From: an uncultured delta proteobacterium
Lineage (GTDB): Bacteria; Desulfobacterota; Binatia; UBA9968
Length of the DNA: 64,000 nt
Reading direction: 5' to 3'
NCBI GenBank assembly: GCA_963840855.1
Contig: CAWJBB010000068.1
Coordinates: forward strand, 1 to 64,000
Shown: positions 1-64,000 of the stretch, in pieces
Layout: each line of letters begins with the position of its first letter
Position numbering within the stretch: the stretch's first letter is position 1
Made by a program: the position numbers and the translations under genes
Notes under the pieces: generated by a model
The model's input: the letters and a program-made list of their open reading frames with translations, nothing else
The model's database searches: none
What the model was told of the DNA's origin: nothing

Positions 1-112
1 CAATGACCAGCGAGTGTTTAGGTCCAATCACGGAAGCCTCCCTTAAAAGTGGTTTCTGTTATCACGGCTTGAGCGTCGCCAACTGCACGACCGGCGTGCA
101 AGGCGAGCCCAT

Positions 113-685
113 TCAGGTTGTAATGTAGTTGGCTACATCCTCATCACGTGAGCGAAGCCGTTCTCTCACTTGCTCTTTCACGGTGGTCACGCTGTAGACG
201 GAAAAAGCTTTCCGCGCTGTGTCGATGTCAGGAAAATTCCAGAGCGCACAAGCAAGCATCTCTGCCGCCTTCACCGTCCGCTCGGGTGATCTGTTCAGGC
301 CCGCCATTGCGCTAGGATTTGCGCGCACCCATTCAGTGTCGACATTCGTTCCACCCGGCGAGTCATCGATATGCTCTATGGCGAGGATAATCTGCCCGAT
401 TGGTGCGTAGCCAAGCGGCCGAGCGAACTGTTCATTTATCTCAACCATCACGAAGTACGCGATAACGGGCTCGAACTCGCCAAGAAGCATGGCTGCGACG
501 TCCGCATACGCTGCGTACTGCTGGGGCTTCCGCAATATTCCACATGCGTTTCCAATCCTTTGCGCCGCCGCGCTGACATCGATAGAACTGAAGGCGGTCA
601 GTCGCGCCGCCCTTTGGCCCATTTTGGTCCCAGCGTCGAGGTACCGTGTGCTGAGACTCTTCCGTTTAAAGATGGTGAACGGCAT
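113..685 (-). CDS. hypothetical protein (190 aa)
   Basis: Longest ORF in the interval, ATG start, protein-like composition; no recognisable motif. Confidence 0.5.
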   Translation of the reverse strand: MPFTIFKRKSLSTRYLDAGTKMGQRAARLTAFSSIDVSAAAQRIGNACGILRKPQQYAAYADVAAMLLGEFEPVIAYFVMVEINEQFARPLGYAPIGQIILAIEHIDDSPGGTNVDTEWVRANPSAMAGLNRSPERTVKAAEMLACALWNFPDIDTARKAFSVYSVTTVKEQVRERLRSRDEDVANYITT

Positions 686-851
686 ACAGGCCTCTAACGG
701 AGGATGCTTCAGTCAACAGATCCCAGCCGGCGTTTTGGGACCCGACAATCTGTTTGTTCTACGACTTCGAGCATCTGCTGATTCTTGTCAGACGAAATTC
801 TCAACGAAGCAGCAACATGGACAACGCCTGACGAATCTGTGCCGACTCACG

Positions 852-1383
852 GCTGCAGCCCAACAGCGATTAGTATTTGGCGAGTATTTCCGGCTCTAAC
901 CGGGTGAGATGATCGGCAATCGCTTGCTGGTCGATCCTCTCGGCGATTTCCTCGTATCCCGCTTGTTTGACCATTGACGAAAACCGAGTCTTGAGCTGTT
1001 CCAAAGTCCAGCGGACGGGGTCTTCCACGCCCTCCTCTTTCATTTTGTGAGCCGCATGTTCGCCGCCGGAGGCGCCCACGTGATAATGAGGGTTTTTGTA
1101 AAAGCAATCGAAGCGCAGAATTCTTTTTCCCTCCTCCTCCGGGCCGGCGGTCGTGATGTCGAACGTCAGCCCTTCATCGGTGCCGCCGAGGCCTTGTCGG
1201 TGAGCGACGGTCATGCGCATTCCCGCCTGCTCGATGATAATCGGATCGCCCTTCGTCGTCGACGCTGTTTCTTTTTCCATCAATCGGCCCTCCTGTGATG
1301 ATAACTTCGCTCTTGGCTGAACTCATTACACTTATGTTGCTACCTGTCAAATCGAAGCGAGAGCGCGCAAAAAACACTGACAA
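852..1383. repeat. ~530-bp direct repeat, copy 1 (gene plus upstream region)
   Basis: Near-identical to 6978-7510 at offset 6126; a few substitutions and one 1-nt indel. Confidence 0.95.
870..1283 (-). CDS. hypothetical protein with LRFDCF-x3-PHYH motif, copy 1
   Basis: 137 aa, AGGAGG RBS; 3 aa differences from 6996-7409. Confidence 0.85.
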   Translation of the reverse strand: MMEKETASTTKGDPIIIEQAGMRMTVAHRQGLGGTDEGLTFDITTAGPEEEGKRILRFDCFYKNPHYHVGASGGEHAAHKMKEEGVEDPVRWTLEQLKTRFSSMVKQAGYEEIAERIDQQAIADHLTRLEPEILAKY

Positions 1384-1437
1384 CCGAGCATCACCAACGT
1401 CGGCACGCGAATCGTCGCGAGTTTCTCGAACGTGATC
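1384..1437 (-). pseudogene. 54-bp fragment of an alpha/beta hydrolase gene
   Basis: Matches 8481-8534 with 4 mismatches; reads ITFEKLATIRVPTLVMLG. Confidence 0.8.
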
Positions 1438-1534
1438 GTCGCGTCTGTCAAGCCTGAAATGCGCCGCCACCAGCAAAGCCGCACGTCCCTGACTGACTAT
1501 AAAGAGCTGAGTGTCGCCTGGATCTCTAAAATAC

Positions 1535-1564
1535 TTGACCGCCAACACCGCTCTTCGCTAAGAT
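1535..1564 (+). promoter_or_regulatory. candidate sigma-70 promoter of the SBP-amidohydrolase-amidase operon
   Basis: TTGACC-N18-TAAGAT about 135 bp upstream of the start codon. Confidence 0.4.
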
Positions 1565-1700
1565 TTACAAATGCACACGGGCATCCAACCGCGGGCGCTC
1601 ATCAACGGCAATATCAATTTTTTTCCTTCGCTATCCACGGGAATTTCGGCGGCGGTCGGCGGGCTAGCAAAAAGACCCGAATAAGGTCGGGAGAAACTTG

Positions 1701-2717
1701 ATGAAGACGTTGGCACGATGCTTTCTGGTCATTTTCTTTTCAGGCTTGTTCCCCGTTGCCGGCTGGCCGCAGGGAGGCCTGGATTCAACGCTGATTGATG
1801 GCGCAAAAAAGGAAAAACGTTTAGTTCATTGGACGACGATGACTCTAAGCCAGAGCAAGCAGGTCGTGGATGCTTTTCAAAAGAAATATCCTTTCATTGA
1901 GATGGATCTTTTTCGCACCGGCGGTGACGCGATGCTCAACAAAATTTTCACTGAGGATCGCGCCGGCAAGCACCTATGGGATGTGATCCTTACGAGAGGG
2001 GACATGTTTCTTCCCTTGATGAAGAGAAAGCTCCTGGCCTCTTATCGCTCTCCCGAGACCAAGAAAATTCCCGCGGATCTTTTCGATAAGAACGGCTATT
2101 GGACTGGGTACTACGTCAACCCTTACACCTTGGGGTACAACACCAAATGGGTCAAGAATGAAGAGGTGCCCAAAACCTATGAGGAGCTGCTCAGCCCCAA
2201 ATGGAAAGGGCAAAAGATATCCGTTGATAATACATCCTATAACCTGCTTGCGGGTCTCATCACCGCCTGGGGTAAAGACAAGGCCATTGCTTACTTCAAG
2301 AAACTTGCCGCCCAGGAGCCATCCGTCATGCGCGGTGACACCAACAGAGTCCAGCTCACCGCGGCCGGAGAATTCCCGCTAATTATTTCCTTCGCGCCGA
2401 TTATTCAGCGGGCGACTTCCGAGGGTGCGCCCATTGATTGGGTTCCTCTGGAGCCGGTTTCGGTGCAGATCAATCCTTTGTTGCTTGGAGCCAAGTCTGC
2501 TCACCCCAACGCGGCCAAACTTTTCATAGACTTCGTGCTTTCAGAAGAGGGACAAAAACAGCTGGTTGGCCTCAGCCGGATACCGGTCCGTGAAGATGTG
2601 AAGCCTCAGCCAGCCCGACTATTCGGGGGATACAAGCGGATCGTGGAAAACCCGGGAGAGTATGAAAATTTCTCCGAGGTCATAAGACTTTATCAAGAGA
2701 TTTTCAACGTGCGTTGA
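1701..2717 (+). CDS. extracellular solute-binding protein (Fe3+/thiamine/AfuA-like class)
   Basis: Signal peptide; LIDGAKKE, GYNT, PKTYEELL-x-PKWKG, HPNAAKLFIDFVLSEEGQ motifs. Confidence 0.9.
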   Translation: MKTLARCFLVIFFSGLFPVAGWPQGGLDSTLIDGAKKEKRLVHWTTMTLSQSKQVVDAFQKKYPFIEMDLFRTGGDAMLNKIFTEDRAGKHLWDVILTRGDMFLPLMKRKLLASYRSPETKKIPADLFDKNGYWTGYYVNPYTLGYNTKWVKNEEVPKTYEELLSPKWKGQKISVDNTSYNLLAGLITAWGKDKAIAYFKKLAAQEPSVMRGDTNRVQLTAAGEFPLIISFAPIIQRATSEGAPIDWVPLEPVSVQINPLLLGAKSAHPNAAKLFIDFVLSEEGQKQLVGLSRIPVREDVKPQPARLFGGYKRIVENPGEYENFSEVIRLYQEIFNVR

Positions 2718-2752
2718 TTGCTCCCGCCTCAAATCGTCGAGATGAGACCTCT

Positions 2753-4144
2753 ATGACCACCGTCATTCATCACACCACCATCGTGACTGGAGATCGGGAC
2801 CCGTCCATTCACCTCAATGCCGCTATTGCCATCGAGAACGACCTGATCACGGCCATTGGTCCGAGCGACGAGGTCATGTTGCGTTTTCCGAACGCAGAGG
2901 GCGTCGATGGGCGAGGCAAGCTGGTCATGCCTGGTTTCGCCAACTGTCACACGCACTTTGTTAGAATCCTTGCGCGTGGGATCTTCGAAGATCAAAACGC
3001 CCCTAACCGGCCTCCTTTCACTCGCAAAGGGCGGGTTCCATTTCCACCGCTGAACCCGGAACAACGCGCGGCCATGGCTCGCCTTGGCGTGCTCGAGGCT
3101 CTGCGCAGCGGCACCACCGCTGCCATGGATATCACGAACAACATCGAGGACTACGCTGAAACCATCGTCGCAACCGGACTCCGTCTTGTCTTGGCCGAAC
3201 AAGTATCGGACCGAGCCAAGGGAGTTCGTGTCGGCGAGCCAGGCGTCTTCGAAGCCGATCCGGAACTCGCCGACAAGGGCTTACAGCGGATTTTTGATCT
3301 TCACGCCAAGTGGCACGGCGCGGCAGACGGCCGCATCACCGTCGCGGTCGCGGCCCACGCTCCGGACATGGTTTCCCCGGCGCTCTTGCAAAGGTTGCGC
3401 GATTTGCGGGAAAAACTCGACACCATCGCCACCATCCACCTGAATCAGTATTGGGGCGAAGTAGAGGTGATCAAGACCAGCTACGGAACGCTTCCCACGG
3501 AATACTTGGCTCGCCATGGATTTCTCAATGAACGGCTCGTTGCTGCTCACTGCCGGTGCATGACGCCGGAAGAAGAAAAAATTCTCGGGGCTTCGGGAGC
3601 TTCAGTCAGCTTCAATCCGGTGGTCGCGGCGCGTTCGGGGAACAGTCCGCGCATTACGGACTTGGAGACCTCTGGCTGCAGGATCGCACTGGGCACCGAC
3701 GAATTTACCGAGGACATGGTGCAGGTGTTGCGCAGCGCGGTGCTGATCGAGCGGTTGCGTCTGAAAGAGGGTGATCGCCCGAGACCCGAGGACGCGATGC
3801 TTTGGGGGACGGTTAACGGCTACCGTGCCTTGAACTTAAAAGGCTGCGGATTCTTGCAGGTTGGCAGCAAGGCGGACTTGATCGTCGTAAGCACACGACA
3901 CGCTCATCTGGTCCCGACGTTACGCCCCGTTGCCGTTTTCGTGTACCAAGGGCAGGCTCACGACGTGGAATCGGTCATGGTCGACGGACGCTGGCTGCTG
4001 CGAGATGGCAAAGTGCTGGCGATGGACGAGGAAGAGGTCATTCGTGAGGCGGATCGCGTGAGCCGGGAAATCTGGCTCGGTTACTTCAAGGACCATCCTG
4101 ATCTGGAGATGCCCGAGGGCTTCGACTCCGGTTTTGCCGGTTAA
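2753..4144 (+). CDS. metal-dependent amidohydrolase (MTA/SAH deaminase-AtzA/TrzA-like clade)
   Basis: PGFANCHTH metal motif, HAPD, AAHC, ALGTD, GSKADL, VMVDG. Confidence 0.88.
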   Translation: MTTVIHHTTIVTGDRDPSIHLNAAIAIENDLITAIGPSDEVMLRFPNAEGVDGRGKLVMPGFANCHTHFVRILARGIFEDQNAPNRPPFTRKGRVPFPPLNPEQRAAMARLGVLEALRSGTTAAMDITNNIEDYAETIVATGLRLVLAEQVSDRAKGVRVGEPGVFEADPELADKGLQRIFDLHAKWHGAADGRITVAVAAHAPDMVSPALLQRLRDLREKLDTIATIHLNQYWGEVEVIKTSYGTLPTEYLARHGFLNERLVAAHCRCMTPEEEKILGASGASVSFNPVVAARSGNSPRITDLETSGCRIALGTDEFTEDMVQVLRSAVLIERLRLKEGDRPRPEDAMLWGTVNGYRALNLKGCGFLQVGSKADLIVVSTRHAHLVPTLRPVAVFVYQGQAHDVESVMVDGRWLLRDGKVLAMDEEEVIREADRVSREIWLGYFKDHPDLEMPEGFDSGFAG

Positions 4145-4226
4145 GCGGCAGGTCCAAATCTTTCTTTATGCCCTCAACAGTCGCCAAAATGAGTCACAAG
4201 CAATAAATCCCCTAAGGAGATGAACC

Positions 4227-4421
4227 ATGGCAGATGACACCCATCAACCATCCGAGGAGGAAGTCACCCTGATGCTAAAGCGTGCGGGTCTCACGCTCCC
4301 GCCCGAGCAGTTGGAGAGGTGTTGCGCCGTGGTCGCAAGACTTGAGGCAGCGGCGCGCCGGCTGCGAAGGGATCTTAAACGCGCCGACGAGCCGGCCAGT
4401 GTCTTTCCTGTTCGGAGATAG
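4227..4421 (+). CDS. small AtzG/GatC-like amidase partner protein (64 aa)
   Basis: AAGGAG RBS; AGLTLP helix and C-terminal EPASVF; ends 5 bp before an amidase. Confidence 0.72.
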   Translation: MADDTHQPSEEEVTLMLKRAGLTLPPEQLERCCAVVARLEAAARRLRRDLKRADEPASVFPVRR

Positions 4422-4426
4422 AATCC

Positions 4427-5827
4427 ATGACTGGCGAACTCTGCTACCTATCCATCGCTGAAACCGGGCCGCTCTTGAAATCGCAACAATTGTCGCCGGT
4501 GGAATTAACCAACGCTTTCCTTGAGCGCATCGAAGCAATCGACTCTCGGATTCATAGTTTCGTCTTAGTGACTCGCGAAGAAGCGCTGCGCCAAGCCAAG
4601 GCAGCCGAGAGAGAAATTGCCTCGAACCGGTATCGCGGCCCGATGCATGGCATACCGATCGGTTTGAAAGATCTAATCGAAACTGCTGGCATACGAACTA
4701 CAGCCCATTCGAAGGTTCTCATTGATTATATTCCCGCCGAGGACGCGACAGCCGTGAGCCGCCTTAAAGATTCCGGCGCAGTCTTTTTGGGTAAGCTCGG
4801 TTGTTTAGAGTTTGCTCATGGCAGCCCTTCTCCGGACCAGGCTTGGCCGCCGGTACGGAACCCGTGGAACCCGGAGCATGGATTTACCGGCGGTTCGAGC
4901 ACGGGCTCGGCGGCCGCTGTGGCCGCTGGATTGGTGATGGGAGCACTGGGGACGGACACCGGCGGATCTATTCGCAACCCGGCTTCTTTCTGCGGCATCG
5001 CCGGGCTCATGCCGACCTATGGAAGGGTCAGCCGAAAAGGTGTGATCCCTTACTCTTTCTCCCTCGATCACTGCGGGCCGATGGCTTGGACTGCTGAGGA
5101 CTGCGCGATCATGCTTCAGGCGATTGCCGGCTATGACCGGGACGATCCCGGCAGTGCCAATCTTCCTGTACCCGATTATACCACCGCTCTGAACATGGGA
5201 ATTCACGGAATGCGGATCGGTGTTATCCGCCATTTTTATGAATCGCGCTTGCCTCCCGAAGACGAAACGCGGCGCGCATTCGAAGCCGCGTTACAAGAAC
5301 TTACGAAACTGGGCGCGCTGCTCGAGGAAGTGAAACTCCGAGAACTGGAAGATTACGACGACTGTAAGGTGATTATTTCCGAGGCGGAATTTTTTGCCGT
5401 CCACGAAAAGGACCTGCTCGAAAGATTTCAAGATTACGGTGCCAACCTGCGCTTTCGCGCCGTCCCCGGCGGGCTCATCCGGGCGGTCGACTACATCCAG
5501 GCTCAACGTCAGCGCGCCAAATTGGTCGCTGAGATGCGGACGCTATTTACGGGCTATGACGCTATGGTAACGCTTTGCACCTACGGTCCGGCGCCGAAAG
5601 TCGGCACGGACGAACCGACCCATTTTTTTCAACGGCCAAACCTGACCGCGGTCTTCAACGTAACCGGCAACCCGGCGATTTCCATCCGCACCGGATTTGA
5701 TCGGATGGGCCTGCCACTCGCCATGCAAATCGCCGGCAAAGTCTTTGACGAAGCAACGATCCTGCGCATCGCGCATGCCTATGAGCAAGCAACGCCGTGG
5801 CGCCGTCTCCGTCCCTCCCTGGTCTAG
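4427..5827 (+). CDS. amidase signature family protein (GatA/AtzE-like)
   Basis: [33 protein letters not shown] (Lys-cisSer-Ser triad). Confidence 0.93.
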
Positions 5828-5875
5828 CTGGAGGCGGGCTTTACTGGGAACGGTTCCGCACGATGAGATTTTCTC

Positions 5876-6649
5876 TCATTTGGCGAAGGCGGTGAAATCT
5901 TCGTAACGAAGTTTCGCGAGGGGATAATTCAAAGCGCTTTGGGTCATTCCCAGCCGGACGCACATCTCGGCAAATTGAATACCGATGGCTTTCGTGTTCA
6001 GGACTGGCACGCCCACTTCTCGTTCTAGGTCCATGGGAGAAACAAGGGTTGGAATAACCGCGCCGCCGAGCGGAATGATGCACCCCGCGCCGCTCGTTTT
6101 GATGGTGGCGCGCATGACCTCGGTGGCACGGGCAAATATGGCGTCTATTCGCTTCTCTGCGGTTTCATCATACAGGCCGATTGCCGCAATATCTTTAACA
6201 AACCCCTGCATGCCGTAGGAGTAAACAATCTGCCATGCGTATGCGATGTGCTCTTCGAGAGGCACAATGATCGCGATAGAGTTGGAGAGAACCGAGGCCG
6301 CGTGAAGTGCCGTGCGAAATACGCCAATGACGGGGATGCGCACCGTCTGACGAGCCGCTTCCACGCCCGGGTCAAATGTATTGCTCTGAACAACGGCATC
6401 GTAACCGTTATTCTCGGCCCAAACGATCTTTCGAATAATCGCCGGCGTTTGCAGCACGTGGTAAATTCCGGGGACTTCGTTTCGCGCGCCGAGATTCAAA
6501 GAAAGCTTCGCTCCCGGGTAATCGTCCGGAAAGCATAACTCGACTTGAGTACCCGCGGAGGCGTAACCGTCGAGTTGGGCTTGGATCCTGACATATCTCC
6601 CTTTAGCATTGGGGTTCTCGGGCAGATGGCTGAGGAACATGATTCGCAT
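5876..6649 (-). CDS. Asp/Glu/hydantoin racemase-fold protein lacking both catalytic Cys
   Basis: GYDAVVQSNTFDPGVEAAR-x3-RIPVIG and GVPVLN; paralog of 29166-29939. Confidence 0.85.
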   Translation of the reverse strand: MRIMFLSHLPENPNAKGRYVRIQAQLDGYASAGTQVELCFPDDYPGAKLSLNLGARNEVPGIYHVLQTPAIIRKIVWAENNGYDAVVQSNTFDPGVEAARQTVRIPVIGVFRTALHAASVLSNSIAIIVPLEEHIAYAWQIVYSYGMQGFVKDIAAIGLYDETAEKRIDAIFARATEVMRATIKTSGAGCIIPLGGAVIPTLVSPMDLEREVGVPVLNTKAIGIQFAEMCVRLGMTQSALNYPLAKLRYEDFTAFAK

Positions 6650-6698
6650 CCTTCATTCCCCTTTCTTTGATTCGCCTCGTGAGCTTTGTGAGTTTTTT

Positions 6699-6869
6699 TC
6701 ACCTCGGCGGGCATCGCTCGAGCCACCAGCGGGCGATCTCATCCCGGCCGGCGAACCAAACCTTGGAAAAGCCTTTCGCATATTCGATGAATCGAGCCAC
6801 GGCCATCGCTCGCCATGGACACCCCGACGCACGGGAGTGCAATCCGATTGACAACACCTTAGGGTGGGT
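6699..6869 (-). pseudogene. 3' remnant of a PuuE-type allantoinase/polysaccharide deacetylase gene
   Basis: Manual translation THPKVLSIGLHSRASGCPWRAMAVARFIEYAKGFSKVWFAGRDEIARWWLERCPPR*; the 5' part is absent. Confidence 0.75.
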
Positions 6870-6977
6870 ACAGGTCGCCGGCTCCGCGCTGCGCCTTACG
6901 ATTTTTCTTCACAGCACTCTGTTGGGCTTAAGCCGATAAGCCTTTGAAACAATGATCGATCGTTTTCCGGTTGCGCC

Positions 6978-7510
6978 GCTGGAGCCCAACGGCGATTAGT
7001 ATTTGGCGAGTATTTCCGGCTCTAACCGGGTGAGATGATCGGCAATCGCTTGCTGGTCGATCCTCTCGGCGATTTCCTCGTATCCGGCTTGTTTGACCAT
7101 TGACGAAAACCGAGTCTTGAGCTGTTCCAAAGTCCAGCGGACGGGGTCTTCCACGCCCTCCTCTTTCATTTTGTGAGCCGCATGTTCGCCGCCGGAGGCG
7201 CCCACGTGATAATGAGGGTTTTTGTAAAAGCAATCGAAGCGCAGAATTCTTTTTCTCTCCTCCTCCGGGCCGGCGGTCGTGATGTCGAACGTCAGCCCTT
7301 CATCGCTGCCGCCGAGGCCTTGTCGGTGAGCGACGGTCATGCGCATTCCCGCCTGCTCGATGATAATCGGATCGCTCTTCGTCGTCGACGCTGTTTCCTT
7401 TTCCATCAATCGGCCCTCCTGTGATGATAACTTCGCTCTTGGCTGAACTCATTACACTTATGTTGCTACCTGTCAAATCGAAGCGAGAGCGCGCAAAAAA
7501 CCACTGACAA
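6978..7510. repeat. ~530-bp direct repeat, copy 2
   Basis: Near-identical to 852-1383. Confidence 0.95.
6996..7409 (-). CDS. hypothetical protein with LRFDCF-x3-PHYH motif, copy 2
   Basis: 137 aa; differs from copy 1 at G12S, T35S and G52R. Confidence 0.85.
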   Translation of the reverse strand: MMEKETASTTKSDPIIIEQAGMRMTVAHRQGLGGSDEGLTFDITTAGPEEERKRILRFDCFYKNPHYHVGASGGEHAAHKMKEEGVEDPVRWTLEQLKTRFSSMVKQAGYEEIAERIDQQAIADHLTRLEPEILAKY

Positions 7511-7535
7511 TTCGTCGTGCGGCTTCATGAGATGC

Positions 7536-8217
7536 TCAATGGCTCTGCGGCGCAACGCCAGTGAGGTGCAGGACAACAAACAGCAGGGCCAGGCCGATGG
7601 CGTGGATCCCGACCACGTACAACCAGCGTGGTGCGCTGATGATGGATCCCTGGTCGATCTCCACCCTTGAATCGGCATAGGAGAGCAAGTCAGCCTGCGA
7701 CACTTTACGCCGCTCGCGCTGCTTACGCCGCCCGTACGGGGTCATGCCCCACGGCTTGTACACCGACAGCGTCGTGGCCGCGAGCAACACCAGCAGGCCG
7801 CCCGCAGCGTGGACCACAAGTTGAATCCGCAGCGCGCGAAAATCGGCACTCGACAATATTGTCTCTGCCGCTACGCCTGACATGCGGCTCACTGCCTTGC
7901 AAATGCCGCAACAACACAATGGTAGCACCGGTGGTCAGCAGAAACTTCACCAGGATCCAATAGTGCCGAAACAAGCCCCACTGGGTGCCCAGTGACTGGG
8001 CGAGCCCGGTTAGCAGTGCAGCGAGGCTGAATGGGACGATGACGAACCAGCCGATTAACTCCATCGAGATATAGGCGGCACGCATCGTCGAAACATCGTG
8101 GCTGGTCAGACCGGCGATGGCGAGAGCTAGGTAAGCAACGACCGCGCCGAGCCAGCCGACCGAGAAAGTGATATGCGCGGTGAGCGCGAACTTTCTGAGG
8201 TGAGGTGTCATGGTCAT
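7536..8217 (-). pseudogene. DUF2269-like integral membrane protein, frameshifted near 7896
   Basis: ORF 7723-8217 (AHITFSVGWLGA, WGLFRHYWILVK) continues in the frame of 7536-7928 (HAAGGLLVLL, SVYKPWG). Confidence 0.7.
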
Positions 8218-8320
8218 AGAGTGCGAATGCCAACAACGGATGTGCCGATCACCTGGGGAATCATTCCTAAGTTAACGTTGCCCTCCGGCAAAGTAAACCC
8301 ACTGGTTATGCCGCTGTTGA

Positions 8321-9217
8321 CTAATGCGCGCGTATGAACTCCAGGACGTTGCGGTTGAAGGCATCGGGCTGCTCCCAGTTGATCGAGTGAGCGGCCTCGG
8401 GCAGCACGATGAACTTGGCGCCGGGGATATGGGCGAGCTGCCGCCGCATGACCCAGGGCGGTGTCTGCAGGTCTTGATCTCCGGGCATCAACAGCGTCGG
8501 CACGCGAATCGTCGCGAGCTTCTCGAACGTGATCTTAGTGCGTTGGGACTGCACCGGCGCACCCTTCTGTCGCGAGTTGTGATGAATCTCTAACCAGCGT
8601 TTCAGACCCTCGGGGTTGGTCGCCATGTACCCCATGCTCACTTCGCGAAACTCCGGGGGCCAGCTCGAAAACCCAGGAAGCGCTGTCTTTTGCCGGAGCT
8701 GCCGCAGTTCTTCGTCGATGATGGCGCCGCCGCTGGCGGCGATGACCAGACTGCGAACCCGCTCCGGATGCCAGAGAATGTAGTCATAGGCCGCGAACCC
8801 GCCGCCCGCCACACCGACGAGATGGAATCGGTCGAGTTTCAGGGATTCCACCAGGGCGTGCAGATCATCTGCGATGGTGCTGGGCTGAGGGCCAGTGTCC
8901 GGATTGGCAGTACTGCGGCCCCATCCGCGCCGATCGAAGGTCACGACCCGATATCCCGCCTCGACAAAGCCCGGAATGTTGTACTGCCAGCTGTCCGCAT
9001 TACCTGTGTTCGCGTGGAGCAGTACGACCGGCACGCCGCTACCTCCACTGTCCGTGTACCAGAGGCGTACGCCCGGGAGCTCCGCGTATCCCGCGAACCG
9101 TGGGCTAGAAGTCTGTGCCGCGGATGCCATAACCACGAACCACGATGCCGCATCTCCGTGCAGGCCCAGAAACGCCGCAGCGGTGAGGCCCATAACCATC
9201 AAGTGCGCCCCATTCAT
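8321..9217 (-). CDS. secreted alpha/beta hydrolase-fold protein with non-canonical nucleophile elbow
   Basis: GGAGGAG RBS; VVLLHA, DRRGWGRS, HLVGVAGGG, GDQD, AAHSINWEQP. Confidence 0.85.
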   Translation of the reverse strand: MNGAHLMVMGLTAAAFLGLHGDAASWFVVMASAAQTSSPRFAGYAELPGVRLWYTDSGGSGVPVVLLHANTGNADSWQYNIPGFVEAGYRVVTFDRRGWGRSTANPDTGPQPSTIADDLHALVESLKLDRFHLVGVAGGGFAAYDYILWHPERVRSLVIAASGGAIIDEELRQLRQKTALPGFSSWPPEFREVSMGYMATNPEGLKRWLEIHHNSRQKGAPVQSQRTKITFEKLATIRVPTLLMPGDQDLQTPPWVMRRQLAHIPGAKFIVLPEAAHSINWEQPDAFNRNVLEFIRAH

Positions 9218-9544
9218 CAGACTCCTCCAAGGCTTCAACTTCTCGATACCACAATAAAGGGCTAGGTAATTGAGCGGTTTTAAATAAATGATGAGCTTGA
9301 AAGGATATTGATCTGACACTTGATCCATCAACCATAGCTGCGTGGATCGCCGTCGTGGCAGGAGCTGGCGGCGCCATCGCAGGCTCGATTAAATTCATCT
9401 TCTGGCTTCTTGACCGCCGAAAAAAGCGTAAGCAGCATCGGGCCGTTGGCACCGGGTGGGGCGACGGCGGGTGCAGAACAGAAATAAAACCCGTCCTACA
9501 GTACGGCTCCGTGCAAAAGATGCGGTGATGATCCTTCGTTTTTT

Positions 9545-10657
9545 CTATTTCTGTTTAACCTGCGCTAGAACTTCGTCGACCAGTTTTCGCAACGCCTCTA
9601 TGTCTTCGTACTGCGGCAGGCTGGACAGGAGATACTTGCCACCCTCCTTGGGGATTTGTTCCTCCTTATTGGGGATCATATCCTTCGGAATATCCGTGCG
9701 AAAGGAGTTTCTGCCTGTTAGTTTCTGCCAAATCAACTGGCCGTCGTGGGACAAAAACCAGTTGAGGTAAACCTTGGTCGCGTTGGGATGGGGATTGTTT
9801 TTGAATGCGATGATGTGACCGGAGCCCGAGGCGATGGTGTCGCCCTCTTTTTCGCTGAAAATCTGCATTACCGGAAGGCCCTGTTTGCGCGCATTCTCGG
9901 TGTTTTCAAACTTTGCCATGACGTGCATCTGATACTTTCCCGAGCCCACCCAGTCCATCATTTGGTGCTCGTTCCCGCCGAAAGTAATTTGCGTCTCGGT
10001 CAGCAGCCGTTTGATGAACTTCGGACCGAGGTCGGGGCTATAGTAGAGGAACCTCCAGCTTCCGATGTTGCCGGCAGTGTCGGGGTCGGTCATGACAAAC
10101 TTGCCCTTATACTTGGGCGCAAGCAGATCCCACCAAGATCGAATCTCTCCAGCCTTGATAAAGTTCGTGTTGATCGCCGCGATGCCCGACCCCGAGTCTC
10201 CTTGGGCCATGAAAACATGCTGGCCTTCGGGATCTGAGTAGAGGTGCTTTTTAGACCACCATTTCGTCTGATCCGTCACTTCAGGAAGAATCATCAACGG
10301 CGGAAGCGGCTGCAGAATTCCGGCCTTGTGATAGATCAGCACCATGCTCCCGCCGCCGCCGATGCCGATGTCGACGAGATGCTTGCCCGCCCGCTTCTCC
10401 GCCATGATCTTTTTGGCCAGGTCGCTTCCCGAACCGCCGACAAAATTAATCTTGATCTTCGGATAGGCGTCCTTGAAAGAAAGAATGGCTTTGCCGACTC
10501 CGGCGCGGGGTTGTCCATAAATCGAAACCTCGCCTTCCTTTTCGGCGGCGGCCACGGTCTTTTCCCAGTCCTGCTTCCAATCGCCCTGGGCGGAGGAGGC
10601 GAGAAATACGTTAAGCAACAGAGTGACCAGCGCACTTGCCATTATTGCAGTTCTCAT
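9545..10657 (-). CDS. extracellular solute-binding protein
   Basis: AGGAGGTG RBS before ATG 10657; signal peptide; WEKTVAAAEKEGEV and PHPNATKVYLNWFLS-x2-GQ. Confidence 0.9.
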   Translation of the reverse strand: MRTAIMASALVTLLLNVFLASSAQGDWKQDWEKTVAAAEKEGEVSIYGQPRAGVGKAILSFKDAYPKIKINFVGGSGSDLAKKIMAEKRAGKHLVDIGIGGGGSMVLIYHKAGILQPLPPLMILPEVTDQTKWWSKKHLYSDPEGQHVFMAQGDSGSGIAAINTNFIKAGEIRSWWDLLAPKYKGKFVMTDPDTAGNIGSWRFLYYSPDLGPKFIKRLLTETQITFGGNEHQMMDWVGSGKYQMHVMAKFENTENARKQGLPVMQIFSEKEGDTIASGSGHIIAFKNNPHPNATKVYLNWFLSHDGQLIWQKLTGRNSFRTDIPKDMIPNKEEQIPKEGGKYLLSSLPQYEDIEALRKLVDEVLAQVKQK

Positions 10658-10803
10658 ATGACACCTCCTGGAAACGCTTCTGGTCAATCTGGCGATTGCT
10701 AGCGCAACCCGGAGTTCCAAAATCAAAGGGCCTCTGGATTCCGTTTCCCGTTTCCACGGGAATGACGGACTCGGAGCCAACAGCGAACTTTGGTTCCAGA
10801 ATA

Positions 10804-11091
10804 CTAGTTTCTGTCTTCGTGCTCCAGCGCGCTCAGCCATTCTTCATGCACGTCCACCCAGATAGAATCTGTGTCGTGGCAGGTTGACAGTTCGCTCAGA
10901 TCAAACCGCACCGCGTAAAGCGGTTTGTGTATGCCACGGTGGTCTCTGATGTTTTCCAGAACACCGTGGACCAAGCCGATAACGCCGCGTTTGCCTCGGA
11001 TGTACTTCGGCGTGCGCGGGTTGCCTTTGGGGTTTTCGGATGCAACCACGACGGGGTCGCCGATTTTGAATTTACTGTCCATTGATTCCAT
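10804..11091 (-). CDS. stand-alone SH3-like subunit (NHase beta C-terminal domain / thiocyanate hydrolase ScnA-like)
   Basis: KFKIGDPV, PRTPKYIRGKRGVI, PLYAVRF, VDVHEEWL. Confidence 0.85.
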   Translation of the reverse strand: MESMDSKFKIGDPVVVASENPKGNPRTPKYIRGKRGVIGLVHGVLENIRDHRGIHKPLYAVRFDLSELSTCHDTDSIWVDVHEEWLSALEHEDRN

Positions 11092-11117
11092 GACTCTAAT
11101 AAACGAAGCCACTTCGC

Positions 11118-11203
11118 GGGCGGGGTTTTAACCCCGCCCTTGACCAAAGGGATGCTCGCCCCCTTTGGAAACCCCATAATTTTGTTGCCGCCTCAAGAGG
11201 CGG
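11118..11203. repeat. cluster of three perfect short inverted repeats
   Basis: GGGCGGGGTT/AACCCCGCCC, CCAAAGGG/CCCTTTGG, CCGCCTC/GAGGCGG. Confidence 0.7.
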
Positions 11204-11216
11204 GGTATACATGGAG

Positions 11217-12290
11217 TCAATCCGGCCGCACTCTCGGCATTTCGGGCGTCGCTCCCGACTTTTCCACTTCACTCAACTGCCGAGGTTCCAGAGCGTAGCC
11301 GGCGCCAATCAAACTATCGGCGGTGACGAGCTTCGCCAACTCTTCCTCCGACATGCCCTCGGTACCGGCGGGCCGTTGCGGCAGTACGAAGTAACGCACG
11401 TCCGAGGTGCTGTCGTAAACCTGGACCTCTTTGTTCACGGGAACTTTCAAGTCAAACATCTCTTCCAGGGTCGCCCGGGGATTCTGGACAATCTTGGTTC
11501 GGTAGCTCTCGTGCTTGTACCACCATGGTGTGTCACCGAGAATGTCGTAGGGATAACAAGAGCAAAGTGTGCAAACGACGACGTTATGAACCTTGTCGCT
11601 ATTCTCCACAACGACTAACTTGCCGACTTTCCCCTGGTGCACGCCCATTTCTCGAAGCGCCTCGCGGCCGGTGGATAACAGCTCCTGCTTGAACGCTGGA
11701 TTGGTCCACGCCTTGGCAACGATCGTGCCGCCGGCCCAGGGACGCTCTTCATGGAGCTGCTTCCAACGCTGCTCCAACTCCGCGCGATTCGACCAACCGC
11801 GTTTGATCAGCGCTTGAACGAATACTTCGAGCAACTCCTGGTAGTCTTTTAAGTCCTGTTCCAGGTTCACCATGCGTTCTTGAAGGGTGCCGTGGTGTTC
11901 CTTCTTTTTGATTTTGAAAAAGTCGTCATAGTCACCGCGCTCCTTGCGATTGTCTTCGGTCACCATGTCCATGGATTCGACGGCGCGCGCCGAGACCAGG
12001 GCGATGCCTTTCACGTACTCATCGAGCCACTCTTCCAGGTAGCGCACGCGGGCTTCGATATTCTTTCCCTGGGGTTTCTTGATGTTGAAAAACTGAGTTT
12101 TCTTTTTGAGCGCCGTTCGGGCCTTGAGCAGATCATAGAACGTCACAACGCCGCGCCGCAGTAAATAGATAATGCGCGGCTCGAATCGTTTTGCTCGGTA
12201 GTATTCCAGGTCTTCTTCGACAGCCTTGATGTGCGCTTCATAATCGTGCATGTGACCTTCAAATGGCTTGTGCTTGTGATTTCCCGGCAT
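11217..12290 (-). CDS. Co-type nitrile hydratase alpha / thiocyanate hydrolase gamma-like subunit with long N-terminal extension
   Basis: VAKAWTNPAFK, HNVVVCTLCSCYP, PWWYKHESYR, DSTSDVRYFVLPQRPAGTEG; GGAGG RBS. Confidence 0.92.
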   Translation of the reverse strand: MPGNHKHKPFEGHMHDYEAHIKAVEEDLEYYRAKRFEPRIIYLLRRGVVTFYDLLKARTALKKKTQFFNIKKPQGKNIEARVRYLEEWLDEYVKGIALVSARAVESMDMVTEDNRKERGDYDDFFKIKKKEHHGTLQERMVNLEQDLKDYQELLEVFVQALIKRGWSNRAELEQRWKQLHEERPWAGGTIVAKAWTNPAFKQELLSTGREALREMGVHQGKVGKLVVVENSDKVHNVVVCTLCSCYPYDILGDTPWWYKHESYRTKIVQNPRATLEEMFDLKVPVNKEVQVYDSTSDVRYFVLPQRPAGTEGMSEEELAKLVTADSLIGAGYALEPRQLSEVEKSGATPEMPRVRPD

Positions 12291-12325
12291 GGAACCTCCG
12301 ACAAGAACCCGCGCCCAGGCGCCGC

Positions 12326-14041
12326 TCAGTGAGTGTTAAAAACTTCCCGGTATTGATCGAGCTTTGCTTCGACGGCCTTGACCTCATCCGGCGTTGGCTT
12401 CGCCGGATCAACCGCCGGCGGCAGGGCACCGAATTTCATCAAGCAAGCCATGAGCAGCAACCGCGCTTTTGTGGAAGTGAGATTGCTCCCTGCGATCGAT
12501 AGCGGATTACGGGCCTGCTCCACGAACCCGGCGGCATTGCCCCTGCCGACTTTCACGAAGGGCATGCCGCAAAACGTCGCGCGCTTCAGAGCCGCGTCGA
12601 CAGAATTGCTCATCGCGCCGAAGGGGGCAGAGCCTTCGGCGACGAAACCGGCCAGCGGCGCCTGGCGCAGATTGTTTTCAATGCGCGCGAGGATATCGAT
12701 TTCCGCCGCCGCGTCGCCGGAGTGATCCTCGGGCAGATAACGCGCATGCTTGACGATCGTGACCTTTGGAATCGCGGCCGGAAGCAAATTACCGTCAGCA
12801 TCTTTGATCGGCACCACTACGGTTCCGATCCTTGAACCTTGAACCCTTGAACCTTGAACTTCGTTGGGCAACTGCGTGAGATTTACCGCTGAATTGTAGG
12901 TATGCCGCTTGATCGTCTTGAACGTGAACTGCGGCGGGCCGGGATGGCCGATGCGTCCAATGATGCCGCCGTGCCCACCGGTAGCGATATAACCGCCGGG
13001 CCGCGCGTCGGCTTTTTGCACGTCGCGGGCGGTAAAAATCTGTTCATCGAGGATGGCGACTGCACCGATCGAGTCGCGCCCGCTTTCGTCGGCCCAAATT
13101 CGCGACGTGATGTAATCCACGGAATCGACGATATTCCGGTCGCCGTCATTGCCCACAGCGCCGTGGGGTCGTTGAGATGAATTACCAACAATGGGCACGA
13201 TAGTATCGATAAGCAAGTTGAGCCAATAGCTGGTTTCTTCGACAAACGGACTGCCTTCGAGCCAAATCGCCCCGGCATACTGACCGTCACGCAGAGCTTG
13301 CTGCACGACGTTGGTCAACTTCGCCAGCGTCGCCATCGGCGGCTCCTTGCGCAAATGATTGGGCCGGTAAGGAAAAAAATCCCTGCCGTGAACTTCCGGC
13401 GCGATGTCGCCTCGCCCCACGTCCGTGCGCAGCGCTGCGGCGAGCCCTTTTACATACCCGCCGGACGGCGCGGCCCGATAGAAATCAAAATCAGCTTTTG
13501 AAGACAACGAGCAGCCCACGCCGCTGTCGGCAATTCCCAACCGGTCGATTTCTTCGAAGAGACGCGAGCCGTCCGGGAAAAACGGTACACGAGTGCGCTC
13601 AGACGGCGCGCCTTTTTCAGTGGCGTCTTCCTCCCACGCCTCGCCGGCGGCCTGCCGCGCCATGTAAGGCAACGGATAGAGACCGTCTTCGGGCTTCAGT
13701 GTTACTTCGTAGACAGGTCTGTCAGTGGGACTTGTCCGCTCCTTGTGAAAAACCCCGGCGGCGTCGAGATAACCGTCGGGCGGCGCATAAAGCTCGGCGG
13801 CGTCGCGTTCAAGCGGATGAGCGCTAAATTGCTCGACATAGACGGTCACCGGCGCGGCCAGGCGCTGGGGGCGCAAAACGTCGAAACGCATTGGCGTGCC
13901 GTCCGCATTCATGCGCAAGGACAGGCCGTACTTCTCGCGCGCTTTGTTGCTGGTAACGAGCGGTTCACTGTTTTGAATTGTGGCCGTCGGACCGGAGAAA
14001 ACCGCGATGCGGGGTTTACCGTGAGTTACTGCATTTGCCAC
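12326..14041 (-). CDS. asparaginase-fold protein, atypical active-site motifs
   Basis: SGPTATIQ, EGSPFVEETSYWL, SSQRP, DGDRN, ARDVQK, NLTSTKARLLL; GTG start with GGAG RBS. Confidence 0.8.
   Translation of the reverse strand: MANAVTHGKPRIAVFSGPTATIQNSEPLVTSNKAREKYGLSLRMNADGTPMRFDVLRPQRLAAPVTVYVEQFSAHPLERDAAELYAPPDGYLDAAGVFHKERTSPTDRPVYEVTLKPEDGLYPLPYMARQAAGEAWEEDATEKGAPSERTRVPFFPDGSRLFEEIDRLGIADSGVGCSLSSKADFDFYRAAPSGGYVKGLAAALRTDVGRGDIAPEVHGRDFFPYRPNHLRKEPPMATLAKLTNVVQQALRDGQYAGAIWLEGSPFVEETSYWLNLLIDTIVPIVGNSSQRPHGAVGNDGDRNIVDSVDYITSRIWADESGRDSIGAVAILDEQIFTARDVQKADARPGGYIATGGHGGIIGRIGHPGPPQFTFKTIKRHTYNSAVNLTQLPNEVQGSRVQGSRIGTVVVPIKDADGNLLPAAIPKVTIVKHARYLPEDHSGDAAAEIDILARIENNLRQAPLAGFVAEGSAPFGAMSNSVDAALKRATFCGMPFVKVGRGNAAGFVEQARNPLSIAGSNLTSTKARLLLMACLMKFGALPPAVDPAKPTPDEVKAVEAKLDQYREVFNTH
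12830..12859. repeat. perfect 15-bp tandem duplication inside a CDS (VQGSR x2)
   Basis: CCTTGAACCTTGAAC x2. Confidence 0.85.
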
Positions 14042-14174
14042 AAAAATCTCCAAGAGCGAGGATTATTTTGTCGTAGCGACGCAGCGTCCGCTAACGGACG
14101 GCATCACCCGCGGATGATGCCGCGCCCTGCGTCGCGCCAACGGGAAACCGAACGACGTTCGGCGTCCAAAGCAA

Positions 14175-14744
14175 TTATTTCAGCTCGTGGGGGAGCTGCG
14201 TAGGCCCGTAACCCTGCCAGTACTTGTTGGTCGCGGGATCGTAGCGGCCCTGCAAAAATCCGCCGGCCTTTTCCGCGCGAACGATGATCGCCACCGTGCG
14301 CTCATCGCCGCTTTCTTCGGCGTGAATTTCATAAGGCGGCACCAAATCGATCATTCCGGCGCCGACTTTGACGTTAACCGTCTTACGGATTTCGGCATAG
14401 TCGGGTTTGGACCGATCGTCCACGCGCTCATAGCGTTCAATGTTCTCATTGCCGTCGAGCACCCCGTAAAGAGTCCAATTGTGCGCGTGGTCATGAATCG
14501 CCGTGCGTGTGTGAGGCGCCTTGATCAGGCCGTTGATAACAAACTTGTAGTCCGGATCCTCATAGAAGAGTAAGTTCTCGGCGCGCTCACCGCCCTGGGA
14601 GCAATCCGGCCAGCTTCTCGATTGCTCTTGCACCGACGGATCGGTCAATAACTCCTGAAGGTGCGGCGTCATTTTCTCCCAGCGTTTCGCTGCGTCTTTC
14701 TCTTCGGCGTGAAGGCTGCGGGCGGACGCGATAAATTTTTGCAC
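14175..14744 (-). CDS. cysteine/thiol dioxygenase-like cupin
   Basis: TAIHDH-x3-W-x2-YGVLDG-x-E, ERY, EIHAE (3-His site). Confidence 0.75.
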   Translation of the reverse strand: MQKFIASARSLHAEEKDAAKRWEKMTPHLQELLTDPSVQEQSRSWPDCSQGGERAENLLFYEDPDYKFVINGLIKAPHTRTAIHDHAHNWTLYGVLDGNENIERYERVDDRSKPDYAEIRKTVNVKVGAGMIDLVPPYEIHAEESGDERTVAIIVRAEKAGGFLQGRYDPATNKYWQGYGPTQLPHELK

Positions 14745-14852
14745 GGCGCTCTAACCGCTCATAAATCATCTCCTGTATGGGGGATTGAGATTAGCTACCC
14801 GCCTTTATCTAATCCCGCCCGCGGGCTGCGTCAAGTGCGCACTGTGTGCGCA

Positions 14853-14986
14853 GTTCAAAGTTCAACGGCTTCGCCTGTTCAACGTTCAAAGTTTAACGTT
14901 CAACGTTTTCCCGCCCACCTTCAAACCCTCGAACGTGAACCGTTGAAGCGCGCCGAAAGCGCCACGTTGAACTTGAACCTTGAACC
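14853..14986. repeat. inverted array of GTTCAA(A/C) / TTGAAC heptamer repeats
   Basis: About 6 GTTCAA-type units on the left and several TTGAAC units on the right, downstream of ahcY. Confidence 0.8.
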
Positions 14987-14998
14987 TGGACGTTCGCA

Positions 14999-16279
<1,281 letters not shown>

Positions 16280-16293
16280 TCATCGAGTCATAA

Positions 16294-17472
16294 CTATACT
16301 TTGCCCGCCGCTTTTTTGAGTTCCGCCGCACGGTCGGTCTTTTCCCAGGTAAACTGCCCCTCCACCGGCGTGCGGCCAAAATGGCCGTACGCTGCCGTAG
16401 CACGATAAATGGGACGTTTGAGATCGAGTGTTTGAATAATGCCTTTGGGGCTCAGATCGAAGTGATCTTGGACGATTTTGGCGATCTGCGCTTCGGGAAT
16501 CGCCGCGGTACCAAAGGTTTCGACAAGCACGGAGACCGGTTGCGCGACGCCGATGACGTAGGCAAGCTGCACCTCGCAGCGCTGAGCCAATTCCGCGGCG
16601 ACGATATTTTTCGCCACGTAGCGCGCCATGTAAGCCGCGCTCCGGTCAACCTTCGACGGGTCTTTCCCGGAGAAAGCGCCGCCGCCATGTCGTCCCATGC
16701 CGCCGTATGTGTCGACAATGATCTTTCGTCCCGTGAGACCGCAGTCGCCTTGAGGTCCGCCGACCACGAAGCGACCGGTGGGATTGACATGATAAATGGT
16801 ATCTTGGTCGAGATATTCGGCCGGGATAACGGCTTTGATCACGCCGTCGATAATGGTTTCTCTCAACTTCCGATACTCGACTTCGGGGCTGTGCTGCGTC
16901 GAGATCACGACGTTTCTAACCTTCACTGGTTTCCCGTCTCGGTATTCCACCGTGACCTGGGATTTGCTGTCGGGTCTGAGAAAGTACGCCTCGCCGCCCT
17001 TGCGAATCTTGGCCAAGTATCTGACCAGGCTGTGCGCCATCTGGATCGGAAGCGGCATGAGCTCGGGCGTTTCATCGCAGGCATAACCGAACATCATGCC
17101 CTGGTCGCCGGCACCCTGTTCCTTGTGCAGGCCCTCGCCTTCGGTGACGCCCTGCGAAATATCCGGTGACTGCTGCTCGACCGCGGTCAAGATCGCACAC
17201 GTGTTACCGTCGAACCCCATCGCAGAATCGGTATAGCCGATCTCGCGCACCACTTCGCGCACGATATCAACATAGCCGACCTTCGCGTTGCTGGTGATTT
17301 CCCCGGCGACAACGATCATTCCGGTTTTAGCCAGGCTCTCGCATGCGACGCGGCTATCGGGGTCTCCCGCTAGATGAGCGTCCAGGATCGCGTCCGAGAC
17401 TTGATCGCAGAGTTTGTCGGGATGGCCTTCGGAAACGGATTCAGACGTAAATAAGAAATCTTTCCCTGCCAT
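16294..17472 (-). CDS. metK: S-adenosylmethionine synthetase
   Basis: [34 protein letters not shown]. Confidence 0.98.
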
Positions 17473-17548
17473 TGAGCCTACCTCCAGGGTCACATTCGCC
17501 GAAAAATTAGTCTGTTTTGTATAGCGGATACGAGTAGGTGAATCAACC

Positions 17549-17824
17549 TTACTCGTTCTCGTTGAACCGGCTGTCGAGGAGCTTTTCGATGGCTCGTAGC
17601 GCCTTGTCGGCGTCCTCGCCGGTCACTTCGACCTGGATTTTGCTGCCCTGGGGCGCTCCAAGGGTCAGCATGCCCATGATGCTGCGGCCATCCGCGGTCT
17701 GGCCGTCATTGGTGACGGTCACCTGTGACGAAAATTTATTGACCGTTTGCACGAACAAAGCCGCGGCCCTGGCGTGTAGACCAAGCTTGTTCTGGATCTC
17801 CAGTTTTTTTGTGACTTTGCCCAT
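17549..17824 (-). CDS. ptsH: HPr family phosphocarrier
   Basis: [14 protein letters not shown]. Confidence 0.95.
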
Positions 17825-17828
17825 GCGG

Positions 17829-18695
17829 TCACTTGTCGATGTCGCGGTGCTTGACGTGTATGCGCAATTGCCCCCGGCTCAGCCGCTGCCGTAGATTCTC
17901 CACCAACACCACGGAACGGTGCCTTCCGCCGGTGCACCCAAGCGCCAGGGTGAGGCTGCTTTTGCCCTCCCTCTCGTAGAGCGGCAAGGTAAATTCGAGA
18001 AGGGAATACAGACGGTCGAGAAACGCGCGCGTGTCATCGTTTTGCTGAACGTAGTCTCTAACTTCTGAGTCCAGGCCGGTTTTCTCGCGCAGCTCGTTGA
18101 CGAAGTAAGGATTGGGCAGAAAGCGAACGTCCAAGATGATGTCCGTGTCGTGCGGAATGCCGTACTTATAGCCAAAGGACGTCAAAAAAACCGCCATGTG
18201 CCGCGAGAACGGCGCCTGGCAGAACTGTTGCTCGATTTCCTGCTTCAACTGGTGCACGGTGAAATCGCTGGTGTCGATAATTTTGTCCGCCAGAGCGCGC
18301 ATCGCTTCCAGCGCCTTACGTTCACGGGAAATGCCGTCTTGAATCGATTCATTCCCCGCCAGCGGATGGGGCCGCCTAGTTTCGCTGAAGCGTCTGAGCA
18401 GCACATCATCGGAAGCGTCGAAAAATAAGACCTGGATATGGTGGCCCGCGGTGCGCATTTGCGCCAGAACATTTGGCCAAGATTGGAGAAACTGTTCACC
18501 GCGCAAGTCCACTCCCAGCGCGATGCGGGCGACTCCTTCGCGGTGGTCTTGGCAGAGGTCGATAAATTTCGGAATCAGGAGAGCGGGCAGATTATCAACG
18601 CAGAAAAAACCATTATCTTCGAAGGCGCGGATGGCAAGACTTTTCCCCGAGCCGGAGAGCCCCGTGACGATGACGATATCCAGAGATTCCGCCAT
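17829..18695 (-). CDS. rapZ: RNase adapter RapZ
   Basis: TGLSGSGKS, VDNLP, ETRRPHP, DVRFLPNP, GCTGGRHRSV. Confidence 0.96.
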   Translation of the reverse strand: MAESLDIVIVTGLSGSGKSLAIRAFEDNGFFCVDNLPALLIPKFIDLCQDHREGVARIALGVDLRGEQFLQSWPNVLAQMRTAGHHIQVLFFDASDDVLLRRFSETRRPHPLAGNESIQDGISRERKALEAMRALADKIIDTSDFTVHQLKQEIEQQFCQAPFSRHMAVFLTSFGYKYGIPHDTDIILDVRFLPNPYFVNELREKTGLDSEVRDYVQQNDDTRAFLDRLYSLLEFTLPLYEREGKSSLTLALGCTGGRHRSVVLVENLRQRLSRGQLRIHVKHRDIDK

Positions 18696-18701
18696 AGACA
18701 G

Positions 18702-19163
18702 TTAGAACTTCTGGTCCTCCGCGGTGATGATGTCAAAGAGCTCTTTGCCGGATGTTCCTTTCAGCAGCCGATCGCGGAAAGCCGAATCCTTTAAGAGGCG
18801 GGAAATACGCGCCATCGCCTTGAGATGATCCGCAGCACCGTCCTCAGGGGCAATCAAGGCAAAAAACAAATGCGTAGGCGCACCGTCGAGAGAGGCGAAA
18901 TCAACGCCCGCCGTGCTGCGCGCGAAGACGGCGTGCACCCGGTCAATGTCGGCAAGCTTACCGTGGGGAATGGCCACACCCTCGCCGATGGCCGTGGTGC
19001 TAATTTTCTCCCGCTCCAGCAGGACTTGCAGCACGCGATCGCCCGCCGGCGCGCCGTCGGCCGCCGCGAACTTTTCCGCCAACTCATTGAGGACGGCTTG
19101 TTTGTCGCTTCCCGCGAGATCGGGGATGATGCCCTCGGCGGTCAAAAAATCGACAATTTTCAC
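18702..19163 (-). CDS. ptsN: PTS IIA (Ntr-type)
   Basis: LEREKISTTAIGEGVAIPH; position in the rpoN operon. Confidence 0.92.
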   Translation of the reverse strand: MKIVDFLTAEGIIPDLAGSDKQAVLNELAEKFAAADGAPAGDRVLQVLLEREKISTTAIGEGVAIPHGKLADIDRVHAVFARSTAGVDFASLDGAPTHLFFALIAPEDGAADHLKAMARISRLLKDSAFRDRLLKGTSGKELFDIITAEDQKF

Positions 19164-19195
19164 TGTTTGTGCTTTCTTAGGTTGAGTTGGCTCTT

Positions 19196-19285
19196 TTATT
19201 TTTGTTTCTTGACCAACCGTTCCATCTTATCCACCGCCAACTCGATACTCGCATAAAGATCGTCATGAACGTTCACGTCGCTCAT
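19196..19285 (-). pseudogene. hpf: internally deleted ribosome hibernation promoting factor (29 codons)
   Basis: MSDVNV joined to HDDLYASIELAVDKMERLVKKQK*, at the canonical hpf position between rpoN and ptsN. Confidence 0.8.
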
Positions 19286-19308
19286 CGGTTCTTCTCTCTA
19301 TCAAAGAG

Positions 19309-20784
19309 CTATTTGCGAAGAAAGGGCTGGCGCCGCTGCGAGGAGGGCAGAATGCCCATGGCCTCACGGTACTTGGCCACGGTGCGTCGCGCGATTTCGA
19401 TGGAACTGTCCGACAACACCGCCGCGATATGCTGGTCGCTGTAGGGCTTCTGCGGATCTTCCGCGGTGATAATGCCGCGAATTTTCTCTTTGACGGTCTC
19501 GCTGGCGACATCTTCACCATTGCCGCCCCTGATGCCGCTTTGAAAAAAGAACTTGAGCTCGAAGAGCCCCTGCGGAGTGTACACGTATTTATTGGCCGTG
19601 GCCCGGCTGACCGTGGACTCATGCATGTGAATATCCTCGGCGATGTCCCGCAGCACCATCGGCCTTAACTGGCTGACCCCATGATCGAGAAATTCCCGTT
19701 GGAACTTGAAGATACTCTGGGTGACGCGGAAGAGGGTTTGCTGGCGTTGTTGAATGCTCTTGATGAGCCAGGTCGCGGCACGGACTTTTTCTTGGAGATA
19801 CTGCCGGGCCTGTACCTCAGCCTCACCTTCTTGCCCCACCATGCGCCGGTAGAGCGAGCTGACCCGCAGGCGCGGCACGCCTTCGTCATTTAGATAAATT
19901 ACATAATCATCGCCGACTTTTTCGACGAAAACATCGGGTAAGACGGTACGAACTTCGTCCTGTTCGAATCCTCGCGAGGGCTTAGGCTCGAGGGATGCAA
20001 TAACATGGGCCGCGTCGGCGATCTCGTCGATACCCACGCCCAACTCGCGCGCCAGTTTTTCGTAGCGCTTGGATTCCAGGTGGCCCAAAAAATCGCTGGC
20101 GATCCGGGCCGCCATGCTATCAGCTAATCCCAAGCTTTCCAGTTGCGCCAGTAGACATTCGCGCAAATCCCGGGCAGCGACGCCGACGGGATCGAAAAAA
20201 AGAATTCTCTTATGTACGGCTTCGGCGTCTTCCAAGGTGGCCTCGGTGGCGCTGCAAACGTCTTCCAAAGACAACGCCAGATAGCCGTTCTCGTTGAGGT
20301 TGCCGATAATATAGAGGCCGACGTTTTCTTCTTTTTCGGTGGCTTTGGACAACCGCAGTTGCCAGATCAAATGATCTTCCAGCGAAGTCTTTTTGGTCAG
20401 GCTATTTTCCCAAGACGGCGGCCCGTCGCCGTCGTCCGAATTGGCTTCAGCCGTTAACGAGCCGTGAATTGAGTTTGAGTGGCTATCGAGATATTCCTGC
20501 CAGTCGAGCGTGCCGATCTTGTCCACCCCGGACGGCTCCCGGTTCAAAACCGGCTCCTCAATCTGCTCCGAACCACCCGGCTGGGATTCCTGGGACCCCT
20601 GCTCCGCCGTTTCAATTTCGCTCACCGGAACTTCTTCCAGCGCGGGGTTCTCCTCCAATTCCGTCGTAACCATTTCTTGCAATTCGATTCGCGAAAGCTG
20701 CAACAACTTGATCGCCTGCTGCAATTGCGGCGTCATCACTAACTGTTGGGCAAGTTTCTGAACCTGACGAATTTCGAGAGCCAT
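19309..20784 (-). CDS. rpoN: RNA polymerase sigma-54 factor
   Basis: MTPQLQQAIKLLQL, HESTVSRA, ARRTVAKYRE. Confidence 0.98.
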   Translation of the reverse strand: MALEIRQVQKLAQQLVMTPQLQQAIKLLQLSRIELQEMVTTELEENPALEEVPVSEIETAEQGSQESQPGGSEQIEEPVLNREPSGVDKIGTLDWQEYLDSHSNSIHGSLTAEANSDDGDGPPSWENSLTKKTSLEDHLIWQLRLSKATEKEENVGLYIIGNLNENGYLALSLEDVCSATEATLEDAEAVHKRILFFDPVGVAARDLRECLLAQLESLGLADSMAARIASDFLGHLESKRYEKLARELGVGIDEIADAAHVIASLEPKPSRGFEQDEVRTVLPDVFVEKVGDDYVIYLNDEGVPRLRVSSLYRRMVGQEGEAEVQARQYLQEKVRAATWLIKSIQQRQQTLFRVTQSIFKFQREFLDHGVSQLRPMVLRDIAEDIHMHESTVSRATANKYVYTPQGLFELKFFFQSGIRGGNGEDVASETVKEKIRGIITAEDPQKPYSDQHIAAVLSDSSIEIARRTVAKYREAMGILPSSQRRQPFLRK

Positions 20785-20786
20785 AG

Positions 20787-21509
20787 TTAAAACTTAAAAC
20801 TTTCTCCCAAGTAAAATTTTCTCGCTTCGGGACTCGCGGCGATTTTTTCCGGGGTGCCCTCCTCGAGGATCGCGCCCTCGTTGACGATGTAGGCGCGATC
20901 ACAAATTCCCAGGGTCTCGCGCACGTTGTGATCGGTTATCAGGATACCGATACCGCTGGAAATCAACCGGCGCACGATCTTTTGGATCTCAGCGACGGCG
21001 ATCGGATCGATACCGGTAAAGGGCTCGTCGAGCAAAACGAAAAACGGCGACAACACCAAGGCCCGGGCGATCTCCACGCGCCGCCGTTCTCCGCCGGAAA
21101 GCGTGTGGGCCTTATGCGTGGCAAGGTGCCCCACGCCGAGCATTTTCATGAGCGTGCCGGCCCGCTCACGCCGTTCCTCCATGGTCAAATCTAGTGTTTG
21201 CAGGATCGCGTAAAGATTGTCCTGCACGGTCAGCCGCCGGAATACGGAGGATTCCTGCGGCAAATAACTGATGCCCGAGCGAGCCCGCTGATAAATCGGC
21301 ATGTCCGTTAAATCTTCGTTATTGAGCAACACTCTTCCCTCGTCCGGCTGCACCAAACCCACCATCATGTGAAACGTGGTAGTCTTACCGGCGCCGTTGG
21401 GACCCAACAAGCCTACGACTTCGCCGCCCCGGACTTCTAAATTGATGCCGTCCACGACGCGACGGCGGCTGTATGATTTCGCGACTCCCACCGCCTGAAG
21501 AATGCTCAT
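20787..21509 (-). CDS. lptB: LPS export ABC ATPase
   Basis: [40 protein letters not shown]. Confidence 0.97.
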
Positions 21510-22084
21510 TTTTGCTGGCTCGCGGGGGAATCTCCTTTTTCCTGTTTTTGCAGCTCCTCTGGAAAAATCGTCGCTTGGACTCTGATCTTCCCATCGCCTT
21601 CGGCGACAGCACGGTCCTGTTCCATGAAATAGATCACGCGCGTACCGCTCACCTGGCTGTTGCCCTGGCGCATGACTGGATTGCCGGTTAACGTCACGGT
21701 TTTCGCCTTTTCGTCGAACACGGCTTTCTCACCGGTGGCCACGCGGTCGCCCTGCGTCGTATTGACCTTGCCTTCCGCGACGATCTGACTCATGCGCTTC
21801 ATCTCGGGGTCGTAGTGGGCGATCAGCGTCTCGCTCCGCATCGTCATCTCGGCCTGCACCATTACCACCCGCCCTTTGTAGGTAATGGTATTTTTCACTT
21901 GATCGACCTCCATCCAATCCGACGTGATGTAGATGGGATCCTTCTTGTTTAGTTCGAAACCGCCGCCGCTGGATTTTTTCTTTGTTTCCTCTTTCGCCGG
22001 GTCCGCCGCATGGGCCGATAGTGTTGCGATGATCAGCGCCACGAGGCCGATGAAAAATCGTATTGTCAACCAAGTACGCTCCAT
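21506..22084 (-). CDS. lptA: LPS transport periplasmic protein
   Basis: Signal peptide, OstA-type beta-jellyroll, LTGNP; synteny. Confidence 0.9.
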
Positions 22085-22711
22085 TTACCCCCCACTCACC
22101 GCCATTGCCTTGGGATTTTTCTTCTTTTTTTCCATTTTGTCGGGCTCGATCTTAGTTTTGACATTGTTAAGCAAGCGTATGATCTTGCTGTCCAGTTCGA
22201 CCTCCATGGTCGATCCCTCCAATTCAAAACCCCCTCCGACAAGAGTCGTTCGCTTCGGCAATATAATTCGCTGCTGCCCCGGCAGATATATAGCTTCAGC
22301 GGATTTCAGGACGTAGTTTTGATAATTCACCTGGATGCCGCCTTCAATCTGCAGCTTTTCCAGATCCTTCTCGCCCAGGAACATCTTGGCGACTTCGCCC
22401 GAGGTTTCCGCAACCTCGCCGTCGCGGTCGTAGTAGAGGAATCGTGGCTTCTTAATTACCGCTTCTTTCTGGTCTTTGTAGTAATCGGCCTCCTCACCCA
22501 TAACCTCCCAGACTTTGCGGCCATTTTCCACCTTAGCGCGCCGAAAATCTTTGACGTGGAGAGCCGATTCCGGCAGATAATCCAGCGCCTTAATGGGATT
22601 TTTCTTGATTTCTCGCTGCGCCTCGGAGACTGTTTCAAAGACCTTGTAACCTACCCCTCCCAGGGAGAGAAATACGGCCAGCAGCAGAATTAGCCTTCTG
22701 GTTTTGCGCAT
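22085..22711 (-). CDS. lptC: LPS export protein LptC
   Basis: N-terminal TM anchor plus beta-rich domain; synteny. Confidence 0.85.
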   Translation of the reverse strand: MRKTRRLILLLAVFLSLGGVGYKVFETVSEAQREIKKNPIKALDYLPESALHVKDFRRAKVENGRKVWEVMGEEADYYKDQKEAVIKKPRFLYYDRDGEVAETSGEVAKMFLGEKDLEKLQIEGGIQVNYQNYVLKSAEAIYLPGQQRIILPKRTTLVGGGFELEGSTMEVELDSKIIRLLNNVKTKIEPDKMEKKKKNPKAMAVSGG

Positions 22712-22735
22712 GCCAAATCTCGTCGACGACGTGAA

Positions 22736-22764
22736 AGCGTAACACGCTTAGAAAACGCTGTAAA
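22736..22764 (-). promoter_or_regulatory. sigma-70 promoter candidate for lptC-lptA-lptB-rpoN
   Basis: TTTACA-N17-TACGCT with extended -10 TG. Confidence 0.6.
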
Positions 22765-22769
22765 GCAAA

Positions 22770-22785
22770 AGGCACGGAACTTGCT
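22770..22785 (+). promoter_or_regulatory. sigma-54 -24/-12 site in reverse orientation to the operon
   Basis: AGGCACGGAACTTGCT (GGCAC-N5-TTGC). Confidence 0.65.
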
Positions 22786-22832
22786 TTAACCCTCCTCAGA
22801 CGGTGGATTTCATAACTACCCTTTACATAAAT

Positions 22833-23372
22833 CTACCGGGGTAATGATTCCTTGGTTAAATTTTTCCACCCCCCGGTGGCCCGTAGCAGCAGTTCAACGA
22901 CTTCTCGGACGGCGCCGCGACCCCCATCAACCTGAGTCACGTAATCCACGTCCGGTTTGAGTGCCGCCCATGAGTCCCTAACAGTGATCGCGAGGCCAGC
23001 GCGCCGCAGCACCGGGAGATCGCTGATATCATCTCCGACATAAGCAATCTGGCTGTCTTCAAGGCCGGTTTTCCGTTTGATCTCTTCATAGATATCAACC
23101 TTGTCACCCGCGCCTTGATAGACAATCTTCACCCCAAGCTCACGCGCCCGGTACCGCACCACCTTGGAGGAGCGGCCGGTGATAATGCCGACCCGTACTC
23201 CAGCGCGTTGTAGCAGCGTGATACCCTGGCCGTCACGCACGTCAAAGCGTTTGATCTCAACGCCGCGGTTATCAATGTATATGCCGCCGTCGGTGAGTAC
23301 TCCATCGACGTCGAGCAAGAGAAGTTTGATCTTCCTCGCCTTGTCTTGAACGGACAGCGGAACGCGTTTCAC
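22833..23372 (-). CDS. kdsC: KDO 8-phosphate phosphatase
   Basis: DVDGVLTDG, RDGQG, GDDISD, GGRGAVRE. Confidence 0.95.
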   Translation of the reverse strand: MKRVPLSVQDKARKIKLLLLDVDGVLTDGGIYIDNRGVEIKRFDVRDGQGITLLQRAGVRVGIITGRSSKVVRYRARELGVKIVYQGAGDKVDIYEEIKRKTGLEDSQIAYVGDDISDLPVLRRAGLAITVRDSWAALKPDVDYVTQVDGGRGAVREVVELLLRATGGWKNLTKESLPR

Positions 23373-23377
23373 CGTGC

Positions 23378-24352
23378 TTAGACCACACCAGCCTTGATAA
23401 TGTCGTGGAGGTGAATGACGCCGATGGGTTTTTTGCTTTGCTGGTCCAGAATAAAGAGCGAGGTGATCGGGAACTGTTCCATCACCGCCACCGCTTCGGC
23501 GGCAAGCATCTCTGCGGCGATGGCCTTCGGACCGCGCGTCATTAGCTCTGCCGCTTTCAGGCCGAAGATGTCGCCTTTTTTTTCCAGGCCCCGTCTGAGA
23601 TCGCCGTCGGTGATAACGCCCACGAGGCAGCCTTCGCCGTCCACCACACCGGTGACGCCCAGGCGCTTGGAAGTGATCTCAAACAGCGCCTCTTTCATCG
23701 GCGTTTCTTCTCGCACCAAAGGAATCTCATCGCCCATTTTCATCAAATCTTTTACTTTGAGTATTAGCTTACGGCCCAGAATGCCGCCGGGGTGACGCAG
23801 GGCAAAATCCTGCTCCCTGAATTCTTTTTTTTCCAGCAGCACCACCGCAAGAGCGTCGCCCATCGCCAAGGCCGCCGTGGTGCTCGCCGTCGGCGCCAAT
23901 CCCAGGGGGCAAGCTTCCTCCCTGACGCCGACGTCCAGAACAACGTCACCCGCTTTGGCCAAGGTGGAACCGAGCTTTCCGGTCATCACAATCAGCTTCA
24001 AACCGTTGAACTTGATATGGGGCAAGAGTTTTAGAATCTCCTCCGTCTCGCCGCTATTGGAGACCGCGACAATCACGTCACCCCTCATGACCATGCCGAG
24101 ATCCCCGTGAATCCCCTCGCCGGCATGTAAGAAGAACGACGGAGTGCCGGTGCTCGCCAGCGTTGCGGCGATCTTGCGAGAGATGATCCCGGACTTCCCC
24201 ATGCCGGTGATGACAACTTTACCCCGGCAGTCGTAGAGCAACTCGACGGCGCGAAGAAAACTGTCATCGAGGCGCGCGCCGAGCGCGTCGATGCCCCTGG
24301 CCTCGATCTTCAGCACCTCTTTGGCACGTCGGAGTATGTCTAGCTTACTCAC
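23378..24352 (-). CDS. kdsD: arabinose-5-phosphate isomerase (SIS + CBS)
   Basis: GMGKSG, HGDLG, APTASTT, HPGG. Confidence 0.95.
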   Translation of the reverse strand: MSKLDILRRAKEVLKIEARGIDALGARLDDSFLRAVELLYDCRGKVVITGMGKSGIISRKIAATLASTGTPSFFLHAGEGIHGDLGMVMRGDVIVAVSNSGETEEILKLLPHIKFNGLKLIVMTGKLGSTLAKAGDVVLDVGVREEACPLGLAPTASTTAALAMGDALAVVLLEKKEFREQDFALRHPGGILGRKLILKVKDLMKMGDEIPLVREETPMKEALFEITSKRLGVTGVVDGEGCLVGVITDGDLRRGLEKKGDIFGLKAAELMTRGPKAIAAEMLAAEAVAVMEQFPITSLFILDQQSKKPIGVIHLHDIIKAGVV

Positions 24353-25185
24353 GAGGCGGTTTGCTCTTTTGCAATGCCATCGATTTCTTTTACGACGCGG
24401 AGCAGAGCTTCAAACTCCGCTAGCGGCAGGGAGTTCGGCCCATCGCTCAACGCGCGGTCCGGGTCTTCGTGGACTTCCATGAACAGCGCATCGACCCCGA
24501 CGGCAACTCCCGCCCGCGCCAGATGCGCAATGAACTTGCGCTCACCCCCGGAGGCGTGGCCCAACCCCCCCGGTAGTTGCAAACTATGGGTTGCGTCAAA
24601 CACCACCGGATAACCCAGCTCGCGCATGACAACCAATGAACGCATATCGGAGACCAGGTTATTGTATCCGAATGACACGCCGCGCTCGGTCAGCAGAATC
24701 TGGTCGTTGCCAGTGGAAAGAATTTTTTGCGCGATATTCGCCATGTCCCAGGGCGCGAGAAACTGTCCCTTCTTGACGTTAACCACTTTACCGGATTCTG
24801 CCACCGCGATGACAAAGTCGGTTTGCCGGCATAAAAACGCCGGGATTTGCAGAATATCGATAACCTCTTTGGCCGGCCCGACTTGTTCCTTTTCGTGAAC
24901 ATCGCTTAAGATCGCTACGCCGACGTTGTCTTTGACCTCGGCGAGGATTTCCAACCCTTTTGCCAAGCCAGGGCCGCGATAAGATGCCACCGAGGAGCGG
25001 TTGGCCTTATCGTAGGACGATTTGAAAATAAACGGCACACCCACCCGGTCGGCCGCTTCTTTGAGGCGCGCCGCATGCTCCAGCGCCGAGTCTCGGCTCT
25101 CGATCACACAGGGGCCGGCGATGACGGCGAGGGGCCGTCCAGCGCCGACTTCGACATCGCCGATCTTGATCAATTTAGAACGCAT
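24349..25185 (-). CDS. kdsA: KDO 8-phosphate synthase
   Basis: AGPCVIES, DKANRSS, PAFLCRQTD, KKGQF, SDG. Confidence 0.97.
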   Translation of the reverse strand: MRSKLIKIGDVEVGAGRPLAVIAGPCVIESRDSALEHAARLKEAADRVGVPFIFKSSYDKANRSSVASYRGPGLAKGLEILAEVKDNVGVAILSDVHEKEQVGPAKEVIDILQIPAFLCRQTDFVIAVAESGKVVNVKKGQFLAPWDMANIAQKILSTGNDQILLTERGVSFGYNNLVSDMRSLVVMRELGYPVVFDATHSLQLPGGLGHASGGERKFIAHLARAGVAVGVDALFMEVHEDPDRALSDGPNSLPLAEFEALLRVVKEIDGIAKEQTAS

Positions 25186-25207
25186 TGGGGAGCAAATCGA
25201 TTACGTA

Positions 25208-27617
<2,410 letters not shown>

Positions 27618-27732
27618 GGATTCACTGCGTCACGGCTGCGCGGGCAACGAGATGAGAGCGCAAATTCGCGTTCTCGTCTGCAAAAACAAAAAAACCGCAA
27701 TGGCTCTGCGGGAAAGCGCATCACGGAATTTG

Positions 27733-27761
27733 ATAATACGCTCGCGCTGAAACGGTGTCAA
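27733..27761 (-). promoter_or_regulatory. sigma-70 promoter candidate for the kdsB-pyrG operon
   Basis: TTGACA-N17-TATTAT. Confidence 0.7.
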
Positions 27762-27859
27762 CGAAGCTTTGCCGCCGAATTTTCGCTCTGGTGCCGGCTT
27801 GACTTTCCGCCTCAGCTCTATGATAGGAATGAAGCTGTTTTGCTTGGAGGAATTGGCGC

Positions 27860-28786
27860 ATGGCAGAGCTGACTAAAATCGACGCGGGCTTCGCCACCAT
27901 CGGGCAAGGGGCCGGACCGATGATGGTGACCTGGAAAGCCGGTTTATTTCACAAGCATGGTCTCGACATCGAACGCCCGCGTATCATGGGCAGCGCCAAG
28001 GGCATCGTGCGCGGTCTCATGTCCGGGGAAATTCAGTTCGGCAACATGGCGGCGCCGGCGCCATTGCGCGCCAACCTGAAGGGCGAAGCAGACGTCATTT
28101 TTCTCACCGGCGGCATCAACCAGCAATTCATTCTGGGCCGGCCCGGCATTAACGACCGGACGGAATTGGCCGGGAAGAAAATCGGCTTTGTCGGCGACGG
28201 GGGGATCAACGATGCTTTGGTAAAGTTCGTCATCGACAAGCTGGAGGCGGCGGGCGTCAAAGGACTCAAGCTGGAGCCCATGGCCGCCGGCGGCGAAAGA
28301 GAACTCGAATCTCTCTTGAGCGGCCATGTGGACGCCGTCGTCGGGACGCCGCCGGAATGCATCGATTTTGCGCGCAAAGGCTGCAAGTATCTCATCGATT
28401 TCTCCGAATACGGCTTTAACTACGCCCTTGGCGGTATCGCCGCGCGCCGCGACTACGTGGCGCGAAATCCCGAGATCACGCGAAAATTTGTCAAAGCTTA
28501 CGTCGAAGGCATGCACCGTTACCGCACCGACCGGGAATTTACCATTGGCGTTCAAGCGGAATATAGCGGCATCGCCGACCGGACCGTCGCCGAGGCAACC
28601 TATGATCTCACGCGGCCCGGCATGCCGCGGGTTCCCTATCCGGTAGTCACCGCCCTACAAACGCTCATTGATTTTATGGCTAAGGACCTGCCCGAGGCAA
28701 AGAATGCCGACGCTGCCCGCTTCATCGACGCCCGCTACATGCGCGAACTGGACGAGAGCGGCTTTGTCGATTCACTCGGTGCTTGA
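27860..28786 (+). CDS. NMT1/SsuA/TauA-type binding-protein fold, no signal peptide
   Basis: AGLFHKHGLD, LAGKKIG, FVKAYVEG, RELDESGF; GGAGG RBS. Confidence 0.85.
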   Translation: MAELTKIDAGFATIGQGAGPMMVTWKAGLFHKHGLDIERPRIMGSAKGIVRGLMSGEIQFGNMAAPAPLRANLKGEADVIFLTGGINQQFILGRPGINDRTELAGKKIGFVGDGGINDALVKFVIDKLEAAGVKGLKLEPMAAGGERELESLLSGHVDAVVGTPPECIDFARKGCKYLIDFSEYGFNYALGGIAARRDYVARNPEITRKFVKAYVEGMHRYRTDREFTIGVQAEYSGIADRTVAEATYDLTRPGMPRVPYPVVTALQTLIDFMAKDLPEAKNADAARFIDARYMRELDESGFVDSLGA

Positions 28787-28812
28787 ATCGTGCCGAAGAG
28801 GACCCAACGGCG

Positions 28813-29100
28813 ATGAAAACTTCAATCCTGCGTCAAATTTGCCATGGCCGCATTGCTTTACCATGGCCCTTTCGCCGGCTCTCGTGTCGGCTGTGTTTTC
28901 CGCAACGGCTGGCAACGAAGCTCTCATCGAAGCCGCCAGGCGCGAGGGCGAATTGGTCTACTATGCGTCGATGAATTTGGGCGAGGCCAATGGAGCAAGC
29001 CGACCTGGTCAAAGAAGTTAAAATCGCGCCGGTCAATCCGGCGCTCGCCGAAAAGCTCGGTGAATACGCGAAGCAGTTAAGGTCGATCTTCGGCGGTTGA
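28813..29100 (+). pseudogene. SBP gene with large internal deletion
   Basis: N-terminal LIEAARREGELVYYASMN joined near 28990 to C-terminal VKIAPVNPALAEKLGEYAKQLRSIFGG*. Confidence 0.75.
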
Positions 29101-29165
29101 ACATCGAATTTCGTGCGGTCTCGAAAACAGCAACTCGAAACTAGTCATGTCAAAGGAGCAACACT

Positions 29166-29939
29166 GTGAAGATCATGTTTTTGAATCATTCTTTCCAGCG
29201 CCATTCGGCCGAATTGGAAGTCCATATCAGGAAGCTGCTCAAGAGCTACGCTTCGCCCGGTACTGAGTTTGAGCTTGCCTATCCTGAAGACCTCGGCGGC
29301 GGCGAGGTGCTGAGCTTACTGGAAGAACGCAAAGCACTATCGGGCCTGCATCACATTCTCGAAACCCCGGCCCTGGTCAAAAAAGCCATCGAGGCCGAAC
29401 AAAAGGGCTTCGACGCAGTGATCCAGAGCAATACCTTCGATCCCGGCGTCGAAGCCAGCCGGTTGGCCGTGCGCATCCCGGTTATTGGCATGCTGCGCGC
29501 GTCGCTCCATTTCGCCGCCAGTATTTGCGAGCGCTTTGGACTCATCGTGCCGCTGGAAACCCACATGCCGTACACCCAGCGACTGGTGCAGACTTACGGC
29601 ATGACGCCGTTCGTATGCGGTATCCGGACCGTCGGCCTTTACGACACCGGTGATTTATCCGGCTATCATGATGTCATCATCGAGCGCACCCTGGCAATCG
29701 GCAAAGAACTAGTCGAGCAAGGCGCCCAGGCACTGATTCCCCTGGGCGGAAAGATTTATCCATACGTGGTCACGCCCGAAGAGTTGGAGCCCCATCTCGG
29801 CGTGCCGGTGATCAATACCAAAGCGGTGGGCGTGAGCTACGCCGAGCTGATGGCGCGGTCAAAAATCAGCCACAGCATTAAAGCGTATCCATGTCCAACC
29901 GGTTTGAGTCCGGAGGCCGTGTCGCAACGCGCCAAGTGA
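29166..29939 (+). CDS. Asp/Glu/hydantoin racemase-fold protein lacking both catalytic Cys
   Basis: GFDAVIQSNTFDPGVEASR, LIPLGG, GVPVINTKA; AAGGAG RBS. Confidence 0.87.
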   Translation: MKIMFLNHSFQRHSAELEVHIRKLLKSYASPGTEFELAYPEDLGGGEVLSLLEERKALSGLHHILETPALVKKAIEAEQKGFDAVIQSNTFDPGVEASRLAVRIPVIGMLRASLHFAASICERFGLIVPLETHMPYTQRLVQTYGMTPFVCGIRTVGLYDTGDLSGYHDVIIERTLAIGKELVEQGAQALIPLGGKIYPYVVTPEELEPHLGVPVINTKAVGVSYAELMARSKISHSIKAYPCPTGLSPEAVSQRAK

Positions 29940-29952
29940 CAGGCCAAAAGCC

Positions 29953-30035
29953 TGTCATCCCGAGCGAATGCGAGGGATCTAGGCAAGATTTCTCTCGGAG
30001 TTTATCCTGAGTCCCTCGAAGGGTTCCAAATGACA
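29953..30035. repeat. REP-like palindromic element (TGTCAT...ATGACA)
   Basis: TGTCATCCCGAGCGAATGCGAGGGATCT ... AGATTTCTC ... AAATGACA. Confidence 0.7.
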
Positions 30036-30089
30036 ATGCTTTTCCTTTGCGATCTTTGTGGTTAAAGAAATTTAATCGAGGTTCACGCC

Positions 30090-31184
30090 ATGATCATCGA
30101 TGCCGACGGGCACTGGTTTGAAACCGAAGAAGTATTTAGCAAATACATGGAGCCGCATCTCCGCAACTATCGTCCAAGGCTGCTGAGCGACGAGCAGGGA
30201 TTTAATTTCTGGGTGGTTGACGGCCAGACAGCCTACAAGCGGCCATCGATCAAAGGCGCTGGCGCGCCCGGCACCGCAGCCCCTCCGGGGAAAGCGATTC
30301 AGTCCGCGCGCCGCGCAACGCCGGGCAGCCAAACGCTAACGAGTTTAAAAGAGCGGCTCAACGATCTCGATAACGAGGCCATCGACATGCAGTTTCTCTA
30401 TCCGAGCTTTCTTCTCCATGTGAATGCATGGCCCGATGGCATTCTCGCCAACGGCGTATGCCGCGCTTATAACACCTGGCTCGCGGAAGTTTGCAACCAG
30501 GCGCCCGACCGGCTCAAAGGCGTGGGTGTTGTTTCGTTACAGGACTCCAAGGGCGCGGCCAAAGAACTTGCCCGCATAGTCGAACTTGGCATGACCGGCG
30601 TGATGATCAACGGCACCGCCGGGGCCAAACGACTGGATCATCCCGACCATGAACCATTTTTTGCCGAAGCAGACAGATTGAAGATGCCGATTGCCGTTCA
30701 TTTCAGTCTTCAGTTTCCCGTGGTCGATAGCCTGTTCGAGCATCATTTTCCCAACCGCGTGCTCGCGGGCATCTTACCGATCATGGCCGGGCTCACCAGC
30801 GTTCTGTGCTCGGGATTGCTGGACCGTTACAAGAATCTCAAGTTCGCCTTTCTCGAAGGCGGCATCAGTTGGGTCCCCGCCCATGTGGAAAGAATGGACG
30901 ACCATTTCGAGAATCCGCGCTACGGCGCCAAGGATTTGATCAGCCATCCCCCTAGCGATTATTTGAAGTCGGGGCGGATCTTCTTTGGCTGCGAAGGCAA
31001 CGAGCCTTTCCTTGGCCGCGTCGTCGAGGAATTGGGCGAAGACTCGTTCATGTATTCTTCCGATTATCCCCACGCCGACCGGACCGAAGGGACAGCCAAA
31101 TTACTCAGGGACCGGACCGATATCCCGCCTCAATCCCGGAAAAAGCTCCTAGAGGACAATGCCCGGCGCTTTTATGCTCTTTGA
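30090..31184 (+). CDS. amidohydrolase_2 family protein (ACMSD/LigW-like)
   Basis: IIDADGH, CRAYNTWL, FLEGGISW, YSSDYPH. Confidence 0.9.
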   Translation: MIIDADGHWFETEEVFSKYMEPHLRNYRPRLLSDEQGFNFWVVDGQTAYKRPSIKGAGAPGTAAPPGKAIQSARRATPGSQTLTSLKERLNDLDNEAIDMQFLYPSFLLHVNAWPDGILANGVCRAYNTWLAEVCNQAPDRLKGVGVVSLQDSKGAAKELARIVELGMTGVMINGTAGAKRLDHPDHEPFFAEADRLKMPIAVHFSLQFPVVDSLFEHHFPNRVLAGILPIMAGLTSVLCSGLLDRYKNLKFAFLEGGISWVPAHVERMDDHFENPRYGAKDLISHPPSDYLKSGRIFFGCEGNEPFLGRVVEELGEDSFMYSSDYPHADRTEGTAKLLRDRTDIPPQSRKKLLEDNARRFYAL

Positions 31185-31339
31185 AACAGTCCGGGCAAAA
31201 GTTCTGCAAGAATTAAAACTCTCGTAAAATTCAATACTTGCATTTCTCCCCGGGTGGGGTCAGCGTGATCAGACAGGCTTTATTTCGATTTGAAGGATTT
31301 TCACTATCTCTCGTCTAAGGCAAGAAAGGAGGTGATACT

Positions 31340-31673
31340 GTGAAAAACACGCTTAAGATGTTCGTTCTCGCTTTGTACCGTGCTTTCGCCGGATTCGGCA
31401 TGGCAGCTGACAGCGCCGAAGGCTGAGAGGCGGCAAGCTGAGAAGGCGAAGACCACTAGTGCCACGGGTGAGGTAAATCGTGATGCCAAGGCGGATGCGA
31501 CGCAAGGTATACGCGGAAAAAAGCGGCCAAAAGCGCACGGAAAAGTGAAGGTAGGTGACATGGTTAAAGTTTCTCACCAAGAAAGGCTAGATGACCGCCA
31601 AGTAAAGCCGCTGTAAAGGCCGAAAAGAAGGATGAGAAAAAGGCTGAGACAGCCATGGAGAAATCCAAGCTAA
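31340..31673 (+). pseudogene. degraded small secreted Lys/Ala-rich protein
   Basis: AAGGAGGT RBS, signal-like start, fragments KTTSATGEV and KVKVGDMVKVS in shifting frames. Confidence 0.45.
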
Positions 31674-31700
31674 GAGCTTGCCACTCGAGTCTGTCGCCAA

Positions 31701-31736
31701 ACAGAGGGGAAACCGATCGCCCGGTTTTCCCTCTGT
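31701..31736 (+). terminator. intrinsic terminator-like hairpin
   Basis: ACAGAGGGGAAACCG / CGGTTTTCCCTCTGT followed by CATTTT. Confidence 0.65.
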
Positions 31737-31878
31737 CATTTTAGACCGAACCGTTCGATCCCAGCTCCCAGACGTGCCAGCACAATGAAAAGCTTGCTTT
31801 CATTTCCTTAGCCCAATTATAATATTCTGTCATGGCATCGGTATGAGCGTTGCTCGGTTCGTGAAAGGAGGAGTGGAG

Positions 31879-32061
31879 ATGGACCTGCCGAAATGCCAAA
31901 AGTGCAACAACGGGATTCTCATCCCATTGTCTGATTACGGGCAGGATGGAGCGGCGGTAATTTTCAAAGCTTGGGCCTGCACCAATCCTGACTGCGGTTT
32001 CTCCCTGCGCGTGGACAAGGGCGAAGTCACCTACGGGAAGAAAATCGAGCACAAACACTAG
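31879..32061 (+). CDS. small zinc-ribbon protein (60 aa)
   Basis: CQKC ... CTNPDC; AGGAGG/GGAG RBS. Confidence 0.8.
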   Translation: MDLPKCQKCNNGILIPLSDYGQDGAAVIFKAWACTNPDCGFSLRVDKGEVTYGKKIEHKH

Positions 32062-32160
32062 AATTTTCCAGCTTCGAAGTCATCCTCAGAATCACTTCTC
32101 GATCCAGCATCCGGGACAGAGTCGGAGACCCAGAAACTCCCATACTCCAAAACCCCTGTC

Positions 32161-32817
32161 CTAAGCGAGCATGCTTCGGTTGAAGCTTTGAATCGCCCGG
32201 CCAAACAACTCGCAGCCCTTTTTTAGAGCGTCGAGACATTTCTGCTGGCTCTCGGCGTCCCTGGCGTAACGCCTGAGAATTTCAGGCGCGATCCATTCGT
32301 GCCCTTCTTCGTCGGCGAGCAGAGTATCCCGGTAAATTGACGCGGTGGCGGGATCGATAGGCGCCACTCGCTCGATAAAAGATTTCGACGTGCGCGGAAA
32401 AAATTCTTCGTGGCCGAACTGGACGCTGGCGATCAACTCACAAAGCGATCCCAGGGAGGCGTGAAAGTCCCAAAGCTCTTTCAATTCCGCAAGCGGGTTA
32501 TTCCACAAGGCGTCGGGATCGCCGTCGAGTTCCCGGATACGGCCGCGCAGGATCGAGGCATGCTTGAGCTCGTTGACCACGTACTCCGACATCGGCTGCT
32601 GTAAATCGAGATCGGGAATCCTGCCGACCCACGGCGCGGTCACCTCCGCCGCCTTGCGTTCCATTACGACGCCGAACTGCAAGCGGCGCAGCACCACCGC
32701 CGCCGTCAATGGTTTTTCCGCCCCATAACTTTTTCGCTCCGCGTTCATCTTTTCCCAAAACGACTCGCGCGTGGCGACCAACTGCTGCAGAAACTCCTCC
32801 GGCTTTAGCGTTTCCAT
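32161..32817 (-). CDS. ferritin-like diiron protein
   Basis: E, then NELKH, then HEE, then DEEGH (two ExxH motifs); GGAGG RBS. Confidence 0.75.
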   Translation of the reverse strand: METLKPEEFLQQLVATRESFWEKMNAERKSYGAEKPLTAAVVLRRLQFGVVMERKAAEVTAPWVGRIPDLDLQQPMSEYVVNELKHASILRGRIRELDGDPDALWNNPLAELKELWDFHASLGSLCELIASVQFGHEEFFPRTSKSFIERVAPIDPATASIYRDTLLADEEGHEWIAPEILRRYARDAESQQKCLDALKKGCELFGRAIQSFNRSMLA

Positions 32818-32944
32818 GCTTTCCTCCGCTAAATTGAAGCCCGGTGATTGACTCCCGGTTTCTTTTAGGTTTTAACATTACAAGAATTGAACTTCGGGTC
32901 AAAGCTCGTCGGACAAGTCCAATTATCTGTGATCTACGACTTTC

Positions 32945-33688
32945 ATGGAACCCGCGCAAGCCAAAGCCTACGTCGATGACCTTTATGATGAGGTCCACGC
33001 CCACTGGGACAAAAAGATCAATCAGGGCGAATTCATGACTCGACTCCGGGCAGGCACATTGCCACTGCCTTGCCTGCGCCGTTTCTTTAAGGATTGGGGC
33101 ATGTTTTCCATCGAGGTGGTCGCTCTCAACGCGGTTTCCTATTACGTCCACCTGCCATTCTTCGTCGACAACTTCGATCTTCTCCCGGCGCTCTGCGACA
33201 AAGTCGCTGAGGAGCTGATTTCTCCCAAGCCCCCCGGGCATATTCTCATCCTGCTCGAGACCGCCAACGCCCTGGGCCTTTCCAAAGAAGAATTATTCGA
33301 GACACCCGCTTCAGCCGCCGGCCGCGCCATCAGTGACTACTGCCGGCGAGTGTTTCAGGATGGTTCGATCATCGAGCTCTGGGGCGCCCATGTGTATGAA
33401 GAAACCCTGGGCCACTGGGCCAAGCAGTGGGGCGATGCCATGGTCGCCCATTACGGCATGAGCAAACGCCAGGCGGTTTATTTCACCGCCCACGCCGAAG
33501 CTGACTTGCTGCAGCATGAAGACCGCATGGGCCACGGCCCGCTCAACAGAATGATTCTGCAGCGCATCTTGGAACAGGGAAAGACCGCCAAGAAGCTCGG
33601 CTACGACCCGAGATACTGCGCTTTCACCATGGTCGATCTTCAAGCGCTGATGGAAAAACACGCCCTCGAAGATCCCTACCCCGCTTGA
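32945..33688 (+). CDS. heme-oxygenase-like diiron protein (PqqC/CADD/TenA fold)
   Basis: EE-x8-H, ALGLSKEE, YE, YFTAHAEAD ... H. Confidence 0.78.
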   Translation: MEPAQAKAYVDDLYDEVHAHWDKKINQGEFMTRLRAGTLPLPCLRRFFKDWGMFSIEVVALNAVSYYVHLPFFVDNFDLLPALCDKVAEELISPKPPGHILILLETANALGLSKEELFETPASAAGRAISDYCRRVFQDGSIIELWGAHVYEETLGHWAKQWGDAMVAHYGMSKRQAVYFTAHAEADLLQHEDRMGHGPLNRMILQRILEQGKTAKKLGYDPRYCAFTMVDLQALMEKHALEDPYPA

Positions 33689-33824
33689 ACTCTTGCCCGG
33701 TGCATCTTGATTCCGCCTCAGAGAGACCGGGACCCTCACCTTCCGTCTCCCGCAAGCGTGCGAGGGTGATGATAACGCAAGACTATGAACACTGCATGCG
33801 AAGAGACTGAAGAAAGTCGGCATC

Positions 33825-34760
33825 ATGTTTGTCGTCCTGTTTCTTGAGCTCCTAATCATCGCTTGCGTTTATACGCCTGTCAGCGCCGCCGACTCTCCAC
33901 CCGGAAAATGGCAAAGCCGCGCGCCCATGCCGTCGGCGCGCACTGAGGTCGCGGCGGCGGAGACGGGCGGAAAAATTTATGTCATCGGCGGTTTGGAAAA
34001 ACATGGCGACCGCGTGGAGGAATATAATCCCGTCAATAATAGCTGGCGGCGCCGCGCCTCGCTGCCGCGCCCGCTGCACCATCTCGGCGCCGCTGCGGCG
34101 AACGGCAAAATATACGTCATCGGCGGATATATTTCCGGCGTCGGGCCGGTCGATACCGTCTATGAATACGACCCGGCCAGCGACCGCTGGCGCGCGCGCT
34201 TGGCCATGCCTACGGCGCGCGGCGCATTGTCCGTCGGCGTGATCGCCGGAAAGATTTTTGCCGTCGGCGGCGTCGGCACGAATAAGAAAAACACCGGCGC
34301 AAACGAAGAGTACGACCCCGCGCAAGATCGTTGGTCACGCCGCGCGCCTATGCCGACCCCCCGAGATCACCACGCGATCGGCGTCGTTGGCGAGAAACTT
34401 TACGCCGTCGCCGGGCGCCTGGACGGCGAGCATAGTAGAAACGTCGCGGTAAACGAAGAATACGACCCGGCCACCGACCGCTGGCGCCGCCGGGCGCCGA
34501 TACCGACGATCAGAAGCGGTCTCGGCGGCGCTTCATTGGGCGGCCTACTTTTTGTCTTTGGCGGCGAGTCTCGTGGCCGAACACATAATGACGCCGAGTC
34601 CTTCGATCCGGCGAACAACGAATGGCGCGCCTGGGCCCCGATGCCCACCGCCCGCCACGGCTTCGCCATCGCGGTTATCGGCAACTCGATCTACGTGATC
34701 TCCGGCGGACCTAAAGCCGGCGCGACGTTTTCATCGGTGAATGAAGTCTTCACGCCGTGA
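33825..34760 (+). CDS. secreted Kelch-repeat beta-propeller protein
   Basis: Six GKIYVIGG ... YDP-x3-W ... MPT-x-R repeats; signal peptide. Confidence 0.92.
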   Translation: MFVVLFLELLIIACVYTPVSAADSPPGKWQSRAPMPSARTEVAAAETGGKIYVIGGLEKHGDRVEEYNPVNNSWRRRASLPRPLHHLGAAAANGKIYVIGGYISGVGPVDTVYEYDPASDRWRARLAMPTARGALSVGVIAGKIFAVGGVGTNKKNTGANEEYDPAQDRWSRRAPMPTPRDHHAIGVVGEKLYAVAGRLDGEHSRNVAVNEEYDPATDRWRRRAPIPTIRSGLGGASLGGLLFVFGGESRGRTHNDAESFDPANNEWRAWAPMPTARHGFAIAVIGNSIYVISGGPKAGATFSSVNEVFTP

Positions 34761-34809
34761 AGCCGCGTTGAATGAACCTGCGCCCGGGCATTCCCGCTTG
34801 CCGCATGGG

Positions 34810-35806
34810 TTAAAAATCCCTACGCCCAACATGGCTCGCCGGTTCAGTGTTGAGAAAATCCAATACACGGCGGGTTAGCCAATCTAAACTTCCCGGAAAT
34901 CCACCGGAGACAAAACCGACATGACCGCCGGTGACGGCATAGTTCAGAGTCACCGCGTTGGACACTTCCTCGGGACGCGGCATACGATGCGGCCGGAATG
35001 AATGGATCGTTAAACGCATGGACCAGCAAGGTCGGCACTTTGATTTGTTTCAGCCACGCCTTGCTGCTGGCCCGCGTCCAATAATCCTAGCGTCTTTGAA
35101 GCCATGAACCGGCGCGGTATAGAGATTATCAAATTCGCGAAACGTGGACGCTCGTCTTACCTGCCGCGGATCCAAGGATAATTGATGCGCTGTTATTTTT
35201 CCAAGTACTTTTCGTCTAAGCGGCCGAAGAAAATCGGGTGTAGATCAGTTTTTTCATGCCGCGATCGAGTTCACTGGCAGCGGCCACCAGATCCACCGGA
35301 ACCGAAACGCCGACCGCGCGCCGGATGATTGTTGAAGCGTTTTCCCCCTGTTCACCGAGCCACTTGAGCAGCATGTTGCCGCCGAGCGATACTCCAAGTG
35401 TGAATATTTCGGCGCTGGGATGCCGTTCCTTGAGCCGGCGCAGTATCCAGTCAATTTCATCCGAATCCCCCGAATGGTAAGAGCGCACCAGCCGGTTGGG
35501 CTCGCCGCTGCAGCCGCGAAAATGAGGCACCACCCCGCGCCAGCCTTGCTGTCGCACCGCCGACATCAGCGCCAGAGCATAATGGCTGCGCGAACACCCT
35601 TCCAACCCGTGGAACACAACGAGCAACCTGGCCTCGGTGCTCGCAGAATCGATCCAGTCCAGGTCGATGAAGTCATTGTCCGGCGTTTCCCAGCGCTCAC
35701 GGCGGTAAACTAAATTGGGGGTGAGCTTTTGGTAATAGGCATAGATGGTTTGTAGCGTACCACCGGGCAGCCACAGGGGCGCCCGGTAGCCGGAATCTAA
35801 GCTCAC
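34810..35806 (-). pseudogene. YheT-family alpha/beta hydrolase, multiply frameshifted
   Basis: HGLEG, GVSLGG, DPF and GGHVGF motifs split over frames, with breaks near 35225, 35090 and 34985. Confidence 0.75.
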
Positions 35807-35922
35807 ATCGTCCCCGAATCGTTGCACCGCAACATTCCTTTGAGGGCCGCGCAAAAAGGATTCGGACGCGAGCCGCGCGGCTCTCGTGGTTCGTGTTCGT
35901 CCGGACGGTGAAACGAGCACGA

Positions 35923-38880
35923 TCACGAGCCACGAGCACGATTCCCATCCTGCTCCTCCGGCGGCATAAACCCATGGCGCTGAGTATTCTCAGAGATCGT
36001 TCGCGGTTCGAGAAATTGCAAAAGATAATCCGGGCCACCGGCCTTGGAGCCAATGCCCGAGAGCTTCAGTCCGCCGAAGGGCTGGCGTTCGACGACGGCG
36101 CCGGTGATGCCGCGGTTGATGTAGAGATTGCCGACCCGGAATTCTTTCCGCCCCTGCTCGATATGCGCGGGAGAACGCGAGAAGAAGCCGCCGGTCAAAG
36201 CGTATGAAGAGTCATTGGCGATCGCCAGCGCGTGGTCGAAATCCCGCGCTCTGATGACCGACAAAACCGGGCCGAATATTTCCTCCTGGGCGATGCGGCT
36301 TTGCGGATCGACATCGCTGAAAATTGCCGGGCCGATGAAGAAACCTTCCGCGGGCGCGTCCATTTCGAGCACGCACTTCCCTTCTTTTTTGCCAATTTGG
36401 ATATACTCGACGATTCGACTTTTCGCTTCGGCATCGATCACCGGGCCGATGGCGTAGCGCGGATCTTCGGGGGGGCCGATCTTGAGGCTTTTCGTCGCTT
36501 CGACGAGCCGCGACAGCAACCGGTCGTGCACTTCTCCCAACAGGATGAGGCGCGAAGCCGCTGAACATTTTTGTCCTTGATAACCAAACGCGGAATCAAT
36601 GATATGCACCACCGCTTCATCGAGATCGGCGTCGTTGTCGACGATCACGGCGTTTTTGCCGCCCATCTCGCAAACCACTTTCTTGACATGCGTTTGTCCG
36701 GGACGATGGCTATAGGCCTGCTTGAGAATCTCCAGACCCACTTCCCGCGAGCCGGTAAACGCGATCAGATGAATTTTCGGCGACCGCACCAGATGGGCGC
36801 CCAGCTCTCCGCCGCCCTGGAGAAGCTGGCAGGCATCATCGGGCAATCCCGCTTCGCGCAGGATGGCGAGCAGGTGTTCGGCCATCACCGGCGACTGCTC
36901 GGCCGGCTTCATGAGCGCGCAGTTGCCTGTCACCAGCGCGGCAGCGGTCATACCGGCAAGGATCGCCAGAGGAAAATTCCAGGGCGCGATAGTCACCGCG
37001 ACGCCGCGCGGTTCATAGAGATAGAGATTCGTCTCGCTCGGCAGCCATTGTGTGTTTCGCGGCTTGGCGAGCCGCAACATCTCCCGGCCATAATATTCGA
37101 GATAGTCGATGGCCTCCGCCACGTCGGCATCCGCTTCGCGCCAGCCTTTGCCGGCTTCGAAGAGCTCCCAGGCGGCTAACTCCCAGCGTTTCTCGCGCAT
37201 GATCCCGGCTGCCGAGAAAAGAATTTCGGCGCGCTTCTCCGCCGCCGTATCGCGCCACTCGGGGAAAAAGCGCGCCGCGGCATCAATGGCTTCGTCGGCT
37301 TGGCCGACACTCGTGAGACGCACGCGGCCAATAATTTCCTTGGCATTGGCGGGATTCACCGATTCCAACCACTCACCGGCGCGACGACGGCTTTTCAATT
37401 GGCCTCGCACCCTGTCAAGCGTTACGCGGAAGCGCTCGCGGTTTTCCCGCCGCGAAAAATCGATGGGCGGCTCGTTTTGAAACGCCCCTCGACCGCCTGC
37501 CGGTTGCGATTCATGCGCCGCCACCGAGCGCCTCACCGCGGCTGCCGGAGGTTTGATCAAAGAATCGATATCTTTTTTATCGGCGTAGGTCTGGCGCAGA
37601 AAAGAGGTGTTGGAAGTGTTCTCCATCAGGCGGCGAATCAAGTAGGAAATACCCGGCAGCAACTCGCCCACCGGCAAATAGACCCGCACTCTTTGGCCGT
37701 TTTGAATGATCGCCTGGCGCACCGGCTCGGCCATGCCGTAAAGCATCTGGATTTCATAACCGTTGACGGGAACGCCAAGCTGCTTGGCGGCTACGATGGC
37801 ATAGGCAAGACTGCGCAGATTGTGACTGCCGAAAGCGGCGTCGATAATGTCGTGGCCTTCCAGCAACAAACGACTGAGGCGCTCGTAGTTGGCGTCGGTT
37901 TCCGCCTTGTCTAAGAACACCGGGATGGGCCAGTTTTTCTGTTTGGCCCAGGCGATCTCGCTGTCCCAGTACGCGCCTTTGACCAGGCGCACGCCGACTC
38001 TTCGTTTGCGCCGCTGCGCCCAGCGTATCAGTTCGCGCACGTCCTTCTCGGTGTCTTTCAAATAGGCTTGCAGCGCGATGGCGGCGACCGGCGCGTGGCG
38101 AAATTCCGGTTCTTCCAGTACGCTGCGAAAAATCGCCAGGGTGAGGTCTCTGAAAGCATTCTGCTCCATGTCGACGGTCACCGCCGCGCCCAAGCGCGCG
38201 GCTTCGCGGAAAAGCTCCGCCAGGCGCTCCCGAACAACCGATTCCGTGGCCGGGTCCAAGGGATCGAAGCGGGCGCAGAGCGACGAAAGCTTAACGGACA
38301 GATTCACCCGCGGTAGCGGGCCGTATGGCGATTCATCGATTTGCCGAATGAGCGGCCAGGATTGGCTAACGGACGCCAGACGCCGCAGCAGATCGAGATA
38401 CCGTTTCTGCATGGCAAGCGCTTCATTATCGCTCACCGTCGCTTCGCCGACGACGTCGAGCGTGAAAGCGGCGGGTTCCTTTCTGAGTTGCGCCAAAACC
38501 GTCTCTAAATGATTGCCGCTTTCCTCGGCGATGAAGCGGCGCGCCAGTTTGACGACGTTGCGCCGGACCATGGGGGCGACCAGCGTGCCGGCGCGCAGCG
38601 CCTGGGCGAGAAAAACCAGGCCGCCGAGGGCATGATCCACCCGAGAAAAATACTCTTCCAAGTGCCGGCCGATTTCCGCTGAAGACCCCAGACTCGGCAG
38701 CACGTCGACGAAGCGGAACAGCGCCACGCGCAAGGATTCATCTTCCAATGACCATTCGATCATGCGGCCCAACAAATCCTGGGCTTCGAAGAGCGAAGGC
38801 TTGTGCTCCGCCGCATGCCGAGAAAGCGACCGGGCCAGCCGCTGTACTTCTTGTTCAAACGCGTCAACTACCGCAGCCAT
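35923..38880 (-). CDS. putA: bifunctional proline dehydrogenase / P5C dehydrogenase
   Basis: LFRFVDVLP, RLVKGAYWD, YLIRRLMEN, PWNFP, EMGGKN, GQKCSA, EEIFGP. Confidence 0.93.
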   Translation of the reverse strand: MAAVVDAFEQEVQRLARSLSRHAAEHKPSLFEAQDLLGRMIEWSLEDESLRVALFRFVDVLPSLGSSAEIGRHLEEYFSRVDHALGGLVFLAQALRAGTLVAPMVRRNVVKLARRFIAEESGNHLETVLAQLRKEPAAFTLDVVGEATVSDNEALAMQKRYLDLLRRLASVSQSWPLIRQIDESPYGPLPRVNLSVKLSSLCARFDPLDPATESVVRERLAELFREAARLGAAVTVDMEQNAFRDLTLAIFRSVLEEPEFRHAPVAAIALQAYLKDTEKDVRELIRWAQRRKRRVGVRLVKGAYWDSEIAWAKQKNWPIPVFLDKAETDANYERLSRLLLEGHDIIDAAFGSHNLRSLAYAIVAAKQLGVPVNGYEIQMLYGMAEPVRQAIIQNGQRVRVYLPVGELLPGISYLIRRLMENTSNTSFLRQTYADKKDIDSLIKPPAAAVRRSVAAHESQPAGGRGAFQNEPPIDFSRRENRERFRVTLDRVRGQLKSRRRAGEWLESVNPANAKEIIGRVRLTSVGQADEAIDAAARFFPEWRDTAAEKRAEILFSAAGIMREKRWELAAWELFEAGKGWREADADVAEAIDYLEYYGREMLRLAKPRNTQWLPSETNLYLYEPRGVAVTIAPWNFPLAILAGMTAAALVTGNCALMKPAEQSPVMAEHLLAILREAGLPDDACQLLQGGGELGAHLVRSPKIHLIAFTGSREVGLEILKQAYSHRPGQTHVKKVVCEMGGKNAVIVDNDADLDEAVVHIIDSAFGYQGQKCSAASRLILLGEVHDRLLSRLVEATKSLKIGPPEDPRYAIGPVIDAEAKSRIVEYIQIGKKEGKCVLEMDAPAEGFFIGPAIFSDVDPQSRIAQEEIFGPVLSVIRARDFDHALAIANDSSYALTGGFFSRSPAHIEQGRKEFRVGNLYINRGITGAVVERQPFGGLKLSGIGSKAGGPDYLLQFLEPRTISENTQRHGFMPPEEQDGNRARGS

Positions 38881-38964
38881 ATTTGCCTCGGATCCGATAC
38901 TATCATAAACCCGTCGCGGCGAGGCATGAAAACCATAGAGCAATCTGCTACAGATCATGGCGAC

Positions 38965-40659
38965 ATGAACAATGCCTCCGACACCGTGACCGGCGCCGAA
39001 GCGGTAGTTGAAATGCTCACCCTGCATGGGGTCGAGATGCTGTTCGGCTTGTGCGGCGACACCAGCCTGCCGTTGTACGACGCGCTGGCGCGATTGCCGC
39101 ACGGCATGCGCCACATCCTCGCGCGCGACGAGCGTTCGGCGGCCTACATGGCCGACGGTTACGCGCGCGTCGCCGGCAAAGTCGGCGTCTGCGAGGGGCC
39201 CAGCGGGGGCGGCGTGACGTACCTGTTGCCGGGCCTCGCGGAAGCCAACGAATCAGCCGTACCCGTGCTCGGCATAAACAGCGACATTTCCGTTGCCGCC
39301 CGCGGACGATATACCTTGACCGAAATCGACCAGGGCGCGCTGATGCGCCCCGTGACCAAGTGGAACGCGGTGCTCGACCGTTCTCAGGACATCCCAAGAA
39401 TTTTTCGCGCCGCATTCGATCAAATGACCACCGGGCGGCCTGGCGCGGCGCATATCGCTTTGCCCTTCGACGTGCAAAACGGCCCGGTGCACCGAACCGA
39501 GCTGTTTGCCGATCCGAGCCTGGGCCAATATCCGGCACGGCGAGTCGCGCCGGATCCCGCCGAAGTCGCGCGCGCGGCAAAACTCCTCGGCGCAGCGGCT
39601 CGTCCGGTTTTCATCTGCGGCGGGGGCGTGGTGATTTCTGGCGCACATGAAGAACTGCTTCGGCTCGCGGAACGACTCACCGCTCCGGTGGCAACCAGCA
39701 TAAGCGGCAAAGGTTCCATCGGCGAAGCGCATCCCCTCGCCGCCGGCGTCGTCGGCTCCAACGGCGGCACACCGGAGACCCGCGCCATTATCGATGACGC
39801 GGATTTGATCGTCTTCGTCGGCTGCCGCGCCGGATCGGTAACCACGGAGCGCTGGCGTTATCCAGCGCCCGGAAAAGTAAAGGTGGTTCATCTCGATATC
39901 GATCCCGCCGTGCTCGGCGCCAACTATCCCGTAGAAGCCGGGCTGGTGGGAGACGCCAAGCTTGGGCTGGCGGCGTTAAACGACGCGTTGGCAACGGCAA
40001 TGCGTCGTCCGCTAAACGCCGACCGGGTGCAAAAAGCCAAAGAAGAAAAATTTAGAAAATTCCAAGCCCTCGCGGCATCGATTGAAAAACCGATCAAGCC
40101 CGAGCGCGTGGTCGCGGAACTAAGCCGGGCGCTCGATCCGGACGCCATCGTGGTTGCCGATGCCGGCACGCCCTGTCCCTATTTATCCGCTTACTACGAG
40201 CTCAGCCGGCCCGGACGGCGCTTTATTTCCAACCGCGCCCATGGCGCCCTTGGTTACTCTTTGCCGGCAGCCATTGGCACGCACTTCGCGCGGCCTCAAG
40301 GAAAATGCGTTGCGGTGATGGGCGACGGCAGCTTTGGCTTCGCCTGCGGCGATCTCGAAACCGCTGCGCGCTACCGACTGCCGATCACTTTCATCGTCAT
40401 CGCCAACGCAACCTATGGCTGGATCAAAGCCGGGCAAAAATCGGGTTACAACCAACGCTACTTCGGAGTCGATTTCACCGCCACCGACCACGCCGCGGTG
40501 GCCGCCGCCTTCGGCCTAAGAAGCTGGCGCGTAACGGAGCCAGATCAGCTCGGCAAGGTCTTACGCGAAGCTCTGGCACCAGCGGAACCGACCCTCGTGG
40601 ATATCGTCTGCCAGCCCTTGCATGAGGCCAAAGCGCCGGTGTCGGAATGGATCGCCTGA
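38965..40659 (+). CDS. thiamine pyrophosphate-dependent enzyme (acetolactate synthase-like)
   Basis: ARDERSAAYMADGYAR, GRPG, GDGSF-x-N motif. Confidence 0.9.
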   Translation: MNNASDTVTGAEAVVEMLTLHGVEMLFGLCGDTSLPLYDALARLPHGMRHILARDERSAAYMADGYARVAGKVGVCEGPSGGGVTYLLPGLAEANESAVPVLGINSDISVAARGRYTLTEIDQGALMRPVTKWNAVLDRSQDIPRIFRAAFDQMTTGRPGAAHIALPFDVQNGPVHRTELFADPSLGQYPARRVAPDPAEVARAAKLLGAAARPVFICGGGVVISGAHEELLRLAERLTAPVATSISGKGSIGEAHPLAAGVVGSNGGTPETRAIIDDADLIVFVGCRAGSVTTERWRYPAPGKVKVVHLDIDPAVLGANYPVEAGLVGDAKLGLAALNDALATAMRRPLNADRVQKAKEEKFRKFQALAASIEKPIKPERVVAELSRALDPDAIVVADAGTPCPYLSAYYELSRPGRRFISNRAHGALGYSLPAAIGTHFARPQGKCVAVMGDGSFGFACGDLETAARYRLPITFIVIANATYGWIKAGQKSGYNQRYFGVDFTATDHAAVAAAFGLRSWRVTEPDQLGKVLREALAPAEPTLVDIVCQPLHEAKAPVSEWIA

Positions 40660-40664
40660 AAAAC

Positions 40665-40737
40665 AGGCGTGAGGCAACAGGCAATAGTAAATCAAAATCG
40701 TTTTCCTTTCGTACTACTGCCTAATGCCTCATTGCCT
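40665..40737. repeat. inverted AGGC-heptamer array between convergent genes
   Basis: AGGCGTG AGGCAAC AGGCAAT ... GCCTAAT GCCTCATT GCCT. Confidence 0.7.
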
Positions 40738-40741
40738 CCAT

Positions 40742-41203
40742 TCAGTTTTCCAGCCGCACTTTGGTGCCGAGATTGGCGCAGTCCTCGTCGGTCTTCAGAC
40801 CTGCGGCGCGGATGCCGTGGGCGGCGAGTTCTTCATCGCGCTCTTGGGTGTCTCCCGTGACGCCGACGGCACCGATGACTTCCCCGTCGTTATCACGGAT
40901 CAGCATACCGCCGCCTTCAGGAAAGATTTGATCGCCCGAGGCGCGCATCAGATACTGCATGAACAGCGGCCGTTCTTCGGTGCGGACGCGGACGAGCGAC
41001 GAAGAACGCCCCAGGGCAAGCGCGGCATAGGCTTTGCCGTAAGCCATCTCGAAGCGCATCATCGACGAGTCGTCCTCTTTTTGAAAGGCTTTCACCTTGG
41101 CGCCGGGTTCGACCACGATGGCGCTGAGCGGACGACAAGCAAGCTCACGCCCGCGCGCGAAAATGGCTTCAATAATACGATTCGACTGAGCTAGCGTGAC
41201 CAT
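40742..41203 (-). CDS. GlcG/HbpS family heme-binding protein
   Basis: AYGKAYAA, GGG, IGAVGVTG, DE. Confidence 0.88.
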   Translation of the reverse strand: MVTLAQSNRIIEAIFARGRELACRPLSAIVVEPGAKVKAFQKEDDSSMMRFEMAYGKAYAALALGRSSSLVRVRTEERPLFMQYLMRASGDQIFPEGGGMLIRDNDGEVIGAVGVTGDTQERDEELAAHGIRAAGLKTDEDCANLGTKVRLEN

Positions 41204-41356
41204 GGCTAGATTCCTACCTATTAATTGTTCGACAGAAGAGCTTTAACAGAGTTTGTCGCCCCCCTACTCTGTCATCTCTGTACTACTATGTTTAAGAGTT
41301 TTCGCAGGCTCGCGCAAATTTTCCGGTAACCTGCAATACTTGAATGAGGGGATCGA

Positions 41357-41468
41357 CTCGCGCCAAGGCGCAAAGCGCGCCAAGTTCGGAAGGGAAAGAT
41401 TGATAATCTTACAAACGATCTTCACCATTTTTCTCCGCCCTTTGCGGCCTTGGCGTACTTTGCGCGAG
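41357..41468. repeat. REP-like imperfect inverted repeat
   Basis: CTCGCGCCAAGGCGCAAAG ... CTTTGCGGCCTTGGCGTACTTTGCGCGAG. Confidence 0.65.
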
Positions 41469-41532
41469 ATATTCCTAGTTTTGGTTGCGGCTTCGCCGCG
41501 CTAGGCCCTCTGTGGTTAAATTTCTTCTTTCG

Positions 41533-42387
41533 CTAGCTAAATAGAACCTTGGCCAGCTCGGAGCGATACTGGTCCGTCAACGGATCCTCCGAGCCCAGCA
41601 CCTCGAAGATTTGCACCATCGCCTTGCGCCCGCCGTCGTCTTGGAAACTTCGGTCGGTTTTCACGATGACGAGAAGCTCCGCGAGCGCTTCTTGGTATTT
41701 TTCCGCGCCCGCCAATGCCTGAGCGAGCTCGAATCTCGCATCGAGATTCTTCGGCTCCGCGTCAACCTTGGCGCGCAGCGCCGTTAGGTCCTGTGCCGCG
41801 CCGCCGTGAAGTTTCAAGCGAGCGATCAGCCGATCCGCTTCTTTTCGTTCATCGGCGACAATCGGGATTTTGTCGAGGAATTCCAAAGCCGCTTCATTAT
41901 CACCCGCGTTCATCGCCAGACGTCCCAATCCAAGCAGTGATTTTGCGTGACTCGGGTCGGTTTCCAAAATCGACTGAAACAGAGCTTTCGCTTCCGCGTC
42001 TTTACCCTGATCTTCGAGCGCCGCGGCTTCTTGCGCTCGTTTGTCAGCCGCGCTCGGTAAAAACTTGGACAAAAATTCTCGCAGCATCGGTTCCGGCAGG
42101 GCGCCGGTGAATTCCGACGCAAGATCGCCGTCTTTGAACAGCTTCACAGCCGGGATGCCTTGAATGCCAAACGCTCCCGCTAGATTCTGATTCTCGTCGA
42201 CGTTGACTTTAGCGAGCACGAACTCGCCACCGTACTCGTCGGCCAATTTTTCTAGTACCGGACCGAGTACTTTGCACGGTCCGCACCATTCCGCCCAAAA
42301 ATCCACCAGCACCGGAACTTCCTTGGATTGTTCCAGCACCGCCAGCTCGAAATTTTCCTCGTTAACGTCGATGGTCCACTGATTCTC
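41533..42387 (-). CDS. thioredoxin-TPR protein (CnoX/YbbN family)
   Basis: [14 protein letters not shown] helices, [10 protein letters not shown]. The frame extends to [12 protein letters not shown] but has no ATG, possibly a 1-nt error. Confidence 0.88.
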
Positions 42388-42455
42388 GATTCAGCAGTAA
42401 ATCCTACTTCGACGTTTCTTCGAACCGAGTTTCGAAACGTTGGCAAACTACTGAT

Positions 42456-42701
42456 TTATTCAGCAATGATCGCTTTGCCGAAGTCACGCACTTTGGCCGC
42501 GGTTGGGCGCATCGCATATACCAGCGCTTCCGTGATCTCATCTTCGCTGGCGCCGGCTTTGCGCGCCCGTGCCAAGTGGCGTCTGGCGCCGCCCTCGCGG
42601 CCGATGGCGACGCACACGGCAAAAAATACCAACTGCGCCGTCTTCGGATCCATTGATCCTTCCTTATATTTCACATTAAAGAATTCTTTCTCCGTCGTCA
42701 T
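42456..42701 (-). CDS. carboxymuconolactone decarboxylase/AhpD-like small protein
   Basis: MDPKTAQLV, H-x3-ARKAGASEDEI-x-EA; AAGGAG RBS. Confidence 0.8.
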   Translation of the reverse strand: MTTEKEFFNVKYKEGSMDPKTAQLVFFAVCVAIGREGGARRHLARARKAGASEDEITEALVYAMRPTAAKVRDFGKAIIAE

Positions 42702-42754
42702 GTCTTCTCCTTATATTTTTCCCCGACCGCCAAAAGCGAAGTCGTGGGAGTTTG

Positions 42755-42835
42755 CACCGCCGAGGCGCAGAGGGCGCAGAGTCGAGAGCGTTTGTTAAAA
42801 AATCTCCGAACTCGGCGAACTCTGTGTCTGTGGTG
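42755..42835. repeat. REP-like imperfect inverted repeat
   Basis: CACCGCCGAGGCGCAGAG ... CTCTGTGTCTGTGGTG. Confidence 0.55.
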
Positions 42836-42864
42836 AAGACGCTTTCACAAAAAACCGCATTATC

Positions 42865-43356
42865 CTACATCTTGAACGATTCTGGATCGAATACCGCGCC
42901 GTTGAGCGTGTATTCGCTCTTTACCTCGGTCGGCTTTCGAATTGTCTGGATCACATAGCAACCCGCTTCAGCGTTACGAATGACCTTTGCGACTTTTTCC
43001 GGCGCCTCGCTGGACGTGATTTCACAGCGGGTTTCTACACCCAACCCGTCCGCTTGCAGCGTCTCGCGTAACACCGAGCCTTCGCTTTTGAATTTTGCCG
43101 TGACCAACACTTTCGCTTTGTCGATGTGCGTTTTTAGCATTTCCCCGTACCGGGAAATTTGCGTGAGCAGTCAAAACCCAATTGACAGGCCGAAGTACGC
43201 CAACGGCGGCGGCGCGGTATTGTCACCGCCGATGCGCTCGCCTTCGTCGCAATAAACCGTAAAGCCACGGGCGTGCCCTTCCTTGCGCATTCGCTTCAAG
43301 GTCTGCGCGTCCGCTTCCAGGGCGATTTCCCGTTTTATCTGGACATCTTCAGCCAT
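42865..43356 (-). CDS. OsmC-like peroxiredoxin, probable selenoprotein (in-frame UGA at 43171-43173)
   Basis: Two in-frame ORFs join as DEG-x2-IGGDNTAPPPLAYF-x4-GF[U]LLTQISRYG ... AEAGCYV. Confidence 0.85.
43139..43158 (-). promoter_or_regulatory. SECIS-like hairpin
   Basis: AUUUCCC-GGUACG-GGGAAAU; the loop starts 19 nt after the UGA with G first. Confidence 0.7.
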
Positions 43357-43433
43357 GGTTCCTCCCAATTTTGTTTCCGTTGTTCATGAACCGGCGCCAA
43401 TATATTCAGAATATTTACCGTTGCCAATATCCT

Positions 43434-44513
43434 TTAATGACTTTCCTCGCCGACCCCGGTTTTGCCGTATTCTTCGGCATAGAGATCGAGCAGCACCCGC
43501 AGCAGCGCGAACAGCGCCGGTCCGAGAATGATGCCAACGGCGCCGAAAAGCGCCAGTCCGCCGAGAATACCGAAGAAAAGAAACAACACCGGCAATCCAA
43601 GCCGATTGCCGATCAGCAAAGGTTTGAGAATATTGTCGACCATGCCGACGACTCCGAGGCTCCAGATCAGTAGCCCAATGCCTCTAAGGGTTTCTCCCTG
43701 CAAGAACAAATAAATCGACACCGGCACCGATACGAGCGCCGAACCGCCGATGGGCAATAGCGCGAAAAATCCCGTGATTACCCCCCATAGAACCGAAAAC
43801 GGGACACCGACCACCCAATATGCCAAACCAGCCAGTAACCCCTGGACCATCGCCACCACCAACGAACCCTGCACCACCGCGAGAACCGCATCGACGATGT
43901 TCTTGAGCAGACGCTGTTGATGCTCGCGGTCCATGGGTAGGAGATGTTGAATTTTTCGCAAAAAGTCAGCGCCGTCGCGCAGCATAAAAAACAGCGTGAA
44001 CAAAACAACGACGAAATTGACGGTGAACATCAGCACGTTTTGCGCGATACCTTTAACCTGGCCCACCAAAAACCCCGATGAAACCTGGACCCCTTGAACC
44101 AGCGCTTCCTTCCAGTCGATTTTGAAATCCATCAGTTGGAACGAAACCATGTTCCACCAGCCCAACAGTTTCTGGACCCAGGGCCGAGCCAACCATTCTT
44201 GTTTGCCATCGTCATCCAACAGCGCGCCCACCGACTTGACCAGCGCGGCTGCGTCGTCGGAGAGAAACCAAGCGATTTCAAAACCGGGTGCGATGACCAG
44301 CAGGGTGATGAGCACGACAACAACGATAGCGGCGAGCGTCGCCCGCCCACGTAAGCGCCCGAGCAACCAGGCATAAAACGGATGGACCAAGATGGCGAGG
44401 ATCGCCGCCCAGGTAATAGCGGCCAGGAACGGCGATAGTATCAAGAAGGCAGTGTAAAGAATGAGCGCCAAAAGCGCGAAGAAAAAAGCGGTCACGAGCC
44501 AGTTTGGGTTCAC
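43434..44513 (-). CDS. AI-2E family transporter
   Basis: Multi-TM; FFMLRDG, DNILKPLLIG, GGLALFG-x2-GIILGP. Confidence 0.9.
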   Translation of the reverse strand: MNPNWLVTAFFFALLALILYTAFLILSPFLAAITWAAILAILVHPFYAWLLGRLRGRATLAAIVVVVLITLLVIAPGFEIAWFLSDDAAALVKSVGALLDDDGKQEWLARPWVQKLLGWWNMVSFQLMDFKIDWKEALVQGVQVSSGFLVGQVKGIAQNVLMFTVNFVVVLFTLFFMLRDGADFLRKIQHLLPMDREHQQRLLKNIVDAVLAVVQGSLVVAMVQGLLAGLAYWVVGVPFSVLWGVITGFFALLPIGGSALVSVPVSIYLFLQGETLRGIGLLIWSLGVVGMVDNILKPLLIGNRLGLPVLFLFFGILGGLALFGAVGIILGPALFALLRVLLDLYAEEYGKTGVGEESH

Positions 44514-44837
44514 GATTGATATCTCTTCTCGATGACTTTAACTGTACGCAGAAGGCTGCGGGCCTTCAAGCGCACGGGATTTCAGGCGCGCAGCGTCTCG
44601 AGAAACGTTCGTCAACGTACTCAAAAAGCGCGATGGCGAGGCGCGAGGCGATGGATGTTTCGACGGGGCTGGTCGCGACCGTTCGCACTTGAGGCTCTCA
44701 AAGCGGGCGATTGAGCCCACGAAGCAAGAATCTTTTTCAGCAGCCTGCGAGATTGCCGACCAGCGATTTGGCGTAGTATAAGGATGGTCCAAAGGAAAGC
44801 TCGAAGCATGCTTACGGCGATTTAAAACAGCAATGGT

Positions 44838-46181
44838 ATGCCCAACAAAATTTTGATCGTTGACGACGAGCCGTTTAACCTCGATCTCCTCGAACAGGAG
44901 CTCACGGAACTCGGCTATGCCATCGAGCGAGCGAGCAACGGCGCCGAGGCTCTGCAACTCGTTGACAAGAATAGCCCAGATCTGGTTCTGCTCGATTACC
45001 AGATGCCCGACATGAACGGCATCGAGGTGCTACGCGCCATTCGCCAGGACAACGGCGATCTACCGGTGGTGATCATTACCGCGCACGGCAGTATCGAACG
45101 CGCGGTGGAGGCCGTCAAAGCCCGCGCCGACGACTTCATTACCAAGCCCTTCGATCCCGAGCATCTGGCCTTGGTGGTAAAAAAATGTTTGGAGCGCGCC
45201 CAGCTCAAATCCGACGTCGAGTTCTTCGCTCAAGAACTCGGTGGCCGCAGCCGCCTGATCTCCGGAAACAGCGCGGCGATGCTGCGAATCGTCGCGGAGG
45301 CGAAAAAGGCCGCCACCAGCAAATCCACGGTTCTACTGCTCGGTGAAAGCGGCACCGGCAAGGAACTCTTCGCCAGATCAATGCATGAATGGAGCGAGCG
45401 CAGATTGAAGCCCTTCGTCGCCATCAACTGCGCCGGTCTGGCCAAAGAGCTGCTGGAGAGCGAGTTGTTCGGGCATGAGAAAGGCGCTTTCACGGGAGCT
45501 CATCAATTGAAAAAAGGCAAGCTGGAGCTGGCGCATGGCGGCACGGCGTTTCTCGACGAGATTGGCGAGCTCGCGCTGGAGTTGCAAACCAAGCTCCTGC
45601 GTTTCCTTCAAGAACGAGAATTTGAGCGGGTCGGCGGAACGGCGCCCATCGAGGTGGATTTGCGCATCATCGCCGCTACCAATAGCGATCTTGAAGCGGC
45701 GGTTAAAGCCGGGACGTTCCGCCACGATCTCTTTCATCGCCTCAACGTCATCGCGCTCACCCTCCCGCCGCTGCGCGAAAGAAAAGAGGATATTCCGGCT
45801 CTGGCAGATTATTTCCTGCAGAGATTTTCTTTGGAGACAAAAAAACACTTCGCGGCGATTGCCGACGCCGCGCAGGAGAAACTCCTGGCTTACGGCTGGC
45901 CCGGCAACGTCCGCGAGCTCGCAAACGTCATTGAACGGGCGGTCGTCTTGGGCGATGGGCCGCAGTTAACGCTGCATCACCTCCCCGCCCGTGTGGTCGG
46001 CGCACAACCGGTCGGCGCTATGAATCAGTCGTCGTTCCATGACGCCATCAATAGCTACCGGCGCGAGCTGATCGTCCGCGCGCTCGCCGACGCTCAAGGG
46101 AACCGCGCCGCCGCCGCCAAAGCGCTCGGCCTGCACCGCACCCATCTGATGAAACTGCTCAAAGCGCTTCAGATAACTTAG
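44838..46181 (+). CDS. sigma-54-dependent response regulator (REC-AAA-Fis, NtrC/AtoC family)
   Basis: REC domain, GESGTGKE, ESELFGHEKGAFTGA, WPGNVREL, C-terminal HTH. Confidence 0.96.
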   Translation: MPNKILIVDDEPFNLDLLEQELTELGYAIERASNGAEALQLVDKNSPDLVLLDYQMPDMNGIEVLRAIRQDNGDLPVVIITAHGSIERAVEAVKARADDFITKPFDPEHLALVVKKCLERAQLKSDVEFFAQELGGRSRLISGNSAAMLRIVAEAKKAATSKSTVLLLGESGTGKELFARSMHEWSERRLKPFVAINCAGLAKELLESELFGHEKGAFTGAHQLKKGKLELAHGGTAFLDEIGELALELQTKLLRFLQEREFERVGGTAPIEVDLRIIAATNSDLEAAVKAGTFRHDLFHRLNVIALTLPPLRERKEDIPALADYFLQRFSLETKKHFAAIADAAQEKLLAYGWPGNVRELANVIERAVVLGDGPQLTLHHLPARVVGAQPVGAMNQSSFHDAINSYRRELIVRALADAQGNRAAAAKALGLHRTHLMKLLKALQIT

Positions 46182-46201
46182 AAGAAGTCGAGGAGTGCAG
46201 G

Positions 46202-46240
46202 TGTCGCACTCTTGCTACAGGGTGTATCAAATCGACTACA
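46202..46240. promoter_or_regulatory. tandem enhancer-like sites TGT-N12-ACA x2
   Basis: TGTCGCACTCTTGCTACA and TGTATCAAATCGACTACA, 21 bp apart. Confidence 0.65.
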
Positions 46241-46338
46241 CTAACCGCGGCCTAGGGCCAATAACCTCGCTGACTGCCGCTGGCAATTGTTTAAGGAATT
46301 CAATGGCTTATTTCACAAACTGGGATATATCTAGCGTC

Positions 46339-46354
46339 TGGTATAGGTCTTGCG
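46339..46354 (+). promoter_or_regulatory. sigma-54 promoter candidate
   Basis: TGGTATAGGTCTTGCG with correct GG/GC spacing, ~100 bp downstream of the enhancer-like pair. Confidence 0.65.
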
Positions 46355-46467
46355 CTGGAAATCAGTTCTGGGTGATTTACGACGATCAACAGGCCCAGCA
46401 CCCCAGGTTCAAATTTTTCGCTGCTGGAACGCACCATGCAGCCATGCCGGAAGGCTACGCAAAATTT

Positions 46468-47443
46468 ATGATTAAGAAGATTTTTTTTATTACCGTCCTT
46501 TCGTTTTACTCGTTCAATTTTTCCGCCACGGCGCAGCCAGCAAAGCCATACCGCATCGGCGTTATTCTTCCCGGCGGACCGCTGCACGAGGCAATCGACG
46601 GGCTCAGGGACGGCCTCAGAGAGCTCGGCCTTGAAGAAGGCAAACAATTTGCACTGACGATTCGGGATACAAAGGGCGACGCCAAGGAGGGCGAAGCGGC
46701 GGCGAAGAATTTTGAGCAAGAGAAGGTGAGTTTGATATACGCGCTCAGCCACCTCTGTCACAACGGCGGCAAAGGGGGCGACTGCGAGTATCCCGATCGT
46801 ATTCGGCGTCGGCAGCGATCCGGTCGCCGGCGGGGTCATGGATAGTATTTGCGAAACCCGGCGGAAGGCTTACGGGCGTCCACTACCTGGTCACGGACCT
46901 TACGGCGAAGCGCCTTGAGATCCTGAAAGAGATTCTTCCGAAGCTCAGCCGCGTGGTGACGTTCTACAATCCGGGAAACCGTGTTGCCACAGAAGGCAGC
47001 TGAGTCGGGACGCGAGGAAGCAAAGCGGCTGGGGCTCAAGTTCATCGAGAGACACGTTCCCTCCGTCGAGGAACTTCGCGAAGGCGCTGCAGGCGCTCAA
47101 GACCGGCGAGGTAGATGCTTATTTCTATACCTCGGACGCGATGGTGACCAGCCAGGCTCAACTGATCATCGACACGGCGAAGGCCAAGAAGTTGGCGACG
47201 ATGTTCCACGAGCAAAGCCTCGTCACCAAGGGAGCCCTTGCCAGCTACGGCCAGAACTTCCATGAAATCGGCCGCGCGTCGGCGAAGTATGTGCAGCGGA
47301 TTCTGAACGGCGCCCATCCCCGTGATCTACGAATGGAGACCATTGAGAATATGGAACTGGCGATCAACCTTCAGACGGCAAAACAGCTGGGACTCACCAT
47401 CCCGCCGCAGGTGCTGGCGCGAGCGAAGAAGGTGATCAAGTAG
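46468..47443 (+). pseudogene. ABC_sub_bind (DUF534-type) SBP, multiply frameshifted
   Basis: RIGVI, GLRELG, DPV, GALASYG, INLQTAKQLGLTIPP in changing frames. Confidence 0.8.
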
Positions 47444-47536
47444 GCAAGCGGCGCGAGGCGGCAGGCAACAGGAAGAAATTTTAGATTTTCGATTTTGGAT
47501 TGAGAGGACCAAGTACATGACGAATCGGCCGGATGC

Positions 47537-47643
47537 GAGCAACCAACGAACTTTGAGTTTGTAATCAATCTGAAAACGCCAAACAGATCGGCCTGACGAT
47601 TCCGCCGAATGTGTTGGCGCGAGCGGACAGGGTGATTCGATAG
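47537..47643 (+). pseudogene. isolated 3' end of an ABC_sub_bind gene
   Basis: EQPTNFEFVINLKT / KQIGLTIPPNVLARADRVIR*. Confidence 0.8.
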
Positions 47644-47652
47644 GCGTGAGGC
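47582..47652 (+). repeat. ~71-bp direct repeat left of the TA module
   Basis: Matches 48430-48501; the 30-bp core is also identical at 49536-49565. Confidence 0.85.
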
Positions 47653-47704
47653 GAAAGGCGTGAGAGGCAAGGAGATGCCAAGACGACTGAGTTCCTACTT
47701 CGGA

Positions 47705-48118
47705 TTAAGGGATTATCTCGAAGGCTCGATTCCGATTCATTCGATACGTGGAAAAGCCGCGGCGATCCAGCGTGAAAATCCAGTTTGTTCCCAACTCTTC
47801 GCCCAACACAACCAAGGTGGCGTCGGCAAAATCCATTGGGACATTGCGATATCTCTCCATCAGAGCCGTAACCCGCTGCAAGCTTTTCGCCGAGGACGGA
47901 ACCAAGTGAAAAGCGCCTCTGAGAACAAACTCAAGGCAAACTTTCTGCGCGCGCCACTGGGGTCCGACCAAATAGAGCGTTTCGGTCAACACGGCTTCAG
48001 TGGTGACGACAGGGCCGGTCCAGTTCTCCAACGCCGCTACGCAGTCACCGTGCAGCTTCTCGTCCCGATCCACGAGCGCCACGAAAGCCCCGGTATCCAA
48101 CAACAGTTCATCTTCCAC
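47705..48118 (-). CDS. PIN-domain VapC-type toxin
   Basis: LLDTG, VLTE, MDFADA, TLDRRGF. Confidence 0.9.
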   Translation of the reverse strand: MEDELLLDTGAFVALVDRDEKLHGDCVAALENWTGPVVTTEAVLTETLYLVGPQWRAQKVCLEFVLRGAFHLVPSSAKSLQRVTALMERYRNVPMDFADATLVVLGEELGTNWIFTLDRRGFSTYRMNRNRAFEIIP

Positions 48119-48357
48119 GGCGCAATCGATGGATCAGATAGTCGCGGTGGCGTTGCCCGAGATCGGAGCGGCCGCTGGCAATACTTGCCGAGCAAATCGC
48201 GCACACGCTCGATGGGGCGCACTTCCGGCTGGGTGTCCAGATATTGCTCCAAAGCCTCGCGCACCACTTCTGAACGCTTGCGCTTCAAGCGCTTGGCCGA
48301 CCGCTCGAGCTTTGCGGCTAAGTCCGCGGGCAGGCGCATGCTCAATTGCCGTTCCAT
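48108..48357 (-). CDS. ribbon-helix-helix (CopG-type) antitoxin, apparent 1-nt insertion near 48186
   Basis: LSMRLP-x-DL ... RSEVVREAL; the corrected tail GSIASGRSDLGQRHRDYL overlaps the toxin start. Confidence 0.82.
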
Positions 48358-48373
48358 ATGCTTTGCCTCCTAG

Positions 48374-48392
48374 TGCAATACAATGTAATGCA
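48374..48392. promoter_or_regulatory. palindromic operator candidate of the TA operon
   Basis: TGCAATACA-A-TGTAATGCA just upstream of the antitoxin RBS. Confidence 0.55.
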
Positions 48393-48429
48393 AAGTGGTA
48401 CAAAAGTCCATTCGTACCGAGTAGTCTGG

Positions 48430-48501
48430 AACAGATCGGCCTGACGATTCCGCCGAATGTGCTGGTGAGGGCGGATAGGGTGATTCGAATAGGCGTGAGG
48501 C
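48430..48501 (+). repeat. ~72-bp direct repeat right of the TA module (SBP 3' end)
   Basis: Encodes QIGLTIPPNVLVRADRVIR; matches 47582-47652. Confidence 0.85.
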
Positions 48502-48572
48502 ACGAGGCGGATAGGCGAGAGGAAGAATTCGGATTGAAGCAGAAAATCATGGTTAGGAAATCATGATGCGAT

Positions 48573-49595
48573 TTGCACATCTTTTCCGCAGAATCTAAAA
48601 GCGGCAATCCAAAATCTAAAATGGGTGGCGATCTTCGCTATCGTCTCTCAGTCGCCATCGGTGGGGTGGCGGCCACGGCGCAGGAGCCGGCGAAGGTCTG
48701 GCGGATCGGTGTGCTGGTCTCAAGCTCTGCATCCTTGAATGCGTCCCGTGACGAAGCTCTCCGGCAAGGCTTACGCGAGATGGGTTATGTGGAGGGCAAG
48801 AACATCATCATGGAGTTCCGCTATGCCGACGGTAAACTGGATCGTCTTTCTGAGCTGGCCGCCGATCTGGTTCGCTCCAGGCCCGACCTTATCCTTGTCG
48901 GCGGCACCAGGGTGGCTGTTGCCGCCAAGCAAGCAACCGGCACAATCCCGATCGTCGTGGCGGGGGCCGGCGATCTTGTTGCGGCCGGAGTGGTTGACAA
49001 CCTCAACCGTCCCGGCGGCAACGTCACCGGGGTGTCCAGGCTTTCCCCGGAAATTCTCGGCACGCGAGTGGAGCTGCTCAAAGAAGTCATTCCAAAGGCC
49101 ACGCGCATAGCAACCCTCTTGAATCCTGAAAACCCTGGAAACGCGTCCAGTTTGAGAGAGATCGAGCTTGATGCGCTGGCGTGGGGAATGAGGCTCCAAG
49201 TGCTTGCTGCCCGCAGTCCCGATGACCTGGCAAGCGCCTTCAGAGCTGCGGTCAAGGAAAATTGCAGCGCTCTCATTGTCATGGTCGATGCCCTCTTCAG
49301 TAGCAACCGATCATCGATTGTCGAATTGGCGGTTAAGCATCGCCTGCCCGCGATCTATGACAGAGCCGAGTTTGCCGACGCTGGCGGACTGATTAGCTAT
49401 GGGATGAACTTGGCCGATCTGTCCCGGCGCGCCGCTTGGTATGTGGATCAGATTATAAAAGGCGCCAAGCCCGAGAAGTTGCCGCTAACGGAGCCGGCCA
49501 AGTTCGAGCTGATTATCAACCTCGAAGCCGCGAAGCAGATCGGCCTGACGATTCCGCCGAATGTGCTGGCAAGAGCAGACCGAGTGATCAGATGA
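48573..49595 (+). CDS. ABC_sub_bind (DUF534-type) SBP; start uncertain
   Basis: RIGVL, GYVEGKNI, RPGGNVTG, GGLISYG, QIGLTIPPNVLARAD. Confidence 0.88.
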   Translation: MHIFSAESKSGNPKSKMGGDLRYRLSVAIGGVAATAQEPAKVWRIGVLVSSSASLNASRDEALRQGLREMGYVEGKNIIMEFRYADGKLDRLSELAADLVRSRPDLILVGGTRVAVAAKQATGTIPIVVAGAGDLVAAGVVDNLNRPGGNVTGVSRLSPEILGTRVELLKEVIPKATRIATLLNPENPGNASSLREIELDALAWGMRLQVLAARSPDDLASAFRAAVKENCSALIVMVDALFSSNRSSIVELAVKHRLPAIYDRAEFADAGGLISYGMNLADLSRRAAWYVDQIIKGAKPEKLPLTEPAKFELIINLEAAKQIGLTIPPNVLARADRVIR

Positions 49596-49744
49596 TTGCA
49601 AAATCTAAAATCGGGGCGGGCGATAGCTGATTCGGCCGGGATAAGACTAAAGGTTGGAGTCGACAAGCAATTGTGGATGTAGAGAGTATCGTGTAAGAGT
49701 CGAGAACCGGAACCGATGAAGATTGAAAAGGGATAAGCGCGTCA

Positions 49745-52162
49745 TTGGGAATTTGGAGAAGTGAGCGAAAATTGAAATTTCGCGAATTACCCCTGATAAG
49801 ATTGTTTACCGGGCGCCAGCGGGCCCGTTTGATGCGCGACTATTTTCTTATCTCCGTGCTGCTGGTGGGCGGCGGGCTGACCGCCAGCGGACTGATCGAG
49901 ATCTACTTCCGTTATCAGGAGAGCCAACAGCATTTGGCTCATTTGCAGCGGGAAATCGCCGCCGGCGCGGCCGTCAAAATCGAACGTTTCGTGCAAGAGA
50001 TCCACAACACTCTTAAAGGAGCGACGCGGAGCCGGGAGATCGCGCCGAAGGGTCTAACCACGGAATTTCGCTTTGAGCTGGAAAAACTCCTGCTGATCGC
50101 GCCGGCAATAACGGAAGCTCTCGCGCTCAATCAGTCGGGCGCGATCCAAGTCCAGGCATCGCGGTTACGCACAGTGCTTCCCGAAATCAAGAAAGATCTT
50201 GCGATCTCGCCGGCGTTCCTCCACGCCAAACAAGGCAAATCTTTTTTCGGAACCGTTTACTTCGTGCGCGGCTCCGAACCTTACATGACCATCGCCGTGC
50301 CCATCGAGCGTTTCGCTGGCGACGTCATCGGCGTACTCCAAGCCGAAGTCAACCTCAAGTACATCGGCGATGTGGTCACCAATCTCACCATCGGCAAAGC
50401 CGGGTATGCCTATGTCATCAGCCGCAGCGGCGAACTCATCGCCCATCCCGATATCAGTCTCGTTCTTCAACGCCGTAACGTTTCCCTGCTCGAGTCCACT
50501 AAGGCGGCATTCAGCGGCAAAAGCGGCATTAGCAGCCAACACGCCCTTGTGACTCCCAACATCCAGGGTAAAAATGTTCTGAGTTCCTCCGCGCTCATCC
50601 CCGGTCTCGACTGGGCGATCATCGTCGATCGGCCGGTGGAAGAGGCGTACGAACCCGTCTATGCATCGATGCTCAGGACTTCGGGCCTGCTCCTAGTCGG
50701 CCTCGGCATGGCGCTGATCGCGAGCTTGTTCCTGGCCCGGCGAGTCGTCCGTCCGGTGCGGATTCTCCGCGAGGGCGTGGAGCGCATCGGCACCGGCGAC
50801 TTGAGTTACCGGCTCGATCTGAAGACCGGCGACGAGATCGAAGTCTTGGCCGACGAATTCAACAAAATGACTTCTCGGCTGCGAGAGTCCTACGCCAACT
50901 TGGAGCACAAGGTCGAAGACCGCACGCGCGAGTTGACGGAATCTTTGGCGCAACAAACGGCGACCAGCGAGATTCTCGGAATCATCGCGAGTTCACCGAC
51001 TGACCTTCAGCCGGTCTTGGATGCTCTGGCTGAAAGCGCCGCGAGACTATGCGATGCCAATAGCGCGCAAATTTATCGCGCCGACGGAAATACCCTGAGA
51101 CTGGCGGCCTACCATGGATCACTTCCGGCAACTGAAGAGATTCCGATTGTCCGAAGCTCGGTCGCGGGCCGCGTGTTTCTCGACCGTCGAACCATTCATA
51201 TTGAAGATCTGGCAGCAGAAGTCGAAACCGAATTTCCCGCCGCCAAGCAGGCGCAAGAACGCTTCGGGTATCGAACTTTGCTCGCCACACCGTTGTTGCG
51301 TGAAGGAATTGCCCTGGGTGTCATAGGGATCCGCCGAACCGAGGTGCGTCCTTTCACAGATAAACAAACAGCTCTGCTAAAAACTTTCGCCGACCAGGCG
51401 GTGATTGCCATTGAAAACGTTCGCCTGTTCCAAGAACTGGGCGAAAAAAACGAACAGCTGGAAGTCGCCAGCAAACACAAGTCGCAATTTCTCGCCAACG
51501 TCAGCCACGAGCTGCGCACGCCGCTCAATTCGATTATCGGTTTCACCAGGATCGTCCTGCGCCGGTCCGAAGGAAAGATCGACGTTTTGCAGAAAGAAAA
51601 TCTGCAAAAAGTTTTGATCAGCGCCGAGCATCTGCTCAACCTGATCAACGGTTTGCTCGACCTGGCCAAAATCGAAGCCGGGCGCATGGAAATCTACGCC
51701 GAGACATTCAAGCTGGAAGAAATCGTCCGCATCGCCACTGCAACGGTCGAACCCATGCTGAGAAACGGTAACGTGCGCTTGGTCACTGAAATTGCCGCCG
51801 ATCTACCCCTGATCAAAACCGACCGCGACAAGCTCAAACAGGTGGTCCTCAATCTGCTCAGCAACTCGGCGAAATTTACCGAGAAAGGCGAGATCAAAGT
51901 CGCCGCGTGGACAGTGAATGGGTCGATGAAGCTTGCGGTGTCGGACACCGGCATCGGCATGAACCACGACGCAATCAATTATATATTCGAAGAATTTCGC
52001 CAGGTCGATATGTCGACGACGCGCAAATACGGCGGCACGGGACTCGGCCTGGCCATCGTCAAACGGCTCACGAATCTGCTCGGCGGCGACATTGCTGTCG
52101 AGAGCGAAGAAGGAAAAGGGACGAAGTTCACCGTGACACTGCCGATGGAACTGAAAAGTTAG
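49745..52162 (+). CDS. sensor histidine kinase (TM-dCache-TM-HAMP-GAF-HisKA-HATPase)
   Basis: IAHPD Cache motif, GDEIEVLADEFNKM, FADQAVIAIEN, SHELRTPL, NLLSNSAKFT, GTGLGL. Confidence 0.95.
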   Translation: MGIWRSERKLKFRELPLIRLFTGRQRARLMRDYFLISVLLVGGGLTASGLIEIYFRYQESQQHLAHLQREIAAGAAVKIERFVQEIHNTLKGATRSREIAPKGLTTEFRFELEKLLLIAPAITEALALNQSGAIQVQASRLRTVLPEIKKDLAISPAFLHAKQGKSFFGTVYFVRGSEPYMTIAVPIERFAGDVIGVLQAEVNLKYIGDVVTNLTIGKAGYAYVISRSGELIAHPDISLVLQRRNVSLLESTKAAFSGKSGISSQHALVTPNIQGKNVLSSSALIPGLDWAIIVDRPVEEAYEPVYASMLRTSGLLLVGLGMALIASLFLARRVVRPVRILREGVERIGTGDLSYRLDLKTGDEIEVLADEFNKMTSRLRESYANLEHKVEDRTRELTESLAQQTATSEILGIIASSPTDLQPVLDALAESAARLCDANSAQIYRADGNTLRLAAYHGSLPATEEIPIVRSSVAGRVFLDRRTIHIEDLAAEVETEFPAAKQAQERFGYRTLLATPLLREGIALGVIGIRRTEVRPFTDKQTALLKTFADQAVIAIENVRLFQELGEKNEQLEVASKHKSQFLANVSHELRTPLNSIIGFTRIVLRRSEGKIDVLQKENLQKVLISAEHLLNLINGLLDLAKIEAGRMEIYAETFKLEEIVRIATATVEPMLRNGNVRLVTEIAADLPLIKTDRDKLKQVVLNLLSNSAKFTEKGEIKVAAWTVNGSMKLAVSDTGIGMNHDAINYIFEEFRQVDMSTTRKYGGTGLGLAIVKRLTNLLGGDIAVESEEGKGTKFTVTLPMELKS

Positions 52163-52265
52163 GGGTAAACAGTGAGGAGTGAAGCGAGAAGTAAGGGTGA
52201 GGCGAGATCCCCTGTCTTTCGCTTCTAAATCCAGACTCCTTGCCCAAACTGGAAAGGGAAGACCT

Positions 52266-52633
52266 ATGTCCAAAAAAAAAATCCTCGTAGTCGATGACAC
52301 CGATTTTAACCGCGATCTCGTCGTGCAGTTGTTGGAGGACGAGTACGACATGGTGATCGCGGAGAACGGCGAAGAGGCGCTGCAAAAGAGCGAAAGCGGA
52401 AAGACCGGATCTTGATCTTGATGGACCTCGGCATGCCGGTGATGGACGGCTGGGAAGCGACCAGAATATTGAAGGCCAATGACAATCTCAAGCACATTCC
52501 GATCATCGCCGTGACCTCCCACGCCATGGTCGGCGACGAGATCGACGCCCGCAAGGCCGGCTGCGATGATTATCTGCCGAAACCGATCGACGAAGACCTT
52601 CTGCTCAGAAAGATTAGGAAGTATCTCGGATAG
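52266..52633 (+). CDS. single-domain response regulator (DivK-like), frameshifted near 52390-52410
   Basis: KILVVDD ... ILMDLGMPVMDG ... AGCDDYLPKP across two ORFs. Confidence 0.85.
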
Positions 52634-52704
52634 TTTTGGATTTGCGTTTTGCGATACATGGATGGAGCCTATCTACACAACGCTTGGATTGGAGAAGAAA
52701 AACG

Positions 52705-53688
52705 ATGAATAGAAACGTTTGGGTTCTTCCACTGACTGTTTTTCTGTTGCTGATTGCTGCTATTTCAGGGGCGCAGCAAGCGGCCAAAGTATGGAAAATC
52801 GGCGTGCTGGTTTCGGGCAACAAGGCGTCGAACGCGATGCGCGATGACGCGTTGCGCGAGGGGTTGCGGCAACTAGGCTACGAGGAGAACAAGAACATCG
52901 TCTGGGAGTACCGCTACGCCGAAGGCAAAACGGATCGCTTGCCGCAACTCGCGCGCGAGCTGGTCGAGCAAAAACCCGACGTCATCGTCGTGGGTGGCAC
53001 CAGCGTCGCCGTCGCCGCGAAGAACGCCACCAGTGCGATTCCCATCGTCGTCGCCGGCGCCGGCGACTTGGTGGAAGCCGGCCTGGTCAAGAGTTTCATG
53101 TACCCGGGTGGCAATGTCACCGGCGTTTCGCGCATGTCTCCAGATTATTTTGGCGCGCGGCTCAAACTGATCAAGGAAATCATGCCCAAAACCGCGCAGG
53201 TCGCGGCCCTGGCGAATCCTAAGAATCCCGGTTACGCGCGCAGTATCAAGGATGCCGAGTTGGGCGCCCAATCCCTCGGCATGACTTTCCAGACGGTCAA
53301 CGCGCGCACGCCCGACGAGCTGGATAACGCCGTCGGCAGCGCCGGCAAGGGCGGCGCCACTGCGCTCTTCGTCATGACTGACGCAATGTTCAATAGTAAC
53401 GTCGCGCGACTCGCCAAGGCATCGATCAAGTACCGGCTCGCTGCCGTCTATGATCGCCCCGACTTCGTGGAGGCCGGCGGGCTATTGAGCTACGGCGTGA
53501 ACCTGGCCGATTTAAACCGGCGTGCCGCTGAATATGTGGATCAAATCTTCAAGGGCAAAAAGCCCGCTGATCTGACGCTGGTGGAACCGACGAAGTTTGA
53601 CTTGGCGGTCAACTTGAAAACGGCCCAACAGATCGGCATCACGATACCGCCTGAAGTAATAAACCGGGCGGGGAAAGTCGTTAGGTGA
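52705..53688 (+). CDS. ABC_sub_bind (DUF534-type) SBP
   Basis: Signal peptide; close paralog of 48573-49595. Confidence 0.9.
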   Translation: MNRNVWVLPLTVFLLLIAAISGAQQAAKVWKIGVLVSGNKASNAMRDDALREGLRQLGYEENKNIVWEYRYAEGKTDRLPQLARELVEQKPDVIVVGGTSVAVAAKNATSAIPIVVAGAGDLVEAGLVKSFMYPGGNVTGVSRMSPDYFGARLKLIKEIMPKTAQVAALANPKNPGYARSIKDAELGAQSLGMTFQTVNARTPDELDNAVGSAGKGGATALFVMTDAMFNSNVARLAKASIKYRLAAVYDRPDFVEAGGLLSYGVNLADLNRRAAEYVDQIFKGKKPADLTLVEPTKFDLAVNLKTAQQIGITIPPEVINRAGKVVR

Positions 53689-53711
53689 AGCGCAGGCGTG
53701 AGGGTGAAGTT

Positions 53712-54794
53712 ATGCCGAACAAAATCCTGATCGTCGACGACGAGCCGTTTAACCTCGATCTCCTGGAACAAGAGCTCATGGATTATGATTACGTGATCGA
53801 AAAAGCGGCCGACGGCGTAGAGGCGCTGGAGAAGATCGATAGCTTCGACCCCGACGTCATACTGCTCGACTATATGATGCCGAGGATGAACGGCTTGGAG
53901 GTTGTCCGGCGCCTTAGAGAGAACGAAAAGCATAAGAGTATCCCCGTCATTCTCTTGACCGCGAAAGCAAGCCAGGAGGATAAAATCGCCGGGCTCGACG
54001 CCGGAGCGGATGATTACGTCACCAAACCGTTCGACTCCTTCGAGTTGTTGGCGCGGGTGCGGGCGATGCTGCGCATTAAGCAGATGCACGATACTTTGGA
54101 AGAGTGGAACAGGACTCTCGCCGATAAAGTGAGCCAGCAAGTCACCGAACTGCAGCGCATGGAACGGCTCCGGCGTTATCTCTCGCCGCAGATCGCCGAG
54201 ACCATCTTGGGCAACGAAGCAGCCCTGTTCAAGACGCACCGGCGGGAAATCACCGTGGTCTTTCTCGACCTGCGCGGTTTCACGGCGTTTTCCGATAGCG
54301 CCGAACCCGAAGAGGTGATGGATTGTTTGCGTCACTATCACGCCGAAATGGGCAAGTTGGTTTTCAAATACGAAGGCACGTTGGAACGCTTCATGGGCGA
54401 TGGTATTGTCGTGATCTTCAACGACCCGATCCCGTGTGAAAACCATTCGCAAAAGGCCGCCCAGATGGCGATTGAAATGCGCAACCGAGTCAAAGAATTA
54501 CGCGTCGCGTGGCTCAAGATGGGTTATGATCTCGATCTGGGCGTGGGTTTGGCGAGCGGCTACGCGACGCTTGGAACAGTTGGTTTTGAAGGCCGAATGG
54601 ACTATGGAACGATAGGCAATCTACCCAACCTGGCCGCGCGGCTCTGCGCGGAAGCTCAAGGCGGCCAGATAGTGACGGATCAGAAGACCATGAGCAAGCT
54701 CGAAGAGCACATCGAAGCCGCAGCCCTTGAAGGGCTGCGCCTCAAGGGGATCAACCGCCCGGTTACGGCGTATAATCTGCTCAACACAAAGTAG
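53712..54794 (+). CDS. response regulator-class III adenylate/guanylate cyclase fusion
   Basis: REC domain; FLDLRGFT, FMGDG, DYGTIG, NLAARL. Confidence 0.93.
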   Translation: MPNKILIVDDEPFNLDLLEQELMDYDYVIEKAADGVEALEKIDSFDPDVILLDYMMPRMNGLEVVRRLRENEKHKSIPVILLTAKASQEDKIAGLDAGADDYVTKPFDSFELLARVRAMLRIKQMHDTLEEWNRTLADKVSQQVTELQRMERLRRYLSPQIAETILGNEAALFKTHRREITVVFLDLRGFTAFSDSAEPEEVMDCLRHYHAEMGKLVFKYEGTLERFMGDGIVVIFNDPIPCENHSQKAAQMAIEMRNRVKELRVAWLKMGYDLDLGVGLASGYATLGTVGFEGRMDYGTIGNLPNLAARLCAEAQGGQIVTDQKTMSKLEEHIEAAALEGLRLKGINRPVTAYNLLNTK

Positions 54795-54799
54795 CGGGG

Positions 54800-55732
54800 A
54801 TGAACCAAAACAATAGATCCGACGCGCGGCGGAGCGCATCATTCGTGGTGCGGTTCTGGGGCGTGCGCGGCAGTTATCCCGCCACCGATCCGGCGACTCG
54901 CGGAATCGGCGGCAATACCTCTTGTGTCGAGGTCGCGGTGGCCGGACAGCGCCTAATTTTCGACGCCGGAACAGGGATCATTCCTTTGGGCAAAGAGATT
55001 TGCAATGATTTTTCCGCGCGGCCCACCGCCTATGTCTTTTTGAGCCATACGCACATGGATCATATCATGGGACTTTGCTTCTTTGAGCCCCTCCTTACGG
55101 CCGGGGCGCGTTCGTTCATTTTCGGTCCGGGAAATTCCCGAGGAGCCTTGACTAGAAGTTTGCGGCAACTAACGCACAGCCACCTGTTCCCGGTAACCAT
55201 CGACGAGCTCAAAGGAAGAAAGGAAATTCACTCCCTTCAGGGCGGCGAGATCATTCGCTTTCCGTCACCCGGCAAAAGACCCACCATCGATAAGAATTCA
55301 CAATCGAATCGGCTCGACTCCGAGGAGCTTGAGATCACCGCCCTCAAGAGCGTGGCTCATCCGCGCTCCGGCGTGATGCTTTACCGGGTGAACTTCGGCG
55401 GGAAAAGTCTGGTGTACGCTACCGACGTCGAACAAAAGGAAGGCGGTTACCCTGAAATTATTGAATTCGCGCGGGGCGCTGATCTTCTGATCCATGACGC
55501 GCAGTACTTACACGACGAATATTTTTCCCAGAGTAAACCGAAAATGGGTTGGGGCCACAGCACCATCGAGATGGCCGCGGAGGTGGCCCGGAAGGCCGGC
55601 GTCCAGCGACTCGCGCTTTTTCACCACGAGCCGAGCCATGACGATAAAACCATGCGGGCTATTGAACGAGAAGGCAAACGGTTATTTCCACGATCGCTGA
55701 TCGCCCACGAGGGCATGAAATTATCATTGTAA
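54800..55732 (+). CDS. MBL-fold metallo-hydrolase (candidate cyclic phosphodiesterase)
   Basis: FWGVRGS, GGNTSC, DAGTG, SHTHMDH, HDAQY, WGHS, FHHEP. Confidence 0.88.
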   Translation: MNQNNRSDARRSASFVVRFWGVRGSYPATDPATRGIGGNTSCVEVAVAGQRLIFDAGTGIIPLGKEICNDFSARPTAYVFLSHTHMDHIMGLCFFEPLLTAGARSFIFGPGNSRGALTRSLRQLTHSHLFPVTIDELKGRKEIHSLQGGEIIRFPSPGKRPTIDKNSQSNRLDSEELEITALKSVAHPRSGVMLYRVNFGGKSLVYATDVEQKEGGYPEIIEFARGADLLIHDAQYLHDEYFSQSKPKMGWGHSTIEMAAEVARKAGVQRLALFHHEPSHDDKTMRAIEREGKRLFPRSLIAHEGMKLSL

Positions 55733-55739
55733 CAATCGC

Positions 55740-56726
55740 ATGGTAAACACCGTCACAGTGTTCACTGGAAATCTGCTCGCGATACTTTTCATGCTCGCTT
55801 GCGCGGCCTTCGAAGCCCAAGCACAAATGCACCGTATTGGCGTCTTGGTGCCCGAAATGGGCCGGGCGCAGTCCCAAGCGCAAAAAGGACTGATCGAGGA
55901 ACTGCAACAGTTAGGCTACCAACCACGGAAAAACGTCAGTTTTGAAATCCGCAATGCCAAGGGCAACCGAAATGCGCTTCAACCCGCGGCCAATGAACTC
56001 GCCGCGAGTAAAATCAATTTAATTTTTACCACCGGAACCAGAGCCACGCTGGCGGCAAGCGCGGCCACGCGCGATATTCCCATCGTTTTCGTTCATCCGG
56101 GCGACCCCATCGCGTTGGGTCTCTTGAAAGGTTCCGGAGAATCCAGAGGCAACGTCATGGGTGTCGCCGCCTTCGCGGCGCAAACGACGGACATCCGGCT
56201 CGCGCTTCTGAAAGAAATCTTTCCCGCGCTGCAAAAACTCCACATCTATTTTGACTCCAACAGCAGTTATGCAGCGGAGAATTTGGCTCTAGTGGAATCC
56301 GCCGCCAAAAAGCTGGCTCTACATGTCGTTAACCACGGCGTAAAATCAGTGGACGAGTTGAAAGCGAGCGTCAGCGCGACTCCGAGCGAGCAGGGCGCGG
56401 CAATTTTTCACATACCGGATGACCTGGTTGAAAGCGAGGTGGATTTCATCTTTGAAACGGCGCGGCAAAAGAAACTGCCGACGATGTTCAACGAGGAGGC
56501 TTGGGCCATCGCCGGGGCGATGGCCGCCCACGGGCCCAACTATTTTCAGATGGGCCGCCAGGCCGGCCGTCTCGCGGACGGAATTCTCAAAGGACAAACG
56601 CGCGGTTCCGTGCCGGTCCAGCGTGCCGCTAAATTCGATCTGACGCTCAATTATCGGACGGCCAACATTATCGGATTGCGCCTTTCTCAGGAGATCTTGA
56701 AAAAAGCCGACAAGGTCATTCGCTGA
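55740..56726 (+). CDS. ABC_sub_bind (DUF534-type) SBP
   Basis: RIGVL, IPIVF, DP, GRQAG, KKADKVIR. Confidence 0.88.
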   Translation: MVNTVTVFTGNLLAILFMLACAAFEAQAQMHRIGVLVPEMGRAQSQAQKGLIEELQQLGYQPRKNVSFEIRNAKGNRNALQPAANELAASKINLIFTTGTRATLAASAATRDIPIVFVHPGDPIALGLLKGSGESRGNVMGVAAFAAQTTDIRLALLKEIFPALQKLHIYFDSNSSYAAENLALVESAAKKLALHVVNHGVKSVDELKASVSATPSEQGAAIFHIPDDLVESEVDFIFETARQKKLPTMFNEEAWAIAGAMAAHGPNYFQMGRQAGRLADGILKGQTRGSVPVQRAAKFDLTLNYRTANIIGLRLSQEILKKADKVIR

Positions 56727-56738
56727 CCGAGCCAACTC

Positions 56739-59405
56739 ATGGAGCCCGTCGCCGATACCATCAGAACCATTCCCATATTCTCCGGGCTTTCCCGCGAGGA
56801 TACCGCGAAGGTTCTCGGCAAAATGGAAGAGACTTCGTTTGCCGCCGGGACAACGATTGTTTCCCAAGGCGATCAGGGCGATGCGTTTTATCTGATTCAG
56901 TCCGGCGCGGTGCAGGTGATGTTGGAAAGCGACGCCGGCAAGTCGGAAGTCATCGCGGTGCTCGGGGCGAAGGACTGGTTCGGAGAAATGGCGCTGTTTA
57001 CCGGCGAGCCACGTTCAGCGACGATCTTGGCGGTAAAGCCGACGATTCTCTGGCGCCTCAACCGCGAGGCCTGGGATGATCTCATCGACAAACATCCGAC
57101 CTGGCTCTTGCAGCTCTGCGCGACCCTGAGCAAACGACTGTCTCACCTGGATCGGCAATATTCCACGGGACGCGAAGCATTCAACTCGTTGGCGGGAGAG
57201 TTCTACAGCTCGCGGCCGCCCGAGCAGCAACAGTTTTTCCGCCGCGCCTGTCTGCTGAGCGATATCGACAGTTCCACGGTAGAGCGGTTACTCGGCACGG
57301 CCGGGGCGAAATCATACCTGGCGGATCTCGAAAAGAACCGGTTCCGTCTGGTCCGCCGTCTGGACGGAACAAAATACGAGCTGCACAGCTACTTCAAAGA
57401 TTTCCTGCGGGAAAAGCTGCTCGAAACCGATGGCAAAGAAACCAAACTCAAGCTCGACCGGCAAATCAGCGCCGAGTATGCGGCGCTGGGCGATTGGCGG
57501 CAAGCGGTTTACCATTTGTTGGAAGCCGGCGACTCGCCCAAAGCGGCCGAGCTTCTGATTGCGCAAAAGGAGCCGTTGCTGAGCGACGCTGTTGGGTTTG
57601 TCAAGGCGGCCATCGACTCCTTGCCCAGGGATCAACTTTATTCCGACCCGCGCCTGGTTCACTTGCACGCGACGGCGCTGGCCCAACTGGGCGACCCGGC
57701 GGGAGCCGTGCGCATTTACAGAGAAGTTCTTTCTCAACGATCTCGAGAAATTGCCGGGGCCGAGGCCATCACTCGCCATATCCGCATGGCGGAAACTCTG
57801 GCGCGGCGAAAGGAATTTGGCCAGGCGCTTAGCGTTTTGCGCAGTGCCCTCGACATGGCCGGTCATGAGAGCGTGACATCGTCCGGCGACGTCTCGAGAC
57901 TTTACCTCGACGCGAACCATCAGACGGCGACAAACCCGTTGGGCGCAGCTGGGGTCGTGGCATCGCCGTTCCGTTACCGGCTAGGAAAATATTCCGGCTC
58001 AGTCGAAATAGGATCGGTCAGCAAATGGTTCGGCGCCATTCTCGGCTTGGGCCTATGGGGATATCTCTGGTTTGGCAAACCAGACATCGGCCTTGATGAC
58101 AGCGGCACGAAACTACTCGGATTGTTGTCCCTAACGTTGATCTATTGGGTTTTCTGGGTGTTGCCCGATTACGGTGTAGCGTTCATCTTCGCCCTGGGAC
58201 TGATACTTACCGGATTGGCATCGGGGGAAACCGTCCTGGGAGGCTTCGCCAGCACCACTTGGTTTATGACCCTGGGTGTGCTCGGCCTGGGAGCGGCGAT
58301 CACCGGCTCAGGTCTATTTTATCGCCTCTCCCTGCACCTGGTGCGGTTTTTCCCTTTGAGTTTTTATTGGCAGGTCGTCGGCATGGGCCTCATGGGCGTC
58401 GTCGTCATGGCATTGATCCCGCAACAGACCGCAAGAACAGTCGTCATCAGCCAGATGCTGGTGAACCTTTCCGAGAGCCTTGGCTATAAAACCCCTTCCA
58501 GGGCATCCACCGGTTTGTTCGCCGCAAGTTTTCTTGGACTGGGCCAGCTCGGTTTTCTTTTTCTTACGGGTTCCACCACCAGTTTGATCGCCTGGGGCCT
58601 GCTGCCCGCGGATGTGCGCAGCCAACTCACCTGGGGATATTGGTTTCTCGCCGCCCTTCCGCCCGCATCGATCGTCCTCATCATGGTGCTGGCCGCCATC
58701 GTTCTTATCTTCCGGCCCGAGTCGGAGCCGAAGATTTCTTATAAAATGGTGCAAACCCAACTGGATGTTCTGGGGCCGCTGTCCGCCAAGGAATGGATCA
58801 GTCTGGGAGTGCTCTGCTTCACAGTTACAGGGTGGCTTACGGTCTCTTATCACGGCATCGACGGCGCTTGGATCGCGTTGATTGCCTTTTGCGTTTTGGT
58901 CAATACCGGTGTCTTGGGCTGGCAAAATTTGAAAAAGGCGATTGATTGGGAATTACTCCTCTATATGGGCGTAACGTTGAGCATCCCCACGCTCTTAACT
59001 CAGGCCAGAATCGACCAATGGCTGGTGGAACTGATGACTCCGGCAATCGAACCTTTTATGAATCATCCCGCTTCGTTTTTCCTCGTTATCGCCCTGCTTA
59101 CCTACGCGCTCAAATTGTTCTTTACTAGTTTCCTTACCGTGGTAACGCTCTCCGTCGCGTTGGTGCCATTGTCGGTCGATGTCGGCATGAGTCCCTGGAT
59201 CATCGCCATGATCATTCTGATGGCATCGGAAGTCTGGTTTTTCCCGTTTCAGGTGGACTGGCACACGATGGCGTACTCCACCACCGAGAAAAAAGGTTTC
59301 AGCTATCCGCTCATGTGCCGCGTCAATCCCATCTACGCCCTCGCCTACATCACCGCCCTCATCGCAGCGATCCCGTATTGGAGATACCTCGGCCTGATGG
59401 ACTAG
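56739..59405 (+). CDS. cNMP-binding + MalT-like winged-helix/TPR + DASS (SLC13) transporter fusion
   Basis: FGEMAL-x4-RSAT; YELHSYFKDFL; AVYHLLEAGD; GFAS-x2-W, SGL-x2-RL, IP-x2-TAR, FLTG, IPYW. Confidence 0.85.
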   Translation: MEPVADTIRTIPIFSGLSREDTAKVLGKMEETSFAAGTTIVSQGDQGDAFYLIQSGAVQVMLESDAGKSEVIAVLGAKDWFGEMALFTGEPRSATILAVKPTILWRLNREAWDDLIDKHPTWLLQLCATLSKRLSHLDRQYSTGREAFNSLAGEFYSSRPPEQQQFFRRACLLSDIDSSTVERLLGTAGAKSYLADLEKNRFRLVRRLDGTKYELHSYFKDFLREKLLETDGKETKLKLDRQISAEYAALGDWRQAVYHLLEAGDSPKAAELLIAQKEPLLSDAVGFVKAAIDSLPRDQLYSDPRLVHLHATALAQLGDPAGAVRIYREVLSQRSREIAGAEAITRHIRMAETLARRKEFGQALSVLRSALDMAGHESVTSSGDVSRLYLDANHQTATNPLGAAGVVASPFRYRLGKYSGSVEIGSVSKWFGAILGLGLWGYLWFGKPDIGLDDSGTKLLGLLSLTLIYWVFWVLPDYGVAFIFALGLILTGLASGETVLGGFASTTWFMTLGVLGLGAAITGSGLFYRLSLHLVRFFPLSFYWQVVGMGLMGVVVMALIPQQTARTVVISQMLVNLSESLGYKTPSRASTGLFAASFLGLGQLGFLFLTGSTTSLIAWGLLPADVRSQLTWGYWFLAALPPASIVLIMVLAAIVLIFRPESEPKISYKMVQTQLDVLGPLSAKEWISLGVLCFTVTGWLTVSYHGIDGAWIALIAFCVLVNTGVLGWQNLKKAIDWELLLYMGVTLSIPTLLTQARIDQWLVELMTPAIEPFMNHPASFFLVIALLTYALKLFFTSFLTVVTLSVALVPLSVDVGMSPWIIAMIILMASEVWFFPFQVDWHTMAYSTTEKKGFSYPLMCRVNPIYALAYITALIAAIPYWRYLGLMD

Positions 59406-59525
59406 GCGCGACCGGAATACGCGCCCGTTCCCGAGGGATAAACTCTTTCGTTGTTCGCGCTCGTAGTTCGACCGTTTGACTTTGCTCACGACCCTCAGAC
59501 TTGATCAAGCTGCCAAGCAAAGACT

Positions 59526-61346
59526 CTACTTGTGGCGTTGCACGTAGGGCTCCATCGTCGCTTCCACAGCAGTGTCTTCTTCGCGGTAGAACGCCGCTGA
59601 AGTGTAAACCAGGAGTGGCGCTTCTCGGCCTTGCACCTTGACTCGTTGTAACGGCTTCAACGGCACCCCCTCCGGTAGTTCTGCGGCGGTAAACTCGCTG
59701 ATGAGCATCGGCACCCCCATCTCTTTTGTGAGCGCTTCAAGCCGGGAAGCGAGATTGACAACATCGCCAATCGCTGTGAAATCGGAGCGCAGCTCAGATC
59801 CAATACTTCCCACTACCGCATCTCCGGAGTTGATGCCGACGCCGATCTTTAAAGCCCGGCCCATAAGCTCCGCCCATTTGGGGTCGAGGTTTTCCACCAT
59901 TTCGACCATTTCGAGACCTGTCTTTACGGCTCTCAGGGCGTCATCGCCGTGAGATTTGGGCGATCCGAATACCGCCATCATCCCGTCGCCGATAAATTTG
60001 TCCACCGTCCCACCATGCTTGAAGACGATCTCGGTAGTTTTCGCAAAGTATTCACTGAGGAACGACACGACCTGTTCAGGCTCGATTTGCTCCGAAATGC
60101 TGGTAAAGCCTCGGACATCCGAGAAAAGCACGGTAATATGCCGGCGCTTGCCACCGAGCGCGAGACCTTCGCGGTCTTCCAAAATCTCTTCGACGATATC
60201 GCGGGAAACGTATCTGCTGAATTGCGCGCGGTAACGAAGGCGTTCTCTTTGCTCCCTGACATAATTATTCAGAGTCAATCCGCCATGGCTCAGCACGATT
60301 CCGAGGAGCGCCGGTGTCATGGGAAGCCAGAGCCGGTACTTTGAAAAAGCGATTATGCAACCCAAGACGAACAACGCGGCCAAGGCGATTACGACGGCGA
60401 AAGCCTTGACGGGTTTGAGCTGGATCGATGGCCAGATAGTAAACCCGCATAACAGGATAAAAATGAGCGCATGTTGCCAATCCGCGAGAGGGATAATTGG
60501 ATTGCCGGCGTAGAACGTTTCAATCAAGTTGGCCTGGATCTCCACTCCAGCCATCGGCTGGGTGGCGGAAAAAGGCGTGCCAAAAACATCGTGCAGGCTG
60601 GGCGCGAAGGAGCCTATGAGAACGATCTTATCGCGAAACACGGCAGGGTCGATTTCATCCCGCAAGATTCGGTAGTAGGGCACGGTTGGATAGGTGCGCG
60701 GCGGGCCGCGAAAATTGATCAAGAGTGGCTCCAGACCGATCGTCATGTCCGGCGTCCTTTTGGATGTCATCGCCGCTTGCTGTATCAGATGAGCAAAGCT
60801 AGGGTAGACCTTATCTTGAAAGGACAACGCAGGCCGAGCGCTGCGAACAAGGCCGTCTTGGTCGGTGACCAGATTCACCGGACCGTAGCCGAGCGCGTCC
60901 TCGCGAATCAAAGGAATCGGCAGGTTCATGGTCTTTTTGGGCCCGAAGTCACTCGCCACTTCGGTGAGCTCGCAGGCAAGAACTACGTTGCCGGCTTGTT
61001 TGATCGCTGCCGCGAGCTCGCGGTCCTCGCGCGGATCGGATTTGGGCTCCGTGAACAAAATATCGAGACCGATTATCCGGGCCTGGCTGCTTGAAAGCTT
61101 TCTGACCAGTGTGGCGTGAAGGTCGCGCGGCCATGGCCATGGTAAGTTGAGTTCGTCGAAAGAGTCCTGATCGATGCTCACAACCACAATGGGCGCTTCG
61201 GGGAGCATCGTTCCGCGCATTTGGAATCGCAGGTCCAGGCTGTGCAGCTCGATTTTAGCCAACAAACCAAGCTGGTAAGCGGTATAAATCAGCCCGGCCA
61301 GGCTCACTCCGATGATTACCGGCAGAAAATGCGCTTTAAGTTTCAT
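59526..61346 (-). CDS. CHASE2-domain adenylate cyclase
   Basis: WPWPR, GLDILF, DQDG-x2-R, GVEIQAN, 3 TM, FSDVRGFT, DKFIGDG, NLASRLE. Confidence 0.94.
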   Translation of the reverse strand: MKLKAHFLPVIIGVSLAGLIYTAYQLGLLAKIELHSLDLRFQMRGTMLPEAPIVVVSIDQDSFDELNLPWPWPRDLHATLVRKLSSSQARIIGLDILFTEPKSDPREDRELAAAIKQAGNVVLACELTEVASDFGPKKTMNLPIPLIREDALGYGPVNLVTDQDGLVRSARPALSFQDKVYPSFAHLIQQAAMTSKRTPDMTIGLEPLLINFRGPPRTYPTVPYYRILRDEIDPAVFRDKIVLIGSFAPSLHDVFGTPFSATQPMAGVEIQANLIETFYAGNPIIPLADWQHALIFILLCGFTIWPSIQLKPVKAFAVVIALAALFVLGCIIAFSKYRLWLPMTPALLGIVLSHGGLTLNNYVREQRERLRYRAQFSRYVSRDIVEEILEDREGLALGGKRRHITVLFSDVRGFTSISEQIEPEQVVSFLSEYFAKTTEIVFKHGGTVDKFIGDGMMAVFGSPKSHGDDALRAVKTGLEMVEMVENLDPKWAELMGRALKIGVGINSGDAVVGSIGSELRSDFTAIGDVVNLASRLEALTKEMGVPMLISEFTAAELPEGVPLKPLQRVKVQGREAPLLVYTSAAFYREEDTAVEATMEPYVQRHK

Positions 61347-61720
61347 GGGGCTCTGGTGGATCCGTGCAATCAGCGCTAAGCGACTGTTGATAGTCTGTCC
61401 TGTCGCATAATTCAATGCCCCTTCCAGTCAGATAAACTGGATTGACAGGTGAATCAATAACTCCTTGGCACTTGTTGGCGGTTTACGATTTCTCGTTAAC
61501 CCCAACTCGGTTGAACGCGCGCCTGTTTCTATTTCCCGGACGAATCCGGCGCTCTTCTATGCGCCCTGCGATGAACGACAAAACCTCGTAGTGGGTCCGA
61601 CCAAATTTGTCTACGCTTCCGCTCATCAGTATCTTTACCGGGTTCGTATTCCCTCCCTTATGACCCCAGGAGTCACCAATAGTGAAGCCCTTTCTTAACG
61701 CCCTACTTTACGCCACCGAT

Positions 61721-61736
61721 TGGCATGCTTACTGCA
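61721..61736 (+). promoter_or_regulatory. sigma-54 promoter candidate
   Basis: TGGCATGCTTACTGCA with correct GG/GC spacing, 55 bp before the ATG at 61791. Confidence 0.55.
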
Positions 61737-61790
61737 CCTGCGCCGGGGAACATTCAATCCCTGAGCCGGCGTCAACGCCGGTGTGGCGAC

Positions 61791-62243
61791 ATGAAAACTT
61801 TACCGAAGACAATTTTTGTCAGTCTGCTGTTTCTTACCTCATGTTCCACAGGTATGGTGGGTTCCTCATCGACGCTCCGAGCGGATCCGGAAATTTTTTG
61901 GGTGGGCGAATTAGAGGTTAGGCTCTATCAAGATCGCGAAAAAATGACTCGCGAGCTGCCGCCGTCCTTGGCGTTGCCAGGCGCCTTGAGGATAGGCGGC
62001 AAGCAGCTCCAAATTTTCGGCTACTATGACGAACAAAACAAACGGATTTTTTCAGTAAATGACGCCCGCGTTCTGCTGCACGAAATTAAGCATTATTTGG
62101 AACCGCATTGGCGGCATGAAATTGGCGCTAACTACCTCGATGCGTTGGGGCAGGGTATCCAATCCGCCTGTGTCGATTGTGCCGCTCCGACGCCAGAGAA
62201 GAGCTCGGTAGTCAATCCCATCCTCGTCGGCCAATCCCGTTAA
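61791..62243 (+). CDS. lipoprotein with HExxH motif
   Basis: Lipobox FLTSC, GYYD, LLHEIKH, C-terminal CVDC. Confidence 0.7.
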   Translation: MKTLPKTIFVSLLFLTSCSTGMVGSSSTLRADPEIFWVGELEVRLYQDREKMTRELPPSLALPGALRIGGKQLQIFGYYDEQNKRIFSVNDARVLLHEIKHYLEPHWRHEIGANYLDALGQGIQSACVDCAAPTPEKSSVVNPILVGQSR

Positions 62244-62293
62244 GTGAGCGGCGCGATCAACGCCGCAGAGCCAGCTCAAGACTTCCTGAGAAT

Positions 62294-63947
62294 TTAGAAC
62301 CGCCACGCCACACTCGTCGTGACCACATGCCGCTTGTATTGGAATGCGGCCAAGTTCGATTGGTTTCTATCGTAGAGATACTCCAGCGCAACGTTGAGTG
62401 AGCAACTGCCGTTCGCGCCGCAAAAGGAAGAAGATTTCAAAAAGTCGGGAACGAAGTCTCTGGCGATGCCTATCTGATGGACCGGTTCTCGGTCTCGCCG
62501 CTTCACCGTGTTGGGCGCAGTTGCCGGCTGCAGACTATTTTTATTCCGATAGAAACGCCAGTGGAAATCGAGATCGTAACGTAAGCGGAGTTCCCACCAC
62601 GGCAAGCTGTATTGAAAGCCCGTCACGAGACGCTGGCCCTGATAACTCCAGTTGTCTCCCTCAGCGAACTCCGCATCGAACTGGTAGCCTAGCCTGGCGA
62701 AGTGCCGCCCCCCGTCAAAAAGCAGGACGTGAGCCAGACCCATCATATAGTTATTGGCATCGCGGACTTCACTGCGCACGACCCTGTCATCGTCATAGAA
62801 ATCCTTCCACTGAAATGTATATTGCAAGGTAGTTATGTTCCCTGCATTGGCCGCTAGGGTCAAATATGAGCTGACGATGCCGCGCTGGGTAAACGGGGCA
62901 TTACCCAATGAAATAAAATCGTACGTGACCTGGAGGCCGGCCTCATAAGGCAGCGCGCCAAAAGCGCTCTGCGTCGCGCCGCGCCGCGCGATGCTTAAGG
63001 TCGGGGTATGACTTTGCGTGTTAAACTCGGTCAGGTGATTGTAATAGGATTGCAGAAACCTGTAGGAGATATCTCCCTCCCAGTCGGGGTTCTTCAGCCA
63101 TGTATAGCCGAGATTGACAGTGGCTAATTCGCCTTCGCTCTTGCGCCGTGGATTAGTTTCCCGGATGACTCGTCGTCGTAATGTCGCTGTTCGGATCGGG
63201 AACCACGGGCACGTTAGTGTCGTAATACACTCCCAGCCGCAGCTCGCCGCGGAAAAATTTTTCTTCACTCTCCGCCTTCTGCAGGATTTCCCCGAAGCGC
63301 TGCAACGGCGCCACCAGAGGAGATACCGGCTGAAGACGCAGAGCCTGATCAATCTCGGCTCGCGCCTCGCCGGCATAGCCGAGGGCGGCAACCGCCAAGC
63401 CGGTATAAAAATGCGCGAGCTGCGCGAAATTATCGTCGCTGGGGACATTGGCCCTAAGGAGGGTCAGGGCATCGCGGTAATTTTTTTTACGGTACTCGAT
63501 GAAGCCGAGATAATAGCCGATGTTGGGGCGGCGGGGGTCAGCCTGATACGCCTGGCGAAGCAGGGGTTCCGCCTGTTCATACTCTTTCTGCGCAAAATGC
63601 AAGACCCCCAGCTGGAACGCGACGTCCGCATCGGCGGGTTGGATCGCTCTGGCCTTTTCGAGCGCTGCGCGGGCATCACCGGGCCGATCCAGAGCGCTAT
63701 AAACAAGGCCCTGATAATAGAGAGCGTCGACGCTCTGCGGATTCAAACGGAGCGCCTCCTGCAACTCCTTCAAGGCCGCATCATATCGCTTCTCGTTGTA
63801 AGCAAGAACCGCCCGATCGACGAAAACCGCTGCCTCGAGTTCCCCGGATTTCGGCGCTTGAGCGCCGGCAGTAGAAGGCGGAAAAATACTTAACAACCCA
63901 AACAGTACGGCAACCAGGACTTTTAGAGCGAAGAAGCGACACGCCAT
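62294..63947 (-). CDS. TPR + outer-membrane beta-barrel protein, frameshifted near 63165
   Basis: Signal peptide, TPRs, YYDTNV barrel start, amphipathic strands, terminal VAWRF. Confidence 0.82.
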
Positions 63948-64000
63948 TTTATCCTCTAGGTAACATCGATTCTCACAAATTTCCGGATTATCGCTGCTCA

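What the first reader, a model, noticed from the sequence alone, without database searches (positions are those of the whole stretch)
10804..12290. Nitrile/thiocyanate hydratase with a new subunit architecture
Seen: a 357-aa protein with the intact Co-type CTLCSC motif, preceded by three ~60-aa related units (YEAHIKAVEEDLEYY, IEARVRYLEEWLDEY, LQERMVNLEQDLKDY; FFNIKK/FFKIKK; LLRRGVV/LIKRGWS) and a His-rich start. It is followed only by a free ~95-aa SH3-like subunit retaining R-x-P-x-Y-x-RG. Established: NHase needs a full beta subunit and SCNase needs ScnA+ScnB+ScnC; the helical beta/ScnB part supplies a conserved Arg, and activator proteins are usual. No beta-N/ScnB, activator or cobalt transporter gene is adjacent. 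Inference: the triplicated arm replaces the beta N-domain and/or the activator, giving a two-gene enzyme type.
Basis: partly seen in the sequence, partly recalled or inferred. Interest (0 to 1): 0.82.

Follow-up and report, generated by a model that had tools for sequence, protein, structure and literature searches.

The report
Two-gene nitrile hydratase, new alpha extension
A group of soil bacteria (Binatia) carries a nitrile-hydratase-type enzyme built from only two genes, in which the catalytic subunit has a conserved 145-residue helical extension where the usual partner subunit has lost its front half.

Summary
Window 11217-12290 (-) encodes a 357-aa protein. Residues ~146-357 are a cobalt-type nitrile hydratase (NHase) alpha subunit with an intact CTLCSC site. 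Residues 1-145 are a helical extension that matches no Pfam family. A free ~95-aa NHase beta C-terminal domain (betaC) follows.

The pair is a conserved module:
- betaC follows the alpha gene in 50 of 50 related loci that hold enough downstream DNA.
- The extension is under purifying selection as strong as the catalytic core (dN/dS 0.03-0.10).
- It was found in two families of one order, in 22 of 301 genomes of the class.

The extension is not a recognisable beta N-terminal domain (betaN): hhalign gives 2.8%, Foldseek finds nothing, and VIA-align gives only weak hits at Z 3.9-4.9. Its three units resemble one another at profile level. Its only invariant residues (R115, E117, G119, Y121) lie in a loop. 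A predicted complex packs its helices onto the alpha N-terminal arm.

The window's genome does hold a betaN, but inside a separate and complete three-gene NHase operon. Four of 18 genomes that carry the extension show no betaN above the Pfam cut-off; one of them is 98% complete in 7 contigs.

Best reading (about 0.55): the extension replaces betaN. This is a new variant of a known enzyme kind. Activity, substrate and the role of R115 are untested.

The parts
11217..12290 (-). Gene for the 357-aa extended NHase alpha subunit (extension plus alpha)
   Evidence: ORF; Pfam NHase_alpha at residues 153-330, E 3.4e-64; closest solved chains are Co-type NHase alpha, E 5e-57 to 1e-48; RBS GGAGG before the ATG at 12290.
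11856..12290 (-). N-terminal extension, residues 1-145: His-rich start, then helices 17-45, 51-60 and 78-105, a loop, and the start of helix 136-163
   Evidence: No Pfam family. Family-specific: 101 representatives among 1.84 billion proteins, none a canonical beta. AF2 pLDDT is 80-93 in the helices. dN/dS is 0.03-0.10.
11919..11981 (-). Loop of residues 104-124, which holds the extension's invariant residues R115, E117, G119, Y121 (D113 nearly invariant)
   Evidence: Invariant in the 24-row alignment A2 and the 17-row alignment A4. pLDDT is below 50 in both monomer models. Proposed active-site loop; this is inference.
11220..11855 (-). Canonical alpha part, residues 146-357: N-terminal arm plus catalytic domain
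   Evidence: hhalign of unit 3 against canonical alpha arms gives Prob 98%, E 3e-13, starting near residue 146. Foldseek to NHase alpha chains gives E 4e-14, TM(target) 0.73.
11556..11573 (-). Metal-binding motif C240-T-L-C243-S244-C245
   Evidence: C240, C243, S244 and C245 are invariant in A2. Reading the Thr / following-Tyr context (VCTLCSCY) as the cobalt-type signature is recalled knowledge.
10804..11091 (-). Gene for the free betaC subunit (95 aa from the ATG at 11091; the ORF is open from the GTG at 11112)
   Evidence: Pfam NHase_beta_C, E 8.2e-15. Invariant R33 in NPRTP.Y.RG. Follows the alpha gene in 50 of 50 loci with room.
11095..11215 (-). About 120-nt hairpin-rich dispersed repeat that fills the alpha-betaC spacer; not part of the enzyme
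   Evidence: 23 matches in the own genome, about 10 near full length at 79-93% identity. RNA fold -54.6 kcal/mol, z -4.0. Absent from loci where the alpha and betaC genes abut.

Best explanation
This is a cobalt-type nitrile-hydratase-family hydratase made from two gene products: a 357-aa extended alpha and a ~95-aa betaC.

Proposed mechanism. The alpha core binds the metal through C240/C243/S244/C245. BetaC supplies its conserved Arg (R33), as in ordinary NHases. The 145-residue extension forms a helical bundle with the alpha subunit's own N-terminal arm. It thereby takes the structural place of the missing betaN, and its invariant loop (D113-x-R115-x-E117-x-G119-x-Y121) reaches the active site to supply the second Arg and the Tyr that betaN normally provides. 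The extension most likely arose by repeated duplication of the alpha N-terminal module (His-rich stretch plus helix), not by fusion of a beta gene. The conserved His-rich segments may help load cobalt without a separate activator.

Shown: the architecture, its conservation, purifying selection, independence from the genomic presence of betaN, and the predicted packing.
Inferred: the catalytic role of the loop, the origin by duplication, activator independence, and the substrate.
For: 1. Domains: NHase_alpha plus an unassigned 145-aa N-terminus, and betaC alone.
2. Module conservation: 61 related loci in species-representative genomes. BetaC lies within 700 nt after the alpha gene in 50 of the 50 loci with >=700 nt of downstream DNA, and in 3 of the 11 shorter ones. 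In the divergent clade (extension 45-59% identical) only this pair is kept while the neighbours change.
3. Constraint: among the pairs with unsaturated dS, dN/dS is 0.026-0.102 for the extension and 0.052-0.104 for the core. The least saturated pair, L009, gives 0.063 against 0.089.
4. Invariant residues: in the extension the only invariant positions in A2 are R115, E117, G119 and Y121; they stay invariant in A4, which adds the f113 sequences.
5. Genomes without betaN. G779 (7.1 Mb, 7 contigs, 98% complete) has one NHase alpha (the extended one), one betaC, and no PF21006 match at E<=1. Of the 18 extension-positive genomes of family f1 seen in both, 14 have betaN above the cut-off. G735, G779 and G799 have none at E<=0.1, and G663 has only a 14.8-bit hit. 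Completeness of these four is 95-98%. G589 and G655 (1 and 2 contigs) have betaN only as a weak match fused into another alpha.
6. Predicted packing: with the extension (1-135) as a separate chain against alpha 136-357 plus betaC, the score is 0.76 and the best of 3 controls 0.00. This mark was reached by 116 of 157 solved complexes and 2 of 215 mismatched pairs. Runs agree in >=55% of contacts and the partner's pLDDT is >=61. The confident interface is extension 17-99 with alpha 136-180. The job used my own alignments and three chains, unlike the calibration. The two parts are halves of one polypeptide, but no solved structure resembles the extension.
7. Independent folding: residues 1-185 fold alone with pTM 0.74.
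8. Weak family-specific structural echo: three NHase/SCNase beta chains aligned over their N-domains are in the top 25 of 48,161 chains. These are 4fm4_B (Z 4.9, rmsd 5.8, 80 aligned), 2dd4_B (Z 4.5, rmsd 7.4, 88) and 3qxe_B (Z 3.9, rmsd 5.2, 77).
9. Marginal profile alignment: extension 92-117 falls on the helix-loop-Arg segment of the betaN::alpha fusions, with R115 on their conserved Arg (score 17.2 against shuffles 10.4+-2.3, reached by 0 of 50; Prob only 3.5%).
10. Unit similarity and His-rich leaders before the units.
Against: - No activity data exist. No model places the R115 loop: pLDDT is below 50, and the complex model shows no confident contact of the extension with betaC or the catalytic domain.
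- Profile and fold searches do not show equivalence to betaN: hhalign Prob 2.8% and no Foldseek match. The VIA-align Z values of 3.9-4.9 lie in the range the tool itself calls common for helical bundles.
- Most carriers (14 of 18 in family f1, and the window's own genome) do encode a betaN elsewhere, so use in trans is not excluded for them.
- The four genomes without betaN are 95-98% complete, not closed.
- TIGR01323 (NHase alpha equivalog) scores 211.1 bits, under its cut-off of 249.85.
- The unit-duplication signal is modest, and shuffling does not control for helical periodicity.
Confidence: 0.55

Rival explanations
1. The extension has no catalytic role. It is a built-in maturation or assembly device: a metallochaperone or 'self-subunit-swapping' surrogate that uses its His-rich stretches, or an oligomerisation bundle. 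The alpha-betaC core would then work with a single active-site Arg from betaC.
For: The His-rich start and the conserved HMHD.EAH are present. Family f113 has a His-rich linker (EEEHNHEHDHKHEE). No activator gene lies at the locus. The confident predicted contacts involve only the alpha arm, not the active site.
Against: The extension's only invariant residues are not histidines. They are an R-x-E-x-G-x-Y loop, which a metal-delivery or packing role does not explain. The review reports that the His linker of eukaryotic fused NHases is not needed for metal insertion (PMC7193024, passage read). That both beta arginines matter in canonical enzymes is recalled knowledge.
Confidence: 0.15
2. The enzyme still needs a betaN in trans, borrowed from the three-gene NHase operon found elsewhere in most of these genomes. 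The extension would be an accessory.
For: The window's genome has a free 103-110-aa betaN on contig C3. Fourteen of 18 extension-positive f1 genomes have betaN above the cut-off.
Against: Each such betaN sits in a complete betaN-betaC-alpha operon, or a beta-alpha(-activator) operon, of its own. G779, G735 and G799 have none and G663 only a sub-threshold hit. G589 and G655 have betaN only fused to another alpha. The extension packs on the alpha arm; that betaN binds the alpha arm in canonical enzymes is recalled knowledge.
Confidence: 0.1
3. It is not a nitrile hydratase in function. The same metal site would serve another reaction (thiocyanate or another small C-N / C-S substrate), or the protein would be a non-enzymatic relic.
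For: It scores below the NHase alpha equivalog cut-off. In 38 of the 53 loci with >=2500 nt upstream, the neighbours are a thiol-dioxygenase-like cupin and an atypical asparaginase-fold protein, which hints at an unusual substrate.
Against: All four metal-site residues and the betaC Arg are invariant, and selection is strongly purifying. Sequence is much closer to NHase alpha than to SCNase gamma: 211 against 146 bits, and PDB E 5e-57 against 8e-35. Contigs at 93-99% identity to the extension occur in RNA libraries of 3 studies (X8, X12, X13), with more divergent pieces in a fourth (X14); this is not proof of transcription.
Confidence: 0.1

Closest known systems
Canonical cobalt-type NHase (alpha2beta2; e.g. 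Pseudonocardia thermophila 1IRE, Bacillus sp. RAPc8 2DPP)
   Same: The alpha core is 45-52% identical over ~176-190 alignment columns and has the same fold, the same CTLCSC site, and a betaC domain with the conserved Arg.
   Different: There is no betaN. The alpha subunit carries a 145-aa family-specific N-terminal bundle. No P14K-type activator gene lies at the locus.
Three-subunit relatives: toyocamycin NHase, (alpha-beta-gamma)2 with subunits of 21.2, 10 and 11.4 kDa (PMC8574189, passages read), and thiocyanate hydrolase (review PMC7193024)
   Same: The beta subunit is split, so a free ~10-kDa betaC-type subunit exists. The window's genome has such an operon on contig C3.
   Different: Those enzymes keep betaN as a third free subunit. 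Here no betaN gene belongs to the module, and alpha is extended instead.
Eukaryotic beta-alpha fusion NHase (Monosiga brevicollis and others; PMC2603476 abstract, PMC7193024 passages)
   Same: Extra sequence lies N-terminal to alpha, with His-rich segments and no known activator.
   Different: The eukaryotic fusion holds a whole recognisable beta. Here the extension is not recognisable as beta (hhalign Prob 2.8%), and betaC stays a separate gene.
BetaC plus betaN::alpha fusion found here in sister genomes (L074, L084, L085; alpha of 305-318 aa)
   Same: It is also a two-gene layout with a free betaC, in the same order of bacteria. It sits side by side with the extended type in G589, G655 and G405.
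   Different: Its N-terminal part is a true betaN (hhalign Prob 92%, E 5e-7), and the gene order is betaC then alpha. I found no description of this type either; it was not searched for separately.

Membership tests
NHase alpha subunit (Pfam PF02979) | Domain match above the gathering score | tested here: met
   216.1 bits against a cut-off of 27.2, residues 153-330.
NHase alpha subunit (NCBIfam TIGR01323 equivalog) | Score above the equivalog cut-off | tested here: not met
   211.1 bits against a cut-off of 249.85.
NHase alpha subunit | Metal-binding C-(T/S)-L-C-S-C motif intact | tested here: met
   VCTLCSCYP is present; C240, C243, S244 and C245 are invariant in 24 rows.
Canonical two-subunit NHase | Full-length beta (betaN plus betaC) encoded with alpha | tested here: not met
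   Only PF02211 is adjacent. PF21006 finds nothing on contig C68 at E<=1.
Canonical two-subunit NHase | Two beta arginines at the oxidised cysteines (recalled: betaArg52/157 in Co-type, 56/141 in Fe-type) | tested here: inconclusive
   The betaC Arg (R33) is present and invariant. A candidate for the second is R115 of the extension, supported only by invariance and a marginal alignment.
NHase beta C-terminal domain (PF02211) | Domain match above the gathering score | tested here: met
   55.5 bits against a cut-off of 27.7.
Thiocyanate hydrolase (TIGR03887 gamma; three subunits) | Equivalog score and a separate betaN-type subunit at the locus | tested here: not met
   145.7 bits against a cut-off of 291.45. 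No third subunit gene was seen in the divergent-clade loci whose ORFs were listed, and only betaC follows alpha in the 50 loci with room.
Toyocamycin-NHase-like three-subunit enzymes | Free betaN gene in the operon | tested here: not met
   Absent at this locus. Present only in the separate operon on contig C3.
Beta-alpha fusion NHase | N-terminal part recognisable as NHase beta | tested here: not met
   No Pfam match. hhalign of the extension against betaN gives Prob 2.8%, against 92% for the true fusion used as positive control.
Beta-alpha fusion NHase | Fold of the N-terminal part like betaN | tested here: inconclusive
   VIA-align gives Z 3.9-4.9 to three beta chains within the top 25. Foldseek gives none.
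NHase (EC 4.2.1.84) | Hydration of nitriles to amides; oxidised Cys ligands | not testable with these tools
   Needs expression, assay and mass spectrometry.

The most novel reading that the evidence does not exclude
The alpha subunit triplicated its own N-terminal module (His-rich leader plus helix) and evolved a new loop carrying Arg115 and Tyr121. In this way it re-invented the lost half of the beta subunit. The result would be a self-sufficient, activator-free cobalt hydratase of two small genes, a third and independent solution beside the split-beta and betaN::alpha-fusion enzymes of the same bacteria.
Probability: 0.3. Interest if true: 0.7.

Novelty: new variant of a known kind. Interest (0 to 1): 0.55.

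Why it matters
NHases are industrial catalysts (acrylamide, nicotinamide). Their need for a full beta subunit and a dedicated activator complicates expression and engineering. A natural enzyme that replaces half of beta with an unrelated-looking extension of alpha would show which parts of beta are truly required for catalysis and maturation. It would also give a compact two-gene scaffold. One bacterial order would then hold four NHase layouts side by side: canonical, three-subunit, betaN::alpha fusion, and extended alpha. That makes it a natural experiment in subunit evolution. The conserved neighbours (thiol-dioxygenase-like cupin, atypical asparaginase-fold protein) suggest an unknown physiological nitrile in soil Binatia.

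Tried and rejected
- PF27793.1 is listed for about half of the near-identical homologues, but it is not in the local Pfam copy. I could not learn what it is. Its patchy presence among proteins >85% identical suggests a borderline hit rather than a family built for this extension; that is inference.
- ESM Atlas search with residues 1-145: no usable hit.
- Earlier findings of this scan, searched by sequence: nothing.
- Foldseek of the 1-185 model against PDB: no match at E<=0.001, and no NHase beta chain in the rows shown.
- BLASTP of the extension against the contig C3 betaN: E 1.0.
- hhalign of the loop alone (residues 104-136) against betaN: nothing.
- The complex model names no confident contact of the extension with betaC or with alpha beyond residue 180. 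The tool states that unnamed residues are uncertain, so this does not speak against contact.
- RNA runs: parts of the stretch without cover (betaC, 10760-11077) say nothing. All data were contigs, so no expression level, strand or transcript ends can be read. Many contigs touching 11098-11220 run on into unlike sequence, which the dispersed repeat explains.
- Literature: 'nitrile hydratase' + 'Binatia' gave 0 papers. 'nitrile hydratase' + fused / beta subunit / N-terminal extension (130 papers held at least 3 of the 4 terms, 15 listed) showed none describing this layout. 'nitrile hydratase' + 'sequence similarity network' (29 papers, 12 listed) returned mostly RiPP papers. Subscription journals and supplements were not seen.
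- Sampling the phylum at large gave 1 of 401 genomes, the window's own. This reflects sampling, not absence.
Full report
**What is there.**

The minus strand of the window holds a 357-aa ORF (11217-12290) and, after a 104-125-nt spacer, a 95-102-aa ORF (10804-11091/11112).
- Pfam assigns residues 153-330 of the first to NHase_alpha (E 3.4e-64) and the second to NHase_beta_C only (E 8.2e-15). Residues 1-152 get no family.
- NCBIfam puts the large protein nearer to NHase alpha (211.1 bits, below the equivalog cut-off of 249.85) than to thiocyanate hydrolase gamma (145.7 bits).
- The closest solved chains are cobalt-type NHase alpha subunits, and none covers the extension.
- The alpha ATG is preceded by GGAGG.

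**The canonical part starts near residue 146.**

A profile of the third 'unit' aligns with canonical alpha N-terminal arms from residue ~146 on (Prob 98%, E 3e-13). The true extension is therefore about 145 residues.

AF2 with a 24-row alignment gives confident helices at 17-45, 51-60, 78-105 and 136-163, and a low-confidence loop at 103-124. Residues 1-185 fold alone with pTM 0.74 into the same helices.

**Is the extension a hidden betaN? Not recognisably.**
- PF21006 finds nothing on this contig at E<=1.
- hhalign of the extension profile against a betaN profile gives Prob 2.8%. The positive control, the N-terminal part of the betaN::alpha fusions found in sister genomes, gives Prob 92%, E 5e-7.
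- Foldseek returns only alpha chains for the whole model and nothing for the 1-185 model.
- VIA-align over 48,161 chains has a top Z of 6.2. Three NHase-family beta chains, aligned over their N-domains, are in the top 25: 4fm4_B (Z 4.9, rmsd 5.8, 80 aligned), 2dd4_B (Z 4.5, rmsd 7.4, 88) and 3qxe_B (Z 3.9, rmsd 5.2, 77). These values are within the range the tool calls common for helical bundles, so I count this as a hint only.
- A local profile alignment puts extension residues 92-117 on the helix-loop-Arg segment of the fusions, with R115 on their conserved Arg. The score is 17.2 against shuffles of 10.4+-2.3 (reached by 0 of 50), but Prob is only 3.5%.
- PF21006 positions 65-102 also give weak hits on the N-terminal arms of ordinary alpha subunits in many genomes. 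The alpha arm and the last betaN helix therefore resemble each other, which may explain both weak signals.

**Internal repeats.**

The three units are related at profile level beyond composition:

| Pair | Prob | Score | Shuffles reaching it |
|---|---|---|---|
| u2-u3 | 67% | 25.7 | 0 of 150 |
| u1-u3 | 29% | 21.4 | 0 of 150 |
| u1-u2 | 10% | 17.95 | 1 of 150 |

Each unit begins with His-containing residues followed by an E-x-R-h-x-x-L-E-x-x-L-x-x-Y helix. In family f113 a His-rich stretch precedes unit 2 as well. Canonical alpha subunits of these genomes also start with a His-rich leader before the arm. Duplication of the alpha N-terminal module is therefore the simplest origin, but the evidence is modest.

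**Conservation.**
- The extension's family is small and specific: 488 clusters at 90% identity, and 101 representatives at 50% identity among 1.84 billion proteins. Many of these are fragments, and none is a canonical beta.
- Sixty-one loci were found in species-representative genomes, mostly labelled Binatia or 'delta proteobacterium' MAGs.
- BetaC follows within 700 nt in 50 of the 50 loci with at least 700 nt downstream, and in 3 of the 11 shorter ones.
- In 38 of the 53 loci with >=2500 nt upstream, a thiol-dioxygenase-like cupin and a 575-aa asparaginase-fold protein precede the pair. In the divergent clade only the pair is kept.
- Within the class, 22 of 301 sampled genomes have the extension: 18 of 25 in family f1 (plus the window's own genome), 3 of 3 in f113, and 0 of 272 in the other 18 families sampled.
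- dN/dS of the extension is 0.026-0.102, no higher than the core's 0.052-0.104 (pairs with saturated dS left out).
- The only invariant extension residues in the 24-row alignment are R115, E117, G119 and Y121.

**Is a betaN needed from elsewhere?**

The window's genome has one, on contig C3, inside a complete betaN (103-110 aa) - betaC (101 aa) - alpha (228 aa) operon. That layout matches toyocamycin NHase, whose subunit sizes I read in PMC8574189.

Other carriers have canonical beta-alpha-activator operons, three-gene operons, or a betaC plus betaN::alpha fusion.

However, G779 (7.1 Mb, 7 contigs, 98% complete, 4% contamination) has a single NHase alpha (the extended one), a single betaC, and no PF21006 match at E<=1. 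Across the 18 extension-positive f1 genomes seen:
- 14 have betaN above the cut-off;
- three have none at E<=0.1 (G735, G779, G799);
- one has only a 14.8-bit hit (G663).

The overall tally (46 of 61) includes two unpublished genomes, and I do not rely on it.

**Where the extension sits.**

I handed the extension (1-135) to the complex predictor as a separate chain, against alpha 136-357 and betaC.
- Score 0.76, best of 3 controls 0.00. The mark was reached by 116 of 157 solved complexes and 2 of 215 mismatched pairs.
- Runs agree in at least 55% of contacts, and the partner's pLDDT is at least 61.
- The confident interface is extension 17-99 with alpha 136-180, the alpha arm.
- Caveats: I used my own alignments and three chains, and the two parts are halves of one polypeptide. 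No solved structure resembles the extension, so a pass from memory is unlikely.
- The loop with R115/Y121 is not placed.

**Reading.**

From recalled knowledge of NHase structures, betaN packs on the alpha arm and supplies one of two arginines and a tyrosine at the oxidised cysteines. On that basis the most economical model is that the extension's bundle replaces the betaN scaffold and its invariant loop supplies those residues. This is inference, and the rivals are listed separately.

No activator or cobalt-transporter family was found among the 55 ORFs scanned in the window. The conserved His-rich segments may therefore serve metal loading, but the review notes that the His linker of eukaryotic fusions is dispensable (PMC7193024).

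**Comparison and novelty.**

The 2020 review lists six NHase gene organisations: alpha-beta-activator, beta-alpha-activator, SCNase alpha-beta-gamma-activator, alpha-AnhE-beta, the eukaryotic beta-alpha fusion, and solo subunit (passages read). Extended alpha plus betaC is not among them. My three literature searches found no description of it. Public annotations call these proteins simply 'nitrile hydratase subunit alpha'.

I rate it a new variant of a known kind. It is of real interest to NHase enzymology and subunit evolution, and of moderate general interest.

**Expression.**

Contigs at about 93-99% identity to parts of the extension (up to 268 nt) occur in metatranscriptome libraries of three studies (X8, X12, X13). 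More divergent pieces of the alpha gene occur in a fourth (X14). DNA carry-over cannot be excluded.

Noticed in passing
window 11095-11215 (-): The alpha-betaC spacer is filled by a ~120-nt hairpin-rich dispersed repeat. It has 23 matches in the own genome, about 10 near full length at 79-93% identity; the RNA fold is -54.6 kcal/mol, z -4.0. Metatranscriptome contigs touch it and then run on into unrelated sequence. In many related loci the two genes abut, so this looks like a lineage-specific REP/MITE-like insertion.
   Followed up: partly
own genome contig C3 (L001: 1507-1839, 1217-1522, 559-1245, all -): A second NHase operon of the three-subunit type: betaN 103-110 aa, betaC 101 aa, alpha 228 aa, with overlapping genes. 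The same operon recurs in many genomes of the family.
   Followed up: partly
L074 874-2127 (-); L084 1128-2319 (+); L085 1145-2346 (+): Another two-gene NHase layout in sister genomes: a free betaC (87-105 aa) followed by an alpha of 305-318 aa. The N-terminal ~100 residues of that alpha are a true but divergent betaN with a His-rich start (hhalign Prob 92%). I did not see this bacterial betaN::alpha fusion with a free betaC described.
   Followed up: partly
window 14175-14744 (-) and 12326-14053 (-): Conserved upstream neighbours in 38 of 53 loci. One is a 189-aa cupin whose closest solved relative is mercaptosuccinate dioxygenase (8vni, E 1.8e-8), followed by cysteine-dioxygenase types. The other is a 575-aa asparaginase-fold protein in which the HGTDT catalytic motif aligns with EGSPF. 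Together they may define the pathway around the hydratase.
   Followed up: partly
window 1698-6649 and 29166-31184: The neighbourhood is rich in amide and amino-acid chemistry. It holds an amidase-signature enzyme (4427-5827 +), an Amidohydro_1 protein (2714-4144 +), two Asp/Glu/hydantoin racemase-family genes (5876-6649 -, 29166-29939 +), an Amidohydro_2 protein (30090-31184 +) and several solute-binding proteins.
   Followed up: no
homologues P0001, P0003 and others: A precomputed Pfam accession, PF27793.1, is attached to roughly half of the near-identical homologues. It is missing from the local Pfam copy, so its identity could not be checked.
   Followed up: partly
many genomes of family f1: The betaN model PF21006 (positions 65-102) gives weak hits (E 1e-4 to 0.1) on the N-terminal arm of ordinary alpha subunits. 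This suggests that the alpha arm and the last betaN helix are distant relatives.
   Followed up: no
L064 9057-9485 (+): In one divergent locus a 142-aa ORF lies between the alpha and betaC genes. From its sequence alone I took it for an acetyltransferase-like protein. It is not seen in the other loci.
   Followed up: no

Follow-up and report, generated by a model that had tools for sequence, protein, structure and literature searches.

A conserved Candidatus Binatia gene set encoding a two-component sensor, a nucleotidyl cyclase and a cNMP-domain carrier

Genes and features of the locus

The window (the whole 64-kb stretch of DNA that was analysed) contains at 44838 to 59405 a set of signalling, binding-protein and carrier genes which an initial annotation had described as a single plus-strand run. 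All the genes listed there are present, each with its Pfam match in place, and they do lie on the plus strand, but the run is broken by a minus-strand PIN and RHH pair. The first gene (44838..46181, +) encodes an NtrC-type response regulator of 447 aa (Pfam REC, Sigma54_activat and HTH_8) with GAFTGA at residue 216; its best NCBIfam matches, AtoC and NtrC, are both under cut-off. A sigma-54 promoter-like element, TGGTAT-N5-TTGC (46339..46353, +), lies 158 nt past its stop codon and 115 nt ahead of the ATG of the next gene, and is one of just two strict motif matches in the window.

Four genes encode PF04392 substrate-binding proteins (SBPs; Pfam). SBP1 (46468..47443, +) is frame-broken in the assembly, while SBP2 (48621..49595, +; 5.7e-57) is intact and directly 5' of the gene for a sensor histidine kinase (49832..52162, +; possible TTG start at 49745). 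By Pfam the kinase reads TM-dCache_1-TM-HAMP-GAF-HisKA-HATPase_c, and its dCache region has weak PDB matches to PctA/B/C (1e-6). Next come a single-domain receiver (lone REC; 52266..52633, +; Pfam), frame-broken here and intact in loci L028 and L029, SBP3 (52705..53688, +; 1.1e-54) and a REC fused to a class III nucleotidyl cyclase (Pfam Guanylate_cyc; 53712..54794, +; ORF possibly from 53685). These are followed by an MBL-fold hydrolase (Pfam Lactamase_B_2; 54800..55732, +), a putative cNMP phosphodiesterase of the PF12706 clade, by SBP4 (55740..56726, +), which has a signal peptide and falls by tree in a carrier-linked clade, and by the carrier itself (56739..59405, +; Pfam cNMP_binding and Na_sulph_symp, with a TPR-like region between). 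A CHASE2-class III cyclase gene (Pfam Guanylate_cyc; 59526..61415, -) is convergent to that of the carrier. The rpoN gene is also within the window. Binatia hosts are uncultured soil bacteria.

The reading frame of SBP1 is split across at least three frames and that of the lone REC across two. Compared with two congeners, the lone REC has one extra base at 52394 and another at 52413, both of which are absent from Logan contigs X1, X2 and X6. In SBP1 the extra bases at 46748, 46847 and 46993 are each absent from one or two of contigs X1, X2 and X5. These contigs (four runs from four studies) are ~90-99% alike, so that they represent near kin and need not come from the same strain.

The minus-strand pair is VapBC-like (47705..48357, -; Pfam PIN 47705-48118, RHH 48037-48357) and has an orphan SBP 3' tail on either side, one of 70 nt on its left flank (47572..47641, +; repeat family D1) and a second, from the repeat search, on its right (48420..48489, +). 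Gene-order comparison showed no room for such a pair in congener locus L029. The pair is an insert and lies outside the signalling circuit.

Conservation across Candidatus Binatia

The cNMP-TPR-DASS carrier was found in 65 loci, each from another species record, at 57-94% identity. It is accompanied by MBL (23/65), REC-cyclase (19/65), lone REC (19/65), dCache kinase (11/65) and NtrC (8/65), in counts for which contig ends cut many of the loci. SBP, MBL, REC-cyclase and dCache kinase are all present in eight loci, four of which also have NtrC. Conservation between genomes, put forward in the initial annotation as a check, is therefore established: the whole set, sigma-54 activator included, is a conserved Candidatus Binatia unit. 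It is this conservation across species, in genomes that are kin and so not independent samples, which goes beyond chance, rather than the four SBPs as such. Of the 21 loci with 8 kb or more on each side, 13 have the carrier with neither MBL nor REC-cyclase nearby; it is therefore not dependent on the circuit.

Gene order is kept to a large extent. According to the gene-order table, MBL is directly 5' of SBP4-carrier in 20 of 23 MBL loci, and of the 16 loci with both REC-cyclase and MBL, 14 have the cyclase directly 5' of MBL. In the window the order is NtrC-SBPs-HK-REC-SBP-cyclase followed by MBL-SBP-carrier; in five type-B loci (L045, L048, L053, L065 and L068) MBL-SBP-carrier comes first. 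The two rotated orders preserve adjacency of the same genes. At the same relative place 3' of the NtrC gene, TGGTAY-N5-TTGC occurs in the window and in all five type-B loci; strict matches number 17 in 989,028 bases of loci. In type-A loci the element was sought ahead of the cluster and none was found. The sigma-54 feedback that had been proposed is supported by this predicted promoter behind the activator gene.

An identical beta1-alpha1 segment, ILIVDDEP(F/L)NLDLLEQEL, occurs in NtrC and REC-cyclase of the window, as it does in all five other loci with both. Among receivers of the same genome the cluster NtrC is the best match to the cyclase REC (126.5 bits; others at most 101.4). Judged from these receivers, the kinase probably feeds both NtrC-type activator and REC-cyclase. 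The proposed step from kinase to cyclase gains in that the cyclase receiver resembles a substrate of a kinase shared with the activator, which would transfer phosphate from that kinase to both.

Binding proteins, carrier and nucleotide enzymes

PF04392 has 114 matches in the source genome (7.1 Mb, 94% complete), ~55 of them full length and many in tandem arrays without a signalling neighbour; four SBPs at one locus are nothing special by themselves. This abundance, the incomplete assembly and the nearest NCBIfam model, tryptophan ABC binding protein TrpX, are what chance adjacency would predict, with the SBPs serving ABC importers whose genes lie at other loci or in the 6% that is unassembled. 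We regard this as quite improbable. The TrpX scores, at 139-144 bits, fall short of the cut-off of 390, and, as the initial annotation had it, no permease or ATPase was found for the SBPs at the locus: the whole 119.7-kb contig has no PF02653 permease and a single ABC ATPase-like ORF (20790-21728, -), adjoining rpoN. Across the genome, PF02653 permeases occur at five loci, all of them Liv-type operons; four include a Peripla_BP_6 SBP of their own, the fifth has two permeases and two ATPases, and there is no PF04392 gene near any of them. A search for SBP-ABC pairing elsewhere in the genome thus gave no ABC partner.

Also contrary to chance is the constancy of SBP4. In 42 of 52 loci it is the gene directly 5' of the carrier, and the gap between them has a median of 12 nt (≤ 19 nt in 38/45; 12 nt from SBP4 stop to carrier start in the window). 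In the tree its clade is exclusive, with 45/45 carrier-adjacent SBPs and 0/52 paralogues from the same genome (support 0.987). SBP4 is the sole SBP always of one orthologous clade, and is tied to the carrier, not to the kinase. The extra SBPs instead follow the kinase block: nine of the 11 loci that have the dCache kinase contain them, as against none of 15 well-flanked loci without it.

The full wiring first proposed, in which SBP1-3, once they have bound ligand, are co-receptors docked on the kinase dCache and form the input of the circuit, draws on this co-occurrence and is a doubtful reading. SBP-dCache kinase-NtrC modules recur three more times in the genome (two on C41, one on C40), and the dCache has ISPAF where PctA-type amino-acid sensors presumably have DRPWY, which on a weak reading fits indirect sensing. 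However, two kinase-bearing loci have no extra SBP: the contig of L092 ends at the kinase, but in L038 an AI-2E gene is directly 5' of the kinase, so L038 is a full cluster without one. L068 has no SBP ahead of its kinase. Furthermore, these SBPs form no stable orthologous clades (the best holds 2/5 pre-kinase and 4/6 pre-cyclase SBPs), and a copy number of 0 to 3 is what would be expected of regulated cargo binders. The link from SBP to kinase is thus a putative one, seen as co-occurrence at loci, and the only constant SBP clade belongs with the carrier.

The carrier consists of a cNMP-binding domain (residues ~1-135), a MalT/TPR-like region (~140-420) and a membrane domain (~425-888) with the DASS fold by both sequence and Foldseek (TM 0.83 to DiT2.1). 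All 15 sequences compared share an unaltered phosphate-binding cassette, FGEMAL..PRSAT. Matches of the membrane domain to DiT1 (4.7e-23) and LaINDY (~7e-22) far exceed those to VcINDY (1e-6 or weaker), and Foldseek agrees with sequence in placing the carrier nearest to the Na+-independent exchangers of the DASS family. Of the cNMP-controlled anion transport suggested earlier, nucleotide control keeps its intact cassette, whereas the transporter as then described gives way to a relative of these exchangers.

The SBPs may on the other hand deliver cargo. SBP4 and the DASS-fold carrier would then be a binding-protein-dependent secondary transporter (TRAP/TTT/TAXI-GltS-like), and dCache kinase and NtrC, in the manner of DctB/DctD, would respond to the solute itself by switching on SBP genes; cyclic nucleotide would only gate the carrier. 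The tight, exclusive pairing of SBP4 with the carrier favours this, as do its retention at most of the 15 well-flanked loci without dCache kinase or extra SBP, the lack of an ABC partner in the genome, the DASS fold common to TRAP membrane parts and carrier, and the sigma-54 promoter ahead of SBP genes. We nevertheless think it doubtful, as the membrane domain is nearest to exchangers (DiT1, LaINDY) and we know of no precedent for an SBP-fed exchanger. Four carrier-bearing genomes have no SBP4 orthologue assembly-wide (best matches 29-34% identical), no SBP adjoins the distant cNMP-DASS and DASS-only paralogues at any of seven loci, and a weak search found no SBP-carrier fusion. In its favour again, a similar argument underlay the TAXI-GltS class, as far as the available text of PMC12344293 goes.

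The best PDB match of the REC-cyclase is CyaB (3R5G, 1.1e-35). Both metal Asp residues and the catalytic Asn and Arg are invariant in 21/21 orthologues. The residue that sets purine choice, Lys in adenylate and Glu in guanylate cyclases, is Arg in 20/21 orthologues and His in one. The second purine-specifying position is Gly, Ser or Asp, giving an Arg/Gly pair in the window. The product is therefore not assignable as cAMP, and cAMP as the signal was not borne out. The CHASE2 cyclase does have canonical Lys/Thr and is of adenylate type. As such a cyclase adjoins the carrier in 13/65 loci and in the window, to call the circuit self-contained was too strong.

The MBL protein has 310 residues and an invariant SHTHxDH motif. 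In Foldseek, its AF2 model (mean pLDDT 79) has RNase Z as best structural neighbour, with YhfI (6KNS) at rank 2; other top matches are 1ZKP, ZiPD, a PhnP-family enzyme and a Brucella MBL with bound GMP or AMP, and yeast PDE1 is at rank 45. It is a member of the PF12706/YhfI phosphodiesterase clade. In the parts of the sources available, YhfI prefers cAMP/cGMP (PMC9117128) and PF12706 includes the cAMP phosphodiesterases Rv1339 and CpdA (PMC9293780). This clade speaks for the proposed reset by MBL, but curated NCBIfam cut-offs are missed for both RNase Z (88.8 bits; cut-off 292.95) and 'cyclic nucleotide-degrading phosphodiesterase' (45.6 bits; cut-off 400). An RNase Z/ElaC-like nuclease or other phosphodiesterase, clustered for another reason, would agree with these missed cut-offs and with RNase Z as best sequence and fold match. 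It is an unlikely identity given the length of the protein, the rank of YhfI, its tight lodging between cyclase and carrier operon in 14 loci, and a paralogue in the same genome that is fused to REC and adjoins dCache kinase and cyclase genes.

Proposed wiring and comparison with known systems

We somewhat favour a circuit in which the Binatia set links two-component sensing with a cyclic-mononucleotide signal and a membrane carrier, so that the earlier proposal is partly supported. The periplasm-facing dCache-HAMP-GAF kinase would phosphorylate NtrC-type activator, single-domain REC and REC-cyclase. The activator would fire the sigma-54 promoter ahead of the SBP-kinase-REC-SBP-cyclase block, which would constitute feedback. 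Phosphorylated REC-cyclase would synthesise a 3',5'-cyclic mononucleotide, to which the CHASE2 neighbour may add independently. The nucleotide would bind the N-terminal cNMP domain and alter activity of the DASS-exchanger-like carrier, and MBL, encoded directly ahead of the carrier operon, may clear it as an atypical class II phosphodiesterase. SBP4 is a candidate dedicated periplasmic partner of the carrier; the other SBPs may be co-receptors of the kinase they accompany or its regulated products.

In rhizobia and Pseudomonas, a dCache sensor kinase (DctB) and a sigma-54 NtrC-family regulator (DctD) control dicarboxylate carriers. The Binatia set likewise has a double-Cache periplasmic kinase, a REC-AAA+-HTH sigma-54 activator, a -24/-12 promoter and an adjoining dicarboxylate-type carrier. 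However, its kinase has GAF as an extra domain and two more receivers, its promoter fronts SBP and kinase genes rather than the carrier, and a cyclic-nucleotide layer is interposed between sensor and carrier.

Binding proteins serve as kinase co-receptors in LuxP/LuxQ and ChvE/VirA, and here too an SBP gene adjoins that of a kinase whose periplasmic domain is tandem PAS/Cache-like. In contrast, the putative Binatia co-receptors are of the PF04392 family and variable in copy number.

Cyanobacterial CyaC is a receiver-regulated class III cyclase. Like it and P. aeruginosa CyaB (3R5G, the nearest solved catalytic domain), the Binatia enzyme has a class IIIb-like catalytic domain, REC-fused and with catalytic residues complete, but its two substrate-specifying residues are Arg/Gly, as against Lys/Thr in CyaB and Glu/Gly in Cya2.

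Bug/TctC SBPs form a large expansion of orphan paralogues, which the large excess of orphan SBP paralogues here resembles. As in TRAP, TTT and TAXI-GltS systems (the latter from the text available of PMC12344293), the gene of an elevator-type secondary carrier is closely linked with that of an SBP. Here, however, the SBP belongs to PF04392 instead of DctP, TAXI or TctC, and the carrier is DASS-exchanger-like, with a cytoplasmic cNMP-TPR module and no Q-type subunit identified.

MBL shares Pfam family, HxHxDH and fold neighbourhood with atypical class II PF12706 cAMP phosphodiesterases (Rv1339, Corynebacterium CpdA, YhfI and Apyc1, as covered by the accessible portions of PMC9293780 and PMC9117128), but its activity is putative, its score is under the NCBIfam cut-off and it has its own N-terminal segment, FWGxRGS...GGNTSC.

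DASS exchangers (LaINDY, plant DiT1/DiT2.1; 6WTW, 9MCR, 9MCU; PMC7553777, in the part available) are the best matches of carrier residues 425-888. Identity is ~18-22%, however, both hairpin motifs are STT and not SNT, and the Binatia carrier bears an N-terminal cNMP-binding and MalT-like extension of ~420 residues.

Gene content and frame breaks of the locus

All of the genes named in the initial annotation were found by Pfam on the + strand at 44838-59405: an NtrC-type activator, four PF04392 SBPs (SBP1-4, of which SBP4 immediately precedes the carrier), a dCache-HAMP-GAF kinase, a lone receiver (REC), a REC-cyclase, a Lactamase_B_2 protein (MBL) and a cNMP-TPR-Na_sulph_symp protein (the carrier). 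It had missed that SBP1 and the lone REC are broken across several frames, that a PIN/RHH pair lies on the minus strand at 47705-48357, and that a CHASE2-cyclase is convergent to the carrier.

Compared with two congeners, the gene of the lone REC carries two 1-nt insertions. Frame breaks were checked in Logan contigs from four runs of four studies, aligned over 46100-52700; these are 90 to 99% alike and so derive from close relatives, not certainly from the same strain. The extra base at 52394 was absent from all covering contigs (X1, X2 and X6). That at 52413 was absent from these three contigs, but was kept by part of the X2 depth (4.6 of 12.3) and by all of the X5 depth. Within SBP1, one or two contigs were short of a base at 46748, at 46847 and at 46993. 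Outside SBP1, a single base at 48185 was likewise absent from close relatives' contigs from other studies. Such breaks could reflect strain-specific decay. Assembly indel errors are favoured, since each of the five breaks in SBP1 and the lone REC is a +1 insertion and the genome (7.1 Mb in 93 contigs, 94% complete, 8% contamination, with the window as the initial 64 kb of contig C68) is rich in fragmented genes (124 SBP ORF pieces, 55 full length); they are the more likely cause. Systematic +1 indel errors in the assembly may also account for the genome-wide fragmentation of SBP genes.

The PIN/RHH pair is VapBC-like and is flanked on each side by an orphan 70-nt stretch of an SBP 3' end; the two stretches are 79% alike, and the whole spans 47572-48489. 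The insert resembles a scar left by recombination at repeated SBP tails, and the congener locus L029 has no space for it. Logan contig joints that skip 47502-48591 were not counted because they have a short side of only 25 to 27 nt and fall within the repeated tails. Depth peaks at 47426-47646, 48310-48530 and 49415-49635 were rejected as a sign of copy number, the repeated SBP 3' end being responsible.

Conservation and gene order across Binatia

Four SBPs by themselves say little in a genome with 114 PF04392 matches; it is conservation that puts the cluster to the test. Of 24 genomes in the same family, 15 have the carrier near full length (58 to 94% identity) and three more have it as contig-cut pieces (including the unpublished G009 and G015, which enter no other count). 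A second family has it in two of five genomes. In a third family, 11 genomes gave no carrier, only weak DASS-only matches. Its relatives form 533 protein clusters in a metagenome protein database, and near-identical DNA occurs in runs of 12 studies.

When one genome per species was scanned, 65 loci with the carrier were obtained and mapped with the domains of the window as queries; as many of these end at contig edges, gene counts are lower bounds. Of the 52 loci with room for an SBP ahead of the carrier, 42 have one immediately before it. MBL is present in 23 of the 65 loci and lies immediately before SBP-carrier in 20 of these, and REC-cyclase is present in 19. Both occur in 16 loci, and in 14 of them REC-cyclase comes immediately before MBL. 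The lone REC was counted 19 times, the CHASE2-cyclase 13 times, the dCache kinase 11 times and NtrC eight times. Cross-genome conservation of the gene set, proposed in the initial annotation as a check on a single circuit, is borne out by eight loci in which SBP, MBL, REC-cyclase and kinase occur together; four of these also have NtrC.

In the window, NtrC-SBPs-kinase-REC-SBP-cyclase is followed by MBL-SBP-carrier, and in five relatives' loci (L045, L048, L053, L065 and L068; type B) MBL-SBP-carrier comes before NtrC-SBPs-kinase-REC-SBP-cyclase. With either order, the same AI-2E and thioredoxin-TPR genes come before the cluster. The blocks have been rearranged yet kept together, and the two rotated orders are the strongest argument against chance. 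Among the 21 loci flanked by 8 kb or more on each side, 13 have neither MBL nor REC-cyclase, which counts against the carrier needing the circuit.

Two copies of the cNMP-TPR-DASS carrier occur in the genome with loci L045 and L061, in that with L054 and L079, and in G023 (two matches). In the genome of L045 and L061, an SBP4 partner is found at only one of the two copies.

The carrier and its binding proteins

The carrier has an N-terminal cNMP-binding domain (PF00027, 88.6 bits) whose phosphate-binding cassette (F81, G82, E83, M84, A85, L86, R92, S93 and A94) is invariant in all 15 sequences. Residues 149-312 resemble MalT. The transport domain belongs to the DASS/SLC13 fold and family (TC 2.A.47; PF00939, 113.9 vs a cut-off of 27) and falls under the cut-off of TIGR00785 (126 vs 198.6). 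A profile of residues 425-888 matched chloroplast DiT1 (4.7e-23), LaINDY (about 7e-22) and DiT2.1 (2.3e-19), with VcINDY at 1e-6 or weaker. An AF2 model (mean pLDDT 78) gave the same ranking, with a TM of up to 0.83 to AtDiT2.1; Foldseek ranks 1 to 30 are DASS-fold carriers, led by AtDiT1, AtDiT2.1 and LaINDY, and TRAP SiaQM first appears at rank 41. The Ser-Asn-Thr motifs of DASS-C, which according to excerpts of PMC7553777 bind Na+ and carboxylate in DASS cotransporters, are absent from the carrier: both hairpins read S-T-T (S505-T507; S612-T613-T), invariant or nearly so. Profile ranking, predicted fold and STT hairpins all indicate a DASS-fold protein that is, as judged from sequence and model, closest to Na+-independent dicarboxylate exchangers.

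SBP2-4 match PF04392 at 172 to 194 bits (cut-off 25.9). PDB 3LKV is matched at 1.4e-50, and the SBPs miss the TrpX equivalog NF041285 (139 to 144 vs 390). Known PF04392 ligands, as listed in excerpts of PMC10443332, are Trp, Tyr and Phe. Pairing of the SBPs with ABC permeases elsewhere would, in the initial annotation, have told against a signalling role; no PF04392-linked ABC permease was found in the 94%-complete genome of the window. The five PF02653 loci of this genome are all Liv-type, four of them with their own Peripla_BP_6 SBP.

The same genome shows a massive expansion of PF04392: of 114 matches about 55 are full length, and tandem arrays run to as many as 15 ORF pieces, for example on contigs C6 (804-15168), C32 (27052-37063) and C50 (92692-108777). 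Five related genomes have 9 to 35 PF04392 matches each (E ≤ 1e-20).

A tree of 122 SBPs places the 45 carrier-adjacent members in an exclusive clade (support 0.987) that includes none of the 52 full-length paralogues from the genome of the window; the SBPs before the kinase or before the cyclase form no such exclusive clades. The gap from SBP4 stop to carrier start has a median of 12 nt and is 19 nt or less in 38 of 45 cases. Coupling of SBP gene and carrier gene across species is as in binding-protein-dependent secondary transporters (of the TRAP/TTT/TAXI-GltS kind). None of seven loci with distant cNMP-DASS or DASS-only paralogues has an adjacent SBP. Five genomes whose carrier has no adjacent SBP were searched for an SBP4 orthologue: it is absent from four (best matches 29 to 34% identical), which counts against an obligate partnership of SBP4 and carrier, and the fifth has one, at its other carrier copy.

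Extra SBPs are found at 9 of the 11 dCache-kinase loci and at none of the 15 well-flanked loci that lack this kinase, and locus L038 has the full cluster and no extra SBP. The exclusive SBP4 clade, together with the way extra SBPs track the kinase block, points to two SBP roles: SBP4 appears to go with the carrier and SBP1-3 with the kinase/NtrC block. SBP1-3 could be kinase co-receptors or products of sigma-54-driven expression. A search for long proteins fusing an SBP4-like domain to carrier or kinase gave none, a weak negative, and two multi-SBP proteins.

Signalling proteins, the nucleotide and related systems

The NtrC-type protein has a REC domain, an AAA+ sigma-54 interaction domain (Sigma54_activat, 235 bits) with GAFTGA at residue 216 and a Fis-type HTH, and is thus an enhancer-binding regulator of the NtrC family. 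It reaches no NCBIfam equivalog cut-off (AtoC 473 vs 714). The gene for sigma-54 itself is within the window: rpoN (491 aa), preceded immediately by an ABC ATPase-like gene, is at 19309-21728 (-). The latter is the only such ORF on the contig, and the pair has the classic lptB-rpoN arrangement.

A loose sigma-54 pattern (two mismatches) was at chance level (72 found vs 67 expected), so the strict -24/-12 pattern alone was used. It has two matches in the window and 17 in 989,028 bases of loci. One promoter-like element, at 46339-46353 (+), is separated by 158 nt from the NtrC stop before it and by 115 nt from the SBP1 start after it; the same strict element is found 217 to 244 nt after the NtrC gene in all five type-B loci. 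A relaxed search of 14 type-A or truncated loci gave nothing convincing ahead of the cluster, and scans for sigma-70 promoters (7 found vs 7.2 expected) and terminators (20 vs 21.5) were at chance level. The second strict element in the window, TGGCATGCTTACTGC at 61721-61735 (+), is upstream of a 172-aa ORF (61725-62243) without a Pfam match and is conserved in a congener locus (L028:10313).

In the window, the NtrC-type protein and the REC-cyclase are identical over their first 22 residues, and the β1-α1 segment ILIVDDEP(F/L)NLDLLEQEL is common to the two proteins in all five other loci that have both; the lone REC differs in this segment. The best match of the cyclase receiver in its own genome is the NtrC of the cluster (126.5 bits vs ≤ 101.4 for other receivers). 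Helix α1 is the main partner-recognition surface of receivers, and the common segment suggests that one kinase may serve both the NtrC-type protein and the REC-cyclase.

The GAF domain of the kinase was considered as a cNMP sensor and set aside, as no motif of the NKFDE type was seen by eye. Giant histidine kinases with 5 to 10 tandem GAFs of the cluster-kinase type are encoded elsewhere in the genome, on contigs C85 (93648-99680) and C58 (82271-87811 and 76485-80519). Two giant GAF kinases (that on C85 and one at C41:191201-194221) have a lone REC and PF04392 SBPs encoded after them.

The REC-cyclase is of class III (PF00211, 72.7 bits vs a cut-off of 21.9), with the metal-binding D35 and D79 and the transition-state N155 and R159 invariant in all 21 orthologues of alignment A3. 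Its cyclase domain is nearest to Pseudomonas aeruginosa CyaB (1.1e-35) and Synechocystis Cya2. The base-selecting position (ERFxGDG) is Arg in 20 of the 21 orthologues and His in one, and the second selecting position is Gly, Ser or Asp; at the former, CyaB has Lys and Cya2 has Glu (2W01) or Lys (fusion construct 6FHT). The REC-cyclase thus fits neither the adenylate (Lys/Asp, Lys/Thr) nor the guanylate (Glu/Cys, Ser or Gly) purine-specifying pair. The initial annotation had taken cAMP as its product, a choice that these residues do not bear out; with its Arg, this cyclase may yield a nucleotide that is not cAMP. In the neighbouring CHASE2-cyclase, the pair is the canonical Lys/Thr, and this enzyme is probably an adenylate cyclase. 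REC-cyclase paralogues in the same genome have His (C58:8854-9969) or Lys (C49:10585-11646) at the Arg position.

MBL is an MBL-fold protein of PF12706 (69.9 bits vs a cut-off of 27) that keeps SHTHxDH, with H83, H85, D87, H88, H187, D209, H253 and H275/276 invariant. It is below all curated cut-offs, including those for RNase Z (TIGR02651, 88.8 vs 292.95, covering MBL in two partial stretches only) and for a cyclic-nucleotide phosphodiesterase (NF041851, 45.6 vs 400 bits). The folds closest to its AF2 model (mean pLDDT 79) are RNase Z, YhfI, a Bacillus anthracis ElaC homologue, ZiPD, a PhnP-family enzyme and a Brucella MBL with GMP or AMP; yeast PDE1 ranks 45th. Among its language-model neighbours are clusters with the Apyc1 family in 20 to 32% of members. 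Excerpts of two papers give cAMP and cGMP as preferred by YhfI (PMC9117128) and describe PF12706 as the 'atypical class II' phosphodiesterase family to which Rv1339 and CpdA belong (PMC9293780). MBL is well supported as a putative phosphodiesterase. We infer a 3',5'-cNMP as its substrate from gene context and from a paralogue on contig C69, an MBL-REC fusion encoded immediately before a dCache kinase among cyclase-AAA_16-TPR genes.

This region, C69:13143-30638 (L095), is a second cyclic-nucleotide cluster, in which the MBL-REC fusion precedes a dCache-HAMP kinase. It is flanked by zinc-ribbon-cyclase-AAA_16-TPR_MalT (STAND-type) genes, some apparently split by frame breaks.

Every part of the cluster belongs to a known kind. 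A non-exhaustive search of open-access literature with few terms found no paper describing the cluster, a pairing of PF04392 with DASS, or a DASS carrier fused to a cNMP domain. A cyclic-nucleotide sensor that is fused to a bacterial solute carrier and controls it directly, after translation, is so far uncharacterised; a 2023 review mentions such sensor-carrier fusions only in passing, for MFS carriers (PMC10710835). The locus brings together a sensor-carrier with its own predicted writer, eraser and two-component input, conserved in one place, and offers a complete signal-to-transport pathway that can be tested, in a soil lineage that is uncultured yet common worldwide. As a tentative proposal, which we regard as possible and rather less than likely, the carrier would be gated from inside by a cyclic nucleotide, written by a phosphorylation-controlled cyclase of unusual specificity (possibly not for cAMP) and erased by a dedicated MBL phosphodiesterase, and the PF04392 expansion (without ABC partners) would be a 'Bug-like' pool of binders for the carrier and dCache kinases.

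DctB/DctD control dicarboxylate carriers, and receiver-regulated class III cyclases are known; among whole systems, DctB/DctD-type carrier control and these cyclases come nearest. If SBP4 feeds the carrier, the pair would be a further class of SBP-dependent secondary transporter and would account for dozens of Binatia PF04392 binding proteins without ABC partners. As a pair of SBP and carrier, it is nearest to the TRAP, TTT and TAXI-GltS classes as these are described in excerpts of PMC12344293.

What the first reader, a model, noticed from the sequence alone, without database searches (positions are those of the whole stretch)
56739..59405. cNMP-domain / MalT-like WH-TPR / DASS transporter triple fusion
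Seen: an intact 888-aa ORF with a cNMP domain carrying a complete phosphate-binding cassette (GE ... RSA), then a segment like the winged-helix and TPR sensor of MalT-type STAND regulators without the ATPase, then a DASS membrane domain with altered signatures (IPQQTAR, FLTGSTTS). Established: characterised DASS carriers have no such cytoplasmic regulatory module. Inference: a cyclic-nucleotide-regulated secondary transporter or transceptor.
Basis: partly seen in the sequence, partly recalled or inferred. Interest (0 to 1): 0.78.

Follow-up and report, generated by a model that had tools for sequence, protein, structure and literature searches.

The report
Cyclic-nucleotide-sensing DASS carrier with binding-protein partner
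This gene encodes a membrane carrier of the dicarboxylate/sulfate (DASS) type that carries a built-in cyclic-nucleotide sensor and sits in a conserved cluster with enzymes that make and probably break cyclic nucleotides and with a periplasmic binding protein, so it looks like a nutrient carrier switched by a second messenger, a kind not yet studied.

Summary
Window 56739-59405 (+) is an intact 888-aa ORF with three parts: a cyclic-nucleotide-binding domain (CNBD) with a canonical phosphate-binding cassette, a MalT/STAND-type winged-helix plus TPR-like arm without any ATPase, and a DASS/SLC13-fold membrane domain. One detail is wrong. IPQQTAR does sit at the first hairpin tip, but FLTGSTTS is not the second signature; that one is at residues 794-805.

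The protein is not unique. It belongs to a widespread, unstudied family found mainly in Candidatus Binatia genomes assembled from metagenomes. Shorter CNBD-DASS relatives occur in other phyla.

The gene context supports cyclic-nucleotide control. The gene ends a tightly packed row: binding protein, receiver-cyclase, MBL-fold hydrolase, binding protein, carrier. A histidine kinase lies upstream and a CHASE2 adenylate-cyclase-like gene lies convergent downstream.

A periplasmic PF04392 binding protein sits directly upstream in 41 of 53 related loci. Two relatives carry a binding-protein domain fused to the C-terminus.

Best reading: a carrier gated by cAMP (or cGMP), possibly fed by the binding protein. 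Nothing is shown biochemically. Novelty: a new variant of known kinds. Interest is moderate to high.

The parts
56739..59405 (+). 888-aa ORF: CNBD, MalT-type winged helix/TPR arm and DASS-fold carrier (P0001)
   Evidence: full-length model pLDDT 80.6, pTM 0.60
56739..57173 (+). Cyclic-nucleotide-binding domain, residues 1-145 (Pfam match 32-119)
   Evidence: E 2.8e-25; PKA regulatory subunit 1.1e-28, PKG, CRP family, SthK channel
56979..57032 (+). Phosphate-binding cassette FGEMALFTGEPRSATILA (residues 81-98)
   Evidence: conservation G82/E83 38 of 38, R92 37 of 38
57096..57209 (+). Long continuous helix after the CNBD (residues 120-157), the likely signal-carrying C-helix
   Evidence: secondary structure of the model; its role is inferred
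57183..57674 (+). MalT/STAND-type winged-helix domain plus start of the arm (residues 149-312)
   Evidence: MalT PRK04841, E 5.9e-13, MalT positions 253-417; 8bob; 8bob_C, 6mfv; homologues carry precomputed PF25873
57435..57872 (+). TPR-like helical repeats (residues about 233-378)
   Evidence: helix pairs in the models; Pfam TPR hits below cut-off; TPR proteins among fold hits
57861..58010 (+). Poorly conserved, low-confidence linker (residues 375-424) between the cytoplasmic module and the first membrane helix
   Evidence: pLDDT <50; mean identity 0.22 in A2 against 0.81 for the DASS part
58029..59402 (+). DASS/SLC13-fold membrane domain (residues 431-888)
58416..58436 (+). First hairpin-tip motif IPQQTAR (560-566). 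P561 is invariant and position 566 is always R or K; there is no Asn of the SNT type
59118..59153 (+). Second hairpin-tip region FFTSFLTVVTLS (794-805). T800-V801-V802 lie where VcINDY has S-N-V
55740..56726 (+). Periplasmic PF04392 (TrpX-like) binding protein 'SBP2'. Its stop lies 12 nt before the carrier's start and it has an N-terminal hydrophobic signal-like segment
   Evidence: E 2.4e-50; (6hni, 3lkv, 3lft); synteny
54800..55732 (+). MBL-fold hydrolase, candidate cyclic-nucleotide phosphodiesterase
   Evidence: Lactamase_B_2; RNase Z models and NF041851 'cyclic nucleotide-degrading phosphodiesterase', E 5.4e-12, all far below cut-offs
53685..54794 (+). Receiver domain plus class III nucleotide cyclase
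   Evidence: (best match P. aeruginosa CyaB 3r5g, 9.3e-36; Arg/Gly at the two positions I take as substrate-specifying)
52636..53688 (+). PF04392 binding protein 'SBP1', overlapping the cyclase gene start by 4 nt
49745..52162 (+). dCache-HAMP-GAF histidine kinase, likely upstream sensor of the receiver-cyclase
   Evidence: co-occurs in related loci
59526..61415 (-). CHASE2 membrane sensor plus class III cyclase, convergent with the carrier
   Evidence: (DKFIGD and DFTAIG, the Lys/Thr pair also seen in CyaB 3r5g)

Best explanation
The ORF encodes an elevator-type carrier of the DASS/SLC13 fold whose activity is set by a cyclic nucleotide, most likely cAMP, made and removed by enzymes encoded around it.

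Proposed chain:
1. A periplasmic signal is read by the dCache histidine kinase and by the CHASE2 cyclase, perhaps with the extra PF04392 binding proteins.
2. The kinase phosphorylates the receiver-cyclase, and cyclic nucleotide rises.
3. The nucleotide binds the N-terminal CNBD of the carrier.
4. The change passes along the long C-helix into the MalT-type winged-helix/TPR module. That module hangs on a flexible 50-residue tether and either docks on or releases the cytoplasmic face of the transport domain, so that elevator movement is blocked or allowed.
5. The MBL-fold hydrolase resets the signal.
6. The periplasmic binding protein encoded 12 nt upstream probably captures the substrate and hands it to the carrier, as in TRAP, TTT and the proposed TAXI-GltS systems.

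Both hairpin tips lack the Asn of the SNT motifs, and the first carries an invariant basic residue. Coupling is therefore probably not the VcINDY-type two-sodium scheme and may resemble the DiT-type exchangers.

Shown here: the domain make-up, the folds, conservation of the nucleotide-binding residues, and gene linkage.
Inferred: nucleotide binding, its identity, the direction of regulation, transport, the substrate and use of the binding protein.
For: Architecture and folds.

Selection on all three parts: mean identity to the query in 15 homologues of 54-91% identity is CNBD 0.75, winged helix 0.62, TPR 0.52, linker 0.22 and DASS 0.81.

Nucleotide-binding residues: G82 and E83 38 of 38, R92 37 of 38, A94 35 of 38.

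Family breadth: 549 relatives at E<=1e-3 among 8000 scored candidates, and the 120 listed are all 884-897 aa at 100% coverage. Among the 150 best 50%-identity representatives many carry CNBD plus DASS, with or without the MalT-like middle.

Gene cluster in the window: SBP1, receiver-cyclase, MBL, SBP2 and carrier, with overlaps or gaps of -4, 5, 7 and 12 nt.

Gene cluster across the 65 related loci:
- SBP2 directly upstream on the same strand in 41 of 53 loci with at least 1100 nt upstream.
- MBL within 3 kb upstream in 21 of 51.
- Receiver-cyclase in 15 of 44.
- CHASE2-cyclase in 11 of 45.
- Any cyclase in 18 of 32 loci with both flanks.
- The full colinear row receiver-cyclase, MBL, SBP2, carrier in 12 of 44 (read from the table).

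Coupling to SBP2: the gap from SBP2 stop to carrier start has a median of 12 nt and is <=30 nt in 37 of 44. Adjacency holds across deep branches, 36 of 42 rows, and its absence needs 2-3 changes.

Fusion evidence: P0183 (1005 aa) and P0272 (1009 aa, named from Desulfoscipio gibsoniae) are CNBD + DASS + a C-terminal Peripla_BP_6 domain.

Cyclase type: the CHASE2 cyclase has the Lys/Thr pair also present in adenylate cyclase CyaB 3r5g.

Precedents:
- SPX-regulated Pho90/Pho91 on the same fold.
- The same style of argument was published for TAXI-GltS (PMC12344293, passages).
Against: - No biochemical datum exists for any family member in the searches run.
- The DASS part scores below the NCBIfam DASS subfamily cut-off (126.1 against 198.6 bits). 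It lacks the Asn of both SNT motifs, so it could have lost transport.
- The 50-residue linker is unconserved and modelled with no confidence, so no rigid path from sensor to carrier is visible.
- Cyclase and MBL genes are absent from many related loci (14 of 32 with both flanks have no cyclase). No background rate of cyclase genes in these genomes was measured.
- The receiver-cyclase has an unusual Arg/Gly pair at the positions I take as substrate-specifying, so the messenger is not settled.
- The MBL protein matches RNase Z models better than the phosphodiesterase model, and all of them far below cut-off.
- 12 of 53 loci lack the upstream binding protein.
- The window holds three intact PF04392 paralogues and one broken one near signalling genes, so these proteins may serve sensing rather than transport.
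- The fused binding-protein domain in relatives is of another Pfam family, and only 2 of 69 hits show the fusion.
Confidence: 0.6

Rival explanations
1. Transceptor or scaffold. The DASS-like domain no longer transports. It senses a ligand (or ligand-loaded SBP2) at the membrane, and the cytoplasmic TPR module recruits partners such as the cyclase or the hydrolase. The protein would then organise a local cyclic-nucleotide signalling complex.
For: - Both SNT Asn residues are missing, and the score is below the NCBIfam DASS cut-off.
- TPR modules are commonly protein-binding; TPR proteins dominate the lower fold hits.
- The gene is embedded among signalling genes.
- There are several PF04392 paralogues with no ABC permease or ATPase in 64 kb.
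Against: - The membrane domain is the most conserved part (0.81).
- It keeps the full DASS fold end to end.
- Na+-independent DASS exchangers such as DiT2.1 also lack SNT.
- The protein has no output domain other than the carrier.
Confidence: 0.15
2. A cyclic-nucleotide-gated carrier that works without the binding protein. SBP2 and its paralogues would be co-sensors for the dCache kinase or the CHASE2 cyclase and merely share the operon.
For: - Three intact PF04392 genes and one broken one lie beside the kinase and cyclase genes.
- Extra SBP0/SBP1-like copies sit next to kinase genes in related loci.
- 12 of 53 loci have the carrier without SBP2.
- Binding proteins that stimulate receptors are described in two reviews (PMC10443332, PMC9602780; abstracts in the listing).
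Against: - SBP2 is linked to the carrier specifically: 41 of 53, median gap 12 nt. That is more often than to any cyclase (18 of 32) or to the kinase.
- Fused CNBD-DASS-binding-protein relatives exist.
Confidence: 0.2
3. The N-terminal domain is a CNBD fold that binds something other than cAMP or cGMP, or nothing, and serves mainly for dimerisation. CNB-fold domains with other ligands are known.
For: Published precedents of CNB domains with non-cyclic-nucleotide ligands: PMC2246266 (abstract) and PMC10959531 (abstract).
Against: - The cassette is canonical and conserved, G-E...R-S/T-A in 34-38 of 38.
- Best sequence matches are cAMP- and cGMP-binding domains of PKA, PKG and CRP.
- Cyclases are encoded alongside.
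Confidence: 0.07
4. A membrane-tethered CRP-like transcription factor: the CNBD plus winged helix binds DNA while anchored by the carrier domain.
For: CRP-family structures align over 228-243 columns of the full model (4ev0, TM-score 0.59 normalised to the target).
Against: - The winged helix matches MalT's non-DNA-binding WHD by HMM, not CRP's HTH; the CRP model covers residues 23-141 only.
- No HTH family was reported at E<=1.
- rmsd is 10-12 A for the CRP alignments.
Confidence: 0.03

Closest known systems
DASS/SLC13 carriers (VcINDY, LaINDY, NaCT, NaDC, NaS1; closest solved: chloroplast AtDiT2.1 and AtDiT1)
   Same: Same fold over the whole membrane domain (TM-score 0.84-0.85 normalised to the target). 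Pfam Na_sulph_symp is above its cut-off. The first hairpin tip resembles DiT2.1 (PSTTAR against PQQTAR).
   Different: About 430 extra cytoplasmic residues at the N-terminus. Neither SNT Asn is present. Below the NCBIfam DASS cut-off. 15-21% identity to solved members.
Yeast Pho90/Pho87/Pho91 (SPX domain + DASS-fold phosphate carrier)
   Same: An N-terminal cytoplasmic small-molecule-sensing domain fused to a DASS-fold carrier and regulating it (fold match 8r35, TM-score 0.76 normalised to the target; review passages PMC12653687).
   Different: The sensor is SPX, not a CNBD. It is eukaryotic, has no MalT-like module and no binding-protein partner.
CNBD-regulated membrane transport proteins (SthK/MloK1-type channels; CNBD-MFS fusions)
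   Same: A CNBD fused to a membrane transport domain. SthK's CNBD is a sequence match (E 1.3e-12). A review notes MFS-CNBD fusions of unknown function (PMC10710835, passages).
   Different: Those are channels or MFS carriers with the CNBD mostly C-terminal. Here it is an elevator carrier with an N-terminal CNBD and an interposed STAND-type module.
MalT and other STAND regulators
   Same: The winged-helix domain and the start of the arm match by HMM, sequence and fold. Outside the family, the nearest relatives of the middle region are PF25873 proteins, including a BTAD-PF25873-cyclase and a LuxR MalT-type regulator.
   Different: No P-loop ATPase, no long sensor superhelix and no LuxR DNA-binding domain. 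A CNBD stands where the nucleotide-binding module would be.
Binding-protein-dependent secondary transporters (TRAP, TTT, proposed TAXI-GltS)
   Same: An elevator-type carrier with a tightly linked periplasmic binding-protein gene, and fused forms in relatives. This is the same evidence used for TAXI-GltS (PMC12344293; here).
   Different: The membrane part is DASS proper, not DctM/TctA/GltS. The binding protein is PF04392, not DctP/TAXI/TctC. There is no small Q/B-type subunit, and a cytoplasmic second-messenger module is added.
CRP/FNR regulators
   Same: CNBD followed by a long helix and a winged-helix fold.
   Different: The winged helix is MalT-type by HMM. There is no HTH_Crp match, and the protein is membrane-integral.

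Membership tests
DASS / SLC13 (Pfam PF00939 Na_sulph_symp; NCBIfam TIGR00785) | Profile match above the curated cut-off | tested here: inconclusive
   Pfam 113.9 bits against a cut-off of 27: met. NCBIfam TIGR00785 126.1 bits against 198.6: not met.
DASS / SLC13 | Scaffold plus transport-domain fold with two re-entrant hairpins | tested here: met
   Foldseek: AtDiT2.1 TM-score 0.84 normalised to the target, E 2.5e-15; VcINDY 6ol0 0.85; NaCT 0.81. The model's pLDDT in this part is mostly 75-92.
DASS / SLC13 (Na+-coupled type, VcINDY-like) | Ser-Asn-Thr/Val motifs at both hairpin tips (recalled as the Na+/substrate site) | tested here: not met
   Q562-Q563-T564 and T800-V801-V802 stand near or at those positions. 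No column has a conserved Asn in 38 homologues.
DASS / SLC13 | Homodimer; anion transport | not testable with these tools
   A dimer of 2 x 888 residues exceeds the size limit of the complex tool. Transport needs an assay.
Cyclic-nucleotide-binding domain (Pfam PF00027) | Profile match above cut-off, with the predicted beta-roll | tested here: met
   88.6 bits against 27.5. Strands 30-108 followed by helices in the model. PKA, PKG and CRP hits.
Cyclic-nucleotide-binding domain | Phosphate-binding cassette G-E-x-A ... R-[ST]-A | tested here: met
   G82, E83, A85, R92, S93 and A94 are present. Conserved in 32-38 of 38.
Cyclic-nucleotide-binding domain | Binds cAMP or cGMP | not testable with these tools
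   Needs ITC or DSF with the purified domain.
STAND / MalT family | Winged-helix domain and arm following the nucleotide-binding module | tested here: met
   MalT PRK04841 E 5.9e-13 (partial, so far below the full-length cut-off of 537). 8bob by sequence and by fold, rmsd 2.9 A. PF25873 is precomputed on homologues; its name as a MalT winged-helix domain is recalled.
STAND / MalT family | P-loop NTPase (NB-ARC/NACHT/MalT N-terminal ATPase) | tested here: not met
   No ATPase family at E<=1 in Pfam or NCBIfam. Residues 1-145 are a CNBD. The protein is not a STAND ATPase.
STAND / MalT family | C-terminal effector, LuxR-type HTH in MalT | tested here: not met
   No HTH hit. The C-terminal part is the DASS domain.
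Binding-protein-dependent secondary transporter (TRAP/TTT/TAXI-GltS kind) | Binding-protein gene tightly linked to the carrier gene | tested here: met
   41 of 53 loci; median gap 12 nt; 36 of 42 tree rows.
Binding-protein-dependent secondary transporter | Fused binding-protein-carrier forms in relatives | tested here: met
   P0183 and P0272 are CNBD + DASS + C-terminal Peripla_BP_6. That is 2 of 69 hits, a different binding-protein family and a different CNBD-DASS subfamily.
Binding-protein-dependent secondary transporter | The membrane part belongs to the DctM, TctA or GltS families | tested here: not met
   It is DASS by profile and fold, so it is not a TRAP, TTT or TAXI-GltS member. One relative, P0156, gives a weak DctM hit (E 4.3e-4, below cut-off).
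Binding-protein-dependent secondary transporter | Transport requires the binding protein | not testable with these tools
   Needs reconstitution with and without SBP2.

The most novel reading that the evidence does not exclude
[quoted passage not shown] It would follow TRAP, TTT and the proposed TAXI-GltS. It would also be the first such system gated from inside the cell by a cyclic nucleotide, through a CNBD joined to a STAND-type winged-helix/TPR switch in which the CNBD takes the place of the ATPase. Uptake of a scavenged nutrient would then be licensed by a two-component-system-driven cAMP pulse.
Probability: 0.3. Interest if true: 0.82.

Novelty: new variant of a known kind. Interest (0 to 1): 0.62.

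Why it matters
Outside CRP-type regulators, few bacterial effectors of cAMP or cGMP are understood. Post-translational control of bacterial carriers by fused domains is described in a recent review as widespread but largely untested (PMC10710835, passages).

A DASS carrier with a conserved, canonical CNBD gives a concrete, widespread and testable case of second-messenger control of solute uptake. It is encoded next to the enzymes that would make and break the messenger.

The tight link to a periplasmic binding protein, with fused forms in relatives, bears on an open question stated in print. Jaques et al. ask why binding proteins associate only with elevator-type secondary carriers, and say that further classes would allow the idea to be tested (PMC12344293, discussion passage).

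The CNBD-in-place-of-ATPase arrangement also offers a natural experiment on how STAND winged-helix/arm modules transmit a nucleotide signal.

Tried and rejected
1. Complex prediction of the DASS domain (431-888, alignment A1) with mature SBP2 (29-328, alignment A3) returned 'no answer' (score 0.00 in both runs, controls not run). It is taken as neither support nor evidence against. The carrier dimer with two SBP2 copies exceeded the size limit and was not tried.

2. The search for related loci with the 38-sequence alignment A1 failed because no stretch was conserved enough. It was repeated with the closer 16-sequence alignment A2.

3. The promoter and terminator scan of 52000-62000 gave counts at the level of shuffled sequence: 6 against 4.4 promoters and 12 against 12.4 terminators. 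It says nothing about operon limits.

4. Four literature searches for a described CNBD-DASS fusion found none. 'cyclic nucleotide-binding domain'+DASS+transporter gave 15 papers, none on such a protein by title or abstract. cNMP-binding+SLC13+bacteria gave 0. 'cyclic nucleotide-binding'+'sulfate symporter'+fusion gave 0. Na_sulph_symp+cNMP_binding gave 0. The CNB-domain census PMC2246266 has no occurrence of symporter, permease or sulfate in its main text; its supplements were not read.

5. CRP-like DNA-binding reading: rejected as the main reading because the winged helix is MalT-type by HMM and no HTH profile matches.

6. ABC-importer reading for the PF04392 proteins: no cognate permease or ATPase in the window. 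The only ABC_tran hit lies between an LptA-type gene and the sigma-54 gene (LptB by my reading). Genes outside the 64 kb cannot be excluded.


Full report
**1. The observation**

Window 56739-59405 (+) is an open 888-codon frame starting at ATG. Pfam finds cNMP_binding at residues 32-119 (E 2.8e-25) and Na_sulph_symp at 449-886 (E 1.2e-32). Both are well above their curated cut-offs. Several TPR families match around 305-374, all below cut-off.

NCBIfam adds a match of residues 149-312 to positions 253-417 of the 903-position MalT model (E 5.9e-13). It also gives a DASS subfamily score of 126 bits, under the cut-off of 198.6. The cassette FGEMALFTGEPRSATILA is at residues 81-98. No ATPase or HTH family appears at E<=1.

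**2. Structure**

A model from 38 full-length homologues has mean pLDDT 80.6 and pTM 0.60. Its only low-confidence stretches are 334-337 and 375-424.

- Against the PDB, the membrane part matches the DASS fold end to end: AtDiT2.1 TM-score 0.84 normalised to the target, VcINDY 0.85, NaCT 0.81, yeast Pho90 0.76.
- The N-terminal part matches CRP-family proteins only loosely: 0.54-0.59 normalised to the target, rmsd 10-12 A.
- A separate model of residues 140-380 from 36 sequences has pLDDT 91.6 and pTM 0.85. Its two significant PDB matches are MalT (8bob_C, E 2.7e-4, rmsd 2.9 A over 162 columns) and a STAND protein with TPRs (6mfv, E 9.6e-4). TPR proteins and Apaf-1 follow.
- By sequence, solved MalT matches residues about 164-305 (E 3.4e-5).

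The middle region is therefore the winged-helix domain and the beginning of the arm of a MalT-type STAND protein, continued by TPR-like helix pairs. A CNBD stands where the ATPase would be.

**3. The two 'altered signatures'**

HMMER alignments of the membrane domain to solved DASS carriers place IPQQTAR (560-566) opposite DiT2.1 PSTTAR. HMMER puts VcINDY's SNT two residues further on; lining the two motifs up directly is my own reading.

FLTGSTTS (608-615) aligns to DiT2.1 FLTAAAQN. It is not the second hairpin motif. VcINDY's second S-N-V aligns to T800-V801-V802 within FFTSFLTVVTLS (794-805).

Across 38 homologues P561 is invariant and position 566 is always Arg or Lys (27 and 11). No conserved Asn occurs at either tip. 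That the Asn of SNT binds sodium and substrate is recalled knowledge. If so, VcINDY-type sodium coupling is unlikely. The DiT exchangers, the closest solved relatives, are the better functional analogy.

**4. How common it is**

The word-indexed search gave 549 proteins at E<=1e-3 among 8000 scored candidates. The 120 listed are all 884-897 aa, 65-91% identical over 100% of the query. They carry precomputed PF25873 + PF00939 + PF03600 + PF00027 and are named only 'anion transporter' or 'SLC13 family permease'.

The exhaustive search of 50%-identity representatives gave 622 proteins at E<=1e-30. Cutting the query into three parts and scoring the best 150 representatives showed several forms:
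- full three-part relatives down to about 26% identity;
- many CNBD + DASS proteins of 610-670 aa with only a short linker;
- forms of 740-1040 aa with an undetected middle;
- DASS-only proteins of 440-520 aa.

The Atlas lists clusters of 144 members (commonest phylum Candidatus Binatota) and 228 members (Candidatus Methylomirabilota) with CNBD + DASS.

A search with the middle region alone returned 106 hits. Of these, 102 are this same family. The other four are PF25873 proteins, including a BTAD-PF25873-cyclase and a LuxR MalT-type regulator.

All parts are under constraint except the linker. Mean identity to the query in the closer set is CNBD 0.75, winged helix 0.62, TPR 0.52, linker 0.22 and DASS 0.81. 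The nucleotide-contacting residues are nearly invariant.

**5. Surroundings**

Upstream on the same strand lie:
- a dCache-HAMP-GAF histidine kinase (49745-52162);
- a PF04392 binding protein (52636-53688);
- a receiver + class III cyclase (53685-54794);
- an MBL-fold hydrolase (54800-55732);
- a second PF04392 binding protein (55740-56726).

The last four and the carrier are separated by -4, 5, 7 and 12 nt. A CHASE2 + class III cyclase gene converges from downstream (59526-61415, minus strand).

The MBL protein matches RNase Z models and, more weakly, NCBIfam's 'cyclic nucleotide-degrading phosphodiesterase' (E 5.4e-12). All are far below cut-off. Its role as a phosphodiesterase is an inference.

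The CHASE2 cyclase carries DKFIGD and DFTAIG. That is the Lys/Thr pair also seen in P. aeruginosa adenylate cyclase CyaB. The receiver-cyclase has ERFMGD and DYGTIG, an Arg/Gly pair of unclear specificity. Which positions specify the substrate is recalled knowledge.

**6. Is the context conserved?**

A scan of one genome per species returned 65 loci. Nearly all are metagenome-assembled genomes titled Candidatus Binatia, 'Deltaproteobacteria' or Syntrophobacter-like. The closest, L001, is 94% identical. ORFs of every locus were scored with the window's neighbour proteins.

| Feature | Found in | Loci examined |
|---|---|---|
| SBP2-type gene directly upstream, same strand | 41 | 53 with >=1100 nt upstream |
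| SBP2-type gene anywhere in the locus | 46 | 65 |
| MBL gene within 3 kb upstream | 21 | 51 |
| Receiver-cyclase | 15 | 44 |
| CHASE2-type cyclase | 11 | 45 |
| At least one cyclase | 18 | 32 with both flanks long enough |
| A cyclase or the MBL gene | 23 | 32 with both flanks long enough |
| Full row receiver-cyclase, MBL, SBP2, carrier | 12 | 44 (read from the table) |

In two loci (L054, L055) the SBP2-type gene is convergent downstream.

The SBP2-to-carrier gap has a median of 12 nt and is <=30 nt in 37 of 44 pairs. On a maximum-likelihood tree of 42 intact carriers with enough upstream sequence, 36 have the adjacent binding protein. Its absence needs two to three changes. I measured no background rate for cyclase genes in these genomes, so the cyclase linkage rests on the colinear, tightly spaced arrangement rather than on a statistic.

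**7. The binding protein**

SBP2 is a PF04392 protein (E 2.4e-50) with a hydrophobic N-terminal segment. It is related to TrpX-type proteins and to solved structures 6hni, 3lkv and 3lft. The three solved PF04392 proteins bind Trp, Tyr and Phe (PMC10443332, Table 1).

The window contains no ABC permease or ATPase that could serve it.

Independent of synteny, two relatives from another CNBD-DASS subfamily carry a Peripla_BP_6 domain fused after the last membrane helix. These are P0183 (1005 aa) and P0272 (1009 aa, named from Desulfoscipio gibsoniae). By the DASS topology (N-terminus in, C-terminus out; recalled) that position is periplasmic. A caveat is that some proteins of this binding-protein fold are cytoplasmic.

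Gene linkage, translational coupling and fusions are exactly the grounds on which TAXI-GltS was proposed as a new binding-protein-dependent secondary transporter. Its authors state that only TRAP and TTT were known before (PMC12344293, abstract and discussion passages). The passages I read there mention DASS only as a fold relative of TRAP.

**8. Most likely mechanism**

I commit to a cyclic-nucleotide-gated DASS-type carrier (confidence 0.6). Signals read by the kinase and the CHASE2 cyclase raise cAMP (less likely cGMP). The nucleotide binds the CNBD. The long helix 120-157 and the winged-helix/TPR module change their hold on the cytoplasmic face of the carrier, and the MBL enzyme ends the signal. 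The binding protein probably supplies the substrate.

The flexible, unconserved 50-residue tether argues for a docking or undocking (autoinhibitory) mode rather than a rigid lever. This step is inferred. SPX-regulated Pho90/Pho91 show that an N-terminal sensor can control this fold.

Rivals:
- a non-transporting transceptor or scaffold (0.15);
- a gated carrier whose neighbouring binding proteins serve the sensors instead (0.2);
- a CNB-fold domain with another ligand (0.07);
- a tethered CRP-like DNA binder (0.03).

**9. Comparison and novelty**

It works like a regulated DASS carrier. It is a DASS-fold protein by Pfam and by structure, but not a VcINDY-type sodium symporter, since the SNT test was not met. 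It is not a STAND ATPase (no NTPase). It is not a TRAP, TTT or TAXI-GltS member, because the membrane family differs.

Four searches found no paper describing a CNBD-DASS fusion. A review lists CNBD fusions only for MFS carriers, and as uncharacterised (PMC10710835, passages).

I rate it a new variant of known kinds: fused-sensor carriers and binding-protein-linked elevator carriers. The family is already present, unrecognised, in databases under generic names.

**10. Verdict**

Interest is 0.62. The boldest reading still open is a DASS-based, cyclic-nucleotide-licensed, binding-protein-dependent transporter, at about 0.3 probability.

Noticed in passing
window 52272-52630: A single-domain response-regulator (REC) gene between the histidine kinase and SBP1 is split over two reading frames (52272-52397 and 52382-52630). 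It is 84-90% identical to the intact 121-aa REC gene at L003:3332-3694. This is either a frameshift or a sequencing error. An intact small REC gene stands at this place in many related loci.
   Followed up: partly
window 46498-47440, 47572-47637, 48429-48488: A fourth PF04392 binding-protein copy is broken at about 46740 (two frames). Two 20-22-residue remnants, 90-95% identical to the C-terminus of the binding protein at 48573-49595, lie in the otherwise unassigned 46.2-48.5 kb stretch. This suggests decay or rearrangement of duplicated binding-protein genes.
   Followed up: partly
window 48573-49595, 52636-53688, 55740-56726: Three intact PF04392 binding proteins have no cognate ABC permease or ATPase anywhere in the 64 kb. 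The only ABC_tran hit lies in the LPS-transport gene row, next to an LptA-type gene. These are orphan binding proteins clustered with signalling genes.
   Followed up: partly
window 44838-46181 and related loci L014, L016, L029, L033, L062: A sigma-54-dependent NtrC-type response regulator lies 10 kb upstream here. In several related loci it lies directly downstream of the carrier gene. The window also encodes sigma-54 itself (19309-20781).
   Followed up: no
window 870-1280 / 6996-7406 and 5876-6646 / 29166-29936: Duplicated pairs: DUF7700 proteins and Asp/Glu/hydantoin racemase-family proteins. They lie among amidase, amidohydrolase and solute-binding genes.
   Followed up: no
window 10804-14050 (minus strand): Nitrile-hydratase-like alpha (356 aa, with a 150-residue N-terminal extension) and a short beta C-terminal fragment. 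Next to them is a 574-aa protein with only a partial asparaginase match.
   Followed up: no
window 61725-62243 and 62294-63448: Two ORFs (172 and 384 aa) downstream of the CHASE2 cyclase have no Pfam match. A TPR protein follows at 63153-63947. Long TPR proteins also follow the CHASE2-type cyclase in L012, L042 and L045.
   Followed up: no
relatives P0186, P0273, P0274: P0186 (1380 aa) joins a CstA carbon-starvation transporter part to CNBD + DASS. P0273 and P0274 (about 560 aa) carry CNBD and Peripla_BP_6 Pfam domains without a DASS domain. They may be fragments or a different architecture.
   Followed up: no
L015 and L034 (same contig); L004, L028, L043, L052: Two paralogous carriers lie on one contig, and only one has the adjacent binding protein. 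In four loci the carrier gene is split into two ORFs, through frameshift, assembly error or decay.
   Followed up: no
names given to P0278, P0286, P0301, P0305, P0306, P0309, P0312: Several roughly 640-aa CNBD + DASS proteins with no binding-protein domain in their Pfam list are named 'branched-chain amino acid transport system substrate-binding protein' by one source. The name was probably transferred from the fused form.
   Followed up: no
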